Source: Flectonema sp. DT1601 (Eukaryota). Taken from it: a stretch of DNA of 64,000 nucleotides. How positions within the stretch are numbered: the first letter of the stretch is position 1; each line of letters begins with the position of its first letter. The position numbers and the translations under genes are program-made. Under the pieces are notes generated by a model. The model was not told the DNA's origin. It was given only the letters and a program-made list of their open reading frames with translations, and made no database searches. The stretch lies in the NCBI GenBank assembly GCA_964019425.1, contig OZ025797.1:806001-870000 (forward strand), read 5' to 3'. Shown piece after piece: positions 1 to 64,000 of the stretch.

Positions 1-326
1 TTCATTGATCCACCTGACTGACTGCACAAATCACCACAATATGATAGTTGTTTGGCATACAACTCCTCATAATACTTTTCAGCATTCTCTGGGCTTGTGT
101 CGGTTTTCGTGTCTGCGGGAACTGCTTCAATTTTCTTTTTGCTAATAGCTGCCGGCTGTTGTGTCCGCGTTACTGGATTTGAAGTACTTTGCTGCCGCTT
201 TTTGAGAACCGCCTCGTCTTCGATCTTTAACTTGACTTCCATCGGTCTGGCTTCATAACCGACTATCACAATTGCTACAATAAGTACAACAACGAGTAGT
301 ACTTTACGGCCTTGTGCTTCTGACAT
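1..326 (-). CDS. Type II (signal-anchor) membrane protein; 5' part only, ORF runs off the left edge and is absent from the ORF track
   Basis: Manual translation from ATG at 326: MSEAQGRKVLLVVVLIVAIVIVGYEARPMEVKLKIEDEAVLKKRQQSTSNPVTRTQQPAAISKKKIEAVPADTKTDTSPENAEKYYEELYAKQLSYCGDLCSQSGGSM..., with no stop before base 1. Short basic N-terminus, hydrophobic helix, then a polar stem. A TTACAG acceptor-like site lies 14 nt upstream of the ATG. Confidence 0.75.
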   Translation of the reverse strand, partial: MSEAQGRKVLLVVVLIVAIVIVGYEARPMEVKLKIEDEAVLKKRQQSTSNPVTRTQQPAAISKKKIEAVPADTKTDTSPENAEKYYEELYAKQLSYCGDLCSQSGGSM

Positions 327-625
327 AGTGTGATTTATATCTGTAATAGAGATTGTATTTAAACGACATCGTGCAACTCTTCCATAGGAAATAAGAAAAT
401 CAGTCAAACGTGTAGTTTAAGAGATTTTATTTTATTACTTTTAGAGCAAAGCAAGTAGTTCTTAGTTCTTCCTTGAACACTCAGGAAGAATCCGAATTTC
501 GAGACGCTCACTGATTACGTTAACTCTACTTCGAAGACACAACTGAGGACAAAATCAAACAATCAAAATCAAACGTTCTCTTAAGTTCCCTTCAACATCA
601 TTACTTTTATAATATATTTTGGAGG

Positions 626-660
<35 letters not shown>
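626..660. repeat. Homopolymer A35 (T35 on the transcribed minus strand)
   Basis: Directly visible run of 35 A in the intergenic region. Confidence 0.95.
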
Positions 661-662
<2 letters not shown>

Positions 663-1143
663 TTTTTTTGCTCCCAAATAAAGGAAAATTTATTTTTTAT
701 CACCCAAACAATTCGTTTGCGAGCGCAACCGCCAAAATCCTAATAAAGGAATAGGATAGTTACGCTGCCACAATTCTCTTACCGAACAATGGGTTTGTTG
801 CTACAAAAAAAGAAAATACATCACATTTAGTACCTGAGATACAATGAGAATTCATGCAAAAAGAACATCAACTTACTGTTGTCCATTACTGGCTCTTTCA
901 CAGGCGGGACCTATTAAGTGGCTCCGCGGGAGTCTTGCAATCTTTGTACTTAGGATTATAAACGTATTTTTAGGAAAAAAAAAAAAAGTGATCACTAAAA
1001 TCAGGGACATAAAGGTAAATCCCCACATTTTCAAAAATGATAATAATCTATTTAGGTTCTCACAATCTACCTCGACATTCCTGTGAGTTCTTTGTTGTGT
1101 TACTTTATTCTACTCAGATTAATGTAATTTCAAGGAGTAGTCT

Positions 1144-2529
1144 TCATCCAGCAGCATGAGTTCGATCGTAACTAATTGGTTCACGGTGTGTGAATAACCC
1201 ATCTCCATAACAGTGAGGCATTGCTCCTTTTGCGATTACATAATTCGTTAGGAATGTTTCAAACCGCCGCCCGTACCTCCCAAACCAAGGTTTATGAGCA
1301 AGAAACGTTAGTCCAGAATCAACACGAGTACGATAACTCAAACAGGCAAATGAGAACAATTCCTTAACCCATGAGAATCGATAAAGTGCCGGCTCATTAT
1401 TCCACCAGTTGACTTTTAAACAGGCGATTCTGGTAGTGTTAGCAGAATACTGGTCGCTGTAGGGATATGAGAAAGCGTGTTGTGATACTACAGTCGCTGC
1501 AAACTCACGAGTCTGCTTAAAATTACGGAGCATCGCAGGGTAGCACATTGACCCCCAACCAGTACCTGTTTGAAATGACGCGAGTTCCTTGCAAGTCCAG
1601 ATCTCACACTCTGGAGTTAAGACTGTTTCAATCTTACTAAGAATTTTCTTACACTGCACATGTGTATTGTCTTCACCAGACTTTTTGGAATCAGCAATTC
1701 GTGACAGACAGTTGGACCAGCAATTCACACCTGTTGCATCATGTGTATCATTTTCTACACTCAGAGAGTTGTTCTTAATGAAAATGTCTTCGTCTTCTTT
1801 GCTTACAAACTTCTTTAAAGATATGAATGGACTCTCGTGAGTAGATATTATTTCAACAGCTTTCGTGAGGTAAGTCCGAACGCGGATTTGCTGCTGTTGT
1901 TGTGTTTCTCCGGCCAGTCGTTGAATGGGACGATCATTTTCCGAAAATAAAATACTGGAACTGGTAGTACTACTGAGCGCGTTGTAGAAGGCGACAGTCC
2001 AAATACGATTCCCACTATTACAAAGTACCTTGACGGATTGCACACCTTCAAAAAGTATTCTTAATACATCGATATCATCTTCGGTACAAGCATTAACATG
2101 AATTACGGTCTCACGATAAGATTGATGTGAAAATACGCCAGCAGCTTTCCACGTTGATAACGTATGTTTTATTATTTGATGACCTTTGTAGGTAGTCATC
2201 ACAACAGCGAAACCTACCTCTCGGTGTATGTCGACTACTTTTGCAAACTCAGAACATGCTGCTTGACCAGTTGATGTATTAATATTCGTAACAACAAAAT
2301 GTGGATCAGTTGTATTTTGAACTCTTGCTGATGTTGTTGGTGTCGGCGTTGACTTGTCCGTATTCACAACAGTTTCTAAAGACTTAGAAATTTTAGTACT
2401 GCTAACAGAAATATCACCAACGACGTATTGCAATTGCTGGTCTTCTACACCCGCCATCCCGTGCCAGAATCCCATAAAAAATATGATCAATATCAACACC
2501 GTTATCCGCAATAATACGCTTGTAGTCAT
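1144..2529 (-). CDS. Putative Golgi-type glycosyltransferase (GT-A/GT2-like fold), type II membrane protein, 461 aa
   Basis: N-terminal TM (LLRITVLILIIFFMGFW) and Ser/Thr-rich stem. Then a GT-A-like pattern: GFAVVMTTYK...LSTW...ETVIHVN...SGNRIWTVAFYNAL...ILFSEND (DxD-like END after a hydrophobic strand), later WWNNEP. Family assigned by motif only. Confidence 0.6.
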   Translation of the reverse strand: MTTSVLLRITVLILIIFFMGFWHGMAGVEDQQLQYVVGDISVSSTKISKSLETVVNTDKSTPTPTTSARVQNTTDPHFVVTNINTSTGQAACSEFAKVVDIHREVGFAVVMTTYKGHQIIKHTLSTWKAAGVFSHQSYRETVIHVNACTEDDIDVLRILFEGVQSVKVLCNSGNRIWTVAFYNALSSTTSSSILFSENDRPIQRLAGETQQQQQIRVRTYLTKAVEIISTHESPFISLKKFVSKEDEDIFIKNNSLSVENDTHDATGVNCWSNCLSRIADSKKSGEDNTHVQCKKILSKIETVLTPECEIWTCKELASFQTGTGWGSMCYPAMLRNFKQTREFAATVVSQHAFSYPYSDQYSANTTRIACLKVNWWNNEPALYRFSWVKELFSFACLSYRTRVDSGLTFLAHKPWFGRYGRRFETFLTNYVIAKGAMPHCYGDGLFTHREPISYDRTHAAG

Positions 2530-2824
2530 TTTTTCTCTTCTACAAAGACTACCAAATGTGTAAATGGACCTTAAGAATGAAAAGTTAACTAAATAACATC
2601 CTCCAATGTCTTAAAGGAGCTCATATATTAGAAAGCAGCGGATGATCAAATTATGTGAGGAATCTGTTCTCGTCGGATGGGCGTTTCCCTTTTTAAGTTC
2701 ACCTGTCAGAACATCAAATTAGATAATTATAAACATTTTACTCACTGCAGTCTCAAGACGGTACATCTGTTAGAGTTCCCAAAGAACACTTAACATAGTT
2801 ACGATCCATCTGCTGGTCTTATCC

Positions 2825-3868
2825 TCAAAGAACTGATGAATTCTTTACATCGATATACGAGTACATATTACTTTGCGGGTTTGTAAGGCTCTTCAAATAT
2901 AAATTATCAACAAAGGTTTTCAGTGCCGTGTGGATCATTGTTGTATCCTCATCGATAGGAAGTGTAGTCAGAACGCTGAGAAATTCAGAAGCGTGGGGCG
3001 CAGTGAATTCGTGTAGAGAGGACAAGCCGGACATCAGTTCCAGCAGGCTAACAATTCTTTTCAAAAGAGAAGTCGCAAACAGATCTGGAGATATGCGGAG
3101 TCGGAGGTTCTCAAGAATGATGTCCCGAAGAGAATATACGACCTGCAGAGTTAGAGAAATTAAACCAACTTGGACACACTCAACTAACAAACGATCTCCA
3201 ACAGTATTCGTACAAACAAATATTAAATCGAAGAGGGAAAGCAGCAGTTCTAAGTTTGGATACTTTTTCGCAGACTCACTCTGCAATAATGTTATGATAC
3301 CTTCGGTTAATAAATCATCAATTCGCTTTTGAAGGTCATCACTAAAATTACGACTCGCTACCAACAATGAAGATAAGAATCTAAATCCAGGAATGGTTGA
3401 CATACTTTCTTCAACAGTCAGTGCCACAGCTTCAACTGCTCGCTGAATATTTTCTTCCGAGTCGATGTGTTGAATATCACCACTCGAGGCGAGGCACATT
3501 CTGTTTAATATCTCAAAAGATGCCCCGCGAACTCCCTCATTCTCCACCTCACTGCGGCTAACTCGTAATACCACATGGTATAAGTTAGAATTATTTATAT
3601 TTTCCCAAAGATACCTGTCGTAGTCTTCAGACATGCAACTCATCGCCATGTGTCGGAGACACCACAAAGCATGTCGACCGAGTTCTTGGTCGTATCCCCA
3701 TTCAGTAATGAGTTTTACAAGGATCTTCCTTATCGATTCATTTATTAAAGGAATGTTTTGAGGTCTCATTCGTTGTAATCTCTGCAGACTATCGAGGACA
3801 CAAACACGGTGCTCGGATGACAGAGACGCAGAAAGCTCATTCAACAACTGAGCACCGTCCGACTCCAT
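2825..3868 (-). CDS. Leucine-rich all-alpha protein, ARM/HEAT-repeat-like, 347 aa; function unknown
   Basis: Long ORF with repeated amphipathic helices (ELGRHALWCLRHMA, VRGASFEILNRMC, LLLSLFDLIFVCT, LLKRIVSLLELMS). The 3' end may be extended by short introns (see findings). Confidence 0.65.
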   Translation of the reverse strand: MESDGAQLLNELSASLSSEHRVCVLDSLQRLQRMRPQNIPLINESIRKILVKLITEWGYDQELGRHALWCLRHMAMSCMSEDYDRYLWENINNSNLYHVVLRVSRSEVENEGVRGASFEILNRMCLASSGDIQHIDSEENIQRAVEAVALTVEESMSTIPGFRFLSSLLVASRNFSDDLQKRIDDLLTEGIITLLQSESAKKYPNLELLLSLFDLIFVCTNTVGDRLLVECVQVGLISLTLQVVYSLRDIILENLRLRISPDLFATSLLKRIVSLLELMSGLSSLHEFTAPHASEFLSVLTTLPIDEDTTMIHTALKTFVDNLYLKSLTNPQSNMYSYIDVKNSSVL

Positions 3869-4580
3869 TTCATATCATGAGCGTAGTCAGTACTGTGAGA
3901 GAATATTATAAAAGTGATCTCTCCATTGAATTCAGTTGATCAGGTAATTGCTTAACAACCGTGGCAAAGTGACCACGTTTGTTGCTGGAATCGGAAAAGC
4001 CACCATCACAGACTCCATTATATCTCACTAACATATTATGTTAACTATTGTAATTAATAGAGTAGAGAGTTATTGCTATGACTGAAGTTGAGTCACTTCA
4101 AACAATCTAATAAAATTTCTTTCGAGGGACAAAAAAAAACTACTTTTTTAATTTTATTTATTTCTCTCTTGCTGCTGGGGAGTTTTCTCTGAAAGTTCCC
4201 TGACAAAATATAAGACACCCCTGACCGATTTCAACGAATGATCGTTATCGGATCTTGTTAAGGATCGGATGCTGCCTTAGACTGGTTCCAGAGCCGCACA
4301 ATAATCCGACACGTGAGACTCTACGAAGTATCTAATGAAATAAAAAAATAGAAATAGCGGCTGCCGACTAGGATGAGACAAATATGAACAGAAATGGCAC
4401 CGAGTAAATATCAATAAAGTAAATCTAATCTATTCTATTAAAGAAGTTATTAATCGTTAAAATAAGAAATGGAAATGTGGGTATCGCTTACAAGTGTTCC
4501 AGGCAACAGCAACTGTTTTTAACAATAATTAGTTCCTCGCTGTCCACATGGACAACAACAAAGTTAGTATCTGAACCATT

Positions 4581-6317
4581 TCAGGGCTGCATTATAGGTT
4601 TGAGTCCTCCCCTGGACCCTTTTCTGGGTGGTAAAGATATACCTGACAGCGCCTCATCATCAAAGAATAAATCATTATCAGCTGAGAGTATTTCTTGTAG
4701 AGACGGTTGCTCGGGGTTCACAAAAGAAGAGTTTCGTTGCCCGACATTAGAATGACGGAGTTCAGATGAAATCGGTGGCGGGGCGTTGGATTCTCTGATC
4801 CAAACCTGACGCTTGAGCTGCTCTCGAGAGTAGCCATCCAGTTCGCCGAGTAGCTGTTTTACTTTTTTGTCAATTGTTGACTTCGTTATGCGTTCAAAGG
4901 AGTCGTCAACTTTGCAGTTTATCGATCGGGTGATCTTCTTTTCAATCGCTTTGGCCCATTTAGACAGCGTTGGTTTAATCCATTCCAGTACCAGACCTTG
5001 CATTTCCGCAGCAGGGAATCCAACGCTTGCTAGAGTGGTTTCTTTTTCAACTGCAGCTGTTCGCTGCTGTTCTTCAAATTGCTGCTGATTTTGCTGTTGT
5101 TGGGCTTCTTGTTCTCCGCGAACTTCAAGAATAGCGAGTATACGCTGTACTTGGTTCTCACACCTCGCTAGTCTATCATCATATGATTTCAATACAGTTA
5201 CCCATGCTGGATCAGATTGGTAATGAGGTTGTATAATATGATGATGTGTTGTACTTGTTTCATGTGGAGTACTTGAAGCAGTTCTAATTCCGGAACAGTT
5301 CTCATGATCAACAAACCCGCTGGTGTTGTGCGCGGCTCTGGCGCCAGGGTTGATACGAGAAGCAGATGGATGACTGACAGCATCGTGCATAAGGGTACTA
5401 CTGCTTCTCGGACTTACATCAGATTCAATTTGATCACCAAGATGACTTGGACAGTGAGCTGGTAATGTCGGTGTTGGAGAGTGCGGAGCAGGAGAGATCC
5501 CTCCAGATGAGCTTTTTAAGATCGATGAATGTCTCACTTTGTGCAGCTTTCTAACTTCGCTGTCGAGTCCATTTAACACATCCGACAGTTTCGTTTTTTG
5601 AATTCTGCGACGCACTGATCCGTCAGCAGAGTCTTTGAGACCTGGTGGGGTTGGGGCCTTTTGCTCTTCAGGTTGATGAGACTGTTTTGCGGGTACTCTC
5701 AAACCATTTGAATATATTCCAAGTTCTTCAGCTAATGCCATTATATTTGATCCTGGAGTAGCTGCCGGAGTACGTTGTTGTTCAAGTACTCGCTCCAATT
5801 CATTAACGCTACAATTCGATGAGCTGCGCAGAGTCACAGGTTTTGGAACAGATGGAGTCGGGCTGTGCTCAAACAGATATAATCTATTTATAGGAACAAA
5901 TAGGTCATCCATAAATTCCATTGTCACAAACTGATGAGTCATTGGAATGCAACGCTTTAGCTCCCAAATTTGATATCCCTTCCCTGGTAGTGTAATACCT
6001 TTCAGTCGTCTAGTCATGGTGTCAGGTGTTACTCCAGAGTAAAATATGACTGTTCTTTGCACCGAGTCAGAACCGTCCCATCCGATGTATTGAAGAGAAG
6101 GATGTCCATTTAGTAGTTTTATTGTCACCTTCTGTTGTTCTCCTTCACCACACCAACAGCCTCCCTCAGATAATATCTCGTTGGGGTTATCGCCTCCAGC
6201 CTGTTCTATGCGACAGCCGTTAGACCAGCTTGCCCAGTTTGGGTTTTCATCCGAGTCGTTTCCTAGCTGAGAGTGGTGTACGGGACTGACAAACGGACTG
6301 GCATCCGAAACAGACAT
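4581..6317 (-). CDS. Protein with N-terminal galactose-binding-like (discoidin/APC10/IFT25-type) beta-sandwich, disordered Ser/Pro/His-rich middle and C-terminal coiled coil, about 578 aa
   Basis: NWASWSNGCRI...NPNEIL...CWCGEGEQQKVTIKL...YIGW...TVIFYSG...LPGKGYQIWEL...HQFVTMEF...INRLYLFE fits a jelly-roll pattern. Heptad-like YDDRLARCENQVQRILAILE and a Q-rich segment follow. A possible 130-nt intron at 4513-4642 would change the C-terminus. Confidence 0.7.
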   Translation of the reverse strand: MSVSDASPFVSPVHHSQLGNDSDENPNWASWSNGCRIEQAGGDNPNEILSEGGCWCGEGEQQKVTIKLLNGHPSLQYIGWDGSDSVQRTVIFYSGVTPDTMTRRLKGITLPGKGYQIWELKRCIPMTHQFVTMEFMDDLFVPINRLYLFEHSPTPSVPKPVTLRSSSNCSVNELERVLEQQRTPAATPGSNIMALAEELGIYSNGLRVPAKQSHQPEEQKAPTPPGLKDSADGSVRRRIQKTKLSDVLNGLDSEVRKLHKVRHSSILKSSSGGISPAPHSPTPTLPAHCPSHLGDQIESDVSPRSSSTLMHDAVSHPSASRINPGARAAHNTSGFVDHENCSGIRTASSTPHETSTTHHHIIQPHYQSDPAWVTVLKSYDDRLARCENQVQRILAILEVRGEQEAQQQQNQQQFEEQQRTAAVEKETTLASVGFPAAEMQGLVLEWIKPTLSKWAKAIEKKITRSINCKVDDSFERITKSTIDKKVKQLLGELDGYSREQLKRQVWIRESNAPPPISSELRHSNVGQRNSSFVNPEQPSLQEILSADNDLFFDDEALSGISLPPRKGSRGGLKPIMQP

Positions 6318-7988
6318 CTTGTGTGTTCTAATGTTTTAAATAATTGATAATTGATATATTCAAAACTTTCATATCCAGCAGTAGTATCCCAACAACATAT
6401 TAAATACCTGAATGAGAAGATGTAATGCACAATTCCAAAAAAAAAGTACTCCAACCGAATATTAGCGCTTTAGGGGCCGGGGTCGGGAAGGGGAGGCAAA
6501 CTAAGTGCACTAAATCATTTTCGTGTTTTATAACGAGAAAGTAAGTAACAGACATTAGGGGAAGGGAATAGTAAATGTTTAAAATAACAAGAATATTGTA
6601 AAGAATTCCTACCAACCTCCTCATTGATCATTATAGAAATAATGCCATGAGGTGTGGTATAAATTAAGAATGGTTTTTTTGGGTTTCCTTTTACTAACGA
6701 GAAAACCAACCCAGTGTAGAAAGAAATGCTACAACCCAGTTAATGGATTGCTTAACTTTTTTTAAATTTTTTTAAATTTCTTTTTTTTGGAAACTTTTCA
6801 AGACAATTGCCATCGCGCTCAGCGAGAGAATTGGAGGATTTGTAATTCCCAAAACAAACAGAACGGCACTAATGTGAAAAAAAGAAAAAAAAAAACATTT
6901 AACGAACAACATTACAACAATAATTATTTGTTTAAAAAGACTCAAAGCGATTCGCAATAATTTCGATACACGATATCACACTGCTTACCAACATAACCCA
7001 GTGTAGTCCCCCCCGGGAAGGGTTCAGGTAGCAGGCAATTCAACTTATCAATGAAGATCAATTTAAACAGCAACAACAATCATCCTCACGATATCGTATC
7101 CGTGAATAATAAGAATGAAAACTTCTTGAAGAGATTGACAAACCGCCAGAAGCGGTATTCAAATAACCAAAAAAAGTAATTCAAATTTTAATATTAAATG
7201 AGACTAAAAGAGGAAGAAGGTAGACAGGTTCATTTCCTCAAAAAAAAAAAATAATAATTTAAAACATATTTAGAGAAGGCAAGACTAAAACATGAGAAGA
7301 ACAAAAAGAAGTCTTCCTTAGTAAAATAGAACATTTTAGTACTTGTGTGTAAGTAGCGCGGCATTACACAAAACCAGAGATCCCATTAGAAGATCAAAGG
7401 ACACTTTCCGTATACGGAGTAAGACAGAGGAGAGAAGACGACTACTAAATCGAAGATAACAAACTACTAGTGACAAACAAAGGCTGTCAGTAGTGTGAGA
7501 AGACAGAAAGAAGACGTTTACTGTGAATAAATAAAAAAACTTAAAAACGTCAAGAACAATGAGGAGAATAAAACAAAATACCTCTAGTCTTCTTTTCCAA
7601 AGAGAAGTGAGGGAGAGTACTCTGGTTTCGCGTTCTTTTCGTTGTTGTTTTCCTTTCCCCTCCGTAACCGAAGGGGGTACAACATCTAATTATTAATTTT
7701 CTTCTAACTGAAAAGGTACTACAGAACGACAAATAAACAAAAAGAAAATATTAGCATTCAGAGACGCCTGAAGATGAATAAAATTTTACAAAGAAACAAA
7801 AGCTCATTTATAGAACTTTGTTTGCAGAATGAAAGGAACTAAAACTTGATGTGGAGGGCAACAAACTAAAAAAAGGGCAAGACGTATGATCTTGCTTCCA
7901 ATAAACAAGTACAAAGAACGAAGGAGGGGAGGGATGATCTTAAGAAGAATCGCACATAACAACTCAACAAAGAAATATAAAAAATATA

Positions 7989-10900
7989 TCATCCAACTGT
8001 ATCCCCACGTGGGGACATCTCACGTGTCTGAGTAGTACTCGCAACTGCTCCAAATACGTCTGTTGGTGAGTCATCAAGTTTCTTAGCACCTTCATAAGGT
8101 CGTATGAATACCCACCAGGTACCAAATAACATTATTACTAACAGTACTCCAGCTACAACAAAAATCAATACAAGTACAGCACCAGAAACTACATCTTCTG
8201 ATGATGTTTTAATTATGACGGGTACTTCAGTTGGTTTCTCTGTTACGACTGGAATCTCAACATCATCTCCTCCTGTTTTCGGATCTTTCTCAACATTAGA
8301 ACCCGTCACAATATGATACGGAGGTACGTAGTCACTGAATTCTCCAGAGCGTTGTGTCGCTGACTTGTTTGCTTCTCTGTTTTGATATTATTAGAAACCT
8401 CCCTTCTTGGCAATTAAAAGAAAACAATTATAACAATTCGATTTACAGTAAAAACACATACCCAGTCAAAGCTTCACTACATTCAAGCAGCTGAGAGGTG
8501 TTTCCGGTAAGTGAAATGTCAAGTGTTGTATTCTGTTTGTTTGTTTTATTATGTCTCGTCTTTTCGCAATAAATCACTAAAACTAAAAAGGATTTAAGTA
8601 AGTTAACATACATATATCAACCCATCCAAGGTCACTACAGATCTTGAAGCTCCAGGTGAGACGACACACTGTGACCATAAAGTCTTTGTTAAGTATTCAG
8701 GGCATACTCGAGAGACAGAGACTATGATATCGCTACACTTTAAGAGATTCAATATAATTGAAATAACGTCTTGAGGATTAACATTGATGGGCTGCTTTTG
8801 AATATGAATTCTATAAGTAGACGACAGAGACGACTGATCCGGTACATCAGTTTGTACAACATCAGGAGATACCGTCTGTGGTGTTGGAGTTACTGGAGGT
8901 GGTACTGTTGGTTTATTTGGTTTCCAATCTGAATCGCTACCCGTAAAGAAGACTGCTAATGTTGCTGGTAATCTTTCAACTTGGCAACTTGCTTTTCCGT
9001 TGCCAACATGTGCTGTGACAACACCTGTTTGACTCCACGTATTGTCCGATTCTTTTATCGCACAACTAAAACCTGTCGACAACATCTGATGCTGACATCC
9101 TTCACAAGTAATATCAATAACATGATATGACTTTTCTATTTCTGTAATATTCGGTGAGGCATTCTTGACACTCACGACTCCACTGACAGCTTTCCATGTG
9201 GAGGGAGTCAGGTAGACATTAGCAGAGCGACCCATCACAACAATCGAAAGCCATTTCTCCCCAACGGGATATTCAAGTTTTCCAAATGATAAATGAATTG
9301 AGAACTCATTCACAGATATACTTCTCTGAACATTACGACCAGCAGTCAAAGACAACTTCACAACAGATCCAACGTGTGCTCCAGCAAAGCCAGCAGGAGT
9401 AATGTAAGGCACTTCATTAGTAACACGACTTGCAAGGACTGCATAAAGAAATGCTTCCATCACGCTATCAATTGCAAGATTAGCTTCCATTGTACTCGCC
9501 GCAGATCTGTTGATTGACTGCAGATAATATTGCATATTACTAACTGCGCGCAGAGTATTACTTTGGAGAATCTCAGGATTTATATCAACGAGTGCATCCC
9601 AAGTAGGTAGTACCACTACAAGTAACTGACAACAGGTAATAATGTCACTAACTGATGTCACTGGAGTTACATCAGACAGCTGTGCTATTGCTGATATAAC
9701 TTGATGTGGTGACAGAATAATTCCAGATCGAATCTGAGCATTCTTCACATCCACATACTGTTGAAGTAATGATTTCTCTCCCCCAACCTGCAACACAGAA
9801 ACATGTCGACTGAGTCCCGTCCCAAGTAAAGTAGCTCTCTCAGTGTCTAATATGGCTGCACACATACTCAGGTAAGCGGATGGATCTCCACCTTGTTGTA
9901 AAATGCTATTTATCGACGCCATACAAGCGGCATTCGTATCAGTCGTGGGTGCTGCGGTCACATAAACAAAAGTTGCAATTTCCCCAACAAGTCCATTCGC
10001 ATCCCTCACTTCAGCTTTGATTTCAAGACCTTCAGGAGCTTCAGGAAGAATGATGTTACTCAGTACTGTTGCTGCTTCAAATCCATTTGTGAGGAGCTCC
10101 GTGGTACCCGGCAGGTAGGGCATTGTTGCAGGACGAATGTATGAAATTTGATAAGTAAAAGGTCCACTTCCAACTACTTCACCAACAGTGAATGTCCAGG
10201 GAGATCTTAAAGCAATTCCAACAGTAGTATCAGTCTCTGAGCAACCCATTATTGTTGATGTACATACTGCACTGAGTCTACTCATTTCTGGTGGTGCAAA
10301 AATATCAATTTCTCTTGTCGCGCACACCGGAAATACTCCAACTGCCGCGCATAACTCGAAGACATATCTCCCAGGCTCTAAGACCCCTCCGTTTACCTTT
10401 ATAACACGACTTCCTACTATTGGTGTAGAAGTCATCGTGTCTTGTAACTTCAATCCAGAAGGGGATGCTATTCTCCAATAGAACAAAGTATCAGAAAGTG
10501 GCAAGTTAGCACCGCCTGTCATGACAGTTGGAGTCATGTGACTTTGAGGGGCAGTGTCATGTGAAATAGTAACAACGAGATTAGGATCAGCGCTTTGATA
10601 AGATTCGTAACGATTAATAATTTCAGTGGTATCCTCCGCATGAGGACAAACATATATTTCATCAATCGCTACATTTGGAGTACCAATTCCAATCTCAAAC
10701 TCATGATCGCTTTCCGGTTGTAGAGGAGTTGAACTCAACGAAGCGCCGTCGCAAACCTGATTAACGCAAATAAAGACGTTGTTGCTCTTTATGATAGCCG
10801 TCAAGTACTGCCAACTGTTGGTGTTGAGAGCCTGCGTTGATGTAACTCTTGAACTGCTATCAACTTCAACAGATGGAAACAGTTGCTCATTCACTGGGTC

Positions 10901-13900
10901 AACGAGAATTGTGTACCCACGCTGTCCATTAGAATCTGTCAGCCGAATAAGTGGGCATCCTGACTGCGATATGCACCACTCGAAGGAATCGAACTTAACC
11001 CAAAACGAGACGGTAAGCTCTGGCCACCAGAACTTAGCTCCGTCAGCAGTAAATGTTCTCCCGTCGAGACGCATTGCATAGTCGGTGAGGCTGGGGCCGA
11101 ATGGTGAACTCTCAAAGTTAAAATCACCAGGTACTACTGATGATAACATGTATGGAATAATTAATCCTTCAACAGGAACAACTTGAACGTCACCCGATGT
11201 AGAATAGCTCTTCGTGAAGGAAACACTTTTAGTGGTTTGTTGCATGTGGAAGACGTAACAAAGTTCATTTCCGGTATCGTAACCAGCGTATTGAAGCGAA
11301 CATGTTCCAGCAGCAGCAGATGAACAAGCAACGGCAGTACAAGTATCATCCTGTCCTGGTAGATCACAATGAAGAACTTGAATAGGAACAGTTGTTCCAG
11401 AAGCAAGGAATCCATTTACAGCCATCGGGATAACAATCACAATAGCTGAGTCAGAAGTAGAAAGAATTGTTGCTTTACGAGTACCAACCTTTACAATAAC
11501 TGAACCGTCTTGGTTAGATAGCGGAAGATTCGCTCCTTCGATTACAAGTTGTCGACCTCCCTTCCAGTTTGACACTCCGGGAGATGTCTTTTCGATGATA
11601 CGAGTGTCAATAACTTGAGAGTACTTGCGAATCAAATCGCTGGTGGAGTAACCCTCATCACAGATAATTATTTCTTCTAAATTAGCAAACAGGAAGTCCG
11701 ATTGCGATACACCCTTTCCAATAGTCAGACTGCTGACATCAACATCCCATAATAGTGTTGGTGTAGATCTTATGATGGCAGACAAATCACAATTATTATT
11801 AACGCAAATTGAAATGTTTGAACTTGTTAACGACGCAGCTACAAAGTAATAATCATTCTTCAAAGTTCCCGTAGTAGATGACAACAACTCTGAAGAACTA
11901 ATTGAGTACACTTCACCACTACCATCGGACACAGAGAACGTAACAGAAGCAGTACTGGTAGCACCTTGTCTTTGAAGTGTTAAAGAGTAAGATGCTTGAG
12001 AAGATGTTTTGTGTAGGATTGTCACTACTCCGTTATCACTACCGAGGTTACTGAAAGCATTAAATCCTGGAATCTGAATCCAGACGATGATCGAAATATC
12101 ATCAACGAATTCAAAGTCAGCACTCGCAGACGACAACTGAGAACCGCTTTGAGTTGCTGCATCATAGCCGTTGAATTTGAATGCTGCTCCTCTGTCAGTA
12201 GTGACATACGCATCACAAGTGCAAAGAATAACAGTTTCACACCCACACTCTGCCGTAACAGTCGGAGACAGTGAGGGGTACATAGGACTTAGTGTTTGTT
12301 CATTAAATTGATAAGTATGACACATTGATGCAGGTTCTGGAGGTGTTTCAGAACAATCAGGACCAGAGTAACCAGTACTACACACACAGAATGCTACTTC
12401 AGTAAGAGGGTTTTCAAAACATGATCCGTGACTGCTACAAATAGTACCACTTGTTGTAACTCCCGGACATGGTGATGAACAAGATAATCCTTTCCATCCT
12501 GACTCACATGTGCAAACACCAGTTCCAGTAATGCCATCATTACAAGTTCCATGATGATTACAAACTTTACTATCAACTGTTGGACATTGTGATCCACATG
12601 ACTGTCCAAATGATCCCGCGAAGCAAATACACTCACCGTCTCCACCAATACCATCGTTGCACATTCCGCTATTGCAATTCAAACAAGGAGTGCAGGATGG
12701 ACCAAAGTAATTAGCAGTGCAGCGATCGCATAATTGTCCAGCAAAACCTGTGGCCCCACAATCACAACCTGTTGATGAACAACTTCCATGACCAGAGCAA
12801 GGCGCTGATATTGGAAGAGAGTTAATAACTAAATTAGCAGTAAATGTGTGCTGACCTTCATAGATATCTTCTAAAGTCACGTCGACAACAAATGTCTGCT
12901 TCCAGAGGGAAGCCGCATGATATTGCTCAACTCGTAAGTCAGAAAGATGAATATCTCCATTTGCTTCCATTATTGACATCAGTTCGGTACTATCTCCTTC
13001 GACATCATTTGACTTTCGAATACGTGAGATTCTAAAGGAATTCAGAATGGATGTATCAATTAATAACAATGGCACTCCATTAACAACATGAGACACGTAA
13101 ATTCTTCCAATTCGATCCCCTTTTATAAACTGTTGTCTGTCTGCAGTACTTGTGACGAATATCGCTGAAAATTGTGGTTGCTCAAGGCCAACCTCAATCG
13201 TGAGAGAGACAGTTCCGTCACATGACGACATTTCGATCTGATTACCAGCTGTGTAAGTACCAACGGAAACAGGACTGAATTGATAATCTGTCGCAATAAT
13301 GAGGGCTCCATTTGGGTACACATCCACTAGTAGTGTGTTTGTACCGCTCGTCAGTGAGATGGTTGTTTTCGACGAAAGTTGAATCCCGTTGATGCTGAGC
13401 ACAATACCACCTGAGTTGATTCTCCAATTGCGATCAGCCTTCGATACCAATCCGCGAGAAGATGGAACCGACAAGTGACTTCCCTCTCCAATCTTAACAC
13501 CAAATTTATATTCCGGACACTGCGGTAATGTTGTAACTTCTTCAGCTGGTTGTACTTTTAGATTTCTAAATATCGCATCCCTGCAGTCAAATGAGAAGAA
13601 TCCAGTCCTAGAAGACTCCAACAGCTGTAGTCCTAATGGTAGTACTCCGGAATATATCTTTTTATTGTCAGCGAATACAATTAATTGCTGAGTTGTTGGA
13701 TTAACGTAAGCCTCGATATATAAAGAAGTTTGTTCCAACTTATTAACTTCTTCATCAATCGCAAGTATTGTAACACCAGCTTGCGTCTCACCCATGAAGG
13801 CATTCGTCCAAGAAAGCTTTGTTTCAAATGTTCCCTTTAGTCGAGCGACAACTACTTCTGAGTTTCGTACAAATATTGTAACACAATCGACGTAGGTGTC

Positions 13901-16900
13901 TCGGAGTTCTTTTGGTGATGAAAGTCCTACAGTTAGTCCGTATGCACCCCCGTTGTTACTTTTCGTTACTTCACTTCCAATTAAAGCTGAAACTTGATAA
14001 GTTCCAGAAGTTGAGAAAGGAGTAACGTACCATCGAGGTGATATTGTTCCGACAGATAATTTTAATTTTGTAGAAGTTGAATCAGCTGATGGTTCAGGAG
14101 CTGCACAAGGTTCAGAACATGGACCAACAGTAAGGAGATTTCTCATATCAAGTGTTAGTTGAGAAGTGCTGACTGCTTTCGATGATTGCGGTGAAAGTAG
14201 AACAGCATTCTGAGTACATATCCATTTCTTCTTTGTACTACAAGGACTGTCAACCCACTTCTTCCTTCCCAGAGATCTGATGTGTGAAAGAGAAGCGCAT
14301 CTCCCGTAGTTGTCCGGGCGTCCATCTTGCCAGAAAGTCATCGACGGCTCTACATAATCCGTTCCTTCCCAATACCATCCATTCCACAATCCTGTTGGAA
14401 GCTGCAGTCCAAACCAAACATCATCACGTGAGAGCTGTCCAGCAAAGAGCGACTTTTCTTCAGCATCAAGTCTTCCTAATGCTGCACTCATACTGTGGCA
14501 TGACCAAAGAGCTTCTGACCAAGTTCCAACTGTGGTAGACTCTCTGTAACAAGTAGATCCTGATAAATGCCATCCACTACTACATTTATACTTAGCTCTA
14601 CAGTTAACTTCACATCCATCACCTGACCAGCCGTCTGTACAAATGCAGCTGCCAGTATCGGTACAGATACCTCGTCCGTTGCAAACACCAAAAGTTGAAG
14701 AAGAAGCTGGGCATTCGTATTGGCATTCTGATCCGACAAAGCCGGGATGACATTTACACTTTCCTTGTGTTTCATCACTGCATCGACCGCGACCAGAGCA
14801 TGGCTTCAGAATACCACCAGGACATTCCCCGTTACATGCTGGATAGGCGAACCTTCCAAAGGAACACACTCCACATGCAGTTCCCGTAACATAAGGATTA
14901 CTACATTGACATCCCTCAGATGAACACAAACCCTGACCAGAACATATTAAAGGTTGCTCACTAGACATTGATGCTAAGTAATCAGTAGTACTGCAGGCAC
15001 ACCCAACAGGTAGGTTACAACTACTCGACACTGGAATGCAAGTATCTCCACAAGGGATTGTTCCGACTGCGCAAACAGAACAACAAATTCTCTGCGCAGG
15101 AATTGCAGTGAGACAAGTCTTTGTGCATCCAGTGCCGTAGTGGTCGCTGTCGCACGTGCACTCTCCGGAGCCGGTTCTGCCATGTGAACAGGTTCCTTTA
15201 TTGTTGCAAACAGAATTTGGATATCCGGGGCATCGACCTCCGCACCCTGGCCCAAAGGTACCTTCAGGGCAGTCACATATTCCAGTTGTGGAATCCAACG
15301 GATTTGGTTTGCATCGATTTTGATCTCCACAAGCAACTTTCTCATTTGGGTCAGAAGTCGGTACATTACCAAGAGGTGTAAAGGGCGGAGGCATCAGAAA
15401 TGATAGAGGCTGCTGAACTGCGAGATCTAATGACCTCACGGAATCAAAAAATAAAACCTCTACATCAGAACTGCTGCCATCAATAGGACCACCCTGTTCG
15501 TAGTCAACTGGAATGGCGCACCTCATTTGACAATTAGTCGCTGCAATCCATCCTTCTGATACTTTACAAATCTCACAGTTAGTACCTGACCAGCCAAAGG
15601 AACATGTGCATGCACACTTATTCAACTCTTCATCAACGTGAGCCGTTCCTCTATTTCTACAAAAGGAGTCGGTGCACTGACAGGAGTACTCTGTTCCAAT
15701 ATTTGTTGGAACTAATGTCTGATCACAATTAGTACAATCCGCATTGAATCCAACAGGACAGGAATCACAAGCTCCACTACTGTCACTTGTTGAAGTTGGC
15801 ATCCAGAAATCATAACAGCTGCAGCTATTGCAATCACCTGATAGATTGTTTTCATACTGCAAACAAATACCGTGACCATCACATACTGGTATGCAGTCAG
15901 GGTAGTTATGATATCCAACAGCACACCTGTCACAGTTATTGAGAACATCAGAGATGTAATTAGAAGGACATAATTCACAACTATGACCAGTCCATTGATT
16001 TAAACAAGTACACTCACAAGAGGATCTTAATTGATTACTTGTTACTGTTGATGAATGTGTTGGACCATTACATGAGATTGATAATTGACATTCGGTACAA
16101 ATATTTTCAATTGGATCAAAGACCCATCCTTCAAGACAAACACTACAATCACTTTCAGGATCGAATCCGAGTAAGCAGCTGTTACAGTTTGCAGACGACT
16201 TCCAATTATTACGACAGGTACACGTGCAGCTATCGCTATTAGTGTTTGATGTTACGGATATCGCATTTGAGTTACAATGAGTTGTTACATCACAAATAAT
16301 ACAATCAGGGTAATTAATAAATCCAACAGCACATGAACTACACTCAATATTCGATCCGAGTGGTGCAGCAATCACAAAGTTTGAAGGACACTGACTACAA
16401 TCTGATGATGTCCAAGAACTACTACAACTACACTCACAGCTACTCTTATCTAAAGCACTTTCAACTGATGTAGCGTGACTGCTACAATGTACTTCTACAT
16501 CACATAAAATACATTCATCGTTACTCCATGAGTATCCCGTAGCACAAGTATCACAATTAACACCTGAGTACTTACTAGGACAAGTCTCACATTGTATTCC
16601 TGTCCATTTATTCTCACAACTAGTGCAGGTACAAACAGCCTGGTCTGTACCATCCTGAGTGATTAAACCATCAATTGAAGTACCTCTGTTATTACAGTGA
16701 TCTTGTGATGTGCACATTAAACAACGAGGGTAGTCACCAAATGATAAAGTTGTTGTTATTGCATTCCAAGAAGTAGCGCAGTTGTTGCAATCAGATCCCG
16801 TGAATCTCGATGAGCAAACAGAACAGTGAGGACCTGACCAACTATTCCTACAGGTGCATATACATTCATCATTTAGTGAAGACACAGAAATAGCGTGGTC

Positions 16901-19900
16901 ATTGCAGTCACTTGTTTCTAAACATTTCCTGCACGTTACTCCGACATAACCCGAAGCACATCCAACACAATTATTATTGACATCATACTTTGGAGGACAT
17001 GTTGAACAATCGTCTCCAAACCAATTACCTGTACAATCACACACACAGTCATCAGCTCCATCGTTTGCAATAACAGAACGTGCATTAGATGAACAGTGTT
17101 GGTGAATATCACAAATAGTACACTCTGGGTAATTAATTCTGTTGAATGAGCAGGTCTGACAATTAGAATCAACCGAATAACGTACTGGACAATCACTACA
17201 AGATTCACCTGACCATTGATGTTGACAAACAGGACAGCTACATGACAATCCATCACTCGAAACTAAAGCAGCGTTACCAGAACAGTGAATGTTGTTAGTG
17301 CATAAAGAACAATCACCAGAAGGAAGCATTTCAAATCCTTCCTTACAACTCTGACAGACAGTTCCTTGGTAAGGATGAATACAATAATCACAATTCGCTC
17401 CCGTAAACCGATCAGGACACTTGCACAGACAATCTGTTTGTGAAGTAGTCGATACGATTTCAGCACCACCTGCAGTGTTACAAGCTGAAGTGATAGATTG
17501 ACAAGAGTCACAGTTTGGATAATTAATATGACCAGTCTTACATTTATTACAAGCTGCTACGTACTTTGAAGTATCGCAAGTGTTGCATCTATCTCCAGTC
17601 CATTGATCTGAGCAAGTACAGATACACTGAGTTCGTTGAAGATTCGCAGTAACAGAATGAGCGTGTGAGTTGCAATCAACTCCAATAGAACATTCTTCAC
17701 AAATATTATTATCTGTAATAACATAACCAGGAACACATGTAGAACAGACTTGTTCATCATCTTTAGCATACGGAGACTCACAACCGTCACAGTACTTGCC
17801 GGAATATTTAAAGGCGCATCCTGCATTTGGATCGCAGATGCATTCGTCGTTTGATGTGATTATCGAAATACAATTCTTTAAGTGAGGGTGTGTTAGTAAA
17901 TCACAATAAGTACAAACTGGGTATTGAACATAATTAGTTTTACAAACTCCACAATCAGATGAACTGTCGAAGCGATTATCACAAATAGAACAAGATGGAC
18001 CAGACCACTGATTGCGACAGTTGCATTGACACTCGCTGTTTATTTCAGATACTGATAAAGCATTACCATTACAATCTGTAGCTACATCACATGGTCGACA
18101 AGTCGGGTATTCAACGTAACCAGATTCACATTTAGAACAACTGCCTCCTGTAAAACCAACTTCACAATTACATTTGCAGGTTCCTAAGTTGCTGTTAGCA
18201 GTAACCGCAATAGCATTGCCGCTACAACTCGAGTCGACGCTACAAATAACATCACAACTTGGGAAGTTCAAAACGTTATCAGCACACGCAGTACAATCAC
18301 TGTTGAATGCAGTTGGTGAAGTTCCGCAAGATTGGCAACCAGAACCAGTCCATGGGATTACACAAGAACACAGACAGGCAGCATTATTTAAAGTCTTTGA
18401 ATAACAACTTGTAGCTATATCAATACTATCCGATACTATTGATTGAGTTATTGAATAGTCTGAACAGAACAATGAATTCCATTCTAATAAATTATCTGAT
18501 TGTGGAATCGTATCGCTGTGAACAATACATTCCATACGATCAGTGTTATAAGAAACTCCTAAACATTCTGACTGACAATGTTGAATACATTCCTCGAGTG
18601 TTGTTGTTGATTGTTTTGCCCATCCTGAGGCGCATGAAAACTCACCAAAACACATTCCACTTCCAAGTCGTTTAAAATAATTAGTAACTTGACCAACTGT
18701 AACTGATGAGCTGTGAAGAAGTCCATTGCAATCAGTAGAAGTGCTGCATAAACTACAAACACCACTTGGTAGTAATAAATGATTATAACCGCACTCATCA
18801 CAGTTACTACCTGAGTATGGGTAAGGACAGATTGAACAATCGACTTCAGACCATTGATTGTCACATTCACAAACACATATCCCGTTGAGTGATTTAATTA
18901 TTCCACGACCTGAGCACAGAGTTGCGCTATCGAGTTGGTCGCATTGTTTACAAAATGGAAATGGTGAATCACTTCCTGCAGCACAGGAGTTACATAAATT
19001 ATTATTTTGATCAAATATATCTGGACAGGTGTTACAACTACTACCCGACCATCCATCAATACAGACTCCACACTGACATTCAGACTGGTCAGAGGTCGTA
19101 CTTATTGTTAAAGAATGACTGTTGCAGTGAATGTCGATATCACACTCTACACAATTCGGATATCCAATCATTCCGTGAGCACATCTATCACAATTATCTC
19201 CAACAAAAGGATACGGACATATCGAACAGTCATATCCAATATATTGACCAACACATTCACATTGACAACTTACTCCATTAGTTGTCGCAGTACCATGTGA
19301 TGAACAATATGTTGAATCGCATACTTTACAATTTGGATATCCAAAGTAAGATTGAGAACAAGAATTACAAGTAATTTGATTATAAATAATTGGACATTGT
19401 GAACAGTCAGTGCCGTACCAATTATCAGAACAGCTACAACTACAATGAGATCTGCTAGAGTCATGAGTAACTGATAAAGCATGACTACTACAATGATCAG
19501 TAGTCGAACACTTAACACAGGATGGGTAACCAATTCTACTATTCGCACATCTGTTGCAGTTTGTTCCTCCGTACTCCGCAGGGCAAGTTGCACAACCAAC
19601 ACCCGTCCACTGATTGTTGCATTCACAGCGACAATTAGCTTCAGTCGCATTAAACCAAACACTTACCGCTTGATCATTACCTGAACAGTGTTGATCGATA
19701 CTACACTGCGTGCATTGTGGGTAGCTGATGTAACCGAATGCACATTTATCACACATTTCACCCGAATAGTTTTCAGCACATTCACAGATGCAGGAATTCC
19801 TTGAAGGAGATGAAGAAACAGAAGTTGCAGTAGAAGAACAGTGAACATCAATTGAACACTTTATACACGACGGGTAGTTATGATATCCATCTGCACACTC

Positions 19901-22900
19901 TCCGCAATCAGCCAACAGATTGTACCTTTCGGGGCAGGTGTTGCACATCGTTCCTGTCCAGTTATTCTTACAAAGACAGTGGCAGTTGTTATCAATAACC
20001 TGTACAGATAAAACTCCCTCACCACATTGATGAGTACTACAAGAAATACAGTTAGGTGGTAAGCCATAGTAACCTGAAGCACACTCGGAACACGTCGTCG
20101 CATCTAAAGTTGTGGGGCAGCTGTCACAAGTGGAACCAATCCAATTTCCAGAACATTGACAAATACAACCTGACGACGTCGGATTTACTATCGCCGTTCC
20201 GTGAGCACAAAGAGAAGAGTCGCACGGTAAGCAAGTCGGATATTCAAATCGACCGGCAGCACAAGTGTCGCATCCGTCTCCCTGAAAGATTTCTGGGCAC
20301 TGCTCACAGTACTCTCCAAACCATTGACCTCTACAGGAACATATGCATCCTTCTGCTTCTGTGAAAATAGCTGTTCCACGGCCCTCTATGCATTGTCTTT
20401 GAACGCTGCACGGTACGCAAGCATTTTGAAGATTTCTGACGTAGCCAGAAGCGCAGTTAGTACATTCAGTTGCGTCATATTCCATCGGACATTCCGAGCA
20501 AGTCTCACCAGACCAAAGACTGCTGCACTCGCAGATACATTGCGTGTTGTCTAAGTTACTCATCGTAGACGTGGCGTGGTTAGTACAGTGAACTGATATC
20601 TCACATCTGATGCAACTTCCTCCAACTGCTGCTATGAAACCAACTGAGCACTGGTCACACCGAGAGCCTGCGTAGCCTTCATCACAAGTACAGGTGCAGG
20701 CAGTTTGATCTAAATTAGTACCAACTACTCCATGATCATTACAACTATTTACTGAAGTACATTCAATGCAACTGTTGTTTGTGTCATGAATCCAATTTGA
20801 TTGACAAGAAGAACAAACATCTGATAATCTGTTCTCTGAACTGCATAGTGCGCACCCCCCTGCTGGTAAGTTGTAACCAGCAGCACATGTTGAGCAGCCT
20901 GTCGTCGCATCAAACTGACGAGGGCAGATACCACAATTAGGACTGAGGTAATTTGCTAAACATTCACATTCACAAGTAATCCCATCGGTAGTAGAAACAG
21001 AAGCAGCTCTTCCATTACAGTTGACATCAATAGAGCACTGAGAACAAGTTGGGTAATTTAATAAACTCATACTTGTTGTAGCACAGCTATCGCAAGTGAT
21101 TTGATTATATCTTTGTGGACAGGACTGACACTGAGTGCCATCCCACTGATGGTCACAAGTACATGTGCAAGAGAGTCCATCAGATGACGGCCAAGCAACT
21201 CCGTGATTATTACAGTGAGTGCTGCTGCATTTTTCACATGTTGATATCGATGTCGTTACTTTTTTGAAGTAACCGCCAACCTGATCACATTCACTGCAGT
21301 CAGTTCCTTTAAAACCAGGTTTACATTCACAACTACATTCTGAATTACCTCCGAATGATGTAACTGATAAAGCATTATTACTACAATGAGTACTAACAGA
21401 ACAACTAATACAACTTCCATCGACATCAAGAGTGTATCCTCTGATACAAACACTACATGTTGACTCATCGTAACCCGTTCTACAAATATCACACTTTGAT
21501 CCCGTCCAGTGTGACTTGCACTGCTCACAAACGCAGGTCAATAAGTCAACAGAAGGAATAACTAAGAGTCCATTATTATTACAATACGAAGGGTCTGTAC
21601 AGTCTACAGGTTCTACTCCGCTTGTAGGGGCGGCAATAGAACAGTCGAGACCAGACCAGTCTGGTAGACAATCACAAACACAAGTATTACTCTGTGTTGC
21701 TGTTACAGACACAGCTCTGTTACTACAATGATCTGAGTTAGTGCAGAGTGTGCATCCACCCAAAGAGTTTGTTATGTAGAGTTGTGATGAATCACATGTA
21801 CTGCAATCATTATTGTATCCTTCTGGGCACTGTTCACATTGATCTCCGTACCAGTTATCGTTACAAGTACACAAACAAATTGTATTGAGACTGTTACTGA
21901 ATGCTATTCCATTTTGATTACAATGAGTGAAGTCAGAACAGATAATATCACATTGTGGATATCCAATAAATCCATTCTTACAGGTGTCACAGTTTCCTGT
22001 AATGATGTCGTATTGAAGTGGACAATCATCACAATAGTCACCAGTCCATTGATGATCACATGAACACTTACAACCACCTTCGATATTGTTTCTATCTGCT
22101 GAGGGTGTTCCCCTGCCGTTGCAGAAGCCAAGCTCTGATAACTGGCAGTTAGAGCAGCCTTCACCTTTTGTAGTTTCGTAATTCATAAATCCAGGACTGC
22201 AGGCGGCGCAATCAAGCGCATCGTTATACCTCGTTGGGCAGATATTACAAGAGTCTCCAGTCCATTGGTTTCTGCAAGTACAGACACATCCATCTTGCGC
22301 AGTAGTTGTCGTCACAGCAGTCGCTCTGTTATTGCAGTGAGCTTCACTAGTGCATCCTCCACATATTGGATAGTTAACATAACCTGATCCACAACTGTCA
22401 CAATTATCTCCTGTGAATTGGGACTTACAAATAGAACAGTCAAATCCTGACCATTGATTATCACATTCACAGACACATGAATCTCTTTGAGATGATGAAG
22501 AGATTACTCTGCCGTTTCCAGAACAGTGGACAGCGTCGTCGCATTGCGTGCAAGTCGGGTAATTAATAAAACCAGGAAGACAATCAGCGCAATTCAGAGT
22601 TGGATCGAATGGTGAAGGACACGTACCGCACGCAATACCACTCCAATGGTTGGAACAACTGCAGTCACAAGTAGCTGTTAGTACTCCATTCCTACAAGAA
22701 GTTGAATCACATTGTGTACACATTGGATAATTTGTGTGATAGTCAGCACACTTATCACAGTTAACTCCGTCAAAGTTTGATGGACATGTCTGACATTTCA
22801 TTCCAGACCATCCACCAACACAATTACAGATGCACTCTGTTTGTGAAGGGTTTGTTCCAATCACAGCACCATTAGCATTAGAGCAGGCTGATGCTAAAGT

Positions 22901-25900
22901 AGAACACTCAACACAGTTCGGGTAATTAATTCTACCCACACCACATCTACTACAATCAGATGACTCATCAAACTCTGATGAGCAGATTGTACACTTTGAT
23001 CCTGACCACTTGTTCCTGCAGTGACACTGACAGCTATCATTGATATCGTCAATACTAATAGCAATCGCATTCTCACTGCAGTCTACAACATTGCAAAGAG
23101 TGCAGGTGGGGTATTGAACTCTTCCAGCTGCGCACTTGTCGCAGTCAGCAGCGTCAAATTGCGGGGGACAGACAGAGCAGTCAAAACCAGTCCATTGAGA
23201 TCTACATGTGCACAAACACTTGTTGTCATTTGTTCTAACTACTGCTTCAGCATTCTGCGCTCCCGAACAGTGAGTTGCCAAAGTACACTTCTCTGTACAA
23301 TCTGGTAGTAAGAATAATGAAATACATTCACTACAATCTAATCCGGTGAATCCTGATCTGCATGTGTTACAAGATTCCCCAGCCCAGTTACCACTACAAG
23401 TGCAAAGACAGTTTCCGTTAGCCGATGAAACATCGTCAGCGTTACCGGAACAGTCAACTGCGACGTCACATTTTCGGCATACAGAGTTTTGCTGTACGAA
23501 ACCCGTCGCGCATTCGACGCAATCACTTCCCCTTGTGTAGCCTTCAGGACATGTCGAACAGTCTGTTGAGGCCCATTTGTTTCTGCAGGTGCAGATGCAG
23601 CCGCTGTGTTGTGACATAGTTGGGTGAGTATGTGTGAATGATGACACTGTCGTGGCGTGGTTAGAACAATGGACATCAATAGAACACGGAACACAGTCTG
23701 GGTAGTCAATGTAACCTGGTGAGCAACTATCACAGGCAGAACCCAGGTAACGTTGCTGACAAGTACACAAACAAACTCCACCTTCTGCGATAGTTGAAGC
23801 AGCATGACCACTACAATCTGTTAAGGAGTCACACTGTCTGCAGTTAGGAAACCCAACATAGTTATCAAGACATCCATTACAGTTCTTATTACTATCGAAT
23901 GGTTCTGCACATGTTTCACAAGAAGAACCTGTCCATTCATTTTGACAACTGCAACCACACGTTTCTTGATCTTGTTTCTTAATACTTTCAACAGCATTAC
24001 CTGAACAGTGAATATTAACATCACATAATACACACGATGGATAATTTAATCTATTAGGTCCACAGCTGTTACAAGAATCAGAAAACTTACTAAAGTCACA
24101 TTCGGAGCACTTGTTTCCTTTCCACTGGTCAGAACATGTGCAGATGCAGCTGCTGTGGATGTCATCAGATACAACAGCTGTTGCATGCCCACTACAGTGA
24201 TAATTTATAATACATTCTCCACATTGTGGATAACCAGTTCTTCCGACTGTACACTCTCCACAGTTCTTTGACGCATCGAATATCGAAGGGCAGGTTTCAC
24301 AATTTGCTCCAGTCCATTGATTCTCACAATCACATACACAAACAGTTCTCGAAGGATTAGAAGTAACAGTTGTCGCTCTTGAATTACAATAAGCAGATGA
24401 TGTACATTCTTCTGTACATCCCTGAGAGTAATTAATGAACTTAGTAGAGCATTTGTTGCAGTTGTTACCTTCAAAGTTGTCGGGACAGGTTTCACAAGAA
24501 GTACCTGTCCAGTAGTTGTTACAGACACAAGAGCATTCAGTCATGTCAGAGTTTGTAGTGGAGACTGTTCCATGTGATGAACAACTGATTTCATTTGTAC
24601 ACTTTGTACAATCTGGATATAAAATATGCATTGATGCACACTTTGAACATCCATCATTTGAATTATATTTTTGAGGGCATGTTTGGCAACTTGAACCAGA
24701 CCACATTTCATCACAATCACACACACACACCAAATGCATTCCACTTGATGTTACTTGTGATGCATGTGAACTACAATGTTTATCAATACTACAATACTCA
24801 CACTCTGGATAATTAATATATCCGTCAGCACACTGTGAGCAGTCTGATGAAGACACGAAGTTTAACGAACACGTTTGACATGAAGAACCACTCCACTGAT
24901 TCCTGCAACTGCATTCACAAGTTGGGTTTACACCACCTGGTGAAGTGACACCAACAGCGTGATTTGAACAATGGCTTGCTATGTTACATGGAAGACAACT
25001 ATGACCGTAGTATCCAATTTTACACTCATCGCAGGTTGTTCCTTTCCATCCAGTGCTGCAAGTACAAACACATTTATCATTATACTCATCAGATGTAACA
25101 TGTGAAGCATGTCCATTGCAGTTAATATTATTATCACACATCACACATCCTAATTCATATTTCACATATCCAACAGCACACTCATTGCAGTCAACACCGC
25201 TAAACTTCGGATGGCAATATGAACAGTCAGCTGTTTCCCAACTATTTCTACATCCACACAAGCATTTGTTTTCAGATACGATTGATGAAACAGTAACAGC
25301 ATTACCATTACAATTAGCAGTCTTTGTGCACTCAACACAAACACCATCAACTTCAATACATCCAACTTTACATATTGGTACTGCTTCTGAACAGTCATAA
25401 GTACCTGGACAACTATCACACCTGTCTCCAATATATGGATGTTTGCACTCACAAGAACAGCCATTTGACTCGACGATACTCGAAACAGAATGACCATTAC
25501 AATAGGAGTCATCACAAGTCACATCGCAGTCAGGCCAGTTGAAGATGTGCGCCGCACACTCACTGCAACCAATGCCACCGTAATTCGTAGGACACGACTC
25601 ACAACGAGCGCCAGTCCACGGGAATGAGCATCCGCTACACGTGCAGACCAACGGATTCTCAAACGAATCCGTCCCAACAACACTCGCACGACTGTTGCAG
25701 TGCTGCACATTCGTACACAGCAAACAGTCCCCATTGGCCTTCACGTATCCTTGAGCACATCCATCACAAACATCTCCCACTTCCCGGAACCGCACAGGAC
25801 ACTCTTCGCAGTCACTCGCCTCAACCCACCTTCCCGTGCAGCTGCAAGTGCACCTCGTGCGGGCAGCATTCGACGTCACAGACGAACTGTGTCCGAAGCA

Positions 25901-28900
25901 ATCATTCTCAACAGAGCAAGCCCTGCACGAAGATCCCGCAACAACGTACCCCACAGCACACAGCTCGCAGCGTGACCCCGCGTATCCTTCGTTGCAGGCA
26001 CAATCACACTCAGTCTGTGCCCCATTTGCACTCGCCACTCCGCGGCTTCCGCAGTGAGCGTCCCCACGACACTCCTCACAAAGCTCGTTGTATCCGCTCC
26101 CGAGGATGTGGTTGCTCGCACACTTCCCGCATCCTCCGTTCGTGTCACGGGCAAACGTCGCAGCACACTCTCCGCAAGCCAATCCCGTGTAACGGGTCTT
26201 GCATTCACAGTCACACTGCGTCTTCAGCCCATTCACTCCCCAAGATTTCGCATTCCCGTTGCAGTTCCCGACATTCGTGCACATCCCACACGTCGGGTAG
26301 TCGTATCGCTCCGCCCCACACTCCCTGCAGTTCGCAGTAACGTCGAATTCACTCGGGCAGTTGTTGCAGCTCGTCCCCGTCCACTGGTGCACACACTTCG
26401 TGCAAGTGCAAGTCAACATGTTCATGTCCACCTCAATCACACCGTCTGACCTGCTGTTGCAGTGGTCCTCGCTCGTGCACTCGTCGCACACGGGGTATCC
26501 AACACGTCCTCCCGAACACGCGTCGCAGTCCGATCCCGCGAATCGTCCAGGGCACGTCCCACAGAACTCACCTGTCCACTGCGTCCCTGCCTTGCAAGTG
26601 CACAAGCACACGTTCCCGTCACTCGTCACAGAATCCGCGTGACCGTTGCAGTCCCCAGCCACCGTGCACTGTCGGCAACCCGGGTACTCCACCCTCCCCA
26701 CAGCACAGCTCCTGCAGTCTGGATCCACGCTGTAGATCTCCGGACACGTCGAGCAGTCCAATCCCGTCCACTGGTGTCGGCAGTCGCAAGTGCATCCATC
26801 GATCCCTGCTGCGTGGTTCGAACAGTCATCTTCAACAGTGCAGCGAGTGCACGTCGGGTAGTCACGGTAGCCATAAGCACAAGCATCGCAGTTTCGACTG
26901 CTGTCGAAGCGAGTCGGGCAGTAGTCACAAGTGTATCCCGTCCACTGCGCAACATCGCAGTTGCACACGCAGATTCGACTCGCGAACCCGACAGGTGTTT
27001 GGGTTTCCGCTGTCGACGCCCTTCCATTGCAAATAGCATTCGTGCACGGCTCGCATGTCGGGTAATTGTCTAGACTCGACGGCGCACATGTGTCACAGAG
27101 TTCAGTCTGCTCGTACCTAACCGGGCACCGGCCGCAGTGGTTGCCTTCCCAAGAGTTGTCACAATCGCATTCACAACCATCACCATCAACATTAGGAGCG
27201 GAAGTTCCATGATTGTTGCAGTCAGAAGCCACACACAACCTGCAGCCCATAGAAGATGTCGCGCTACCGGCATACCCCATTGCAACATCGCACACACCAC
27301 ACGTCGACCCGGTGTAACCTTCCGAACAGCTACAGAGGCAGGAAACCCTCCCAGGATTTGGTGATGCTGTCCCGTGAGAGTTGCAGTGATCCCCAGATGA
27401 ACAGATCTCAACACACCTACTTGAATACCCAATTCGGTTCCCAGAACACACATCACAGTCTGTTCCTCCGAACTCGAGTGGACACAGAGAGCAATCGTCT
27501 CCACTCCACATGTTCCGACATTCGCAACCGCACACCCGTTGAAACTCGTCGGCTGTTGACGTAGTCGCATGTCCCCAACAGTGAAACTCAGGAGTGCACA
27601 ACGTGCATCCATGGACCGGATCATCAACGTGGTTGGCAGCGCACCTATCACACTGAGTTCCACCGTACCGTATCTCACATGTGCCGCAATCAGTGCCACT
27701 CCAGTAGTTGCTACAGGTGCACTCACACGCAGTGTTGCCAACATTTGAAGTTGATCTAGTTGCGTGACCAGAACAGTGACCAGAAATGGTACACTTTTGA
27801 CATCCACTCGCGATATCGATGTGCCCAACAGCACACGAAGTACATCCGCTGGAGAATGCGAAGCCAATCTTGCAGCTTTCGCATGTTGGAAGTGCCCAAT
27901 TTCCTTCACAAGTACAGAGACAGTTCAGGTTTCCAATGGCTGAAGTTACAGAAACAGCGTGTCCATGACAATGACCAGATGAAGTACAAGCAGTGCATTC
28001 ATCGAATGTAATGTATCCCACTGTGCAGGAGTTGCAATCCTCGTTGCTGTCGTGTTTGGCTTCACACAGTTCACAACTATCTCCGTGCCACTTGTGCTTG
28101 CAGTTGCACACACAGGCATCATGTGCCTGGTTAGATGTTGTTACATAGGCATGTGCAGAACAGTGAGTAGTGACATCACACTCATTACAGGATGGGTAGT
28201 TGATGTACCCAACTGCACACTGGCCACAAGTAGTACCAGCAAAACCTATTGAGCATGAGCACACACAGGAAGTGTGCTGAGTGTTGCTGTATAAAGAATC
28301 AGCATTACCATTACAGTGAGAAGTTATATCACACTGAACACAATACTCAATCCCATCTTCAATATATCCATCTGCACATGTCAGACAATCAGAAGAATCA
28401 AATCTTTGATCACAAGAAGAACAGCTGTCACCATGCCAGTGGTCATGACATGAACAACCACAAGCAGCATGATTTGCGTTTGCTGCTGCAGCACCATGGG
28501 AATTACAATGTTGAGAAGGGTTACAAACTTCAACACAATTATTCGGGTAGTCAATGCGGTCACCTGAACAACGATCGCAGTTTATTCCACCAAAAGCACT
28601 CGGACAGATATTACACGAAGGCCCTGACCATTTATTAGAACAACTGCAAACACACGCTGTGTGCCAGTGATTAGAAGTCACATCAGATGCATGAGAATTA
28701 CAGTGATCTGCAACTGTACACAATCCACATTCCGGGTAGTTCCCGGAGTAACCTTCGGCACATTGACCGCAGTTTTCGTTCGAATCGAATCTTTCAGGAC
28801 AGGTTTGACATTGAAGTCCAGTCCAACTATTTTTACATTCACATTCACAATAAATGTGATTATCATTTGATGTTGAACTGTGTGAGTGTTCAGTTGATGT

Positions 28901-31900
28901 ACAGTGTGTTGACACATCACATACTTCTTCACAACCTGACTCATATCCAATACGACCATCAGAACAGCTACCACAGTAAGGTCCAGAGAACTCAATTGGA
29001 CATACACTGCAGTCAGCACTTGACCATTTATTTGAACAACTACAAACACATTCAGTTGGATTACCATCGACATCATTCTCAGTGCCAGTAATAATTCCAT
29101 TATTAGAACAATCATGAACAGTACATAGTCGGCATTCAGGACCTACTCTGTTGGTACCACATTCTGTACAATCTGATGACACGGTAAAACGTTGGTCACA
29201 AGTTGCACAAAACAAGCCGAGCCAGTTTGCTTTGCAATCGCAGGTACACTCCAAACCGTCTTCAGACGACTGTACATTGACCGCATTGCCTGAACAGTTA
29301 GCAGTTGCCTCACATAAAATACAACTCGGATATCCATATCTGTTATCAGCACAACTATCACAAGATGATGAATAAATATCTGAACAGTCACTACAAATTG
29401 AACCCTCCCACTGGTCAGCGCACGTACAAACACAACCATCGTGCAGTTGATTACTAATTACAAACGATGAGTGACCACTGCAATGTGTTGCAGAGCTACA
29501 TGGATCACATGAGGGCCAGTTGATAAATCCTAGAGAGCATCTCTCACAAGCGGCACCTTCGAATCCAAAAGTACACTCACAGACACATCCTGAATGATCA
29601 TCATTGCTAGTGATATAAACAGCTCTGTCATTACAATCAATTACTGAAGAGCATCTCCTACAATTGTTATCATTCACAACATAATGAGTTGCACAACCAC
29701 TGCAGTCATTTGCTACCTCATATTGAACTGGACAGCTAACGCAACTTCTATCATCTTGCCATTGACTTCTGCAACTGCATACACAGCGATTCTCAGCAAC
29801 ATTTGAAGTTACACTAATCGCATTATTATTACAATTACTACTAACAGTACATGCAACACATAGTCCATCAACTTCAATGTATCCAACTGAGCAGATTGGA
29901 ATAATACTTGAGCAGTCGTATCCAACAAAACAAACACCACAAGTATCTCCCTTGTATGGATGCCTACAAGTACACTTGCAATCATTGTTTTCTACTACAC
30001 TTGTTAAAGAGTGACCACTACAATAGGAGTCATCACAAGTCACATCGCAGTCAGGCCAGTTGAAAATACTTTCCGCACAAGTATTACAGCTAGGCCCTCC
30101 GTAATTCGAAGGACACGACTCACAACGAGCGCCAGTCCACGGGAATGAGCATCCGCTACACGTGCAGACCAATGGATTCTCAAACGAGTCCGTCCCAACA
30201 ACACTCGCACGACTGTTGCAGTGCTGCACATTCGTACACAGCAAACAGTCCCCATTGGCCTTCACGTATCCTTGAGCACATCCATCACAAACATCTCCCA
30301 CTTCCCGGAACCGCACAGGACACTCTTCACAGTCACTCGCCTCAACCCACCTTCCCGTGCAGCTGCAAGTACACCTCGTGCGGGCAGCATTCGACGTCAC
30401 AGACGAACTGTGTCCGAAGCAATCATTCTCAACAGAGCAAGCCCTGCACGAAGATCCCGCAACAACGTACCCCACAGCACACAGCTCGCAACGTGACCCC
30501 GCGTATCCTTCGTTGCAGGCACAATCACACTCAGTCTGTGCCCCATTTGCACTCGCCACTCCGCGGCTTCCGCAGTGAGCGTCCCCACGACACTCCTCAC
30601 AAAGCTCGTTATATCCGCTCCCGAGGATGTGGTTGCTCGCACACTTCCCGCATCCTCCGTTTGTGTCACGGGCAAACGTCGCAGCACACTCTCCGCAAGC
30701 CAATCCCGTGTAACGGGTCTTGCATTCACAGTCACACTGCGTCTTCAGCCCATTCACTCCCCAAGATTTCGCATTCCCGTTGCAGTTCCCGACATTCGTG
30801 CACATCCCACACGTCGGGTAGTCGTATCGCTCCGCCCCACACTCCCTGCAGTTCGCAGCAACGTCGAATTCACTCGGGCAGTTGTTGCAGCTCGTCCCCG
30901 TCCACTGGTGCACACACTTCGTGCAAGTGCAAGTCAACATGTTCATGTCTACCTCAATCACACCGTCTGACCTGCTGTTGCAGTGATCCTCGCTCGTGCA
31001 CTCGTCGCACACGGGGTATCCGACACGTCCTCCCGAACACGCGTCGCAGTCCGATCCCGCGAATCGTCCAGGGCACGTCCCACAGAACTCACCTGTCCAC
31101 TGCGTCCCTGCCTTGCAAGTGCACAAGCACACGTTCCCGTCACTCGTCACAGAATCCGCGTGACCGTTGCAGTCCCCAGCCACCGTGCACTGTCGGCAAC
31201 CTGGGTACTCCACCCTTCCCACAGCACAGCTCCTGCAGTCTGGATCCACGCTGTAGATCTCCGGACACGTCGAGCAGTCCAATCCCGTCCACTGGTGTCG
31301 GCAGTCGCAAGTGCATCCATCGATCCCTGCTGCGTGATCGGAGCAATGCTGTTCAACAGTGCAGCGAGTGCACGTCGGATAATCTGTGTAACCATAAGCA
31401 CAGATGTCACACGTTGCCTGATCAAATCGCGTTGGACAATAATCGCAGGTATAACCTTTCCACTGCGCAACATCGCAGTTGCACACGCAGATTCGACTCG
31501 CGAACCCGACAGGTGTTTGGGTTTCCGCTGTCGACGCCCTTCCATTGCAAATAGCATTCGTGCACGGCTCGCATGTCGGATAGTTGTCTAGACTCGACGG
31601 CGCACATGTGTCACAGAGTTCAGTCTGCTCGTACCTAACCGGGCACCGGCCGCAGTGGTTGCCTTCCCAAGAGTTGTCACAATCGCATTCACAAACATCA
31701 CCATCAACATTAGGAGCGGAAGTTCCATGATTGTTGCAGTCAGAAGCCACGCACAACCTGCAGCCCATAGAAGACGTCGCGCTACCGGCATACCCCATTG
31801 CAACATCGCACACACCACACGTCGACCCGGTGTAACCTTCCGAACAGCTACAGAGGCAGGAAACCCTCCCAGGATTTGGTGATGCTGTCCCGTGAGAGTT

Positions 31901-34900
31901 GCAGTGATCCCCAGATGAACAGATCTCAACACACCTACTTGAATACCCAATTCGGTTCCCAGAACACACATCACAGTCTGTTCCTCCGAACTCGAGTGGA
32001 CACAGAGAGCAATCGTCTCCACTCCACATGTTCCGACATTCGCAACCGCACACCCGTTGAAACTCGTCGGCAGTTGACGTAGTCGCATGTCCCCAACAGT
32101 GAAACTCAGGAGTGCACAACGTGCATCCATGGACCGGATCATCAACGTGGTTGGCAGCGCACCTATCACACTGAGTTCCACCGTACCGTATCTCACATGT
32201 GCCGCAATCAGTGCCACTCCAGTAGTTGCTACAGGTGCACTCACACGCAGTGTTGCCAACATTTGAAGTTGCTCTAGTTGCGTGACCAGAACAGTGACCA
32301 GAAATGGTACACTTTTGACATCCACTCGCGATATCGATGTGCCCAACAGCACACGAAGTACAATCGCTGGAAAGAGCATATCCAACCCTGCAGCTTTCAC
32401 ACGTTGGAAGTGCCCAATTTCCTTCACAAGTACAGAGACAGTTCAGGTTTCCAATGGCTGAAGTAACAGAAACAGCGTGTCCATGACAATGACCAGATGA
32501 AGTACAAGCAGTGCATTCATCGAATGTAATGTATCCCACTGTGCAGGAGTTGCAATCCTCGTTGCTGTCGTGTTTGGCTTCACACAGTTCACAACTATCT
32601 CCGTGCCACTTGTGCTTGCAGTTGCACACACAGGCATCACGTAATAAATTCGTAGTGACATATGTCGCGTGACTGGAGCAGTGAACATCAATATCACACT
32701 TATTACAAGATGGGAAGTTGATATAACCGACAGCACACCTTTCACAAGTGAGCCCAATAAAACCTGTTGAACATGAACAAATACAGGAAGTGTGTTGTTC
32801 GTTGCTGCCAGTAAAATCAGCGTTACCGTTACAATGAGTTGTGATATCACACTGCACACAATGGTCGATACTATTTTGGATATATCCATCTGCACATGTC
32901 AGACAGTCAGAAGAGTCAAACTTCGGATCACAAGTAGCACAATTAGTTGCAACATGCCAGTGGTTATCACAGGTACAGTCACATGCAGTGCGTAAAGTAT
33001 TTGGTGTTGCCATTCCGTTAGAATTACAGTGCTGTGATGAACTACATATCTCAACACAATCATTTTGGTAGTCAATACGATCTCCTGAACATTCGTTGCA
33101 GTCGATGCCACCAAATTCTTCCGGACAGACTGCACACGCAGATTCGGGACCAGTCCACTTATTAGTACAGCTGCAAACACACGCTGTGTGCTGCTCATTT
33201 GAAGTAACAGTCGAAGCATGTGAACTACAGTGATCGATAGTTGTACACAATCCACATTCCGGATAGTCTCCTGTGTAGCCTGCAGAACACTGACCGCAAT
33301 CTTCGTTTCTGTCAAATCGCTCAGGGCACGACTCACATCTATCTCCTGTCCAACTGTTACGGCAGTCACATACGCAAGATACTCTGTTCGCATTGGATGT
33401 TGCGGAGTGTGCGTGATCTTCAAAGCAATGAGATGCTGTTGTGCAAACTTCAACACAGTTGCTGTCGTACCCAATGCGACCTAGAGCACAAGTATTGCAA
33501 TCTGCTCCTGCAAACTCTTGTGAGCAAATACTACAATCAGAACCAGACCATTTATTATTACATTCACAAGTACAAGACGTATGTAAGTCATCTGTTCCAG
33601 TAGGTGTTCCATGACTAGAGCAGTCTGTAGGTACACAAAGTCTGCATGTGGAACCAATTCTGTTTGCTGAGCATTTCAAACAATCGGATTCTTCGGTATA
33701 TTGAACAGTACAGGTTTCACAATAATCACCACTCCAGTTATTACGACAGTTGCAATCACACACCTGACCTTCTTCGGATGAAACAGAATTGTGAGCGTGA
33801 TCAGAACAATTAGCACTCGGTGAACACAATATGCAATCCGGGTAGTTAAATCTATTTAATGAACATCTATCACATTCACTACTAAATAATGATGAACATT
33901 CATCACACACATCACCACTCCATTGATCAGAACACGTACACAAACAAGATGTGTGCGTAAGATCTGAAGTTGTTAACGAAGCGTGTGTTGAACAATGAAC
34001 ATCTGATGAACATAAAACACAGTTCGGCCAATTAATAAAACCAATGTCACACTTCTCACAGTTATTACCAGCAAATCCAACATCGCACTGACACAAACAT
34101 ATACTGTGTTCATCATTACTACTAACACCTGATTGCTGTGCGTGACTATTACAATCAATTTCTGCTCTGCATTGCCTGCAGTCACTTGCTTCAGTAATAT
34201 AACCGGTTGCACATCCACTACAATCATTAGTTATTTCAAATCTAGTTGGGCAAGTTGAGCAGTCGCTTTCTTCTGTCCATTCATTTTTGCAGCTACAAAT
34301 ACAACGATTCTCTGCCACATTTGAAGTCACACTAACAGCATTGCCACCACAATTATCAGCTACTGTGCAGACAACACAATTACCTTCTACGTCAACATAT
34401 CCAATTGAGCAGATTGGAGTCTCACCTGAGCAGTCGTAGCCCAAAAGACAACTACCACACTTAACTCCAATATATGGATGTTTGCACTCACAAGAACAGC
34501 CATTTGACTCGACGATACTCGAAACAGAATGACCATTACAATAGGAGTCATCACAAGTCACATCGCAGTCAGGCCAGTTGAAGATGTGCGCCGCACACTC
34601 ACTGCAACCAATGCCACCGTAATTCGAAGGACACGACTCACAACGAGCGCCAGTCCACGGGAATGAGCATCCGCTACACGTGCAGACCAATGGATTCTCA
34701 AACGAGTCCGTCCCAACAACACTCGCACGACTGTTGCAGTGCTGCACATTCGTACACAGCAAACAGTCCCCATTGGCCTTCACATATCCTTGAGCACATC
34801 CATCACAAACATCTCCCACTTCCCGGAACCGCACAGGACACTCTTCGCAGTCACTCGCCTCAACCCACCTTCCCGTGCAGCTGCAAGTACACCTCGTGCG

Positions 34901-37900
34901 GGCAGCATTCGACGTCACAGACGAACTGTGTCCGAAGCAATCATTCTCAACAGAGCAAGCCCTACACGAAGATCCCGCAACAACGTACCCCACAGCACAC
35001 AGCTCGCAACGTGACCCCGCGTATCCTTCGTTGCAGGCACAATCACACTCAGTCTGTGCCCCATTTGCACTCGCCACTCCGCGGCTTCCGCAGTGAGCGT
35101 CCCCACGACACTCCTCACAAAGCTCGTTATATCCGCTCCCGAGGATGTGGTTGCTCGCACACTTCCCGCATCCTCCGTTCGTGTCACGGGCAAACGTCGC
35201 AGCACACTCTCCGCAAGCCAATCCCGTGTAACGGGTCTTGCATTCACAGTCACACTGCGTCTTCAGCCCATTCACTCCCCAAGATTTCGCATTCCCGTTG
35301 CAGTTCCCGGCATTCGTGCACATCCCACACGTCGGGTAGTCGTATCGCTCCGCCCCACACTCCCTGCAGTTCGCAGCAACGTCGAATTCACTCGGGCAGT
35401 TGTTGCAGCTCGTCCCCGTCCACTGGTGCACACACTTCGTGCAAGTGCAAGTCAACATGTTCATGTCCACCTCAATCACACCGTCTGACCTGCTGTTGCA
35501 GTGGTCCTCGCTCGTGCACTCGTCGCACACAGGGTACCCGACACGTCCTCCCGAACACGCGTCGCAGTCTGATCCCGCGAATCGTCCAGGGCACGTCCCA
35601 CAGAACTCACCTGTCCACTGCGTCCCTGCCTTGCAAGTGCACAAGCACACGTTCCCGTCACTCGTCACAGAATCCGCGTGACCGTTGCAGTCCCCAGCCA
35701 CCGTGCACTGTCGGCAACCTGGGTACTCCACCCTCCCCACAGCACAGCTCCTGCAGTCTGGATCCACGCTGTAGATCTTCGGACACGTCGAGCAGTCCAA
35801 TCCTGTCCACTGGTGTCGGCAGTCGCAAGTGCATCCATCGATCCCTGCTGCGTGGTTCGAACAGTCATCTTCAACAGTGCAGCGAGTGCACGTCGGGTAG
35901 TCACGGTAGCCATAAGCACACGCATCGCAGTTTCGACTGCTGTCGAAGCGAGTCGGGCAGTAGTCACAAGTGTATCCCGTCCACTGCGCAACATCGCAGT
36001 TGCACACGCAGATTCGACTCGCGAACCCGACAGGTGTTTGGGTTTCCGCTGTCGACGCCCTTCCATTGCAAATAGCATTCGTGCACGGCTCGCATGTCGG
36101 ATAGTTGTCTAGACTCGACGGCGCACATGTGTCACAGAGTTCAGTCTGCTCGTATCTCGAAGGACATCTGCCGCAGTGATCGCCAGTCCATCGATTGTCA
36201 CAATTGCAAACACAATCCGTACCTGCCTCACTTGGTAATGAGTTTCCGTGGCCATTGCAATCGTCTGCCCTGGTGCAGAGGCGGCAAGAGTGAGTGGAAG
36301 GGTTTCCTGCGTAGTTATTTGGACTATCACATGTATCACAACTGGAACCACTGTAACCAGATTTACAAGAGCAAATACAAGGAGAGTTTCCACCTGCAGA
36401 AGAAACAGAATCCGCATTTCCACTGCAATGGCTACTGACAGAACACAATCCGCAATGTTCACCACTTGGTGCATAATTTAATGAGCAAGCTAAACAATCG
36501 GATTCAACAGAATAGCCTGGCGGACATGTCTCACAGAGGGCCCCTTCCCATTTATTTCTACAAGATAAACAAACACAAGAGGATTGATCATCTGATGGAG
36601 AAACAACAACAGCATTTCCATTACAATGATCTGCTGAAGTACAATGAATGCAGGTAGGAGTATAGTAACAAGTTGCAGCTTGTGAAGATGAAGATTGACT
36701 GTTGACTCTAATTGAATTCTTTGAGAAAGTACAATAAGAAGTTAAACTATTCCACAAACAACAACCAGCAGTACTTTGACCATTACACCAACTAACACAC
36801 TCTGAAGAAGTACCCTTCAAAACAGGAGGAGTTAGTATGTTTGACGGGTTAACAGGAACTTCACATTTCTTATAACTCACAAGACTTGAACACGGAGAAC
36901 CATCAAGCTGTTCTCTGAAATGTGTAGATGAGCAAAGCTGACAATTTGGTCCAGTCCAACCAGAGTCACAACTACAGACGCAATGCTTATGATCAATTGA
37001 AGATGCTACCGTTCGTGCGTGACCACCACAATGTGAATTAATATCACAAAGTACACAATTAGTACCTGCGTATCCATCTGAACACCGAGAGCATTCAGAT
37101 TCTTGTGAATATTGAACAGGACAAGTTCTACAAGAAGTTGTTGGATTCCAATTATGTTGACAACTACAAACACATTCTGTTTGGTGAATGTTTGGAACAA
37201 CTGAAAGTGCGTGTCCGTGGCAGTGATCTTCAACAGTACATCTAACACAGTTATCGAGAGCACCAACAGAAATATAATCATCTGCACATCTATCACAGTC
37301 AGTACCACCGTACTGTTCTGGACAGGTATCACATTTTGTTCCAGTCCAATAGTTGTGACAATTGCAAGCACACTCAAATTGAGTAGTGCGAAGAATGTCA
37401 ACAGTACCGTGAGCACTGCAGTCAGTAGTTTGTAAACACATTCTTGAATTAGTCATGTACCGTTCGTTACTAATTGGGTTTATAAAGTGTTCTCCAACAT
37501 ATCCAGGAGCACATAAGTTACAGTTTGCACCAACATATTCTGCCGGGCAGGTTGAACACTGTGATCCTCTCCAATTGGTTGAGCAACTACAGCGACAGTT
37601 ATTTGTAGAGAAATCAAAGTCAACTTGATAAGCATGATTACTACAATGATCTGATACTAAACATCCATTACAGACTGGGAAGTTAAATCTTCCTATGGCG
37701 CAAGCATCGCAGTTCAGACCTGAAAACCTTGATGGACAAGTTTCACACTGCAACCCACTCCACTTGTTAATACAACGTTGACACAAACAAGTTGAATGTG
37801 AGCCATCAGATGTCACATCATCTGGTAAAGCATTTCCACTACAATGAGAAGGAAGGCATCGAGTACAAGTTGGGTAGTCGATATGTCCTTCACGACACTG

Positions 37901-40900
37901 TTCGCAGTCTAATGTAGCATCGAATGACTGCGGACATGTTCCACACTGTGGACCTGTCCACTGATTTCTGCAAATACAACCACAAGTACCGTAGTGAGCT
38001 GTATAATCAATTCGTCCATTATTATTACAATCTGTTGGTGTGCAGGGTCTACATGTTGCTCCAGTGAATCCTCGTGCACATATACTACACGATTGATCTT
38101 CTCCAATGTGATAATTAGAAGGACAGATCTCACAAGCAATACCCGTCCAGGAATTACTACAGCTACAGTCACAGGTTAATTTGTTTATTGACGAACTTAC
38201 TATTCCATGATAAGAACAATCTTCATTTGTACATCTCCTTGAGCAGCTTTCACCAACCCACAAGTCTGCACACGTCTTACAATCTGAAGAAGGGCTGTAT
38301 TGAATTGGACATCTTCTGCAGTCAGATTCAGTCCATTTATTTCTGCAACTGCATTCACATGATACTTGTGCGGCATTAGAAGAGACAGATATCGCGTGAC
38401 CTCTACAATCAGACTCCATTGTACAAAGTCTACAGTTAGGATAGTTAATATGATTTACAGCACATGAATCACAAGAAGAACCATGGTACTGCTGAGTACA
38501 GATAGAACAGTCAGAACCTGTCCAAGAGTTGCTACACTGACAGTCACATGTTGAGTGAGTAGCATCTGATGTTGTTGAATCGGAGTGTCCAGAACAATGT
38601 GTTGCTGTTGTACATTTCACACAATTTGGTAAAATGTATCCAACAGAACACACCTGACAACCAGAGTCTAAAGAGTAACCTTCTTTACATATATCACAAA
38701 AGGTTCCATCATAGTTTCCACTACACGAACAGATACACTTCTCACGGTCATCATCTGATGTTACGGAGTCAGCGTTGCCGTTGCAATCGTCAATAATGTT
38801 ACACTTCATACAATTTGGATAATTAATGAACCCAACAGTGCAATCATTACAATTCATATCTTCTGTATTGTCATACTTCTCTGGACAGGTTTGACATTGA
38901 GATCCTGTCCATTGATGACTACAACTACAAACACACTCATTATTAACAACATTACTTGTGACTGATAATGCGTGTGTTGTAGCTGTACAGTGATTCTCAA
39001 TCTTACATTCTTCACATGCAGGGTAGTTTATATATCCAACAGAACACTCATCGCATAGGGTTCCTTCGAAGTTTTCTAAGCAGTCACAGAGACAGATAGT
39101 TTTATCATTGTCTGTGTAGACATTAAGAGCATGACCTGAACAGTGAACGTTATTTAAACACTTTTCACACTCAGGGTACTGAACATGAAGTGTTGAACAT
39201 GACTTGCAGTCTGTACCAAACTGACTTGGACAAGTCTCACAACGACTACCAGTCCATTGATGAGAACAAGAGCAAGTACATCCTGACTTGTCAGAGTTTG
39301 ATGTGATCCCACCAGGAACAGCTCTTCTATTGCAGTGAATATCATTTGTACATTCTAAACAATCTGGGTAGTTATAATAACCTGGTGAACATTGATTACA
39401 ATCACTCATGTATTTATTATTACAATACTGACACTGACTTCCATACCATTGATGTCTACAACTACAATCACATGAAGTATGAAGTTCATTGCTGGTTACG
39501 GATGTCGCATGTTCGCTACAATGAGAAGAGACAGAACACCTACCACATCCAGGTCCTGCAAAACCTGTTGCACACTGACCGCAGTCTTCAGTTCTATCGT
39601 ATCCAGGTGGACATAAATTACAATTGTCACCGTACCAATTATTTCTACATTCACAAACACACTTATCTTGTTCAGTATTAGTCATAACGGGGTTAGGCGC
39701 ATGTCCTGAACAGTCTATCGCCGCACGACATCTCTCTACGCAACCCGTTTCATAGTTTAAATAAGTATCAGCACACTTATTACAATTAATTCCCGCAAAA
39801 TTAGATGGGCAAGTGTTACAACGTGATCCTGTCCATGCATTTGCGCAGGTGCAAACGCATGCGGTTTTGTCAGCGTTTGCGATCACTAAAGTTGCGTGGC
39901 TACTACAATAGTCACTTGTAGTACATAAATCACAAGTCGGGTAGTTTATTCTGTTGCCAGCACATTCTCTACAAGTTGATTGCTCATACTTTGTTGGGCA
40001 GATCTCGCAATGAGTACCAAGCCAAGGTTCTCTGCAAGTGCAATCACATCGCGAGAAGTCATTAGAAGGCATTGCAAGAGTCGCATGGCTGCTGCAATTA
40101 CCAACCTTTGAACACTCCACACAATCAGGATAACTATAGTGTAATATTGCACAACTCGCACAATTACTTGAACTGTACCTGTCATCACAATCTCTGCAAG
40201 TATCACCACTCCATTGATCTTTACAACTACAAACACATTGAGTCTTATCACTGTTTGTAATAACTGAAGCAGCGTGATTGTTACAGTGAACTTGACTGGT
40301 ACACCTTGTGCATGTTGGGTAATTAATATGTCCTGCAGCACATCTGTCACAGGCAGATCCTGCATAGTTAACCATACACGTGCATTTACATAATGTGTGT
40401 TCAAGGTCACTATTGACTTCAACAGCGTGGTTGTTGCAATCAGTTACTACAGAGCACTTTCTACAGTTGTCTCCCACGTGCATATTACTGCAGCCTTTAC
40501 AGTCGTTTCCAATATCAAAACGATTATCACAAGTTGAGCAATGTGGTAGTTGCCAGTTATTACGGCAGCTGCAGACACAAGTATTCAACGCCACGTCTGA
40601 CGTAACAGAATCAGCATTGCTACTACAATGAGTACTCATTGTACATGGAATACAATCTAAAATACCACCTGGTGTTCCCTCAATAAATCCAACACTACAT
40701 TTCGGTATTGCTTCTGAACAGTCGTACGCTGGTGGGCATCTCTCGCACCTGTCTCCATTGTATGGATGTTTACAATCACATGAACAATCATTTTCAACAA
40801 CAACTGAACTCTTTGAGTGACTATTGCAATAGGAGGCATCACAAGTCACATCGCAGTCAGGCCAGTTGAAGATACTTTCCGCACAAGTATTACAGCTAGG

Positions 40901-43900
40901 CCCTCCGTAATTCGTAGGACACGACTCACAACGAGCGCCAGTCCACGGGAATGAGCATCCGCTACACGTGCAGACCAACGGATTCTCAAACGAGTCCGTC
41001 CCAACAACACTCGCACGACTGTTGCAGTGCTGCACATTCGTACACAGCAAACAGTCCCCATTGGCCTTCACATATCCTTGAGCACATCCATCACAAACAT
41101 CTCCCACTTCCCGGAACCGCACAGGACACTCTTCGCAGTCACTCGCCTCAACCCACCTTCCCGTGCAGCTGCAAGTACACCTCGTGCGGGCAGCATTCGA
41201 CGTCACAGACGAACTGTGTCCGAAGCAATCATTCTCAACAGAGCAAGCCCTGCACGAAGATCCCGCAACAACGTACCCCACAGCACACAGCTCGCAGCGT
41301 GACCCCGCGTATCCTTCGTTGCAGGCACAATCACACTCAGTCTGTGCCCCGTTCGCACTCGCCACTCCGCGGCTACCGCAGTGAGCGTCCCCACGACACT
41401 CCTCACAAAGCTCGTTATATCCGCTCCCGAGGATGTGGTTGCTCGCACACTTCCCGCATCCTCCGTTCGTGTCACGGGCAAACGTCGCAGCACACTCTCC
41501 GCAAGCCAATCCCGTGTAACGGGTCTTGCATTCACAGTCACACTGCGTCTTCAGCCCATTCACTCCCCAAGATTTCGCATTCCCGTTGCAGTTCCCGGCA
41601 TTCGTGCACATCCCACACGTCGGGTAGTCGTATCGCTCCGCCCCACACTCCCTGCAGTTCGCAGTAACGTCGAATTCACTCGGGCAGTTGTTGCAGCTCG
41701 TCCCCGTCCACTGGTGCATACACTTCGTGCAAGTGCAAGTCAACATGTTCATGTCCACCTCAATCACACCGTCTGACCTGCTGTTGCAGTGGTCCTCGCT
41801 CGTGCACTCGTCGCACACAGGGTACCCGACACGTCCTCCCGAACACGCGTCGCAGTCCGATCCCGCGAATCGTCCAGGGCACGTCCCACAGAACTCACCT
41901 GTCCACTGCGTCCCTGCCTTGCAAGTGCACAAGCACACGTTCCCGTCACTCGTCACAGAATCCGCGTGACCGTTGCAGTCCCCAGCCACCGTGCACTGTC
42001 GGCAACCTGGGTACTCCACCCTCCCCACAGCACAGCTCCTGCAGTCTGGATCCACGCTGTAGATCTCCGGACACGTCGAGCAGTCCAATCCCGTCCACTG
42101 GTGTCGGCAGTCGCAAGTGCATCCATCGATCCCTGCTGCGTGGTTCGAACAGTCATCTTCAACAGTGCAGCGAGTGCACGTCGGGTAGTCACGGTAGCCA
42201 TAAGCACAAGCATCGCAGTTTCGACTGCTGTCGAAGCGAGTCGGGCAGTAGTCACAAGTGTATCCCGTCCACTGCGCAACATCGCAGTTGCACACGCAGA
42301 TTCTACTCGCGAACCCGACAGGTGTTTGGGTTTCCGCTGTCGACGCCCTTCCATTGCAAATAGCATTCGTGCACGGCTCGCATGTCGGATAGTTGTCTAG
42401 ACTCGACGGCGCACATGTGTCACAGAGTTCAGTCTGCTCGTACCTGCTGGGGCAATAACTACAGTCGTTGCCATCCCATCGATTATCACAATTACAAATA
42501 CTATCAGTACCTTCTTCATTAGGCAAGGACCCTCCATGACTATTGCAGTCGCCATCTCGGGTACAGAGGCGACAGCCAACAGATGGGTCGAGAGCTCTAC
42601 CAACGTAATTGTTTAATACATCGCAAGTATTACAACTACTACCGGTGAAGCCAACCTTACAGATACAGACACAAGGTGTGTCACCTCCAAGTGATGACAC
42701 GGATATCGCATTTCCATTGCAGTGAAGATCAATGGAACAGAGTTCGCAATCACTACCAGCGTAGTTTGAAGAACAGGCGAAACAATCAGAAGCAGTGGTG
42801 TACCTAACGGGACAGTTTTGACATGAAGAACCAAACCAGTTGTTACGACACTGATGACAAACACAGGAATACTTATCATCTGATGATCCAACTGATAATG
42901 AATTCCCATTACAATGTTCTTCAGAAGTACACAACACACAAGACTTTAATTCACTTGAAACAGAAGTACGACACATTGATCCTTTAAAGTAATTATTACC
43001 TGACTCAAATAGATATCCTGGAGTACCTTCACGAGTTGGATAAAATCTACAATATTGATACTGCTCATGGTACTGACAACAACCTGCTTCACCATAAGAC
43101 TCACAACAGTGATGACACTGAGATGATGTTATTGCGTCTGGACAGTTAATATAAAATGGATTTGGTCTACAAGAAACTCCATTACTGAAAGTATCGCAGT
43201 AAGAGAGGCGACTTGACTTCCTTGACGTTCCAATTTGTTTTGTTTTGAAATTTCTCGTTGTGGTTGAAGAACACAATTTTGGACCACTCACACGACCAGG
43301 TGACTCACCTATTTGAGTCTGTTGACCAACTTGTTTGTTTGCTTTCAGATAACACATTCCTGTTGTGTTGTAAGTCCAGAACTCACACTCTGAGTGGGCT
43401 TGACATATCTGTTGACAGTGGAGTGCAGTGAGTGACGGATGTTTTGATAATGTGTTATCAAACCCAACACCGTAGTACTCGCTACTCATGTCAAAGCAAC
43501 TGCAAGGTCGACATTCTTGATGACTGTCAGCAACCTGTTCCTTTGCTGAGTCAACAGATACTCCAGAAACTTGAAGAGATAATATCAACTGACCACAAGT
43601 CTGTCCCTGAGGTCCAATTATTAAATTCCAAGTTGGTGCTTCTGGAGAGCATGAGTCAGGTAGACACGCACCACATTCATGAGAGTGTAGTGAAGCAGCT
43701 TGTTTACGAGCTTCATAATCAGATAAACCAGAAACAATACCAGAAGTAATTACATCACCACAAGTCTTTCTTGGTGATGAAAGAGGGATTTCAACTCCAC
43801 TCACTAGAGAACAAGAATCAGCGCAGTCAACTCTAATTGAATGAACACTGAATGCTGAATCACCATTTTGATCAGCAGATCCAAAGTCCAATCGAATATG

Positions 43901-46900
43901 AGTGACGTCATGTTTGATAGAATCGAATGAATGAATTGTAAACCTCCCAAAGGCAAACTCTGATGCTGGATCCGTGTAAGTCGTGAACTGACCTTCACCA
44001 AACTTGTTATTGTTGGTGTCGTAGCTGCCAAACATTTTCTCACGTTGAGTAACAACTGTCCATGATAATCCTCCATTGGTTGAGATTGATATCTTTATTC
44101 CAGAATATCCAGTTGAAAATGATTCTTTATTAACTAATATCGATACACTAGAAACACTATAAGAACCATGCAGGCTCAGCTTAACAAAGAAACCAGTCGC
44201 TGTACTCTGTCTGAATCGCACTAGGCTTATCTTCCCGTTAAGCGCTGCGTTGATGTTACCTCTGATGCTTATTGCGTCAAGGTTGTGTTGTCCTTCGTTG
44301 TTTTTCATTACTCCAATAATACCTGTTATACTACAGTGACCAATAGAAGTAGGTTTATTCCATGATGTCACATGGTTAATTTCGATATTCTGAAAGCTGA
44401 CGCTACCAGAATCCCCAGCCTTGAACACCATTTCAATATCAGTAGCACCAGCTATCTGCTTTGAGAAGATGTGTTTTGTTGGAACAGATGCGTCGAAACC
44501 TGCTGCAGGATCATCACCGTTGCTGTAGAATTGCTCATCACGTCTGTGGACCTGCTCGTAGAGACCTCCTCTGCTAACGCTAATAATAACTCCAGCATAT
44601 CCTGGTAAGCTGCCATCATCGGATGTGCCGACGAGTACAGAAATACTTTCCACATCAGTGGCAGCTCCGAGGTGTAAATATAAAATTACGTTATCACCTT
44701 GTTGAGTAGATATGGTAAAAGCTGAATTAATATTCCCATTTAGTACTTGTGATGGGTCTGATGATGTCACAACAGTTCCATCAGAAAGCTTTACAACTCC
44801 AGTGATGAATGGCAACTCTGAGTGTCCACAACAGTCTGCGAAGGTACCATCATCGTCAGGGCAGCAGTTTCCAGTTTTGTCAGCCGATACACATCTTGGA
44901 TGGGATGCGCACTGTTCATCACTTAAAGGTGCATCAGAGTAGCCATCATCACACTGTTCACATCTGTCTCCTGTCCATCCTGTTGAGCAAACACATAAAC
45001 AAGATTCAGAAGTGTATCCAGTTGGTTCAACAGAAGATGCATGATTACTACAATGTTCTTTAATAGAACAAGGAGTACATCTCGGGTACTCAACGTATCC
45101 AGGTGCACACTCATCACAGTCCTGACCTCCATAATTATGTGGACAGGAAGCACAGTGAGGTAGCATCCACTGATGTTTACACTCACAGAAGCAGTTCGTT
45201 TGTTCGATGTCAATATTAACTCGTGTTGCGTGACTGTTACAGTAAGATAGATCACAAACAGAACAAGAAGGATAATTAATCCTACCAATAGCGCATTGTC
45301 TACAATTGCTACCAGCATACATCGATGGACAGCTATCACACAAATCGCCGACCCATTGATTTACGCAATTACATTTACAACTGTCTGCCGCTGCTGTTCG
45401 AACTACGTCAATGACGCCCTCATTCTTACAGTGACAGCGAGAGCACTCTGGGGTACGTACTCTCCCTGGTGCACATTGAGAACAGTCAGAAGTTTGCGAA
45501 TATTTCGAATCACAAGTATCACATTGATTACCTCTCCAGTAATTCCTGCAGCTACAGATACAACGATCCGTACCGTCACTTGTAACAGACGTTGCGTGAC
45601 TTGCACAGTTATCCACAATAGTGCACTCACCACAGGCTGGGTAGTCGTACCTCCCAAATTCGCATCTGCCGCAGTTTTGACCACCAAAGCGGTCAGCGCA
45701 AGTCTCACAATTATCACCAGTCCAGCTGTTTATACAACTATTACACACGCATCTATCTCTTGAAGGGGTGCTTGTGAAATCATTTGACCTCCAAAAGCAA
45801 TCCCGCGAAGTACATTCTCTGCATTCATTACCGCCATCGATGTCCAGGTAGTAGCCCTCCGAGCAGATGCTGCAATCTCTGTTTGAGTCCCATCCAACTG
45901 GGCATCTCTGACAGCTTGTGCCTTCCCAACGATGTCTGCAAGTGCAGCCGCAGTTATTATTATTTGAAGATTGAATATTAACAACACCGTGATTTGTACA
46001 ATCATTTGATGTGCACATCCTACAAGTCGGATGGTTTGTGAATCCGGAAGTACATTCAACACAATTTGGTAACTTGAAGTTCGCAGGACACTCGTCGCAG
46101 GCATCACCAATCCAATTACCTATGCAATTACAAAGACAACGAGACCTGTCTGTGAGAGAACCAATCACTCGTCCATTTCCATTGCAGTGGACGTTAGAAC
46201 TGCATCTCACACACGACGGAGCAATTCCAACAAAGTCTGCCGAACATTTATTACAATCGCTGTCAGGATCAATGCCTCCTGAACATTGTTGACAATTGGT
46301 ACCTGTCCAGTGGTTCCTACAACTGCAAACACAATTACGTTGATTATGATCAGTAGAAACAGATATCGCATTATTATTACAATCAGATACTGTACAGACT
46401 CTACAGTTTGGATAATTAATATGTAGCGGAGAACACTTTGAACAATCTCTGCTGGGATCATATATCTCAGGACAAGTACTACAGGTAGTGTCAGTCCATT
46501 GATGTCTACAAGTACAGTGACAGGTGTCATCAATGGCTCCAGATGACTCTGCTTTCCAGGCATTTCCAGAACAGTCAGTTGACACTTCACAAGATCGACA
46601 GGTATCAAAATCAACGTGATTGACACGACACTTGTCGCAGTCATTTCCGCTGTAGGGGTAGTCGCAGTTTTGACATCTCTTTCCACTCCACTTGTTGAGA
46701 CATTCACAAACACACTCCGTGTGACCAGCGCTACTTGTAACTGAACTAGCATGCCCACTACAATGAGTATCAACTTCACACTTAACACATGATGGATAAC
46801 TAATATAACCTTCAGAACATTCTCCACAATTGGCTGTCACTGAATAGATTTGATTACATTCTGAACATGTTGGTCCTGACCATTCATTCTGACAGCTACA

Positions 46901-49900
46901 CTGACATGTTGTGTGACTACTATCTGACCAGGTTGTCATAGCGTGTCCAGAGCAGTGAGTGTTGGTAGTGCAAAGTTCACAGTTTGGGTATCCAATACAA
47001 TTAACATCACATTTATCACAAAGTGTTCCAGTATATCCCTGACTGCACTCACACTGACATCCAGATCCAGGACGTGACCAGCTGTTGTCTGCATGTCCAT
47101 TACAATGAACTTCTGTACTGCAAGGTTCACACAGTGGGTGGTTGAAGTTAGCAGCACAAGTATTACAACTCTCGCCCGTGTATTGAGGAGGGCAGAAATC
47201 GCAAGTAGAACCTTCCCAGTTTCCAATGCAGTCACAATAACATGAAATACCATCAGTACTTGTTGCAGTTACTGCATGTCCACTACAATGTGTTTGTACT
47301 CGACAAGGAACACAATTATTTTGGTAGTCGATGTGGTTGGCTGTGCATTCATCGCAATCAGGTCCTCCAAACTGGTACGGGCAGACAGAGCATCGAGGAC
47401 CAGTCCATTTGTTCTTACAGCTGCAGACACAACCTGTGTGATCACTGTTTGATCTTACAGTTGTAGCGTGGTTACTGCAGTGATCTTCAACTGTACAGGC
47501 CCCACACTCTGGATAAATAAAATATCCCTCAGCACACTGTCCGCAATCAGCTGAAGCATCAAACTGACTAGGACATGAAAGACAAGAAGTTACTTCACTC
47601 CATTGATCTCTGCAACTACACAAACATCCATCTTGGTTAGAATTACTTTGAACTGAATTCGCATGGCCGTGACAGTGAATACCAACATCACAAAGAATAC
47701 AGTCCGGGTAGTTAATTCGACCTACTTTACATCTTTTACATCCCTGACTCTCATCATAAATATCAGGGCAGGTACCACATGAGGGTCCAGTCCATTGATG
47801 AGAACAAATACAATCACATGACTGACCATCAGTTGCTGTTACAGTAGTAGCATGGTTACTGCAATGATCAGACACAGTACACAGAAGACAGGTTGGGAAT
47901 TGAATGTGATTTGAAGCACATTCCTGACAGTCTCTTGAGAGATCATACTTTGGAGGACAGTAATCACAGTTAGTACCTTCCCATGGAAGATCACAACTAC
48001 AAATACAATTCTTATGTTCGCTATCTGATACAACTTCTGAAGCTCTTCCACTACAGTCATCTGTTACTGTGCATTCAATGCAGTCACTTCCAATGTAACC
48101 ATCAGAACATCCATCACATGTTGTTTGTTCATAATTATTAGGACACGCTGCACAACTGTTACCTTTCCATTGATTAGAACAACTACATTCACAACCATCT
48201 TTATTTATATTAGAAATAACTACATCAGCGTGATTACTACAATGTTCATTTATTGTACACTTTATACACGATGGGTAGTTTATGTAACCAACGTCACACC
48301 TGTCACACGTTTGTCCAGTGTAGCCGATCTTACAGCCAGGTTCTGGAGGATCTTTGTTAGATAGTTGTCCATTACATAAAGGTTGTTGAGTGAATGTAAT
48401 CTCATCACTCTGTCGAGTACATATGTAGCTGTCGTATTCTAAAGAAGGGAATCCAATTACATTATCTGATGGTAGTTTTGATAAAAAGAAACATCTGTGA
48501 CGATTATCATTCGAATCGGAGAGTTGGAAAGTCGTACCAACACATCCATGTATTACTTCACACATTAACTTACAATGACTAGCACTGGCTACAACTTGAC
48601 TTGGAGATTCACCAAACATACTAACAGCTGTTGGGTTCATCGATTGAAGTAATGACGTAGAAGAGTACGATGTCCAACTACTGCAGATGCTGGGTTTTGG
48701 TTTTTCACATATCTGTGATACATGTGCACTGCTGCCGATACCAACTGTAATACCGTCGACTGAATTTGGTCTGACCAGAACAGAACTTATGAAGTAACAG
48801 ATTTGATATTCTCGATGACTCGCATCTATCTTCCTCCACGTGAACCCAACGCAGTCGGACATTTCTTCACATTTCTCCAGACAGGACCGCATGCCAACCT
48901 TCTCTGGATGGAAGACGTAGCTACTTGCTATTGTGTGACTCGTGGCAGTTTGGCGCAGGTCTACGTTGTCAAATATTCTCCATGAGCACTTTATGTCATC
49001 CACACTAGTAGTGGAGCATCCGCAAGTCGCCGGGCGTTCCGTGTTGGGTTCGATGGTACAATCTCCAGTGCAATCACTTTCATCAACAAATTTTAAGCTA
49101 CACATACTTGGGTTTCGACAGGTTAAACTGTTTTCTTCACATGTTGGAAGTGACGATGGAGGACCCATGCAAACGCATTCTTCTTGATCGGCATCAGGTC
49201 TGACAGATGACGCATGTCCATTACACATTGCAGTACTACACTTCGTACAGACATTATTATTACCACTCGATGTCTTTATGAAATCAATCTTACAAGTTTG
49301 GCAGTCGGAAGACTGTTCAACTCCAAATGGACACAACGAACACGACTCACCATGCCAGTAATTTCTACAACTACACACACATTCATTCAACCCTACGTCA
49401 CTCGTTACTGAATCAGCTCTGTTGTTGCAATGGTCTTGAACATTGCATTCGATACAATTAATATTACCGTTGGTACCAATATCAATAAATCCAATTGAAC
49501 AGATTGGTGATACACCAGAGCAGTCATATTCAACAAAGCATAACTCACATTGATTACCAGAGTACGGATGTTTACAATCACAAGAACAACCATTGTCAAT
49601 AACAGTACTTGCTGTTGAGTGACCACTACAATAGGAGTCATCACAAGTCACATCGCAGTCAGGCCAGTTGAAGATGTGCGCCGCACACTCACTGCAACCA
49701 ATGCCACCGTAATTCGAAGGACACGACTCACAACGAGCGCCAGTCCACGGGAACGAGCATCCGCTACACGTGCAGACCAACGGATTCTCAAACGAGTCCG
49801 TCCCAACAACACTCGCACGACTGTTGCAGTGCTGCACATTCGTACACAGCAAACAGTCCCCATTGGCCTTCACATATCCTTGAGCACATCCATCACAAAC

Positions 49901-52900
49901 ATCTCCCACTTCCCGGAACCGCACAGGACACTCTTCGCAGTCACTCGCCTCAACCCACCTTCCCGTGCAGCTGCAAGTACACCTCGTGCGGGCAGCATTC
50001 GACGTCACAGACGAACTGTGTCCGAAGCAATCATTCTCAACAGAGCAAGCCCTGCACGAAGATCCCGCAACAACGTACCCCACAGCACACAGCTCGCAGC
50101 GTGACCCCGCGTATCCTTCGTTGCAGGCACAATCACACTCAGTCTGTGCCCCGTTCGCACTCGCCACTCCGCGGCTACCGCAGTGAGCGTCCCCACGACA
50201 CTCCTCACAAAGCTCGTTATATCCGCTCCCGAGGATGTGGTTGCTCGCACACTTCCCGCATCCTCCGTTCGTGTCACGGGCAAACGTCGCAGCACACTCT
50301 CCGCAAGCCAATCCCGTGTAACGGGTCTTGCATTCACAGTCACACTGCGTCTTCAGCCCATTCACTCCCCAAGATTTCGCATTCCCGTTGCAGTTCCCGG
50401 CATTCGTGCACATCCCACACGTCGGGTAGTCGTATCGCTCCGCCCCACACTCCCTGCAGTTCGCAGCAACGTCGAATTCACTCGGGCAGTTGTTGCAGCT
50501 CGTCCCCGTCCACTGGTGCACACACTTCGTGCAAGTGCAAGTCAACATGTTCATGTCCACCTCAATCACACCGTCTGACCTGCTGTTGCAGTGGTCCTCG
50601 CTCGTGCACTCGTCGCACACAGGGTATCCGACACGTCCTCCCGAACACGCGTCGCAGTCTGATCCCGCAAATCGTCCAGGGCACGTCCCACAGAACTCAC
50701 CCGTCCACTGCGTCCCTGCCTTGCAAGTACACAAGCACACGTTCCCGTCACTCGTCACAGAATCCGCGTGACCGTTACAGTCCCCAGCCACCGTGCACTG
50801 TCGGCAACCTGGGTACTCCACCCTTCCCACAGCACAGCTCCTGCAGTCTGGATCCACGCTGTAGATCTCCGGACACGTCGAGCAGTCCAATCCTGTCCAC
50901 TGGTGTCGGCAGTCGCAAGTGCATCCATCGATCCCTGCTGCGTGGTTCGAACAGTCATCTTCAACAGTGCAGCGAGTGCACGTCGGGTAGTCACGGTAGC
51001 CATAAGCACACGCATCACAGTTTCGACTGCTGTCGAAGCGAGTCGGGCAGTAGTCACAAGTGTATCCCGTCCACTGCGCAACATCGCAGTTGCACACGCA
51101 GATTCGACTCGCGAACCCGACAGGTGTTTGGGTTTCCGCTGTCGACGCCCTTCCATTGCAAATAGCATTCGTGCACGGCTCGCATGTCGGATAGTTGTCT
51201 AGACTCGACGGCGCACATGTGTCACAGAATTCAGTCTGCTCGTATCTCGAAGGACATCTGCCGCAGTGATCGCCAGTCCATCGATTGTCACAATTGCAAA
51301 CACAATCCGTACCTGCCTCACTTGGTAATGAGTTTCCGTGGCCATTGCAATCGTCTGCCCTGGTGCAGAGGCGGCATTCTCGGCGATGAAGTGCAACACC
51401 AGCATATCCGATAGAGGAATGACAGGTATCACAATTAGTTCCAAAGTATCCGACTAAACATCTACACAAACAGGTTCTTCTATTAGCTGATGACGATACA
51501 AAACCAGCGTTACCATTACAATGCAGATCGTTGGTGCATTCGTCGCACGAGTCACCGTAGCGGCCTTCGGCGCAGGTGTTGCAATCATTGCCTCCGTAAA
51601 TGAGAGGACAAGATTCACAATTAGGTCCTGACCATTTATTACGACAGGTACACTCACAAGATGTTTGATCATTGTTTGGTGACACAGAAGTAGCATGATT
51701 AGAACAGTGTGTTGAAACATCACAAGTAGAACACACAAATTGAGAACGAGATGAACAATCACAAGCAGTAGGAGATAAACAAACAGATACCGATGATATC
51801 GAAGGGATTGTGTTTTGACAACTACCAGAGTATAGTCGACATGTTTGATCACGATGAGTAAAGATATCAGCAGAACTTTGGATAGCTGTTCTGTAGCAAT
51901 CACTAACAGTTGCTTGTTCAACCAGTTGAAGAAATACACAATCCTGACCAGCTTGAATTGCAACACCACTTGTCCTTGAACAAACAGTATCTAATGAGAT
52001 TGAAGTATCAGAGCATTGATTACAATAACTTCCAGTCCATCTGTTGTTACAGTTACAGATACATTCATTTCTATTAAAGTTACTGGTGACAGTTATCGCG
52101 TGACTATTACAATGAATTCTATTAGTACAGAGAATACACTTTTTATCATCATCATCTGTAATGTATCCCTCAGAACACTCATCGCAATCTGTTCCAGTCG
52201 ATCCTTCTGGACACACTCCACAACGAGGACCAGTCCAGAAGTTTCGACAAGTACAATCACATAATGTTTTCTCGTTATTAGTTGTAACAGACTCAGCGTG
52301 ATTATTGCAATGAACTTGACTAGTGCACTGCTCACAAGTTGGGTAGTTCTTATACCCAATTGAACATGTGTTACACTCATCTCCATTATATTGATCTGGA
52401 CAGGTTTCACATGTACTTCCTATCCATTGATTAGCACATGTACAAACACAAGTACCTTTCGCAGAGTCTGATGTTACTGAAATTGAATGTCCTCTGCAAT
52501 GAACGCTATCTTGACATTGATAACAAGAAGGATAATTAATACATCCGACAGTACATTCATCACAGTTATTACCCGAGTACGGTAGACTACAACTGTCGCA
52601 AGTCGGTCCTGTCCACTGATCATCGCAACTACATTGGGGACAAGTTGTAGGAGATGCACCAATCAACGATCCATGAGATGAACAATGAGTAATTGGACAA
52701 ACACAATCAGATCCAATGAATCCTTCTCGACATTTATCACAATCAAGACCATCATAGTTTGGAGGACAAACAGAACAATCAGAACCAGTCCAATAATTAG
52801 AACATCGACACTCACAAGTTACTTTATTACTAGTCACTGCTATTGCGTGATTAGAACAGTCTTCAGCTATTCGGCATCTGATGCACTTTTGTGGACCCAA

Positions 52901-55900
52901 AACAGAGCGATAGTTGACAGCACATTCGTTACAGTCGGCTCCTGAAAAGATTCCTCGGCACTGATTACAATCAGATCCAGTCCAATTATTTCTACAATCA
53001 CAAACACAACGTTGGTTATTTTGATGAGGAGTAACTGAGATCGCATGATTACTACAATGAGATGATATATCACATCGAATACAGTTGGGATACTTAATAT
53101 GTCCTTCAGCACAACTATCACATAATTGATCTTCATAGTTTGAAGGACAGACAGAACAATCACTTCCAGTCCATTCTGATTTACATTCACACTGACAGCT
53201 TCTTCTTCCTTCATCTGTTACTCGCCTTGCATTACCACTACAGTGAACAGTGTTTTCACACTTTGTACAAGATGGATAATTTATATACCCAGCAGCACAT
53301 TCATTACAACCTGACTCCTCAGAATATTGTTGAGGACAACTAGCACACTGTGTTCCTGTCCAAGAATCTTTACAACTACAAACACATCTCTTTAAGTTAA
53401 AGTTTGATGTAACAGCTGTGGCGTGACCAGAACAATGAACCCACTCGTCACACTGTTCACAGTCAGGGTAATTAATATAACCTACACTACATTCACCACA
53501 GTTTAATAGTGAGTCAAAGTTGTGTGGACAGACACTACAAGAAGGACCTGTCCATTTATTAACACAAGTACAATGACAACCAGTCCTGTGTGTATTATGT
53601 GTAACAATTGAAGCATGACTAGAACAGTGTTCCTCATTAGTACAAAGTGGACATCCGTTTAAGTAATCATAGTGACCGTCAGAACAGACGTTGCAGCTAG
53701 AACCTGAGAATTCAGATGGGCAGATTTCACAATTATCACCCTGCCACTGATGTGAACACTCACAGATACAATTATTCTTCCCACTGTCAGTCACCACAGT
53801 AACTGCTCTTCCACTGCAATGATTGTTGCTGGTGCATTCAGTACATGTTGGGTAGTTAATATAACCAACTGAACAACTGTTGCAATCACCAGCATATTTA
53901 ATGTCACAATTCTCACACTGAGATCCATAATATTGATGTCTACAATCACAAATACATTCACTTCTATCATTTATTGATTGAATATCAACTCCCAGGATTG
54001 CATTATTACTACAGTGAGTAGAGGATTCACACTTCACACATTCATTAGATGAAGAAGTGATGTATTTATTATCACAAAGGTCACAAGTAGCTCCAGTGTA
54101 GCCAGGTTTACAACTGCAGTCGCACGTTTGGAAATTTATAGAATTCGTAACTTGCAGAGCGTTTCCATTACAGTGAGTTGTGATGTCACATCTTTCACAT
54201 AAATATGAATCTACTATGTGGATGTAGTTCGTAGCACACTCACGGCAATCAGAAGCGATGCCGTACATTGAATTACAAGTTTCACAATTATCACCAGTCC
54301 AGTAGTTTCTACAAGAGCACTCACATGTTGCTCTGGTTGAATCTGCTCCTACAGAGTTCGCGTGATTACTACAGTCTGTTTGAATAGAACATTGATAAGA
54401 ACAATCAGGGTATCCAATATGCATTGGACCACACTTCTCGCAGTCTACTCCACCGAAATTTGTGGGACAATGTCCGCATGAGCGTCCTTTCCATCCATTG
54501 CGACAGGTGCAATCACATTCTGAATTTTGCATATTCGCAATTACTTGATCAGCGTGACCACTACAATGATCATCTGTGGTACATTCATTACAAATCGGTG
54601 GGTTTATTGCTAAGTCTGAACATCCCAGACAGTCATTTGTGACATCGAAATTATCGGAACAAACATCACAGACGTCACCATGCCAATGATTTCTACAATC
54701 ACATAAACAGAGAGTATGATGGTCATTACTCGTTACAACATTAGCATTAGATGAACAGTGATCTACATTTGTACAGCGTTCACAGTTAGGATAGTTTATG
54801 TATCCTAAAGCACATGTGTTACAGTCAGAACCACTGTAGCGGATGTCACAAAGCTCGCAGTTAGTTCCATGCCATTGGTGTCTGCAGGTACAAATGCAAC
54901 TACTGTGTGAAGCACTGCTTGTAACCGAATGAGCGTGTCCACGACAGTGTCTTGTCATGTCACAAGTTTCACAAGTTGATGAAAAACAGCCTTCAGAGCA
55001 CTCAGTGCAGTCAGAAGAGATATCAAAGTTTGATGGACAAGTACAAGAAGGCTGAGAGTACCGATTACGACATTCACAAATACATTTATCTCTTGATGAC
55101 GTTGATGACGTAGATATTCCATTTCCGTTACAATGATCAACTCCATTACACTTCGTACAACTCGGAGGTGATCCAATATAACCATCAGCACACTTATTAC
55201 AATTAGAAGAACTGTCATACTTTACATCACATGTTTGACAATTATCTCCAGACCAATAATTATTACACGAACAGGTACACACTTCACCATCACTACTGGT
55301 ACTCGCTGTAGCATGTCCAGAACAGTGAGTGTCAATATTACATTGTGAGCATAATGGATAGTTAATATAACCTATTGCGCATTGTTCACATTCAACTCCA
55401 GTAAAAGCAGCCTTACATTGACATGTACACGTCTGTTTGTTCGGAGCAGAGTTTGTTGATAGAGCGTTTCCGTTACAATCAGTGAGAATGTTACAACTTC
55501 TACAAGTTGGATAATTAATTCTATCTGTTGAACATGAATCACAATTTGATCCGTCGTATTTATGAGGACATAATTCACACTTTGAACCAATCCATTGATT
55601 ATCACAAGTACAAACACAATTACTGTTTGAGAAATCACTTGTTACATCAGTACTATGACCAGAACAATCATTATCATGACTACATTTAATACAATCAGGG
55701 AATGATATATATCCAGAAGCACATTGTGATACTGGACCTGATCCAGAGCAATCAAATTGAGGAAGGCAAAGTAAACAGTCGGGAGGGAGGTATCCGTAGT
55801 GACAATCGCACAGACAGTTTCGTTGTAAGACATCTGTCAAAACTGTTTCAGCCCTGCTGTTGCAATCACCTTCATTAGTACATAAAGTACAGTCTGGATA

Positions 55901-58900
55901 ATTGATACGAAGATCTGAACACCTTGCACAGTCTCTTCCACCATCGTATTCTTCAGGACAAGTAGAGCAGTCTGACTGATCCCACTGACTTCTACAATTA
56001 CAACCACAAGAATCAGTTTCTCTATTTACAAAAACTACTCCATTAGAACTACAATGAGAATCTGATAAACATAAAACACTACAGTCTGGGTAGTGTACAT
56101 ATCCACTAGCACATTTATCACAGATGTCAACTTCATTATTTTCAAGAGAGACTTCCCTTAAGAAGTTATCAGGACAGATATTACAAGAGGTTCCAATAAA
56201 GTTACCGGTACAAAAACAAACACATTCCGTGTTGTCATGATTTGATGTGACGAATGTTGCTTGTCCGTTGCAGTCTTTTTCAATCGTACATTCAATACAG
56301 GTTTGTGATACTGGTCCACATGATTGGTGAGTGGCCATTACAACAAAAGGTGTAAAACTGATTGGTGGTCCAAGAAAGAAAGATGGAAAGATAGGAGAGG
56401 CAGATTGCCATATGTAACCTGGGAAGCATTCTTCACAAGAAGATCCCGTATACCCAGTACGACAAGTACAAAGACACTCCGTGTTATCAGGTGATGATGT
56501 TACTGCTGAAGCTCTACCAGAACAATGAACAGCAGAATTACAAACATTACAAAAAGGATAATTTATATATCCTGACTTGCATACGTCACACGATCCAGTT
56601 AATGAAATATCATATTTATTATCACATCTCTCACACTTTGATCCACTCCAAGAATCTAAACAGCTGCAGCGACACTTCGTTGGTTTTCCAATTTCATAGT
56701 TTGAGCAGTGCGGTTGTTTCTTTGCTAAAGTACAGCTACTTCCAGTACCACCACACACCACATACTCACCAGTAGCTACAATGATGTATCTAGCATAGCA
56801 AGGATAGAATAACCCACTGTAGTCTGGTGTTACATTACCTGAAGGTGTAAATCTCAGAGAATGTGGAGTACAGGATGTCGGTCCTGGTAATACTAAACTA
56901 ATTAAACAATCATCAGTAATAACTCTTGAAGCATGACCACTACAATGAGTATCAATATCACACTCTGTACATGTTGGATAGTTTATCCTGTTACTTGCAC
57001 AAGCAGCACAGCTATTTTGATTAAACTTTTCATTGCACAGATGGCAGTGTTGTCCGTTCCATTTATACTCACACTGCGTGCAGGTACACTCTGTAGCGCC
57101 TGCAACAATAGAAGTCGGTACATTTACAGCTCTGCCATTACAGTGATCTTCACTAGTACAATGTTCACATCGTGGGTAGTCTATTCTGTTTAATGAACAC
57201 TCGTTGCAGTTTGACCCTCCGAATCTCGCTGGGCAGACATCACAAAAGTCACCTGACCATTGTGTACCAGCCTTACAAATGCAAGTGCAGGTTACACCGT
57301 TACTTGAAACGTGGTCTGCGTTGTTATTGCAATCAGAGTCAGTACACATTCTACAAGTTGGATATTGAACGTAACCAACATTACAAGATGAGCAATCAGC
57401 AGAAGCAAGAAATTGAGAAGGACAGCTATCACAAGTAGCACCTGTCCACTTACTTCTACAGTCACAATCACAACGTAACCTATCAACAGATGATGTTACT
57501 AACATACTGTGAGAGTTACAGTGTGTTGTGTCTGTACATCTCTCACAATCTGGTCCGTAATAACCAGCAGCACAAGTATCACATTCAGGGGAACGCCAAT
57601 TATCAGGACACTGACCACAGTTTAGACCAGTCCAGTGATTAGCACACTCACACACACATAATATATTATTATCATTACTCGTAACAGAGATAGCATGTCC
57701 ATTACAGTGAGTATCAACAATACATTCTGTACAGCTAACAAGTGGTATCGAATTGTAATTAATGAATCCGACTGTACATTTATTACAATTATCACCAGTG
57801 AATGGAGACTCACATGTTTCACAACGATCACCTGACCATCCATTAGAACAAGTGCAAAGACACTCTTGTCTGTGAGGCTCACTTGACACTACTGCAGAAG
57901 CATGTCCACTACAGTGAGAAGTGATTGAGCAAAGAGAACAGGTTGGCCATGAAACATAATTTTGACTACAACGCTGACATGAAGAACCCATAAATCCTAC
58001 CTGACAAGAACAGGAACACGTTGACTTGTCTGAAGATGATGTTACTGTGATTGCTTTACCATTACAATTATCATAAGAAGTACATTGTGAACACTCTGGG
58101 TATCTTATATATCCGACTGCACAACTTCCACAGTCAGCTGATCTACTAAAACGTGAAGGGCATCTGTGACAGTCAGTTCCTGTCCATTGGTTCTTACAGT
58201 CACAAACACATTGTAATTGATTAGCACTTGGTCTTACAGTAGTAGCGTGGTTAGAACAGTGCTCTGATAAGCTACACCTCTCACAAGAAGAACTTTCTTT
58301 TACAAACCCAGAGGCGCATTGGTTGCAAGTTTCTCCACTCCAACCTACTTCACAGGAGCACGAACAATGAAGTTCCGCACCATCACTGACACACGTGTGA
58401 GCGTTTCCACTGCAGTGGGTTTGAATATGACAAGGAGTACAGGTTGGGTAATTTATTCTATTTTGACTACATCGATCACATGTTTGTTGATCGTACTGCT
58501 CACTACAAATATCACAAGTATCACCTTCCCATTGATCACTACAACTACAGACACATTCATCTTGATTCACATTAGGGATAACACTTTCTGCATTACCAGA
58601 GCAATGCCTGCCGACTGTACATTCTGTGCAGGTTGGATAGTTAATTCTTGTTGAAGTACATTCATCACATGTTCCAATGAAGAGATTGTTATTACAGTTC
58701 TGACAGTTGTCACCTGTCCAGCTGTCAGCGCAGGTACAAAGACAACGCTCTTTATCAGATGTAACTTCAGTAGCATGACTAGAACAGTGATCAGATAAAG
58801 TGCATAGTTCACAATAAGGATAAGTATGATATCCCACAGAACATTTATTACAATCACTGCCTGAGTAGTTTGGTGGACATGTCTGACACTGATCACCAGT

Positions 58901-61900
58901 CCAATTGTGTCTGCAGCTACAGTCACACTTCGACTTATCAGTCGATGAAGTGACTGAAGTAGCATGGTGATTACAGTGACTTAATAAACATTCTCCACAA
59001 GAAGGAGGATCACCAAAATATCCAACAGCACATTCATTACAATCACTACCTGCATATTGAACTGGACAGGTAGCACAAGTCGCACCACTCCATTGTTCGC
59101 TGCAGGTGCAAACGCAGTTTTCATGTTGTGAATCCGCCACAACAGAATCTGAATGACCAGAACAATGTTGAATACTATTACAAGTTACAATACACCCTTC
59201 TGTGTATTTTATTCTATCTCCAGAACATTTGTTGCATGTCGATCCAGAAAACTGTTCCGGACATACGCTGCAGTCAGTTTCCGTCCACTGGTTGTTGCAA
59301 ATGCAACTGCACGAAGAGAGTGAAGCAGCGACATTTATGTGACCGTTGTTGTTGCAGTCAGAGTTTCTACAACGCCAACATGTTGGATAATCGATGTAGC
59401 CAGGAGCACATTCAGAACATTCTTGAGAGGAGTCGTATCTTCTTGGACATCTCGAGCAGTCAGATCCACGCCATTGATTATCGCAGTCACATTTACATCT
59501 ACTTCTTTGAGGATTAGAGAAAGCTCTTCCATGACTGTTACAGTCTCCTGATGAAACACATTGTCTACATTCTGGGTAATTAATACTCCCATCAGAACAC
59601 TTTCCACAATTTTGTTCCTCATCATATTTTTCATCACATAAAGAACAGTCAGTACCATGCCACTGGTTTAAACAAGTACATACACACATTGTGTTTCCGG
59701 TGTTCGATGTTGAAGATTCTGCATTTCCTGAGCAGTGTTCCGTTGTGCTGCATTGTATGCAGTCAGGGTAGTTAATATATCCAGTTGAGCATTTATCACA
59801 TTGGCCTGTAGTGGTTGAAATTACGAAATTCTCCGGGCAAATTCCACAATCATCTCCCGACCATGAAAACAAACATTCTCCACAAACACATTCACTGTGA
59901 GTGTCATCCGTTGATACGGATTCAGCGTGATTTGAACAATCATCAGCAACAGTGCACTGCCTTGGATTGCTGTGGCAATTGATATACCCCACTGCACATA
60001 ATGTGCAGTCAGAATCTCTTTTAAATTGAATAGGACAGGTCTGACAATTAGAACCAGTCCATTCATTATTACAATCACATAAACAGGCCGTGTTTCTATC
60101 ATTTGATGTAACCCTGACGGAGCGACTGTTACAGTCAACTGAGTCAGAACATTGTCTACAAGTTGGATAATTAATAAAACCGATTGCACACTTATTACAG
60201 TCGGGGTATCTTGAGTACTTACTATCACAAGAATCACATAACCCAGACGTAGAGTGAAACCATTGGTTTCGACATCTACAAGTACAAGAAGTTCTTAATG
60301 GATTACTTGAGATACTACCAGCAACAGCATGTGGGCAATCTGTTAATGAACACACACGGCAATTAGGATATCCAACATAACCTAATGCACACATGTTACA
60401 ATTATCACCAACGTATCCAGGAATACAATCACATAGACATTTACTATTATCATGATTAGTGTAACTTCTAATACTATTTCCTGAACAATGTTGATCAACA
60501 TCACACAACACACAGTTAGGTTTCACGTAATCAGTTGCACAGTGAGTACATCCTGTTGTTGAATCAAACTTTACTGGACATTCAGAACAGTCAAGTCCGT
60601 AGAAGTTGGCTCTACAGCTACAAACACATTTAACTCTGTTGGTATCTGATGACACTGCGACAGCGTTAATAAAACCTGTACAAGAATTCTCAACAGTACA
60701 CTGATGACAGTTTGGAGGTATTCCAATGTGAACAGCAGCGCAGGTATCACAATCCCCACCTCCATATTGAGGAGGGCAGGTTGAGCATTTCGGTCCAGAG
60801 AATTGGTTACGACAAGTACAAACACAACTGCTGTGAGCTGCATTGGAAGTAACAGTTGTCGCGTGAGAGTTACAATGATCATCAACATTACATTCACCAC
60901 ATTGAGGAAATGATCCAATAAAACCTGTTGAACACTCTCCACAATCCGCAGACTCGTCAAATCGATTAGGACAAGTTGAACAGATGACACCATTCCACTG
61001 ATTCCGACAGTCACAAACACACTCCGTACGATTTTCATTACTCGTAACAGAATCCGCATTCCCTGAGCAGTGAGTACTCACACTGCACTGAACACATTCT
61101 GGAAAGCCAATTCTCCCCCTGCTACACTCACCACAATCATTTGTGTACTTCTCGTCACATGTGTCGCAGGTAGGTCCTTTCCATTTATTTCTACAGGTAC
61201 ACAAACAGGTTGTTTGTTCTTGATCTGATGATACAGAGATAGCACCAACACCACCATGAGTAGATAATAAACATTCAATGCAATCTGTTCCAACGTGATT
61301 AGGTGAACACTTACTGCAACCGCCGTCTGAATTCAGTTCCGCTGCTATGAAATTGTCGGAACAAGTTGCGCAATCTAATCCACTCCAATTATTTATGCAA
61401 TCACAAGTACACTCTGTATGTTGGTAATTTGATGTTGAGTAAGACGCATGTCCATTGCAGTGAATACTGACGTCACAAACTTCATTGCAGTCGTCGCCTA
61501 TGCGACCGTCAGCACAAATGTCACAATTTCCGACTGTTTGTGAATATCTGTCGGGGCAGACTTCACAGGTGTCTCCGATCCAATTTCCTTCACAAGTGCA
61601 AATACATTTCTCAAGATTGGAATCACTCATAACAGAAATAGTACTAACACCACAATGAACAGTGATGTCACATTGTACACATTGAGGGTAGTTGATATGT
61701 CCTTCTGAACAACTACCACAATTATCACCACTAAAGTTATCTTTACAACGACAAGCACATGTCTCATCATAATTAGTAGAATCCGGATATGCTGAAGGTA
61801 GTACTTTGTATCTTTGAATACCATCAGTAAATAATTGAGTTCTAACCGACACACATGATGAGTGTAAATTACATCTCATATACGACCCAGTTAGTTGTAA

Positions 61901-64000: not shown

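Follow-up and report, generated by a model that had tools for sequence, protein, structure and literature searches.

A giant gene in Flectonema sp. DT1601 predicted to encode a disulfide-rich protein of at least 18,600 residues with a single membrane pass

The DNA analyzed here, a window of 64,000 nt from contig OZ025797.1 of Flectonema sp. DT1601, is predicted to hold the 3'-terminal 56 kb of a single giant gene, whose product would span the membrane once and have at least 18,600 residues. Among the diplonemids, a group of abundant marine protists, hardly anything is known in molecular terms of how the surface and the feeding apparatus are made, and the giant protein is a candidate component of their hair coat or attachment apparatus. 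Its parts are of known kinds, while their combination, the repeat module and the size of the single coding exon appear undescribed.

The open frame and the gene model

The minus strand of the window can be read from position 64000 to position 8603 through 18,465 codons without a stop, and the frame is still open at the window edge; the first-pass annotation had put this run at more than 18,400 codons, and the count bears it out. The runner-up frame in the 64 kb has 584 codons, and with this base composition an 18,465-codon run would arise by chance with a probability of about 1e-490. Across the same DNA, the remaining minus-strand frames contain 478 and 2,199 stops. Base use in the giant frame varies by codon position, with T making up 43% of third positions, and 13.4% of the translated residues are cysteine.

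Left unspliced, the giant frame ends upstream of any transmembrane (TM) helix, and splicing is needed to add a TM helix and a tail. The splice solutions that reach the TM helix were enumerated (50 with two introns and 35 with one, 85 altogether), and five models were scored against the relative P0003. This is a transcriptome protein with a single TM helix and the EukProt label Hpha, which we take to be Hemistasia phaeocysticola, and its alignment with the window protein takes in 1,005 columns, running from LamG as far as the TM helix (E 3e-89). The chosen two-intron model scored 148 and a version with its acceptor 27 nt upstream scored 154, as against 115 and 107 for the others and 68 for the unspliced frame. 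Splicing to the TM exon is supported by these scores, with the first acceptor ambiguous between two sites. The two-intron model gives 18,615 aa, 1,995 kDa and 2,479 cysteines, with a stop ending at 7989, and so reproduces exactly the length and the mass of about 2 MDa that had been proposed. It has a single hydrophobic peak (KD 3.36 at aa 18,553; the next best is 1.94), and the single TM helix and 37-aa tail claimed at the outset are both present in it, P0003 aligning down to the helix. The original proposal that a protist carries a very large, disulfide-rich ectodomain on a single membrane pass is supported.

The predicted introns (79 and 85 nt) are 27% GC and both have the form GTATGT...AAACAG; in three species of diplonemid, GTATG is reported as the most frequent 5' splice site (PMC12621601). 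A search of the giant exon for hidden in-frame introns of this local type returned no candidates. GTATG donors are slightly avoided within the giant frame (36 against 49 expected, with one of 200 synonymous shuffles equally low), and GTAAG donors show no such avoidance. Three neighboring open reading frames have no Pfam match. The features of the window are collected in Table 1.

Table 1. Features of the window, in window coordinates
Feature	Position	Strand	Basis
Giant coding exon, 18,463 codons, 5' end past the window	8612..64000	-	Open frame, coding signature
Predicted intron 1, 79 nt; alternative acceptor at 8560	8533..8611	-	Splice enumeration, scoring against P0003
Predicted short exon	8462..8532	-	Alignment with P0003
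Predicted intron 2, 85 nt	8377..8461	-	Splice enumeration, scoring against P0003
Predicted last exon: Pro/Thr-rich linker, TM helix (8180-8124), 37-aa cytoplasmic tail, stop	7989..8376	-	Spliced model
EGF/LE-like module array (aa 1-16,130)	15611..64000	-	163 strict 10-Cys and 28 strict 8-Cys modules, profile matches
Duplicated 513-codon block, copy 1, GC3 0.63	49718..51256	-	Self-comparison, codon comparison
Two PAN/Apple domains within the array	48413..48988	-	Pfam PAN_1 27.0 bits, cut-off 21.4, 2 stretches
Cys-poor insert; weak F5/8 (discoidin)-like match in second half	43823..44803	-	22.6 bits, under cut-off 28.2
PAN domain	43265..43498	-	PAN_1 25.5 bits
Duplicated block, copy 2	40916..42454	-	Self-comparison, codon comparison
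Duplicated block, copy 3	34628..36166	-	Self-comparison, codon comparison
Duplicated block, copy 4, 512 codons, divergent tract of ~40 codons	30110..31645	-	Codon comparison
Duplicated block, copy 5	25589..27127	-	Self-comparison, codon comparison
PAN-like domain	18401..18652	-	PAN_1 19.4 bits, under cut-off
Teneurin-type EGF repeats, then C-type lectin	14210..15600	-	EGF_2, EGF_Teneurin, Lectin_C 45.9 bits
Cys-poor region, ~430 aa	12806..14107	-	Pfam: no family match
EGF repeats, LamG-like, IPT/TIG, LamG	10631..12799	-	Pfam; colinear with P0004
REJ-like tandem beta-sandwiches	9953..10585	-	Atlas REJ 0.89; Pfam REJ in P0004; FnIII-like fold
GAIN-like domain, degenerate GPS at 8945-9064	8945..9943	-	Atlas GPS 0.89; Foldseek BAI3; GPS alignment

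The repeat module, the duplicated blocks and the length of the frame

Most of the array is built from a module of about 64 aa with the spacing C-x5-C-x15-C-x-C-x-C-x8-C-x2-C-x8/9-C-x2-C-x9-C. A profile of the module finds 243 matches, 236 of them before aa 16,200, and 230 of these cover at least 41 profile columns. The copies have diverged to a median identity of 35%, and 135 of the 163 strict ten-cysteine modules are distinct at 90%. The Pfam laminin-EGF family (PF00053) was seen in eight of 26 short pieces of the protein, reaching its cut-off in two, and five 3,000-aa pieces were without a match. Because 163 strict modules carry ten cysteines and the PF00053 match is weak, the unit is not the eight-cysteine LE module; the tandem laminin-EGF array of the first-pass annotation survives as an array of disulfide modules, in a ten-cysteine variant rather than the canonical form. 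A three-module model built from 58 window triplets (pLDDT 96, pTM 0.71) has the LE rods of laminin, netrin and perlecan as its nearest folds. Foldseek placed LE repeats closest (netrin-1, E 1.5e-6), and VIA gave Z values that are low (at most 3.5) and that cover only part of one module (43-48 residues; perlecan rmsd 2.4 over 43 residues). On this model the repeat is read as EGF/LE-like, its final loop occurring twice and its disulfide pairing presumed, and it would serve in the same way as an LE repeat. It departs from LE modules in the cysteine spacing of its first half and in an extra C-x2-C loop pair present in most copies. No LN domain, L4 domain or coiled-coil region was found in the 18,465 aa scanned, the N terminus of the protein lying beyond the window. 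EGF motifs for O-fucose and O-glucose are rare in the giant frame, which contains 14 of the former and none of the latter.

A striking property of the frame is its scarcity of N-glycosylation sequons. Only 23 N-x-S/T sites occur, as against about 237 in shuffled sequences (range 205-270 in 200 shuffles), and the deficit persists when the aligned modules are shuffled by column (13 observed, 117 expected, range 96-140) and when duplicates are removed (22 against 201, range 163-232). The control motifs, namely the reversed sequon, D-x-S/T and Q-x-S/T, are at or above expectation, but N[ST] without the spacer is itself somewhat depleted in the whole protein, at 165 against 248, and only slightly so within the aligned modules, at 95 against 112. 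The three neighboring open reading frames show no depletion. The tenfold depletion is what would be expected of a product that passes through the ER under selection against N-glycans, and so gives indirect evidence of translation. Among 33 listed relatives, whose rows include members of the same cluster and are not independent, the ratio of observed to expected sequons is 0.3 or less in nine, and eight are at least twofold enriched. Sequon avoidance with opposite trends in paralogues offers a testable puzzle concerning the folding and export of such cargo.

The five duplicated blocks lie within longer repeats of 1.7-3.3 kb; the near-identical repeats are 1.7-1.9 kb long at 92-97% identity, with one 3.3-kb pair at 92%. 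The GC content at third codon positions is 0.61-0.65 in the blocks and about 0.22-0.34 elsewhere in the frame. All ten pairs of copies differ, by 16-51 codons each, with synonymous differences three to seven times as numerous as non-synonymous ones, and the variants are shared among copies in mosaic patterns, as gene conversion between copies would leave. The blocks look like real duplications, and 14,860 aa are left when the duplicates are removed.

These blocks are nonetheless the places where the length of the frame could be inflated, if the assembly had joined segments of paralogous genes, or repeated segments, across them. Near-identical sequences of 1.5-1.9 kb are sites at which an assembler could mispair copies, and the module family is rich in paralogues. 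We consider this explanation quite unlikely, since each copy bears private, mostly synonymous changes; the preference of the differences for synonymous sites argues against sequencing error or a copied contig, and it disfavors a simple assembly duplication. Furthermore, the four inner segments between blocks (2,421, 1,583, 994 and 994 aa) contain neither a stop nor a TM helix, and each therefore lies inside a multi-block gene. The end segments are large by themselves, more than 6,300 aa for the last segment together with one block and 4,248 aa for the first, and sequon depletion is even along the whole frame.

Adhesion domains, the membrane-proximal base and relatives

Among the domains set into and beyond the array, the C-type lectin, IPT/TIG, one LamG, EGF_2 and three PAN domains pass the Pfam cut-offs; one further LamG, one further PAN and an F5/8 (discoidin) match fall under them. 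Of the PAN, C-type lectin, LamG and discoidin domains listed earlier, Pfam thus upholds the first three and leaves discoidin as a sub-cut-off match of 22.6 bits. A ShK-like stretch at aa 34-100 has no Pfam match, and nothing in the relatives clearly corresponds to the inserts of the window protein.

That list of adhesion domains missed the end of the ectodomain nearest the membrane, where a REJ plus GAIN/GPS-like module is predicted from leads and from comparison with relatives. In the Atlas, REJ clusters ranked top for aa 17,801-18,360 (0.89, with 194 shared features), and GPS clusters ranked top for the final 344 aa of that stretch (0.89, with matches sharing 129-146 features); scores below 0.9 with low recognition values count as leads on that tool's own scale. 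Pfam gives no direct REJ or GPS match for the window protein, even for the GPS alone. The stretch of P0004 that aligns to the window protein is recognized as REJ at 33.5 bits, against a cut-off of 25. A model of the base from four sequences reached a pLDDT of 50 and consists of beta-sandwiches, a helical bundle (predicted helices at 256-424) and a strand-rich end. With this low-confidence model as query, the GAIN domain of BAI3 was the first Foldseek match (E 5e-5, rmsd 21). VIA found FnIII-like folds for the REJ part (Z 9-10), and Gpr126 appeared against the poor base model at rank 40 (Z 8.8, 206 residues aligned, rmsd 6.6). A search of PDB sequences with the REJ-GAIN part gave only two matches, which were disregarded (E 0.7-1.4). 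A word-index search with the same part matched 0 of 7,988 sequences and is insensitive, since P0004 falls in the same size range. A profile search was set aside, its results being dominated by the EGF repeats of P0004.

The putative GPS of the window protein is degenerate: two cysteines and one tryptophan are kept, and the HL-T/S triad (for the triad and the layout of GAIN domains, see PMC9672506 and PMC3321182) is absent. It is absent from P0003 as well, and P0004 has a canonical HLT. About 200 residues separate the GPS from the membrane in the window protein. A GAIN domain in a protist is not in itself new, because such domains are already known from Tetrahymena and Dictyostelium. A REJ-GAIN-like base that lacks both a 7TM region and a channel bears on the roles of GAIN domains before adhesion GPCRs and polycystins.

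Relatives were sought in several ways. A HMMER search over 1.84 billion representatives gave three matches. P0004 (2,973 aa) is colinear with the window protein over 1,144 columns (E 2e-76); P0005 was dropped, its match being to LamG only and of bacterial type. The module profile recovered 32 proteins at E <= 1e-10 among 2,457 candidates of 351-2,000 aa. Twenty of the 32 were looked up, and the 13 species-named clusters comprise 12 from diplonemids and one from a euglenid (Petalomonas). The named diplonemids are Diplonema papillatum, D. japonicum, Rhynchopus humris, R. euleeides, Flectonema, Lacrimia, Artemidia and Namystynia. The best hits and the form of the introns make a diplonemid source most likely for the window. 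Because most named members come from transcriptomes, the module family is expressed. In many of the complete members a signal peptide precedes 15-25 modules, with a single TM helix at the C terminus, and some have several TM helices. A group that includes D. papillatum KAJ9448611.1, named "Laminin-like protein epi-1" automatically on similarity only, has the same ten-cysteine and eight-cysteine modules (11 and 6 strict copies, respectively, in P0015) and shares the signal peptide and single C-terminal TM helix; its members differ from the window protein in being 1,200-1,700 aa long, with 15-25 modules and no REJ-GAIN base, so that the window protein has roughly ten times as many modules.

P0043 is a relative of 6,859 aa that ends without a TM helix. 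It combines a signal peptide and a head of 2,400 aa with 56 strict modules, and it contains 8 sequons against 56 expected. Its head, with LamG-like and lectin-like stretches, was judged by eye and from the Pfam result for the similar P0014. P0043 is best regarded as a member of the family, with orthology to the window protein not implied, because the inserts of the latter lack clear counterparts in relatives. No relative near the size of the window protein was found among proteins of up to 5,000 aa. A word-index search for relatives of 4,084-5,000 aa matched 2 of 2,113, both through EGF repeats alone, and none of the 600 pattern matches from a metagenome scan was a relative. No description of the giant protein or of the ten-cysteine module family was found in the main literature searched, and the words laminin, EGF and adhesion do not occur in the main text of the D. 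papillatum genome paper. The suggestion that the architecture belongs to no described family can be kept for the combination of parts; it needs qualifying in that the repeat family occurs widely among diplonemids, with an automatic NCBI name in D. papillatum, and in that Dumpy provides a precedent for the overall design. The span of the repeat family across diplonemids includes D. papillatum, a species reported to be amenable to genetic manipulation (PMC12621601).

Comparison with known systems and proposed working

The closest parallel in overall design is Dumpy of Drosophila, a membrane-anchored protein of 23,000 aa with more than 300 EGF modules in higher-order repeats that serves in attachment under tension (PMC8520396, PMC10895422). 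Both proteins have a mass of about 2-2.5 MDa, a membrane anchor, hundreds of small disulfide modules and higher-order repeats. Dumpy differs in its EGF-DPY-EGF units, PIGSFEAST repeats, 78 exons and ZP domain, in place of which the window protein has a ten-cysteine LE-like unit, one 55-kb exon and a REJ-GAIN-like base; Pfam matched neither a ZP nor a DPY family in the C-terminal 2,400 aa scanned. The likeness is best viewed as convergent design, and no homology is claimed: a protist would have arrived at a Dumpy-like construction (2 MDa, about 1,200 possible disulfides) from other parts. Larger protist proteins are known, as reported for PKZILLA.

For the base, the closest system is polycystin-1. 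Polycystin-1 and the sea urchin REJ proteins have a C-type lectin, REJ beta-sandwiches and a GAIN/GPS near the membrane, in that order, and the window protein is predicted to follow the same order. The window protein differs from polycystin-1 in lacking the 11-TM region, PLAT, the channel domain and HL-T/S; no LRR, WSC or PKD repeats were found in it, its ectodomain is several-fold longer, and it has an extra linker and small domain before the TM helix. In adhesion GPCRs, too, EGF, LamG and lectin domains make up a long adhesive ectodomain with a domain of the GAIN type at its end, whereas the window protein has a single TM helix rather than 7TM and a degenerate cleavage site. MST3, the core of the Chlamydomonas mastigoneme, is likewise a single membrane-anchored protein of great length; it has been proposed to determine how long a surface hair is, and it has a link to polycystins (PMC11015965). 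The rod of MST3 is a polyproline helix with heavy O-glycosylation, and the protein includes a PKD2-like channel domain; that of the window protein would consist of disulfide modules, and no channel domain is present.

With somewhat more confidence than doubt, we favor the view that the protein works as a Dumpy-like adhesive, load-bearing tether or surface hair on a polycystin-1-like base. Joined end to end, the disulfide modules would make an extended rod some 0.7-0.8 micrometre long. Laminin LE modules extend about 7.6 nm per 162 residues, and at that spacing the 16,100 residues of the array would give about 0.75 micrometre, to which the missing N terminus would add more. The domains of PAN, C-type lectin and LamG type that are spaced along the rod and close to its base could then bind glycans or proteins of the substrate, of prey or of neighbors. 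If the GAIN domain is not self-cleaved, the thread would stay covalently fixed to its anchor and could bear load, and load bearing would suit the protein better than shedding because an uncleaved GAIN domain holds the rod to the anchor. The gene itself may have been lengthened through internal block duplication with conversion between copies. Diplonemids are described as having a glycocalyx and a coat of hairs on the apex and flagella; they attach by a flagellum, and the sessile stage glues itself down (PMC5845003). The available text of that source gives no hair length, and that of PMC8061765 adds nothing on diplonemid hairs.

Two other workings have been weighed against the tether. The protein might be a mechanosensory or recognition receptor, a polycystin-1-like ectodomain minus the channel that would relay force or ligand binding via the REJ-GAIN base to a partner such as a PKD2-type channel of the flagellar membrane. 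The C-type lectin and the predicted REJ and GAIN stand in the polycystin-1 order (PMC9672506), Chlamydomonas MST3 anchors and sizes an 800-nm hair via a PKD2 complex (PMC11015965), and the relative P0004 retains the canonical HLT of the GPS. This reading is nevertheless doubtful: there is only one TM helix and no 7TM, PLAT or channel domain, the GPS triad is gone from both the window protein and P0003, and the distance of about 200 residues from GPS to membrane leaves no tethered agonist adjoining the membrane. Because the tail has only 37 aa, any signaling would be via a partner alone. Shedding or secretion, with the bare modules packing side by side as the protein polymerizes into a coat, mucilage or extrusome-associated fiber, seems less probable still. 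It would fit the tenfold avoidance of sequons, common to nine of the 33 listed relatives, and the mucilaginous coat and extrusomes described for sessile diplonemids (PMC5845003). It is hard to reconcile with a TM anchor that is conserved in P0003 and with the degenerate GPS; the 18,465 aa contain no RxK/RR site, a weak argument given that about one would be expected by chance.

The anchored tether can be carried further, in a form that we think improbable as a whole. The hair coat of diplonemids would be built molecule by molecule from N-glycan-avoiding rods of at least 1 micrometre, their length set by block duplications within one 55-kb exon, each standing on an uncleavable REJ-GAIN base that represents a polycystin-1 ectodomain which has parted from its own channel and is linked in trans to a membrane channel. 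If so, few of the membrane proteins known from single-celled eukaryotes would match the hair-coat rod in size.

Relatives of the giant protein

Among the related proteins, P0004 (2,973 aa), which is colinear with the C-terminal part of the giant protein, carries EGF repeats, F5/8, LamG, IPT, LamG and REJ domains in that order, followed by a GAIN-like end in which a LamG is inserted ahead of the canonical GPS; its record contains no TM helix. Several hydrophobic helices follow array-type modules in P0026, P0029, P0030, P0032, P0033 and P0035, and these proteins may form a multi-pass receptor class of diplonemids. Paralogues sharing the array's module include a sequon-enriched set (P0013, P0018, P0030 and P0048; 2-3 times expected) and a sequon-depleted set (P0009, P0011, P0014 and P0043; 0.1 times expected).

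Composition and possible modification of the array

GC3 reaches 0.61-0.65 in the five duplicated blocks, versus about 0.22-0.34 in the remaining frame, and the high values could stem from GC-biased conversion among the copies or from import from another locus. The cysteine pattern close to the open end is one we take to be ShK-like, and a Pfam scan of this stretch returned no match. Within the array, Ser or Thr precedes Gly at 135 of the 280 C-x5-G-x2/3-C sites, resembling the EOGT O-GlcNAc consensus on EGF repeats. EOGT substrates include Dumpy EGFs (PMC8520396).

Neighbouring ORFs

Pfam scans of the three neighbouring ORFs gave no match. The layout of the 488-codon ORF is that of a predicted type II membrane protein, and the strand shared by the other two with the giant gene is in line with unidirectional gene clusters.

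Window coordinates of the features discussed
Feature	Position	Strand	Remarks
ORF, 488 codons	1147-2610	minus	N-terminal hydrophobic anchor, Thr-rich stem
ORF, 349 codons	2828-3874	minus	intron-free
ORF, 584 codons	4584-6335	minus	intron-free
Module array	15611-64000		
Five duplicated blocks	25589-51256		
Putative ShK-like stretch	63701-63901	minus

Follow-up and report, generated by a model that had tools for sequence, protein, structure and literature searches.

Two short introns very probably give a giant EGF-repeat protein of a likely diplonemid its membrane anchor

The window, i.e. the whole stretch of 64,000 nucleotides that was analysed, has five long open reading frames (ORFs), all of them on the minus strand. 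Most of it is taken up by a giant coding exon (8612..64000, minus strand), which contains no stop, provides at least 18,463 codons ahead of the first intron and is open at the window end. Read without splicing, this frame ends at 8603 with LIYVC and a stop, 18,465 stop-free codons counted back to 64000. Intron 1 (8533..8611, minus strand) is 79 nt long and in phase 0; it runs from GTATGT through an A-rich part to ACAG and has an in-frame TAA 6 nt in. It is followed by a middle exon of 71 nt (8462..8532, minus strand) that encodes the fourth conserved cysteine of the juxtamembrane domain, with an in-frame coding score and an order as in the homolog P0001, see below. Intron 2 (8377..8461, minus strand) is 85 nt long and in phase 2, and also runs from GTATGT to ACAG. 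The last coding exon (7989..8376, minus strand) contains the end of the juxtamembrane domain, a stalk, a transmembrane helix, a tail and the stop. The spliced join of the giant and the small ORF has a single stop, at 7991-7989 on the minus strand. Within the window the spliced product has 18,615 aa, about 2.0 MDa, which is a lower bound as the frame continues beyond 64000.

An earlier note on this DNA had proposed the two introns of 79 and 85 nt, the 71-nt exon and a frame kept into the ORF at 7989; these coordinates and the resulting 164-nt difference are correct, and a retained intron 1 does bring in the stop 6 nt into the intron, since that is the stop on which the unspliced giant frame ends. 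The same note described the unspliced protein as apparently secreted. Secretion is not something that the window shows, as the frame is open to 64000 and no start codon or signal peptide lies within it. It had also stated that the small ORF lacks an ATG of its own; there is indeed none upstream of the helix, but an in-frame ATG is found inside the helix (8132, 47 codons).

Over most of its length the giant protein consists of EGF-like Cys-rich repeats, with 11-16% Cys per 500 aa. The chain has 13.4% Cys and 184 matches to the repeat pattern C-x-C...G..C, and Pfam EGF families match near the C-terminal (3') part only. On the minus strand towards the 3' end follow a C-type lectin domain (14213..14524; Pfam PF00059, E 5.3e-12, 46.9 bits at a cut-off of 22.6), an IPT/TIG domain (11363..11596; Pfam PF01833, E 4.4e-07) and a laminin G-like (concanavalin A-like) domain (10655..11020; Pfam PF13385, E 2.4e-12, the best of two such stretches). 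EGF, laminin G, TIG and C-type lectin are all extracellular-type domains, lie N-terminal to the helix and score above the Pfam cut-offs. The next region (8933..10618, minus strand) is low in Cys and in alignments colinear with P0001. A REJ-like character of the first part comes solely via another homolog, P0002, whose stretch aligned to the window has a Pfam REJ match (E 2.3e-08); the window protein has no significant direct Pfam REJ or GPS match. At 8933-9100 lies a degenerate stretch that, judged by eye, is a GPS-like candidate. The cleavage residues of this GPS-looking stretch are missing in the window protein and in P0001 and present in the end of P0002; pairwise against P0002 the stretch gives no significant alignment (E 47). 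A Pro/Ser/Thr-rich linker (8822..8932, minus strand), with 53% S+T+P over 38 aa, separates this region from the juxtamembrane domain.

Within the EGF array, between about 25300 and 51400 of the window, a block of ~489 aa occurs five times in frame, with copies starting near 51226, 42424, 36136, 31615 and 27097. The copies are 92-97% identical at the DNA level, and in all 10 pairs they show 10-35 synonymous against 1-12 non-synonymous codon differences per pair. Because the copies differ mostly at synonymous codons, the giant frame is real coding sequence under selection. An assembly duplication as the source of the internal repeats is ruled out, as the five copies are mutually different, mostly synonymously. 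The GC3 of the block is 0.63, compared with 0.27-0.32 in two other measured stretches, and gene conversion or a foreign origin are possible explanations. A Cys-poor island is located within the array at about 43700-44800; its F5/8 type C (discoidin) hit is weak (E 3.6e-4) and under the Pfam cut-off.

The juxtamembrane domain has four cysteines and ~115 aa, extends across all three exons (8313..8821, minus strand) and is in cysteine register with P0001. A stalk of 45 aa separates it from the predicted transmembrane helix of 26 aa (8103..8180, minus strand). The helix reaches a Kyte-Doolittle hydropathy of 3.36 (19-mer), while the maximum anywhere in the giant frame is 1.94. The predicted cytoplasmic tail of 37 aa (8102-7992, minus strand) has Arg and Lys-Lys after the helix.

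The family of the four-cysteine domain was searched for in several ways. In the Atlas, the juxtamembrane part of P0001 was connected to SEA (0.83), collectrin, MSB2_C and CD34 clusters, all of them leads below 0.9. Pfam SEA has no match at E up to 1 in P0001 or in the exon-1 half of the window domain. When the P0001 domain was modelled from its single sequence, the pLDDT was 49.8 and the best structure match had Z 5.5, and among the best 50 structure matches listed for this poor model there is no SEA chain. Another single-sequence model was also poor (pLDDT 38.2). A further structure search with these models has no hit with E below 0.001, and solved structures searched with the alignment A1 gave no match at E up to 1. 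An SEA-type autocleavage motif was dropped as a candidate, since P0001 does not share it. A SEA-like nature of the domain is a lead only, and we do not file the domain as SEA.

The two introns closely resemble known introns of Diplonemidae. According to the portion of PMC12621601 available to us, these have a (G)/GTATG donor, a CAG acceptor and median lengths of 41-107 nt; in the tract before the acceptor A is commonest in D. japonicum, with a weak tract in two other species, and a branch motif is found in just 8-16% of the introns. Both introns of the window follow this U2-type consensus with a GTATG donor and a CAG acceptor. Their lengths of 79-85 nt are within the medians and they are A-rich instead of having a polypyrimidine tract, with an A content in the 20 nt before the CAG of 70% in intron 1 and 45% in intron 2. 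Intron 2 has YTRAY motifs at 18 and 41 nt before its end, and the last 50 nt of intron 1 contain none. Set against that portion of the study, neither intron shows a noted difference. The arrangement of the long ORFs on one strand also resembles D. papillatum, where genes are arranged in same-strand clusters (PMC10161547, in the sections available). From the splice signals and from the origin of the homolog P0001, the host of the gene is likely a diplonemid.

Such a join is rarely produced by chance. Dinucleotide shuffling of the 279-nt gap gave any stop-free GTATG/CAG join in 16 out of 5,000 cases, and as so few shuffles permit it, more than chance appears to be at work. A stop-free join with GTATGT and ACAG was obtained once in 5,000 shuffles, and two GTATGT were present in four out of 5,000. 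Excision of both introns creates one open frame, in which the introns score as non-coding and the exons as coding. The coding scores come from a Markov model with a period of three, for which other coding and non-coding stretches of the window served as training data. The 71-nt exon reaches log-odds of +13.7 in the frame predicted for it (-5.0 and +2.9 in the other frames) and those of the last exon are +34.8 in the splice-predicted frame (-20.5 and -27.0 in the others), while introns 1 and 2 have negative scores in all three frames. The GC content is 0.27 in both introns compared with 0.41-0.42 in three exon stretches.

The last 760 unspliced residues were searched with phmmer against 1.84 billion representatives, which resulted in two matches. 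The best one, P0001 (E 1.3e-64), is the product of the EukProt Trinity transcript Hpha_TRINITY_DN16660_c1_g1_i7 and has 1,040 aa as recorded. The label Hpha presumably stands for Hemistasia phaeocysticola, a diplonemid according to a lineage lookup. P0001 continues past the unspliced stop, with the domain end, stalk, helix and tail. The order of parts is the same over ~900 residues (laminin G, REJ-like, linker, four-cysteine domain, stalk, helix and tail), and as in the window protein there is one hydrophobic helix near the C-terminus and a short tail. However, the recorded sequence of P0001 does not contain an EGF array.

Aligned to P0001, the spliced product extends to query residue 907 with 286 bits and the unspliced one to 748 with 259 bits; with composition adjustment the values are 226 bits to 883 and 220 bits to 748. 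For the 152 aa behind the first junction, the score against the P0001 end is 98, a value reached by none of 5,000 shuffles, or by one in 5,000 if the helix stays where it is. The juxtamembrane cysteines are found at 28/39/51/87 in the window protein and at 27/40/52/87 in P0001. On its own, the 24-aa exon peptide gives weak support: 925 of 20,000 shuffles match its score against the expected P0001 segment, and for P0001 as a whole the number is 5,979 of 20,000. This homology support comes from one informative homolog with about 28% identity. The claim that the two introns give the giant protein a membrane anchor is backed by the splice signals, by the coding scores and by a colinear homolog derived from a transcript. 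Judged from the sequence, the giant and the small ORF very probably belong to one gene, in which we infer the splicing; the product would be a surface protein with a single membrane pass and 18,615 aa or more. The repair of the gene model is correct but ordinary, and the introns belong to a known kind and are ordinary too; the anchored protein is unusual for its size.

Other searches for homologs added little. A word-indexed search among 1,657 candidates of 5,500-17,500 aa gave one match, P0005, through EGF repeats only, and with the last 760 aa it gave no match at E up to 0.001 among longer proteins. With the alignment A1 the word-indexed search found no match; it missed even P0001, so these blanks are all weak. 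A metagenome scan gave 148 pattern matches, none of them confirmed, and the Atlas has no usable match for the last 760 aa. The ends of P0002/P0004 and of P0005 have no strong hydrophobic helix (maximum 1.38 and 1.95, respectively); these are ENA records, whose gene calls may not allow for introns.

The gene could be the same and still encode a membrane protein with the ends of intron 1 elsewhere, for example at 8638-8560, also 79 nt long. Among the paths with GTATG and CAG at every site the proposed one is the best of eight, and in alignment to P0001 it scores 137, against at most 112 for all 71 one-intron paths. By the homology score alone, however, it ranks 45 among 4,645 in-frame GT-AG paths, and the exact ends of intron 1 are not fixed by homology because the top path shifts both of them by 27 nt. 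The path through 8638-8560 scores 152 against 137 and keeps the cysteine spacing. Its gain stems from a low-complexity stretch, and its donor GTAGTG and acceptor AAG deviate from the Diplonemidae consensus, as far as the available portion of PMC12621601 describes it. Moreover, the 81 nt before 8611 are coding in frame and the whole of 8611-8533 scores as non-coding, which makes the shifted ends very unlikely. It is highly improbable that the locus instead consists of two genes, one for a secreted giant protein ending at 8603 and one for an independent small membrane protein, whose separate transcript would receive its spliced leader at the AG of 8377 or 8533. Spliced leaders in Euglenozoa are added at AG acceptors and genes form same-strand clusters (PMC10161547, in the sections available), which agrees with five long ORFs all on the minus strand here. 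However, the first four ATGs past either acceptor are out of frame, yielding 1 to 22 residues, and the first in-frame ATG of the small ORF sits inside the helix. P0001 carries both parts in one chain, and two genes would leave two perfect donors (4 of 5,000 shuffles) unexplained. That the gap represents a broken 3' end, a pseudogene or an assembly error has an almost negligible probability. The 164 nt are low in GC, score as non-coding and are bounded by four consensus splice sites, unlike a frameshift or misjoin, and their removal restores the cysteine spacing to within one residue of P0001.

The earlier note also suggested that retention of intron 1 would switch the protein to a soluble isoform. 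We find this unsupported: an in-frame stop is the default in such an intron, and the cut splits a conserved domain. In a wider form of the idea, intron 1 or intron 2 would be kept, or the 71-nt exon skipped, on purpose, with a soluble 2-MDa form besides the anchored one as the result. All three outcomes do stop ahead of the helix and add 2, 5 and 14 new residues, the cysteine gained through retention of intron 1 could pair with the third cysteine, and the isoform number i7 in the name of P0001 implies other assembled isoforms of its gene. Intron retention and exon skipping also exist in genes of D. papillatum, where alternative splicing concerns about 5% of multi-exon genes (both from the accessible sections of PMC10161547). 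However, 92-93% of shuffled introns have an in-frame stop, for intron 1 within three codons in 25%, and the added Val-Cys is merely the GTATGT donor read in phase 0. Retention of intron 1 leaves 70 of the ~115 residues of the four-cysteine domain and loses the fourth cysteine; the truncation falls between the third and fourth conserved cysteines and does not leave the domains whole. The two donors are identical and full consensus, with no hint of a weak site. The stop of a retained intron 1 is 141 nt upstream of the second junction; the 50-55 nt rule of decay comes from mammals. As diplonemids are reported, in the part of PMC11888146 available, to have UPF1, UPF2 and UPF3, retained-intron RNA would likely be decayed. 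We regard deliberate retention or skipping as unlikely.

It is equally improbable that tethered and released forms of a 2-MDa EGF-repeat protein are chosen at the very end of a gene of more than 55 kb, within its final 240 nt. The candidate routes to a released form, to which we assign the same small chance, would be the 79-nt intron kept, or a spliced leader that competes at an intron acceptor and leads to polyadenylation of the upstream RNA ahead of the anchor exon. The second route takes its lead from a kinetoplastid gene, for which alternative trans-splicing at a cis-intron has been raised as an untested possibility (PMC11613528, in the portion available). If true, Euglenozoa would have a membrane/secreted switch like that of IgM, acting on a single-pass protein that is one of the largest, and a regulated soluble form would be a rare switch of this kind in a protist; nothing here points to it. 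A literature search, with subscription journals mostly outside, did not find soluble isoforms through intron retention in protists.

We suggest that the major spliceosome removes the two short GT-AG introns, most likely constitutively, to give a type I single-pass protein in what is likely a diplonemid protist. Transcripts with a retained intron would be faulty by-products, likely cleared by nonsense-mediated decay. Outside the cell, disulfide-bonded EGF-like repeats would form a long chain, followed nearer the membrane by lectin-type and Ig-like domains, namely C-type lectin, laminin G and TIG, and then by the four-cysteine domain, the stalk, the single helix and the 37-aa tail. Judged by its domains alone, the giant protein most likely serves for adhesion or as a coat: tethered to the cell, it would bind glycans or particles away from the membrane. 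Through the introns, a protein of 18,615 aa or more, nearly all of it from one exon of more than 55 kb, would be placed on the cell surface. At more than 18,615 aa it would rank with the largest membrane proteins that have a single pass. Little is known about the surface coat of diplonemids, which are abundant protists of the sea, and a tethered EGF-repeat chain bearing a lectin is a testable candidate for adhesion or prey capture. Gene calling that is blind to introns drops the membrane anchor of such genes. Giant EGF-repeat membrane proteins in diplonemids were not found in a literature search with subscription journals mostly outside; supplements may list such genes.

The protein shares features with several known systems. 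Like MUC16 and other transmembrane mucins, it has a very long repetitive ectodomain, a compact juxtamembrane domain, one helix and a short tail. However, its repeats are Cys-rich and EGF-like and not O-glycosylated Ser/Thr/Pro, and there is no Pfam SEA match. MUC16 has about 14,500 aa, so the window protein is larger. Polycystin-1 and the REJ-GAIN receptors have C-type lectin, Ig-like and REJ-like parts before a GPS; similar parts, the REJ-like one solely via P0002, precede the GPS-looking stretch here. They differ in having eleven or seven helices instead of one helix and a 37-aa tail, and the window protein is without a direct REJ/GPS match and has not kept the cleavage residues. In the switches of IgM, MUC1/SEC and HLA-G5, an early stop also lies in an intron just upstream of the helix exon. 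Here, the stop is inside a conserved domain and not after it, and is known from genomic sequence alone.

Downstream of the giant gene, three same-strand genes are located at 1144-2529, 2825-3868 and 4581-6317 (minus strand), together with an ORF that runs off the window start below 326; all are seemingly intronless. The three complete ORFs have no Pfam match. The ORF at 1144-2529 and the cut ORF below 326 start with hydrophobic, signal-anchor-like stretches. A CAG after an A/T-rich tract is found 17-22 nt before the ATGs at 326 and 3868; it resembles the intron acceptors, and both sites are candidate spliced-leader acceptors.

Follow-up and report, generated by a model that had tools for sequence, protein, structure and literature searches.

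A giant reading frame and the domains of its foot

The minus strand of the window (the whole stretch of 64,000 nucleotides analysed here) contains a single stop-free frame that runs from 64000 to 8603 and encodes 18,465 amino acids, a lower bound since the frame continues past the window edge on its open 5' side. A chance ORF or a wrong frame was rejected as a reading of this giant ORF. The region 8945..14584 forms the C-terminal foot of this ORF; in an earlier note on this DNA it had been described as the base of a giant stalk. With predicted splicing downstream, the model of the protein comprises 18,615 aa. The following features were delineated within the ORF (P0003 and P0004 are relatives described below):

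14585..64000, minus strand: stalk rich in cysteine, of which about 16,470 aa lie within the window; 5' end open (Cys pattern)
14210..14584, minus strand: C-type lectin domain (Pfam Lectin_C, E 4.2e-10, 40.8 bits, cut-off 22.6)
12803..14071, minus strand: region of low Cys content that probably comprises two or three beta domains, without a Pfam or PDB sequence match
12338..12802, minus strand: short EGF array (Pfam EGF_Teneurin, EGF_2 and EGF)
10598..12310, minus strand: LamG - IPT/TIG - LamG (Pfam Laminin_G_3 on two stretches, and TIG; same order in P0004)
9950..10588, minus strand: partial REJ-like module of about 215 aa, predicted to consist of two FnIII-type beta domains (P0004 alignment, FnIII fold matches)
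9425..9949, minus strand: predicted GAIN subdomain A, helical (seven predicted helices; GAIN matches cover model residues 277-563)
8936..9424, minus strand: predicted GAIN subdomain B, a beta sandwich with a terminal GPS-like motif (fold matches)
8966..8971, minus strand: Leu-Pro in place of the scissile Leu-Thr/Ser pair, with Arg at -2 (structural alignment; P0003)

The stalk contains about 15% Cys, with a repeat spacing most often of 60-64 aa, and its cysteine pattern suggests an EGF/laminin-EGF-like nature; Pfam names almost none of it, with no family in two of four chunks. Five near-identical blocks were also noted; of four comparisons between repeat blocks, one lay out of register and was left aside. 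N-glycosylation sites are avoided 11-fold in the giant protein, x-S/T following 19 of 1,008 eligible Asn residues as against 241 of 873 Asp residues, which suggests passage through the secretory pathway and selection.

A Pfam scan covering the last 1,999 aa of the ORF bore out the C-type lectin, EGF and LamG-IPT-LamG domains claimed previously (Laminin_G_3 twice, E 5e-12; TIG, E 2e-6). The label "ConA-like" given to 14071-12803 is unverified, this being the Cys-poor region devoid of Pfam and PDB sequence matches. In the same 1,999 aa, no direct match to Pfam REJ was obtained at E<=1, and no PKD repeat was detected by Pfam. The REJ-like module nevertheless aligns to the part of P0004 that Pfam assigns to REJ (REJ profile positions 263-450 of 452), FnIII folds were matched by model residues 45-225 approximately (Z 7.7-8.8), and the top matches of the module in an Atlas search, to be taken as a lead only, were REJ clusters (scores 0.87-0.88); the Atlas REJ clusters come from ciliates, Euglenozoa and chlorophytes. 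A partial REJ module upstream of the GAIN domain is thus indicated indirectly, through the relative P0004 and the fold matches.

The closest relative of the foot, P0003, is a Hemistasia transcript protein (EukProt, Hpha_TRINITY name) that is 28-33% identical to the window protein (28% over 850 columns). It has the same LamG-REJ-GAIN-linker-small domain-linker-one helix-tail order and the same Leu-Pro site; its record of 1,040 aa is probably a fragment, and stalk length lies outside it. The structure model of the whole of P0003 has a pLDDT of 32.9. P0004 is 25% identical over 1,144 columns (E 1e-61), shares the order EGF-LamG-IPT-LamG-REJ-GAIN and is matched by Pfam REJ (33.5 bits, cut-off 25), while Pfam GPS matches P0005, a C-terminal member of the P0004 cluster (37.4 bits, cut-off 22.5). 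P0004, whose record stops upstream of any helix, differs from the window protein in keeping H-L-T, in having a LamG inserted in GAIN subdomain B, and in being rich in sequons (40 versus 22.5 expected). The homologue searches retrieved no animal REJ protein, and the sole match in the word-index searches, P0007, concerned LamG only and was set aside. PDB sequence searches with the foot gave two chance matches and otherwise none. Related loci were confirmed for none of the 136 pattern matches in metagenomes and none of the 93 in viral contigs.

A predicted GAIN fold and a Leu-Pro pair at the cleavage position

The AlphaFold model of 563 residues was built from an alignment of 3 sequences and is of low confidence (pLDDT 52.6, with 244 of the 563 residues below 50). 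Its topology, a helical subdomain A followed by a beta-sandwich subdomain B, is that of GAIN domains. The earlier note had proposed AlphaFold and Foldseek as a check, and with this model Foldseek placed GAIN domains at all of ranks 1-5 (E 1e-6 to 5e-6). In the VIA fold search of 48,161 chains, GAIN domains ranked 1, 2, 4, 6 and 7, the best of them with Z 10.9, an rmsd of 6.3 and 236 aligned residues, and in a second VIA look they occupied ranks 1-6; the rmsd to GAIN structures was 5.5-6.7 A. No PKD1-family chain was found among the matches listed in the fold searches. An FnIII plus GAIN fold is therefore predicted in the foot.

The Cys-Trp-Cys of the GPS-like motif (Cys 9064, Trp 9037 and Cys 8986) is common to the window protein, P0003 and P0004. 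At the sequence level, Pfam GPS had no match in the window protein at E<=1, nor in a 61-aa fragment at E<=10, and a BLAST comparison of the GPS segment with P0005 fell short of significance (best E 13). The REJ, helical region and GPS-like motif described in the earlier note were thus borne out by indirect means, namely Pfam matches in P0004 and P0005 and the GAIN fold matches.

The ERLPAT reported there in place of H-L-T/S is present at 8977-8960 (minus strand), with its Leu-Pro in register with the scissile Leu: Leu552 of the model is the last residue aligned to residue 837 of latrophilin-1 and 566 of GPR110. Because Leu552 aligns with the scissile Leu of latrophilin-1, the Pro would occupy the nucleophile site. 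The spacing from Cys to Leu is identical in the window protein, P0003 and P0004, and the tripeptide at the scissile site reads R-L-P in the window protein and A-L-P in P0003, which has Ala at the His/Arg position.

In latrophilin-1 the nucleophile is T838, with H836 likely acting as the base, and the T838P substitution gave an unfolded domain (PMC3321182), so that the kink must be differently built in a Leu-Pro GAIN domain. BAI3 has Arg at -2 and is described as cleaved in brain all the same (PMC3321182); the absent His alone therefore proves nothing. Nor can the replacement of the two inner GPS cysteines by Val be used as a sign of non-cleavage, since P0004 and P0005 keep H-L-T yet lack the inner Cys pair, and GPS motifs have been described with two to four cysteines (PMC9672506). 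Hence, of the claim of an uncleavable GPS, the part based on the tripeptide is supported and the part based on the cysteines is not. Since Pro appears at the nucleophile site and Leu-Pro is common to P0003, the GAIN domain of the giant protein likely does not cut itself. A later loss of the site would be the simpler reading, because the site is intact in P0004, whose domain order is the same. The bearing on the origin of polycystin and adhesion-GPCR ectodomains, which the earlier note had stressed, is accordingly limited, and the finding alone does not explain how these proteins arose.

The membrane end

No membrane helix is encoded before the main ORF ends at 8603. A helix lies at 8192-8103 (minus strand) in another frame and is reached by predicted splicing, as follows:

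8828..8932, minus strand: first Pro/Thr linker (sequence)
8612..8827, minus strand: start of a small alpha/beta domain that may be SEA-like (colinear in P0003; Atlas SEA match)
8533..8611, minus strand: predicted intron 1, 79 nt, GTATGT...AAACAG, 27% GC, ends uncertain
8462..8532, minus strand: predicted exon of 71 nt, 42% GC, completing the small domain
8377..8461, minus strand: predicted intron 2, 85 nt, GTATGT...AAACAG, 27% GC, with equal ends in the best-scoring join
7989..8376, minus strand: predicted last exon, with a second Pro/Thr linker, one membrane helix, a 37-aa cytoplasmic tail and a stop

The single transmembrane segment of the earlier note was thus recovered as a prediction, but outside 8945..14584, in a different frame and only through splicing. 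The two-intron joins compared with P0003 (1,885 tested) reached a best score of 145, the chosen join ranking 50, and fitted better than the 57 single-intron joins (best 105); every join enumerated ended in the helix exon by construction. The 71-nt exon 2 alone did not match P0003 significantly, 169 of 2,000 shuffles being as good. It could therefore be argued that the gene model is wrong and that the protein is secreted, ending at 8603, or continues into further exons with more helices, a few hydrophobic stretches being present in other minus-strand frames at 7989-6924. We regard this as very improbable, as the transcript-derived P0003 is colinear through the small domain, linker, one helix, tail and stop, the two introns match each other on either side of an exon of higher GC content, and the DNA downstream (30-48% T, mostly low GC) resembles a 3' UTR. 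A single hydrophobic peak above 1.9 occurs in the 18,615-aa model, and likewise one in P0003, and the predicted downstream exons, which the earlier note had wished to see checked for extra membrane segments, add this one helix only. The giant protein is likely anchored by a single membrane helix.

In the spliced model, the linker and the small domain separate GAIN from the helix by about 190 residues. The small alpha/beta domain noted earlier is colinear in P0003; its likeness to SEA domains is weak (Atlas rank 9 only, score 0.81). SEA-type domains are cut in a loop, and the corresponding loop, in a domain kept between GAIN and the helix position in both relatives, contains Arg in the window protein and Arg-Arg in P0003. 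Cutting or shedding might thus have moved to this basic loop, where a host protease would act, or to the Thr/Ser at the second position after the Pro, which is also kept in both relatives. This is unlikely, given that Pfam found no match in the small domain, that the SEA cleavage-loop motif looked for, G-S-V-V-V, is absent from it, and that the conserved Thr/Ser aligns with the second Thr of H-L-T-T-F in P0004 rather than with the nucleophile.

Relation to known proteins and proposed function

No PLAT/LH2 domain follows the predicted helix or occurs in P0003, the chain ending after the tail, and in place of 11 helices with a channel part one helix is present in both the predicted-splice model and P0003. 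Membership of the PKD1 family was rejected on these grounds, and membership of the adhesion GPCRs because GAIN is followed by about 190 aa and one predicted helix, not directly by a 7TM. The claim that neither channel nor 7TM is present is supported for the predicted-splice model. Polycystin-1, PKD1L1 and PKDREJ resemble the foot in having REJ followed by GAIN, and PKD1L1 and PKDREJ are described as lacking the H-L-T/S tripeptide as well (PMC9672506); they differ in the PLAT domain, the channel part with its 11 helices, and the PKD repeats that Pfam did not detect here. The best structural matches were the adhesion GPCRs BAI3/ADGRB3, latrophilin-1, GPR110 and CELSR1, with a helical A and a beta B subdomain, the scissile Leu in register and, in BAI3, Arg at -2 (PMC3321182). 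Unlike the foot, these have a 7TM and no Pro at the nucleophile site, and in the families treated in that report the GPS is said always to lie directly before the helix (PMC3321182), whereas here it lies away from it.

SpREJ1, SpREJ8 and SpREJ9 of the sea urchin are described as single-helix REJ-GPS proteins, SpREJ1 with lectin domains (PMC1934368). The layout of SpREJ1 (lectin domains, REJ, GPS, one predicted helix and no 11-helix channel part) is found here as well, as a matter of architecture only. SpREJ1 has 1,450 aa and a 545-aa REJ, in place of which two FnIII-like domains precede GAIN here, with LamG-IPT-LamG in between, a stalk of more than 16,000 aa, a Leu-Pro GPS and about 190 aa between GPS and helix. 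Outside animals, more than eight GAIN domains are reported for Tetrahymena, and GAIN proteins also for Dictyostelium (PMC3321182), and a REJ/GPS protein is known in Ectocarpus (Esi0130_0068; PMC4700764); in the proteins that have been described, the cleavage site is conserved or 6-7 helices are present, unlike in the protein studied here. Given SpREJ1, 8 and 9, PKD1L1/PKDREJ and the protist GAIN proteins, the new receptor class proposed in the earlier note is not upheld. Each ingredient has a precedent, and the combination looks undescribed; among the papers listed in literature searches that bore on the REJ-GAIN module and its GPS rather than on very large protist surface proteins or sequon avoidance, none dealt with a diplonemid REJ-GAIN protein or a Leu-Pro GPS. 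What appears to be new is the natural Leu-Pro site, the GAIN domain far from the membrane, the size of the stalk and the 11-fold sequon avoidance.

We propose, with a probability of roughly 0.65, that the region is the foot of a giant Cys-rich protein, likely single-pass, which a diplonemid-like protist would use for adhesion or as a surface coat, and whose GAIN domain would be a non-self-cutting, load-bearing joint and no release switch. That the organism is likely a marine diplonemid is suggested by a single best hit together with the co-orientation of its genes. As no nucleophile follows the scissile Leu, the chain would stay intact, and since neither a 7TM nor a channel is predicted and GAIN is about 190 residues from the helix, tethered-agonist signalling in cis would not be expected. 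The stalk, of roughly 260 units, may hold a putative N-terminal head off the cell; at 2.5-3 nm per unit, it would measure perhaps 0.6-0.8 micrometre. Lectin and LamG domains near the membrane may bind glycans or neighbours. GAIN may also absorb tension by unfolding in part, a behaviour reported for subdomain B, including that of the non-cleavable ADGRB3 (PMC13197933).

Signalling could instead occur in trans, the single helix pairing with another protein, either a PKD2/TRPP channel or a 7TM protein, for force sensing: single-pass Cirl pairs with 7TM Cirl (PMC13197933), Chlamydomonas PKD2 is described as binding mastigonemes and a single-pass partner, and antibodies to SpREJ1 raise sperm calcium (PMC1934368). 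We consider this quite improbable, since no PLAT, coiled coil or conserved motif is evident in the 37-aa tail and the last GAIN strand is far from the helix.

Going beyond the load-bearing joint, we tentatively suggest that the diplonemid REJ-GAIN might be a purely mechanical one. It would fold with Pro in the nucleophile position, stand about 190 residues from the membrane on top of a SEA-like domain, to which shedding may have passed, and carry a micrometre-scale, almost N-glycan-free disulfide rod. If so, the rod protein would be among the largest single-chain surface proteins and a natural test case for GAIN function without cleavage or tethered agonist. The need for GAIN self-cleavage, and the role of GAIN with no 7TM or channel below it, are open questions in the polycystin-1 and adhesion-GPCR field; the Leu-Pro GAIN of two distant relatives and the cleavable-looking P0004 could be compared as a matched pair in experiments on folding and force. 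With this locus, Euglenozoa-like protists would be added to the organisms in which REJ-GAIN serves as a portable base for surface proteins, and attention is drawn to a giant coat or adhesion protein, hitherto unstudied, in a group that is abundant in the sea.

Giant reading frame and domains of its foot

A minus-strand reading frame running from 64000 to 8603 encodes 18,465 aa and is open at the edge of the window, whose GC content is about 40%. Four smaller ORFs lie downstream, all on the minus strand and without a significant Pfam family.

Downstream ORFs
4581-6335, minus strand, ORF
2825-3874, minus strand, ORF, helical-repeat-like by eye
1144-2610, minus strand, ORF
3-416, minus strand, ORF

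At the start of two of the four lies a hydrophobic anchor, as in type II membrane proteins. About 1.6 kb of T-rich (minus strand) non-coding DNA with pyrimidine tracts (6340-7988), resembling a long 3' UTR, was observed past the stop of the predicted last exon. Runs of co-oriented genes and GT-AG introns have been described in Diplonema (PMC10161547); taken with the closest relative found, a Hemistasia transcript, they make a diplonemid the likely source.

In the last 1,999 aa of the ORF, Pfam detected Lectin_C, EGF families, Laminin_G_3 twice, and TIG, in agreement with the C-type lectin, EGF, and LamG-IPT-LamG domains proposed in the earlier note. The final 665 aa matched no Pfam family, and a stretch that had been called ConA-like had neither a Pfam nor a PDB match. 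When the 555-aa REJ-GAIN region was compared with 1.84 billion representatives using phmmer, two matches were obtained: P0003, a Hemistasia transcript-derived protein and the closest relative found (E 2e-49, 33%), and P0004 (E 8e-9), which aligned with the foot from EGF through LamG-IPT-LamG to the helical region (25% over 1,144 columns). Pfam REJ scored above the cut-off in P0004, as did Pfam GPS in P0005, a C-terminal member of the same cluster. The three top-ranked Atlas matches were REJ clusters of ciliate, euglenozoan, and chlorophyte origin (0.87-0.88), scores that the tool itself grades as no more than a lead. The REJ part of the foot is short (about 215 aa). In P0004/P0005, an entire LamG domain is inserted in GAIN subdomain B just ahead of an intact H-L-T GPS, and the record ends before any helix.

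Predicted GAIN fold and cleavage site

AlphaFold, run from a three-sequence alignment, predicted beta domains, seven helices, and a beta sandwich, in that order (pLDDT 52.6). With this model, GAIN structures occupied ranks 1-5 among the 53 Foldseek matches at E<=0.001. An independent comparison with 48,161 chains (VIA) placed BAI3 (Z 10.9) and latrophilin-3 (Z 10.6) on top, both with an rmsd of about 6 over 235-236 aligned residues, with unrelated helical proteins (Z 9.8 and 9.4) interleaved with further GAIN structures. A second look with VIA matched the N-terminal part to FnIII domains, which is consistent with a model, cited in PMC1934368, that treats REJ as FnIII domains. The REJ-GAIN assignment of the earlier note is thus supported at the level of predicted structure.

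The GPS-like motif of the foot keeps its Cys, Trp, and Cys, and a Leu five residues past the last Cys is common to the foot, P0003, and P0004. This Leu is residue 552 of the model, where the VIA alignments with latrophilin-1 chain A (residue 837) and GPR110 (residue 566, which we take to have the same scissile role) both ended. L837 is the scissile residue of latrophilin-1 (PMC3321182); Leu552 would therefore be followed by Pro or, with a one-residue insertion, by Ala/Val, leaving no nucleophile in either register, as read from a rough model and from VIA ranges that give end points only. P0003 also has Leu-Pro at this position, and P0004 has H-L-T. The GPS segment alone gave no significant BLAST match to P0005. 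The absence of H-L-T/S, already remarked on from the sequence, is confirmed in this register, but the loss of inner cysteines did not hold as a sign of non-cleavage, since P0004 also lacks them while keeping H-L-T, and GPS motifs contain 2-4 cysteines (PMC9672506). A natural Leu-Pro GAIN is unusual because the T838P mutation unfolds latrophilin-1 (PMC3321182). BAI3, with Arg at -2, is still cleaved in brain (PMC3321182), which cautions against over-reading the site of the foot.

Predicted membrane anchor and splicing

The giant ORF ends without a membrane helix. Two predicted introns, 79 nt and 85 nt long, share the form GTATGT...AAACAG and a GC content of 27%. Separated by a predicted 71-nt exon (42% GC), they join the ORF to a predicted last exon that encodes a Pro/Thr linker followed by one helix and a 37-aa tail, and the spliced foot aligned with P0003 all the way to the tail. 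Against P0003, the best two-intron join scored 145 (n=1,885) and the best single-intron join 105 (n=57); the chosen two-intron join scored 130 and ranked 50, so the ends of intron 1 are uncertain. The 71-nt exon alone did not fit P0003 significantly. The 18,615-aa predicted protein contains a single hydrophobic peak, as does P0003, in line with the single TM previously proposed.

Whereas the GPS is described as lying directly ahead of the first helix in adhesion GPCRs and PKD proteins (PMC3321182), about 190 residues separate GAIN from the predicted helix in the foot model. The domain in this interval may be SEA-like, and putative shedding there is one alternative to an uncut protein; putative signalling via a separate channel is another. 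Most likely, the foot belongs to a type I surface protein whose REJ-GAIN part stays uncut and acts as a structural joint.

Stalk composition and relation to known systems

The stalk (14585-64000, minus strand) comprises about 16,470 aa with about 15% Cys, its commonest motif spacing being 60-64 aa (66 of 181 intervals), and Pfam recognised little in it. Two Cys-poor islands were observed, one with a weak F5/8 type C match below the cut-off (43180-44920, minus strand, E 0.0055) and one PAN/apple-like by eye only (48340-49000, minus strand). N-x-S/T sequons were depleted about 11-fold (19 observed, 221 expected) and never fell below 191 in 200 shuffles with Cys fixed; the D-x-S/T and shifted controls were at expectation. 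With Cys at +2 excluded, x-S/T followed 19 of 1,008 Asn versus 241 of 873 Asp. Sequons were also depleted in the foot (4 versus 16 expected), not in three neighbouring proteins, and were enriched instead in P0004. This depletion points to a translated, secretory-pathway protein under selection against N-glycans.

Near-identical stalk blocks of about 1.8 kb (92-97% alike) and duplication
~49.5-51.4k, within the ORF, near-identical block
~40.7-42.6k, within the ORF, near-identical block
~34.3-36.3k, within the ORF, near-identical block
~29.8-31.7k, within the ORF, near-identical block
~25.3-27.2k, within the ORF, near-identical block
25487-28780 / 30008-33307, within the ORF, 3.3-kb duplication

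Third-position GC was about 0.6 in the five blocks versus 0.26-0.31 in the rest of the ORF, and synonymous codon differences equalled or outnumbered replacements (20/21, 22/11, and 28/13) in the three of four comparisons that were in register. The blocks thereby show a distinct codon bias and, with the assembly taken as given, may have arisen, like the duplication, through recent expansion or through gene conversion.

Single-helix proteins with a GPS are known (SpREJ1, SpREJ8, and SpREJ9, with lectin domains in SpREJ1; PMC1934368), PKD1L1 and PKDREJ lack the cleavage tripeptide (PMC9672506), and Cirl has a single-pass isoform (PMC13197933). GAIN occurs in Tetrahymena and Dictyostelium (PMC3321182), and REJ together with GPS in Ectocarpus (PMC4700764). 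The excerpts of PMC5318412 and PMC10084454 describe nothing past the standard architecture, and the diplonemid-type form was not found in our literature search, whose scope excluded PMC4258472 and the supplements of PMC3321182. The earlier observation is real and was read correctly in outline, non-cleavage being likely; the foot protein is a member of neither the PKD1 nor the adhesion-GPCR family. Its REJ-GAIN would form an uncut joint below a very long disulfide rod, and its lectin and LamG domains would bind glycans or neighbours; non-cleavable ADGRB3 is reported to unfold partially under force (PMC13197933).

Follow-up and report, generated by a model that had tools for sequence, protein, structure and literature searches.

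Five near-identical blocks are dispersed through one giant reading frame in the window (the whole stretch of DNA analysed here, 64,000 nt), and it seems rather probable, judging from the sequence, that they have been homogenised by gene conversion and that their GC content was raised in place by GC-biased gene conversion (gBGC) together with a force that favours G. The frame (8603..64000, minus strand) runs for more than 18,465 codons without a stop and is still open where the window ends. Its protein contains 13.4% Cys and carries EGF/laminin-like repeats together with PAN, F5/8-like, C-type lectin, LamG3 and TIG domains. As read from the unbroken frame, not from transcripts, the five blocks appear to lie in a single exon. 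A separate open stretch downstream (7989..8387, minus strand) encodes a hydrophobic, membrane-anchor-like segment and is likely the last exon of the same gene. The named relatives with the best scores are mostly from diplonemids, and the top named matches are from Sulcionema specki, Diplonema papillatum ('Laminin-like protein epi-1'), the 'Hpha' transcriptome and Bodo saltans (a membrane protein). According to a supplement row of PMC10161547, laminin-like proteins (OG0000640, 'Laminin-like protein epi-1') are expanded in diplonemids, with 73 members in Sulcionema specki. The giant protein resembles this group through its named diplonemid matches, a comparison made by similarity alone, but differs from it in length (more than 18,000 residues vs. 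at most 5351 among database matches) and in a core that has no Pfam match. No homologue was found with the C-terminal part as query, no codon table is present in seven supplement files of PMC10161547, and no tRNA was detected within the 64-kb window.

The cores of the five blocks, all on the minus strand, are copy 1 (49628..51244, 1617 nt or 539 codons), copy 2 (40826..42442, 1617 nt), copy 3 (34538..36154, 1617 nt, from which the composition statistics of the core were taken), copy 4 (30020..31633, 1614 nt), and copy 5 (25499..27115, 1617 nt). The preliminary description, which had reported five dispersed blocks of about 1.62 kb, was accurate, for the sequence as assembled, as to their number, length (1.61-1.62 kb) and likeness: outside one patch they are 98-99% identical, with 12-23 pairwise differences per 1401 nt. 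It was equally right about their composition, since GC content is 0.564-0.577 in the blocks vs. 0.409 in the single-copy parts of the frame and the CpG observed/expected ratio is 1.05-1.08 vs. 0.58; all four of its hand counts (34, 38, 19 and 21 GC per 60) are exact, and the codon preferences it listed reappear in the core (TGC 47/78 vs. 23%, ACG 55% vs. 9%, GCG 45% vs. 13%, TCG 25% vs. 5%, and CCG 53% vs. 12%). The surplus of CpG follows from the use of NCG codons, because CpG dinucleotides spanning codon junctions fall below the expectation from synonymous shuffling in the core (46 vs. 62.3 +/- 4.1) and in the background (131 vs. 187.6 +/- 10.4) alike. CpG methylation and CpG-specific repair were rejected on two grounds, this shared depletion and the finding that the 15 of 36 variants lying in CpG context correspond, by a hand estimate, to about the share of such sites.

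Two features of the earlier picture need correction. The copies do differ at scattered bases, but not only so: copy 4 contains a diverged patch of 41 codons (31337..31459, minus strand) with a 3-nt deletion and 12 consecutive synonymous differences, whose GC3 is 0.39 vs. 0.60 in the other copies. The spacers are indeed diverged, yet their homology persists in register, and an additional stretch of approximately 1.0 kb is common to copies 4 and 5 at 94-100% identity (31634..32650 upstream of copy 4 and 27116..28129 upstream of copy 5, minus strand, the latter with a GC3 of 0.47). Shorter stretches of the minus strand are shared by other pairs, including an upstream extension limited to copies 1 and 3 (51245..51376, partner 36155-36286), a diverged patch of 11 codons in copies 2 and 4 near the 3' end of the core (40874..40906, partner 30068-30100), and a downstream extension limited to copies 3 and 5 (34463..34537, partner 25424-25498) with 96% identity and a GC3 of 0.32-0.36. 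At the 3' edge of the core, identity and GC3 fall abruptly. The flanks of all five cores align in register on both sides, with 43-72% protein identity, and copies 3-5 follow one another at 4521 and 4518 nt, separated by spacers that are 51-72% identical as protein. The blocks are young cores within much older, diverged, in-register super-repeats. Insertion as a mobile element was rejected, given these homologous flanks and the lack of an inverted pair at the block ends among the longest 25 of 38.

The copies are mosaics of one another. Their left flanks group as {1,3}, {2} and {4,5}, in conflict with the right flanks, which group as {2,4} and {1,3,5} and then {3,5}. The 13 informative sites in the core define seven different splits, of which a single tree permits two; 44 of 91 site pairs are incompatible and Rm is 8. 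Clustering of compatible sites into tracts did not reach significance (permutation p 0.12, 0.12 and 0.44 with 14 sites). Among the 36 core variants, 31 are synonymous, 30 are at third positions and 33 are transitions, and purifying selection is evident in a ratio of nonsynonymous to synonymous variant density of 0.045. Synonymous variant sites number 31 among approximately 306 in the core, and third-position differences reach 36-49% in the old spacers. A post hoc comparison of singletons gave C>T at 10/153 vs. G>A at 2/158 (p 0.018). Considering the mosaic variants and the predominance of synonymous changes, repeated gene conversion within the exon, which may be ongoing, is the likely process that keeps the blocks near-identical.

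The GC content of this frame rises with the number of near-identical partners. When windows were grouped by partners at 90% identity, GC3 was 0.267 with none (254 windows), 0.446 with one (18) and 0.635 with four (45); the series comprises 322 windows, five of which had two or three partners, and the copies are not independent of each other. Graded by identity, strata at 56-61%, 72-75%, 94% and 99-100% have a GC3 of approximately 0.17-0.39, 0.16-0.44, 0.37-0.41 and 0.43-0.49, respectively, and the core has 0.64. The GC weight relative to background is 1.77 in the core, 1.20 in the part of the two-copy region near it, 0.67 in the far part and 0.57 in the copy-4 patch, vs. 0.11 and -0.04 in old spacers; the increase of GC with partner number departs from linearity. 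Windows lacking a partner at 90% showed no rise of GC3 with identity (rho -0.11). Such scaling of GC3 with near-identical partners is a known signature of GC-biased conversion, and most confounders cancel here because the zones with zero, one and four partners share the frame, transcript, type of protein and chromosomal place. Compared to the best single-copy paralogous units, the core has S/W counts of 107:21 at synonymous and 50:26 at nonsynonymous positions (p 0.008); the latter lean has p 0.07 against pooled controls, one of which itself leans (89:67), and it shows no preference of G over C (11:9). GARP, a further look at amino-acid-changing positions, is 0.253 vs. 0.187.

Old relatives of the core persist in the same gene. 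A single-copy relative of its central part (56950..57580, minus strand) has 48% amino acid identity and background GC, and the closest match of the core lies here (60% over 90 residues at 57.4 kb). Partial relatives at 20320..21430 (minus strand) match the start of the core at 45% and its later part at 39% amino acid identity. The comparison with diverged relatives that had been suggested yields a GC excess relative to those at 57 kb (48:3) and 21.0-21.4 kb (15:4) and no GC difference relative to 20.3-20.7 kb (13:12), counts that express a difference in composition and not a direction of change.

The reading as gBGC put forward at the outset holds insofar as concerted evolution is accompanied by a linked rise in GC, seen in the response to partner dose, the graded strata and the mosaic variants; its plain strand-symmetric form is insufficient, as fourfold C is flat and G is up fivefold. 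At fourfold sites, G increases from 9% to 46% and C still amounts to 8%, whereas a symmetric bias predicts approximately 28% each; among the 233 such sites of the core there are 108 G (66 expected) and 18 C (67 expected), an imbalance of G over C with p 2e-17. The core weights are 2.38 for G, 1.64 for twofold C and 0.37 +/- 0.26 for fourfold C. The G-minus-C weight of 1.29 in the core compares with a maximum of 0.34 in 24 background windows, and the best strand-symmetric dinucleotide model is 63 AIC units worse than a model with a G term. In the near two-copy part the G lean is weaker (1.70 vs. 0.91). The three codon classes that lean in the core (1.86, 2.51, 1.63) do so weakly, and in the same direction, in the background (0.19, 0.13, 0.49) and the C-terminal part (0.33, 0.38, 0.28). 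Multiplied by five, the background leanings give too little G and too much twofold C, and only those of the C-terminal part scale well. A purely strand-specific C-to-T mutation, as the singleton counts might suggest, would depress twofold C too, which is raised, and it remains a minor lead only.

Two further observations are not accounted for by the model, namely the Gly codons of the core (GGA/GGG 46/52) and an excess of G/C before codons starting with A (63/75 vs. 134/241). The plus strand of the core also contains an open frame of 497 codons (34582..36075), with one stop vs. 11.2 +/- 2.6 in codon shuffles (0/5000). An antisense gene was nevertheless rejected: this frame has stops in two of the five copies (2 and 5), codons unable to make stops show the same pattern of G/C before A, and the avoidance extends to non-stop alternatives (p 0.0009 and 5e-6), so it is best regarded as a by-product of base context.

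A mechanism with two components may be proposed. Matching parts of the old super-repeats in the giant frame would convert repeatedly among one another, which likely raised the GC content of the blocks in place with a pull that grows with the number of conversion partners per site. Ordinary GC-biased conversion would produce the near-symmetric rise in the two-copy extension and the GC lean at amino-acid-changing positions. The second component would be a force on the coding strand favouring codons that end in G, with C favoured only in two-codon boxes. Its most likely nature is a weak preference at the codon level, which could take effect because a single change is passed on to all five copies; alternatively, mutation or repair might be biased between the strands.

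Other explanations have to be weighed against this proposal. A G- or GC-rich version of the segment, derived from a related lineage or from a paralogous gene within the expanded family, might recently have overwritten the five positions by conversion and now be decaying, with the diverged patches as native remnants. Such an import would fit the codon usage of the core, which is unlike that found elsewhere in the gene (r 0.05) and nearer to that of the relatives L007 (0.56) and L022 (0.44), as well as the abrupt 3' edge, the lower GC of the diverged patches, the family expansion in diplonemids (supplement row in PMC10161547), and an allele spectrum among copies (15:7:5:6) that is matched equally well by neutral decay and by gBGC equilibrium (lnL -42.47 vs. 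-42.37). However, the graded rise in the two-copy extensions would require further imports, identity to the core stays at or below 51% in the best 150 of 193 database matches, and translated scans of metagenome and viral contigs gave no donor. Import had been considered in the preliminary description and has lost ground, because native relatives of the block exist in the gene and no donor turned up in these searches; we regard it as unlikely. Still less credible is plain gBGC acting alone, with the G-only pattern as an accident of block history or local sequence context. One symmetric GC parameter does account for 173 of the approximately 240 units by which the likelihood improves in the core, and the two-copy region needs no more than it; the signature is the same as in the converted protocadherin regions (PMC1852091). 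But it leaves the fourfold G:C ratio of 108:18 and the excess over all background windows unexplained, symmetric context models fit worse, and long DNA repeats within the core, which could inflate the fourfold count, are absent.

Causality might also run the other way, in that a segment already G-rich on the non-template strand and prone to recombination (e.g., through RNA-DNA hybrids) attracts conversion. Coding-strand G is 36% in the core vs. 22%, with GGG runs at 23.6 vs. 3.1 per kb, and in Drosophila base composition may promote conversion rather than follow from it (PMC3924832). The same Drosophila study found converted paralogues of a family no higher in GC than unconverted ones, a point against the mechanism proposed above. 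Why the segment would be G-rich while its old 57-kb relative is not has no answer under this scheme, and a simple G-cluster initiation pattern was found at one site only, in copy 5, which makes it improbable. An assembly artefact, in which the assembly or polishing steps falsely multiplied or blended the repeat, is more improbable again: mis-mapped polishing can produce mosaic variants, but it would hardly yield 31 synonymous changes and 33 transitions among 36 differences, own flanks for each copy, and a frame open over 55 kb.

Relatives offer a mixed replication of the G-only gain. From 22 metagenome loci, six with short frames were dropped and 16 were analysed. In the internal repeats of L007, GC3 is 0.83 vs. 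0.62 and fourfold G is 38/58 vs. 43/114, with C unchanged; among the five loci with internal repeats, the gain in G is restricted to L007, L006, L011 and L021 (which are probably one gene) gain C, and L016 has no gain. Protein-level GC proxies in nine relatives with internal repeats shifted at p<0.05 in one (P0042) and in none of the other eight.

Several known systems are comparable. In fugu clustered protocadherins, part of a large repeat-domain exon is likewise homogenised while the remainder diverges, and the GC3 of variable exons is 54-69% where conversion occurred and 38-45% where it did not (PMC1852091, in the sections drawn on here); there, however, the partners are separate genes and the GC gain is not split into G and C in those sections, whereas here five dispersed blocks share one frame and GC3 makes a larger step, from 0.27 to 0.63, in grades that follow the number of partners. 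The mammalian pairs DDX19A/B and TUBG1/2, under long-term conversion, are likewise mosaic, and their GC3 is higher where they evolve in concert than where they diverge (PMC2720389); histones are reportedly a comparable case (Galtier 2003). There, conversion occurs between genes and concerted evolution is proven through orthologues, in contrast to the cores within one gene, for which database and metagenome searches gave no orthologue. The nearest precedent for GC gain plus asymmetry is the subterminal EXT repeats of Encephalitozoon cuniculi, which, in the portion of PMC4704409 considered, are recombining, GC-rich repeats with GC skew in which G+A over C+T goes with coding sequence. Those repeats form chromosome-end compartments and their skew was put down to replication or transcription (same portion of PMC4704409), whereas the skew here is limited to 1.6-kb blocks and, in the rest of the exon, G and C are equally frequent at fourfold sites. 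The literature searched, in which subscription journals were thinly covered, gave no report of a gain confined to G among converted repeats inside one gene.

The GC gain of converting repeats is usually ascribed to gBGC, and its separation from codon selection is a long-standing difficulty. In the present exon the gain has two parts, one symmetric and the other synonymous and confined to G, the latter unpredicted by plain gBGC. A tentative extension is that, in this euglenozoan, conversion among the repeats of one transcribed exon treats G and C unequally and pushes G onto the coding strand at synonymous sites, be it via a weak codon preference multiplied by copy number or via strand-directed mismatch repair. 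If this is true, the dose series of zero, one and four partners in one exon would separate the G force from ordinary gBGC, and if it is general, GC3 peaks of concerted repeats should be resolved into their G and C shares before they are ascribed to gBGC.

The minus strand of this eukaryotic window carries a stop-free reading frame of over 18,465 codons (64000 to 8603; 13.4% cysteine), which is open at the window end and more than three times as long as the longest database match (5351 aa, among the matches listed). Cysteine-rich EGF/laminin-like repeats make up the bulk of the encoded protein, interspersed with PAN and F5/8-like domains, and C-type lectin, EGF, LamG3 and TIG domains lie near its end. 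A separate minus-strand open stretch with a membrane-anchor-like segment (7989-8387) is likely to be the last exon of the gene. The top-scoring database match belongs to Sulcionema specki, with further named matches in Diplonema papillatum, an 'Hpha' transcriptome and Bodo saltans, so that the host would be a diplonemid. A supplement of PMC10161547 describes laminin-like proteins of this kind as expanded in diplonemids. No Pfam matches were found in three adjacent minus-strand frames (1144-2610, 2825-3874 and 4581-6335; GC3 0.35-0.40).

Within the giant frame lie five core copies, numbered 1 to 5 (49628-51244, 40826-42442, 34538-36154, 30020-31633 and 25499-27115), whose number, lengths, GC counts and codon preferences were borne out on recount as given in the preliminary description. 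Their pairwise differences amount to 12-23 of 1401 positions when a diverged patch in copy 4 is left out. The variable sites number 36: third positions account for 30 of them, transitions for 33 and amino-acid changes for 5 (nonsynonymous/synonymous variant density ratio of 0.045), a pattern that sequencing errors would not be expected to produce. Each of the first 12 codons of the copy-4 patch (31337-31459) carries a synonymous difference and none an amino-acid change; the patch may be an island that escaped homogenisation around a 3-nt deletion, or else a tract derived from a sixth copy not seen.

In every one of the five copies the flanks on either side are aligned in register, and the reading of the cores as insertions was rejected. 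From these flanks, the 4.52-kb spacing of copies 3-5 and the homology of the spacers downstream of copies 2-5 (43-65% protein identity), it follows that the duplications are old and that the identity of the cores is young. Left flanks group the copies as {1,3}, {2} and {4,5}, in conflict with the right flanks ({2,4} and {1,3,5}, then {3,5}), and 13 informative core sites yield seven splits, with an Rm of 8 for the core; a site-clustering test within the core was not significant. Repeated gene conversion among the cores is the simplest reading, and we consider it very probable.

The relation of GC3 to inter-copy identity, raised in the preliminary description, proved to be a climb with partner number: in 322 windows of 50 codons, with copies not independent and partners defined by at least 90% identity, GC3 was 0.267 in the 254 windows without partners, 0.446 in the 18 windows that had one and 0.635 in the 45 that had four. 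Toward the next core, spacers 3-4 and 4-5 rise in identity from 56-61% through 72-75% and 94% to 99-100%, and in GC3 to 0.43-0.49 and then 0.64. Fitted GC weights were highest in the core (1.77); the two-copy parts upstream of copies 4 and 5 had 1.20 near the core and 0.67 farther away, the copy-4 patch had 0.57, and old spacers were approximately at zero. Positions with G/C in the core and A/T in its best single-copy relatives, versus the reverse, numbered 107:21 among synonymous and 50:26 among nonsynonymous differences (controls, 77:67 and 90:65; 70:71 and 89:67). As references, the 57-kb (48:3) and 21.0-21.4 kb (15:4) relatives lean the same way but that at 20.3-20.7 kb (13:12) does not, and such counts describe a composition difference, not the direction of change. 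The GC gain matches signatures reported for protocadherins (PMC1852091) and for gene pairs of mammals (PMC2720389). At 45400-46100 and 20000-20800, single-copy sequence shows mild rises in GC3 (0.37-0.42) and has no near-identical partners within the window; such partners may lie elsewhere in the genome.

Import of the core from a paralogue not seen appears unlikely: although neutral decay fits the allele spectrum among copies as well as equilibrium does, no donor was found among the best 150 of 193 database matches or in the metagenome and viral contigs scanned, and native relatives of the core are present in the same gene. The proposal of GC-biased gene conversion (gBGC) is supported in that the GC gain follows the number of near-identical partners, but its strand-symmetric form fails. 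gBGC is symmetric between strands. Strand symmetry is also stated for recombination in PMC4704409. Background fourfold sites are 9% G and 9% C; the 233 core fourfold sites hold 108 G, 18 C, 49 A and 58 T, where a symmetric GC weight of 1.77 would give 66 G and 67 C. Core C gain is limited to two-codon boxes (0.66 vs 0.33), a strand-symmetric dinucleotide model is 63 AIC worse than its counterpart that includes a G term, and none of 24 background windows comes close to such a G-over-C lean, which is present but weaker in the near two-copy part (1.70 vs 0.91).

Because G and C do not differ at nonsynonymous core positions (11:9), the asymmetry looks codon-level. Elsewhere in the gene these codon classes show a weak lean in the same direction; fivefold C-terminal leanings fit the core, but fivefold repeat-background leanings do not. 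Neither the Gly codons nor the excess of G/C preceding codons that start with A is accounted for. An antisense open frame over the core was rejected as a gene, being a by-product of this context effect. Twofold C declines along all cores (5' half 78/99, 3' half 55/109; p 2e-5), with fourfold G level.

A motif scan yielded 22 related metagenome loci, 16 with long frames, five of which bear internal repeats. All five have a higher GC3 inside the repeat, two of them significantly so, and three (L006, L011 and L021) are probably one gene. The G-only gain is seen again in L007 repeats (GC3 0.83 vs 0.62 in the rest), where G occupies 38/58 fourfold sites vs 43/114 (p 0.0007) with no change in C. Fourfold sites are skewed toward G throughout the L007 frame. 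Its contig (1-1389) carries one 246-nt sequence (99.6%) at both its start and its end, and the main repeat, formed by these ends, may be a collapsed tandem 1143-nt unit. Repeats of L006, L011 and L021 gain C, the base already favoured by their gene; which base is favoured therefore seems to depend on the lineage, in keeping with an amplified codon preference. Of 86 long database matches, 14 contain identical blocks internally, three of these 14 being versions of protein P0043. The giant relatives P0042, P0043 and P0011 have homogenised blocks of their own, which form tandem units of 164 residues in P0042 and are dispersed in P0043.

The GC gain of the cores inside one exon is real and probably conversion-linked. 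The process is known, and what is new is its one-exon setting, the internal dose series and the G-only synonymous component.
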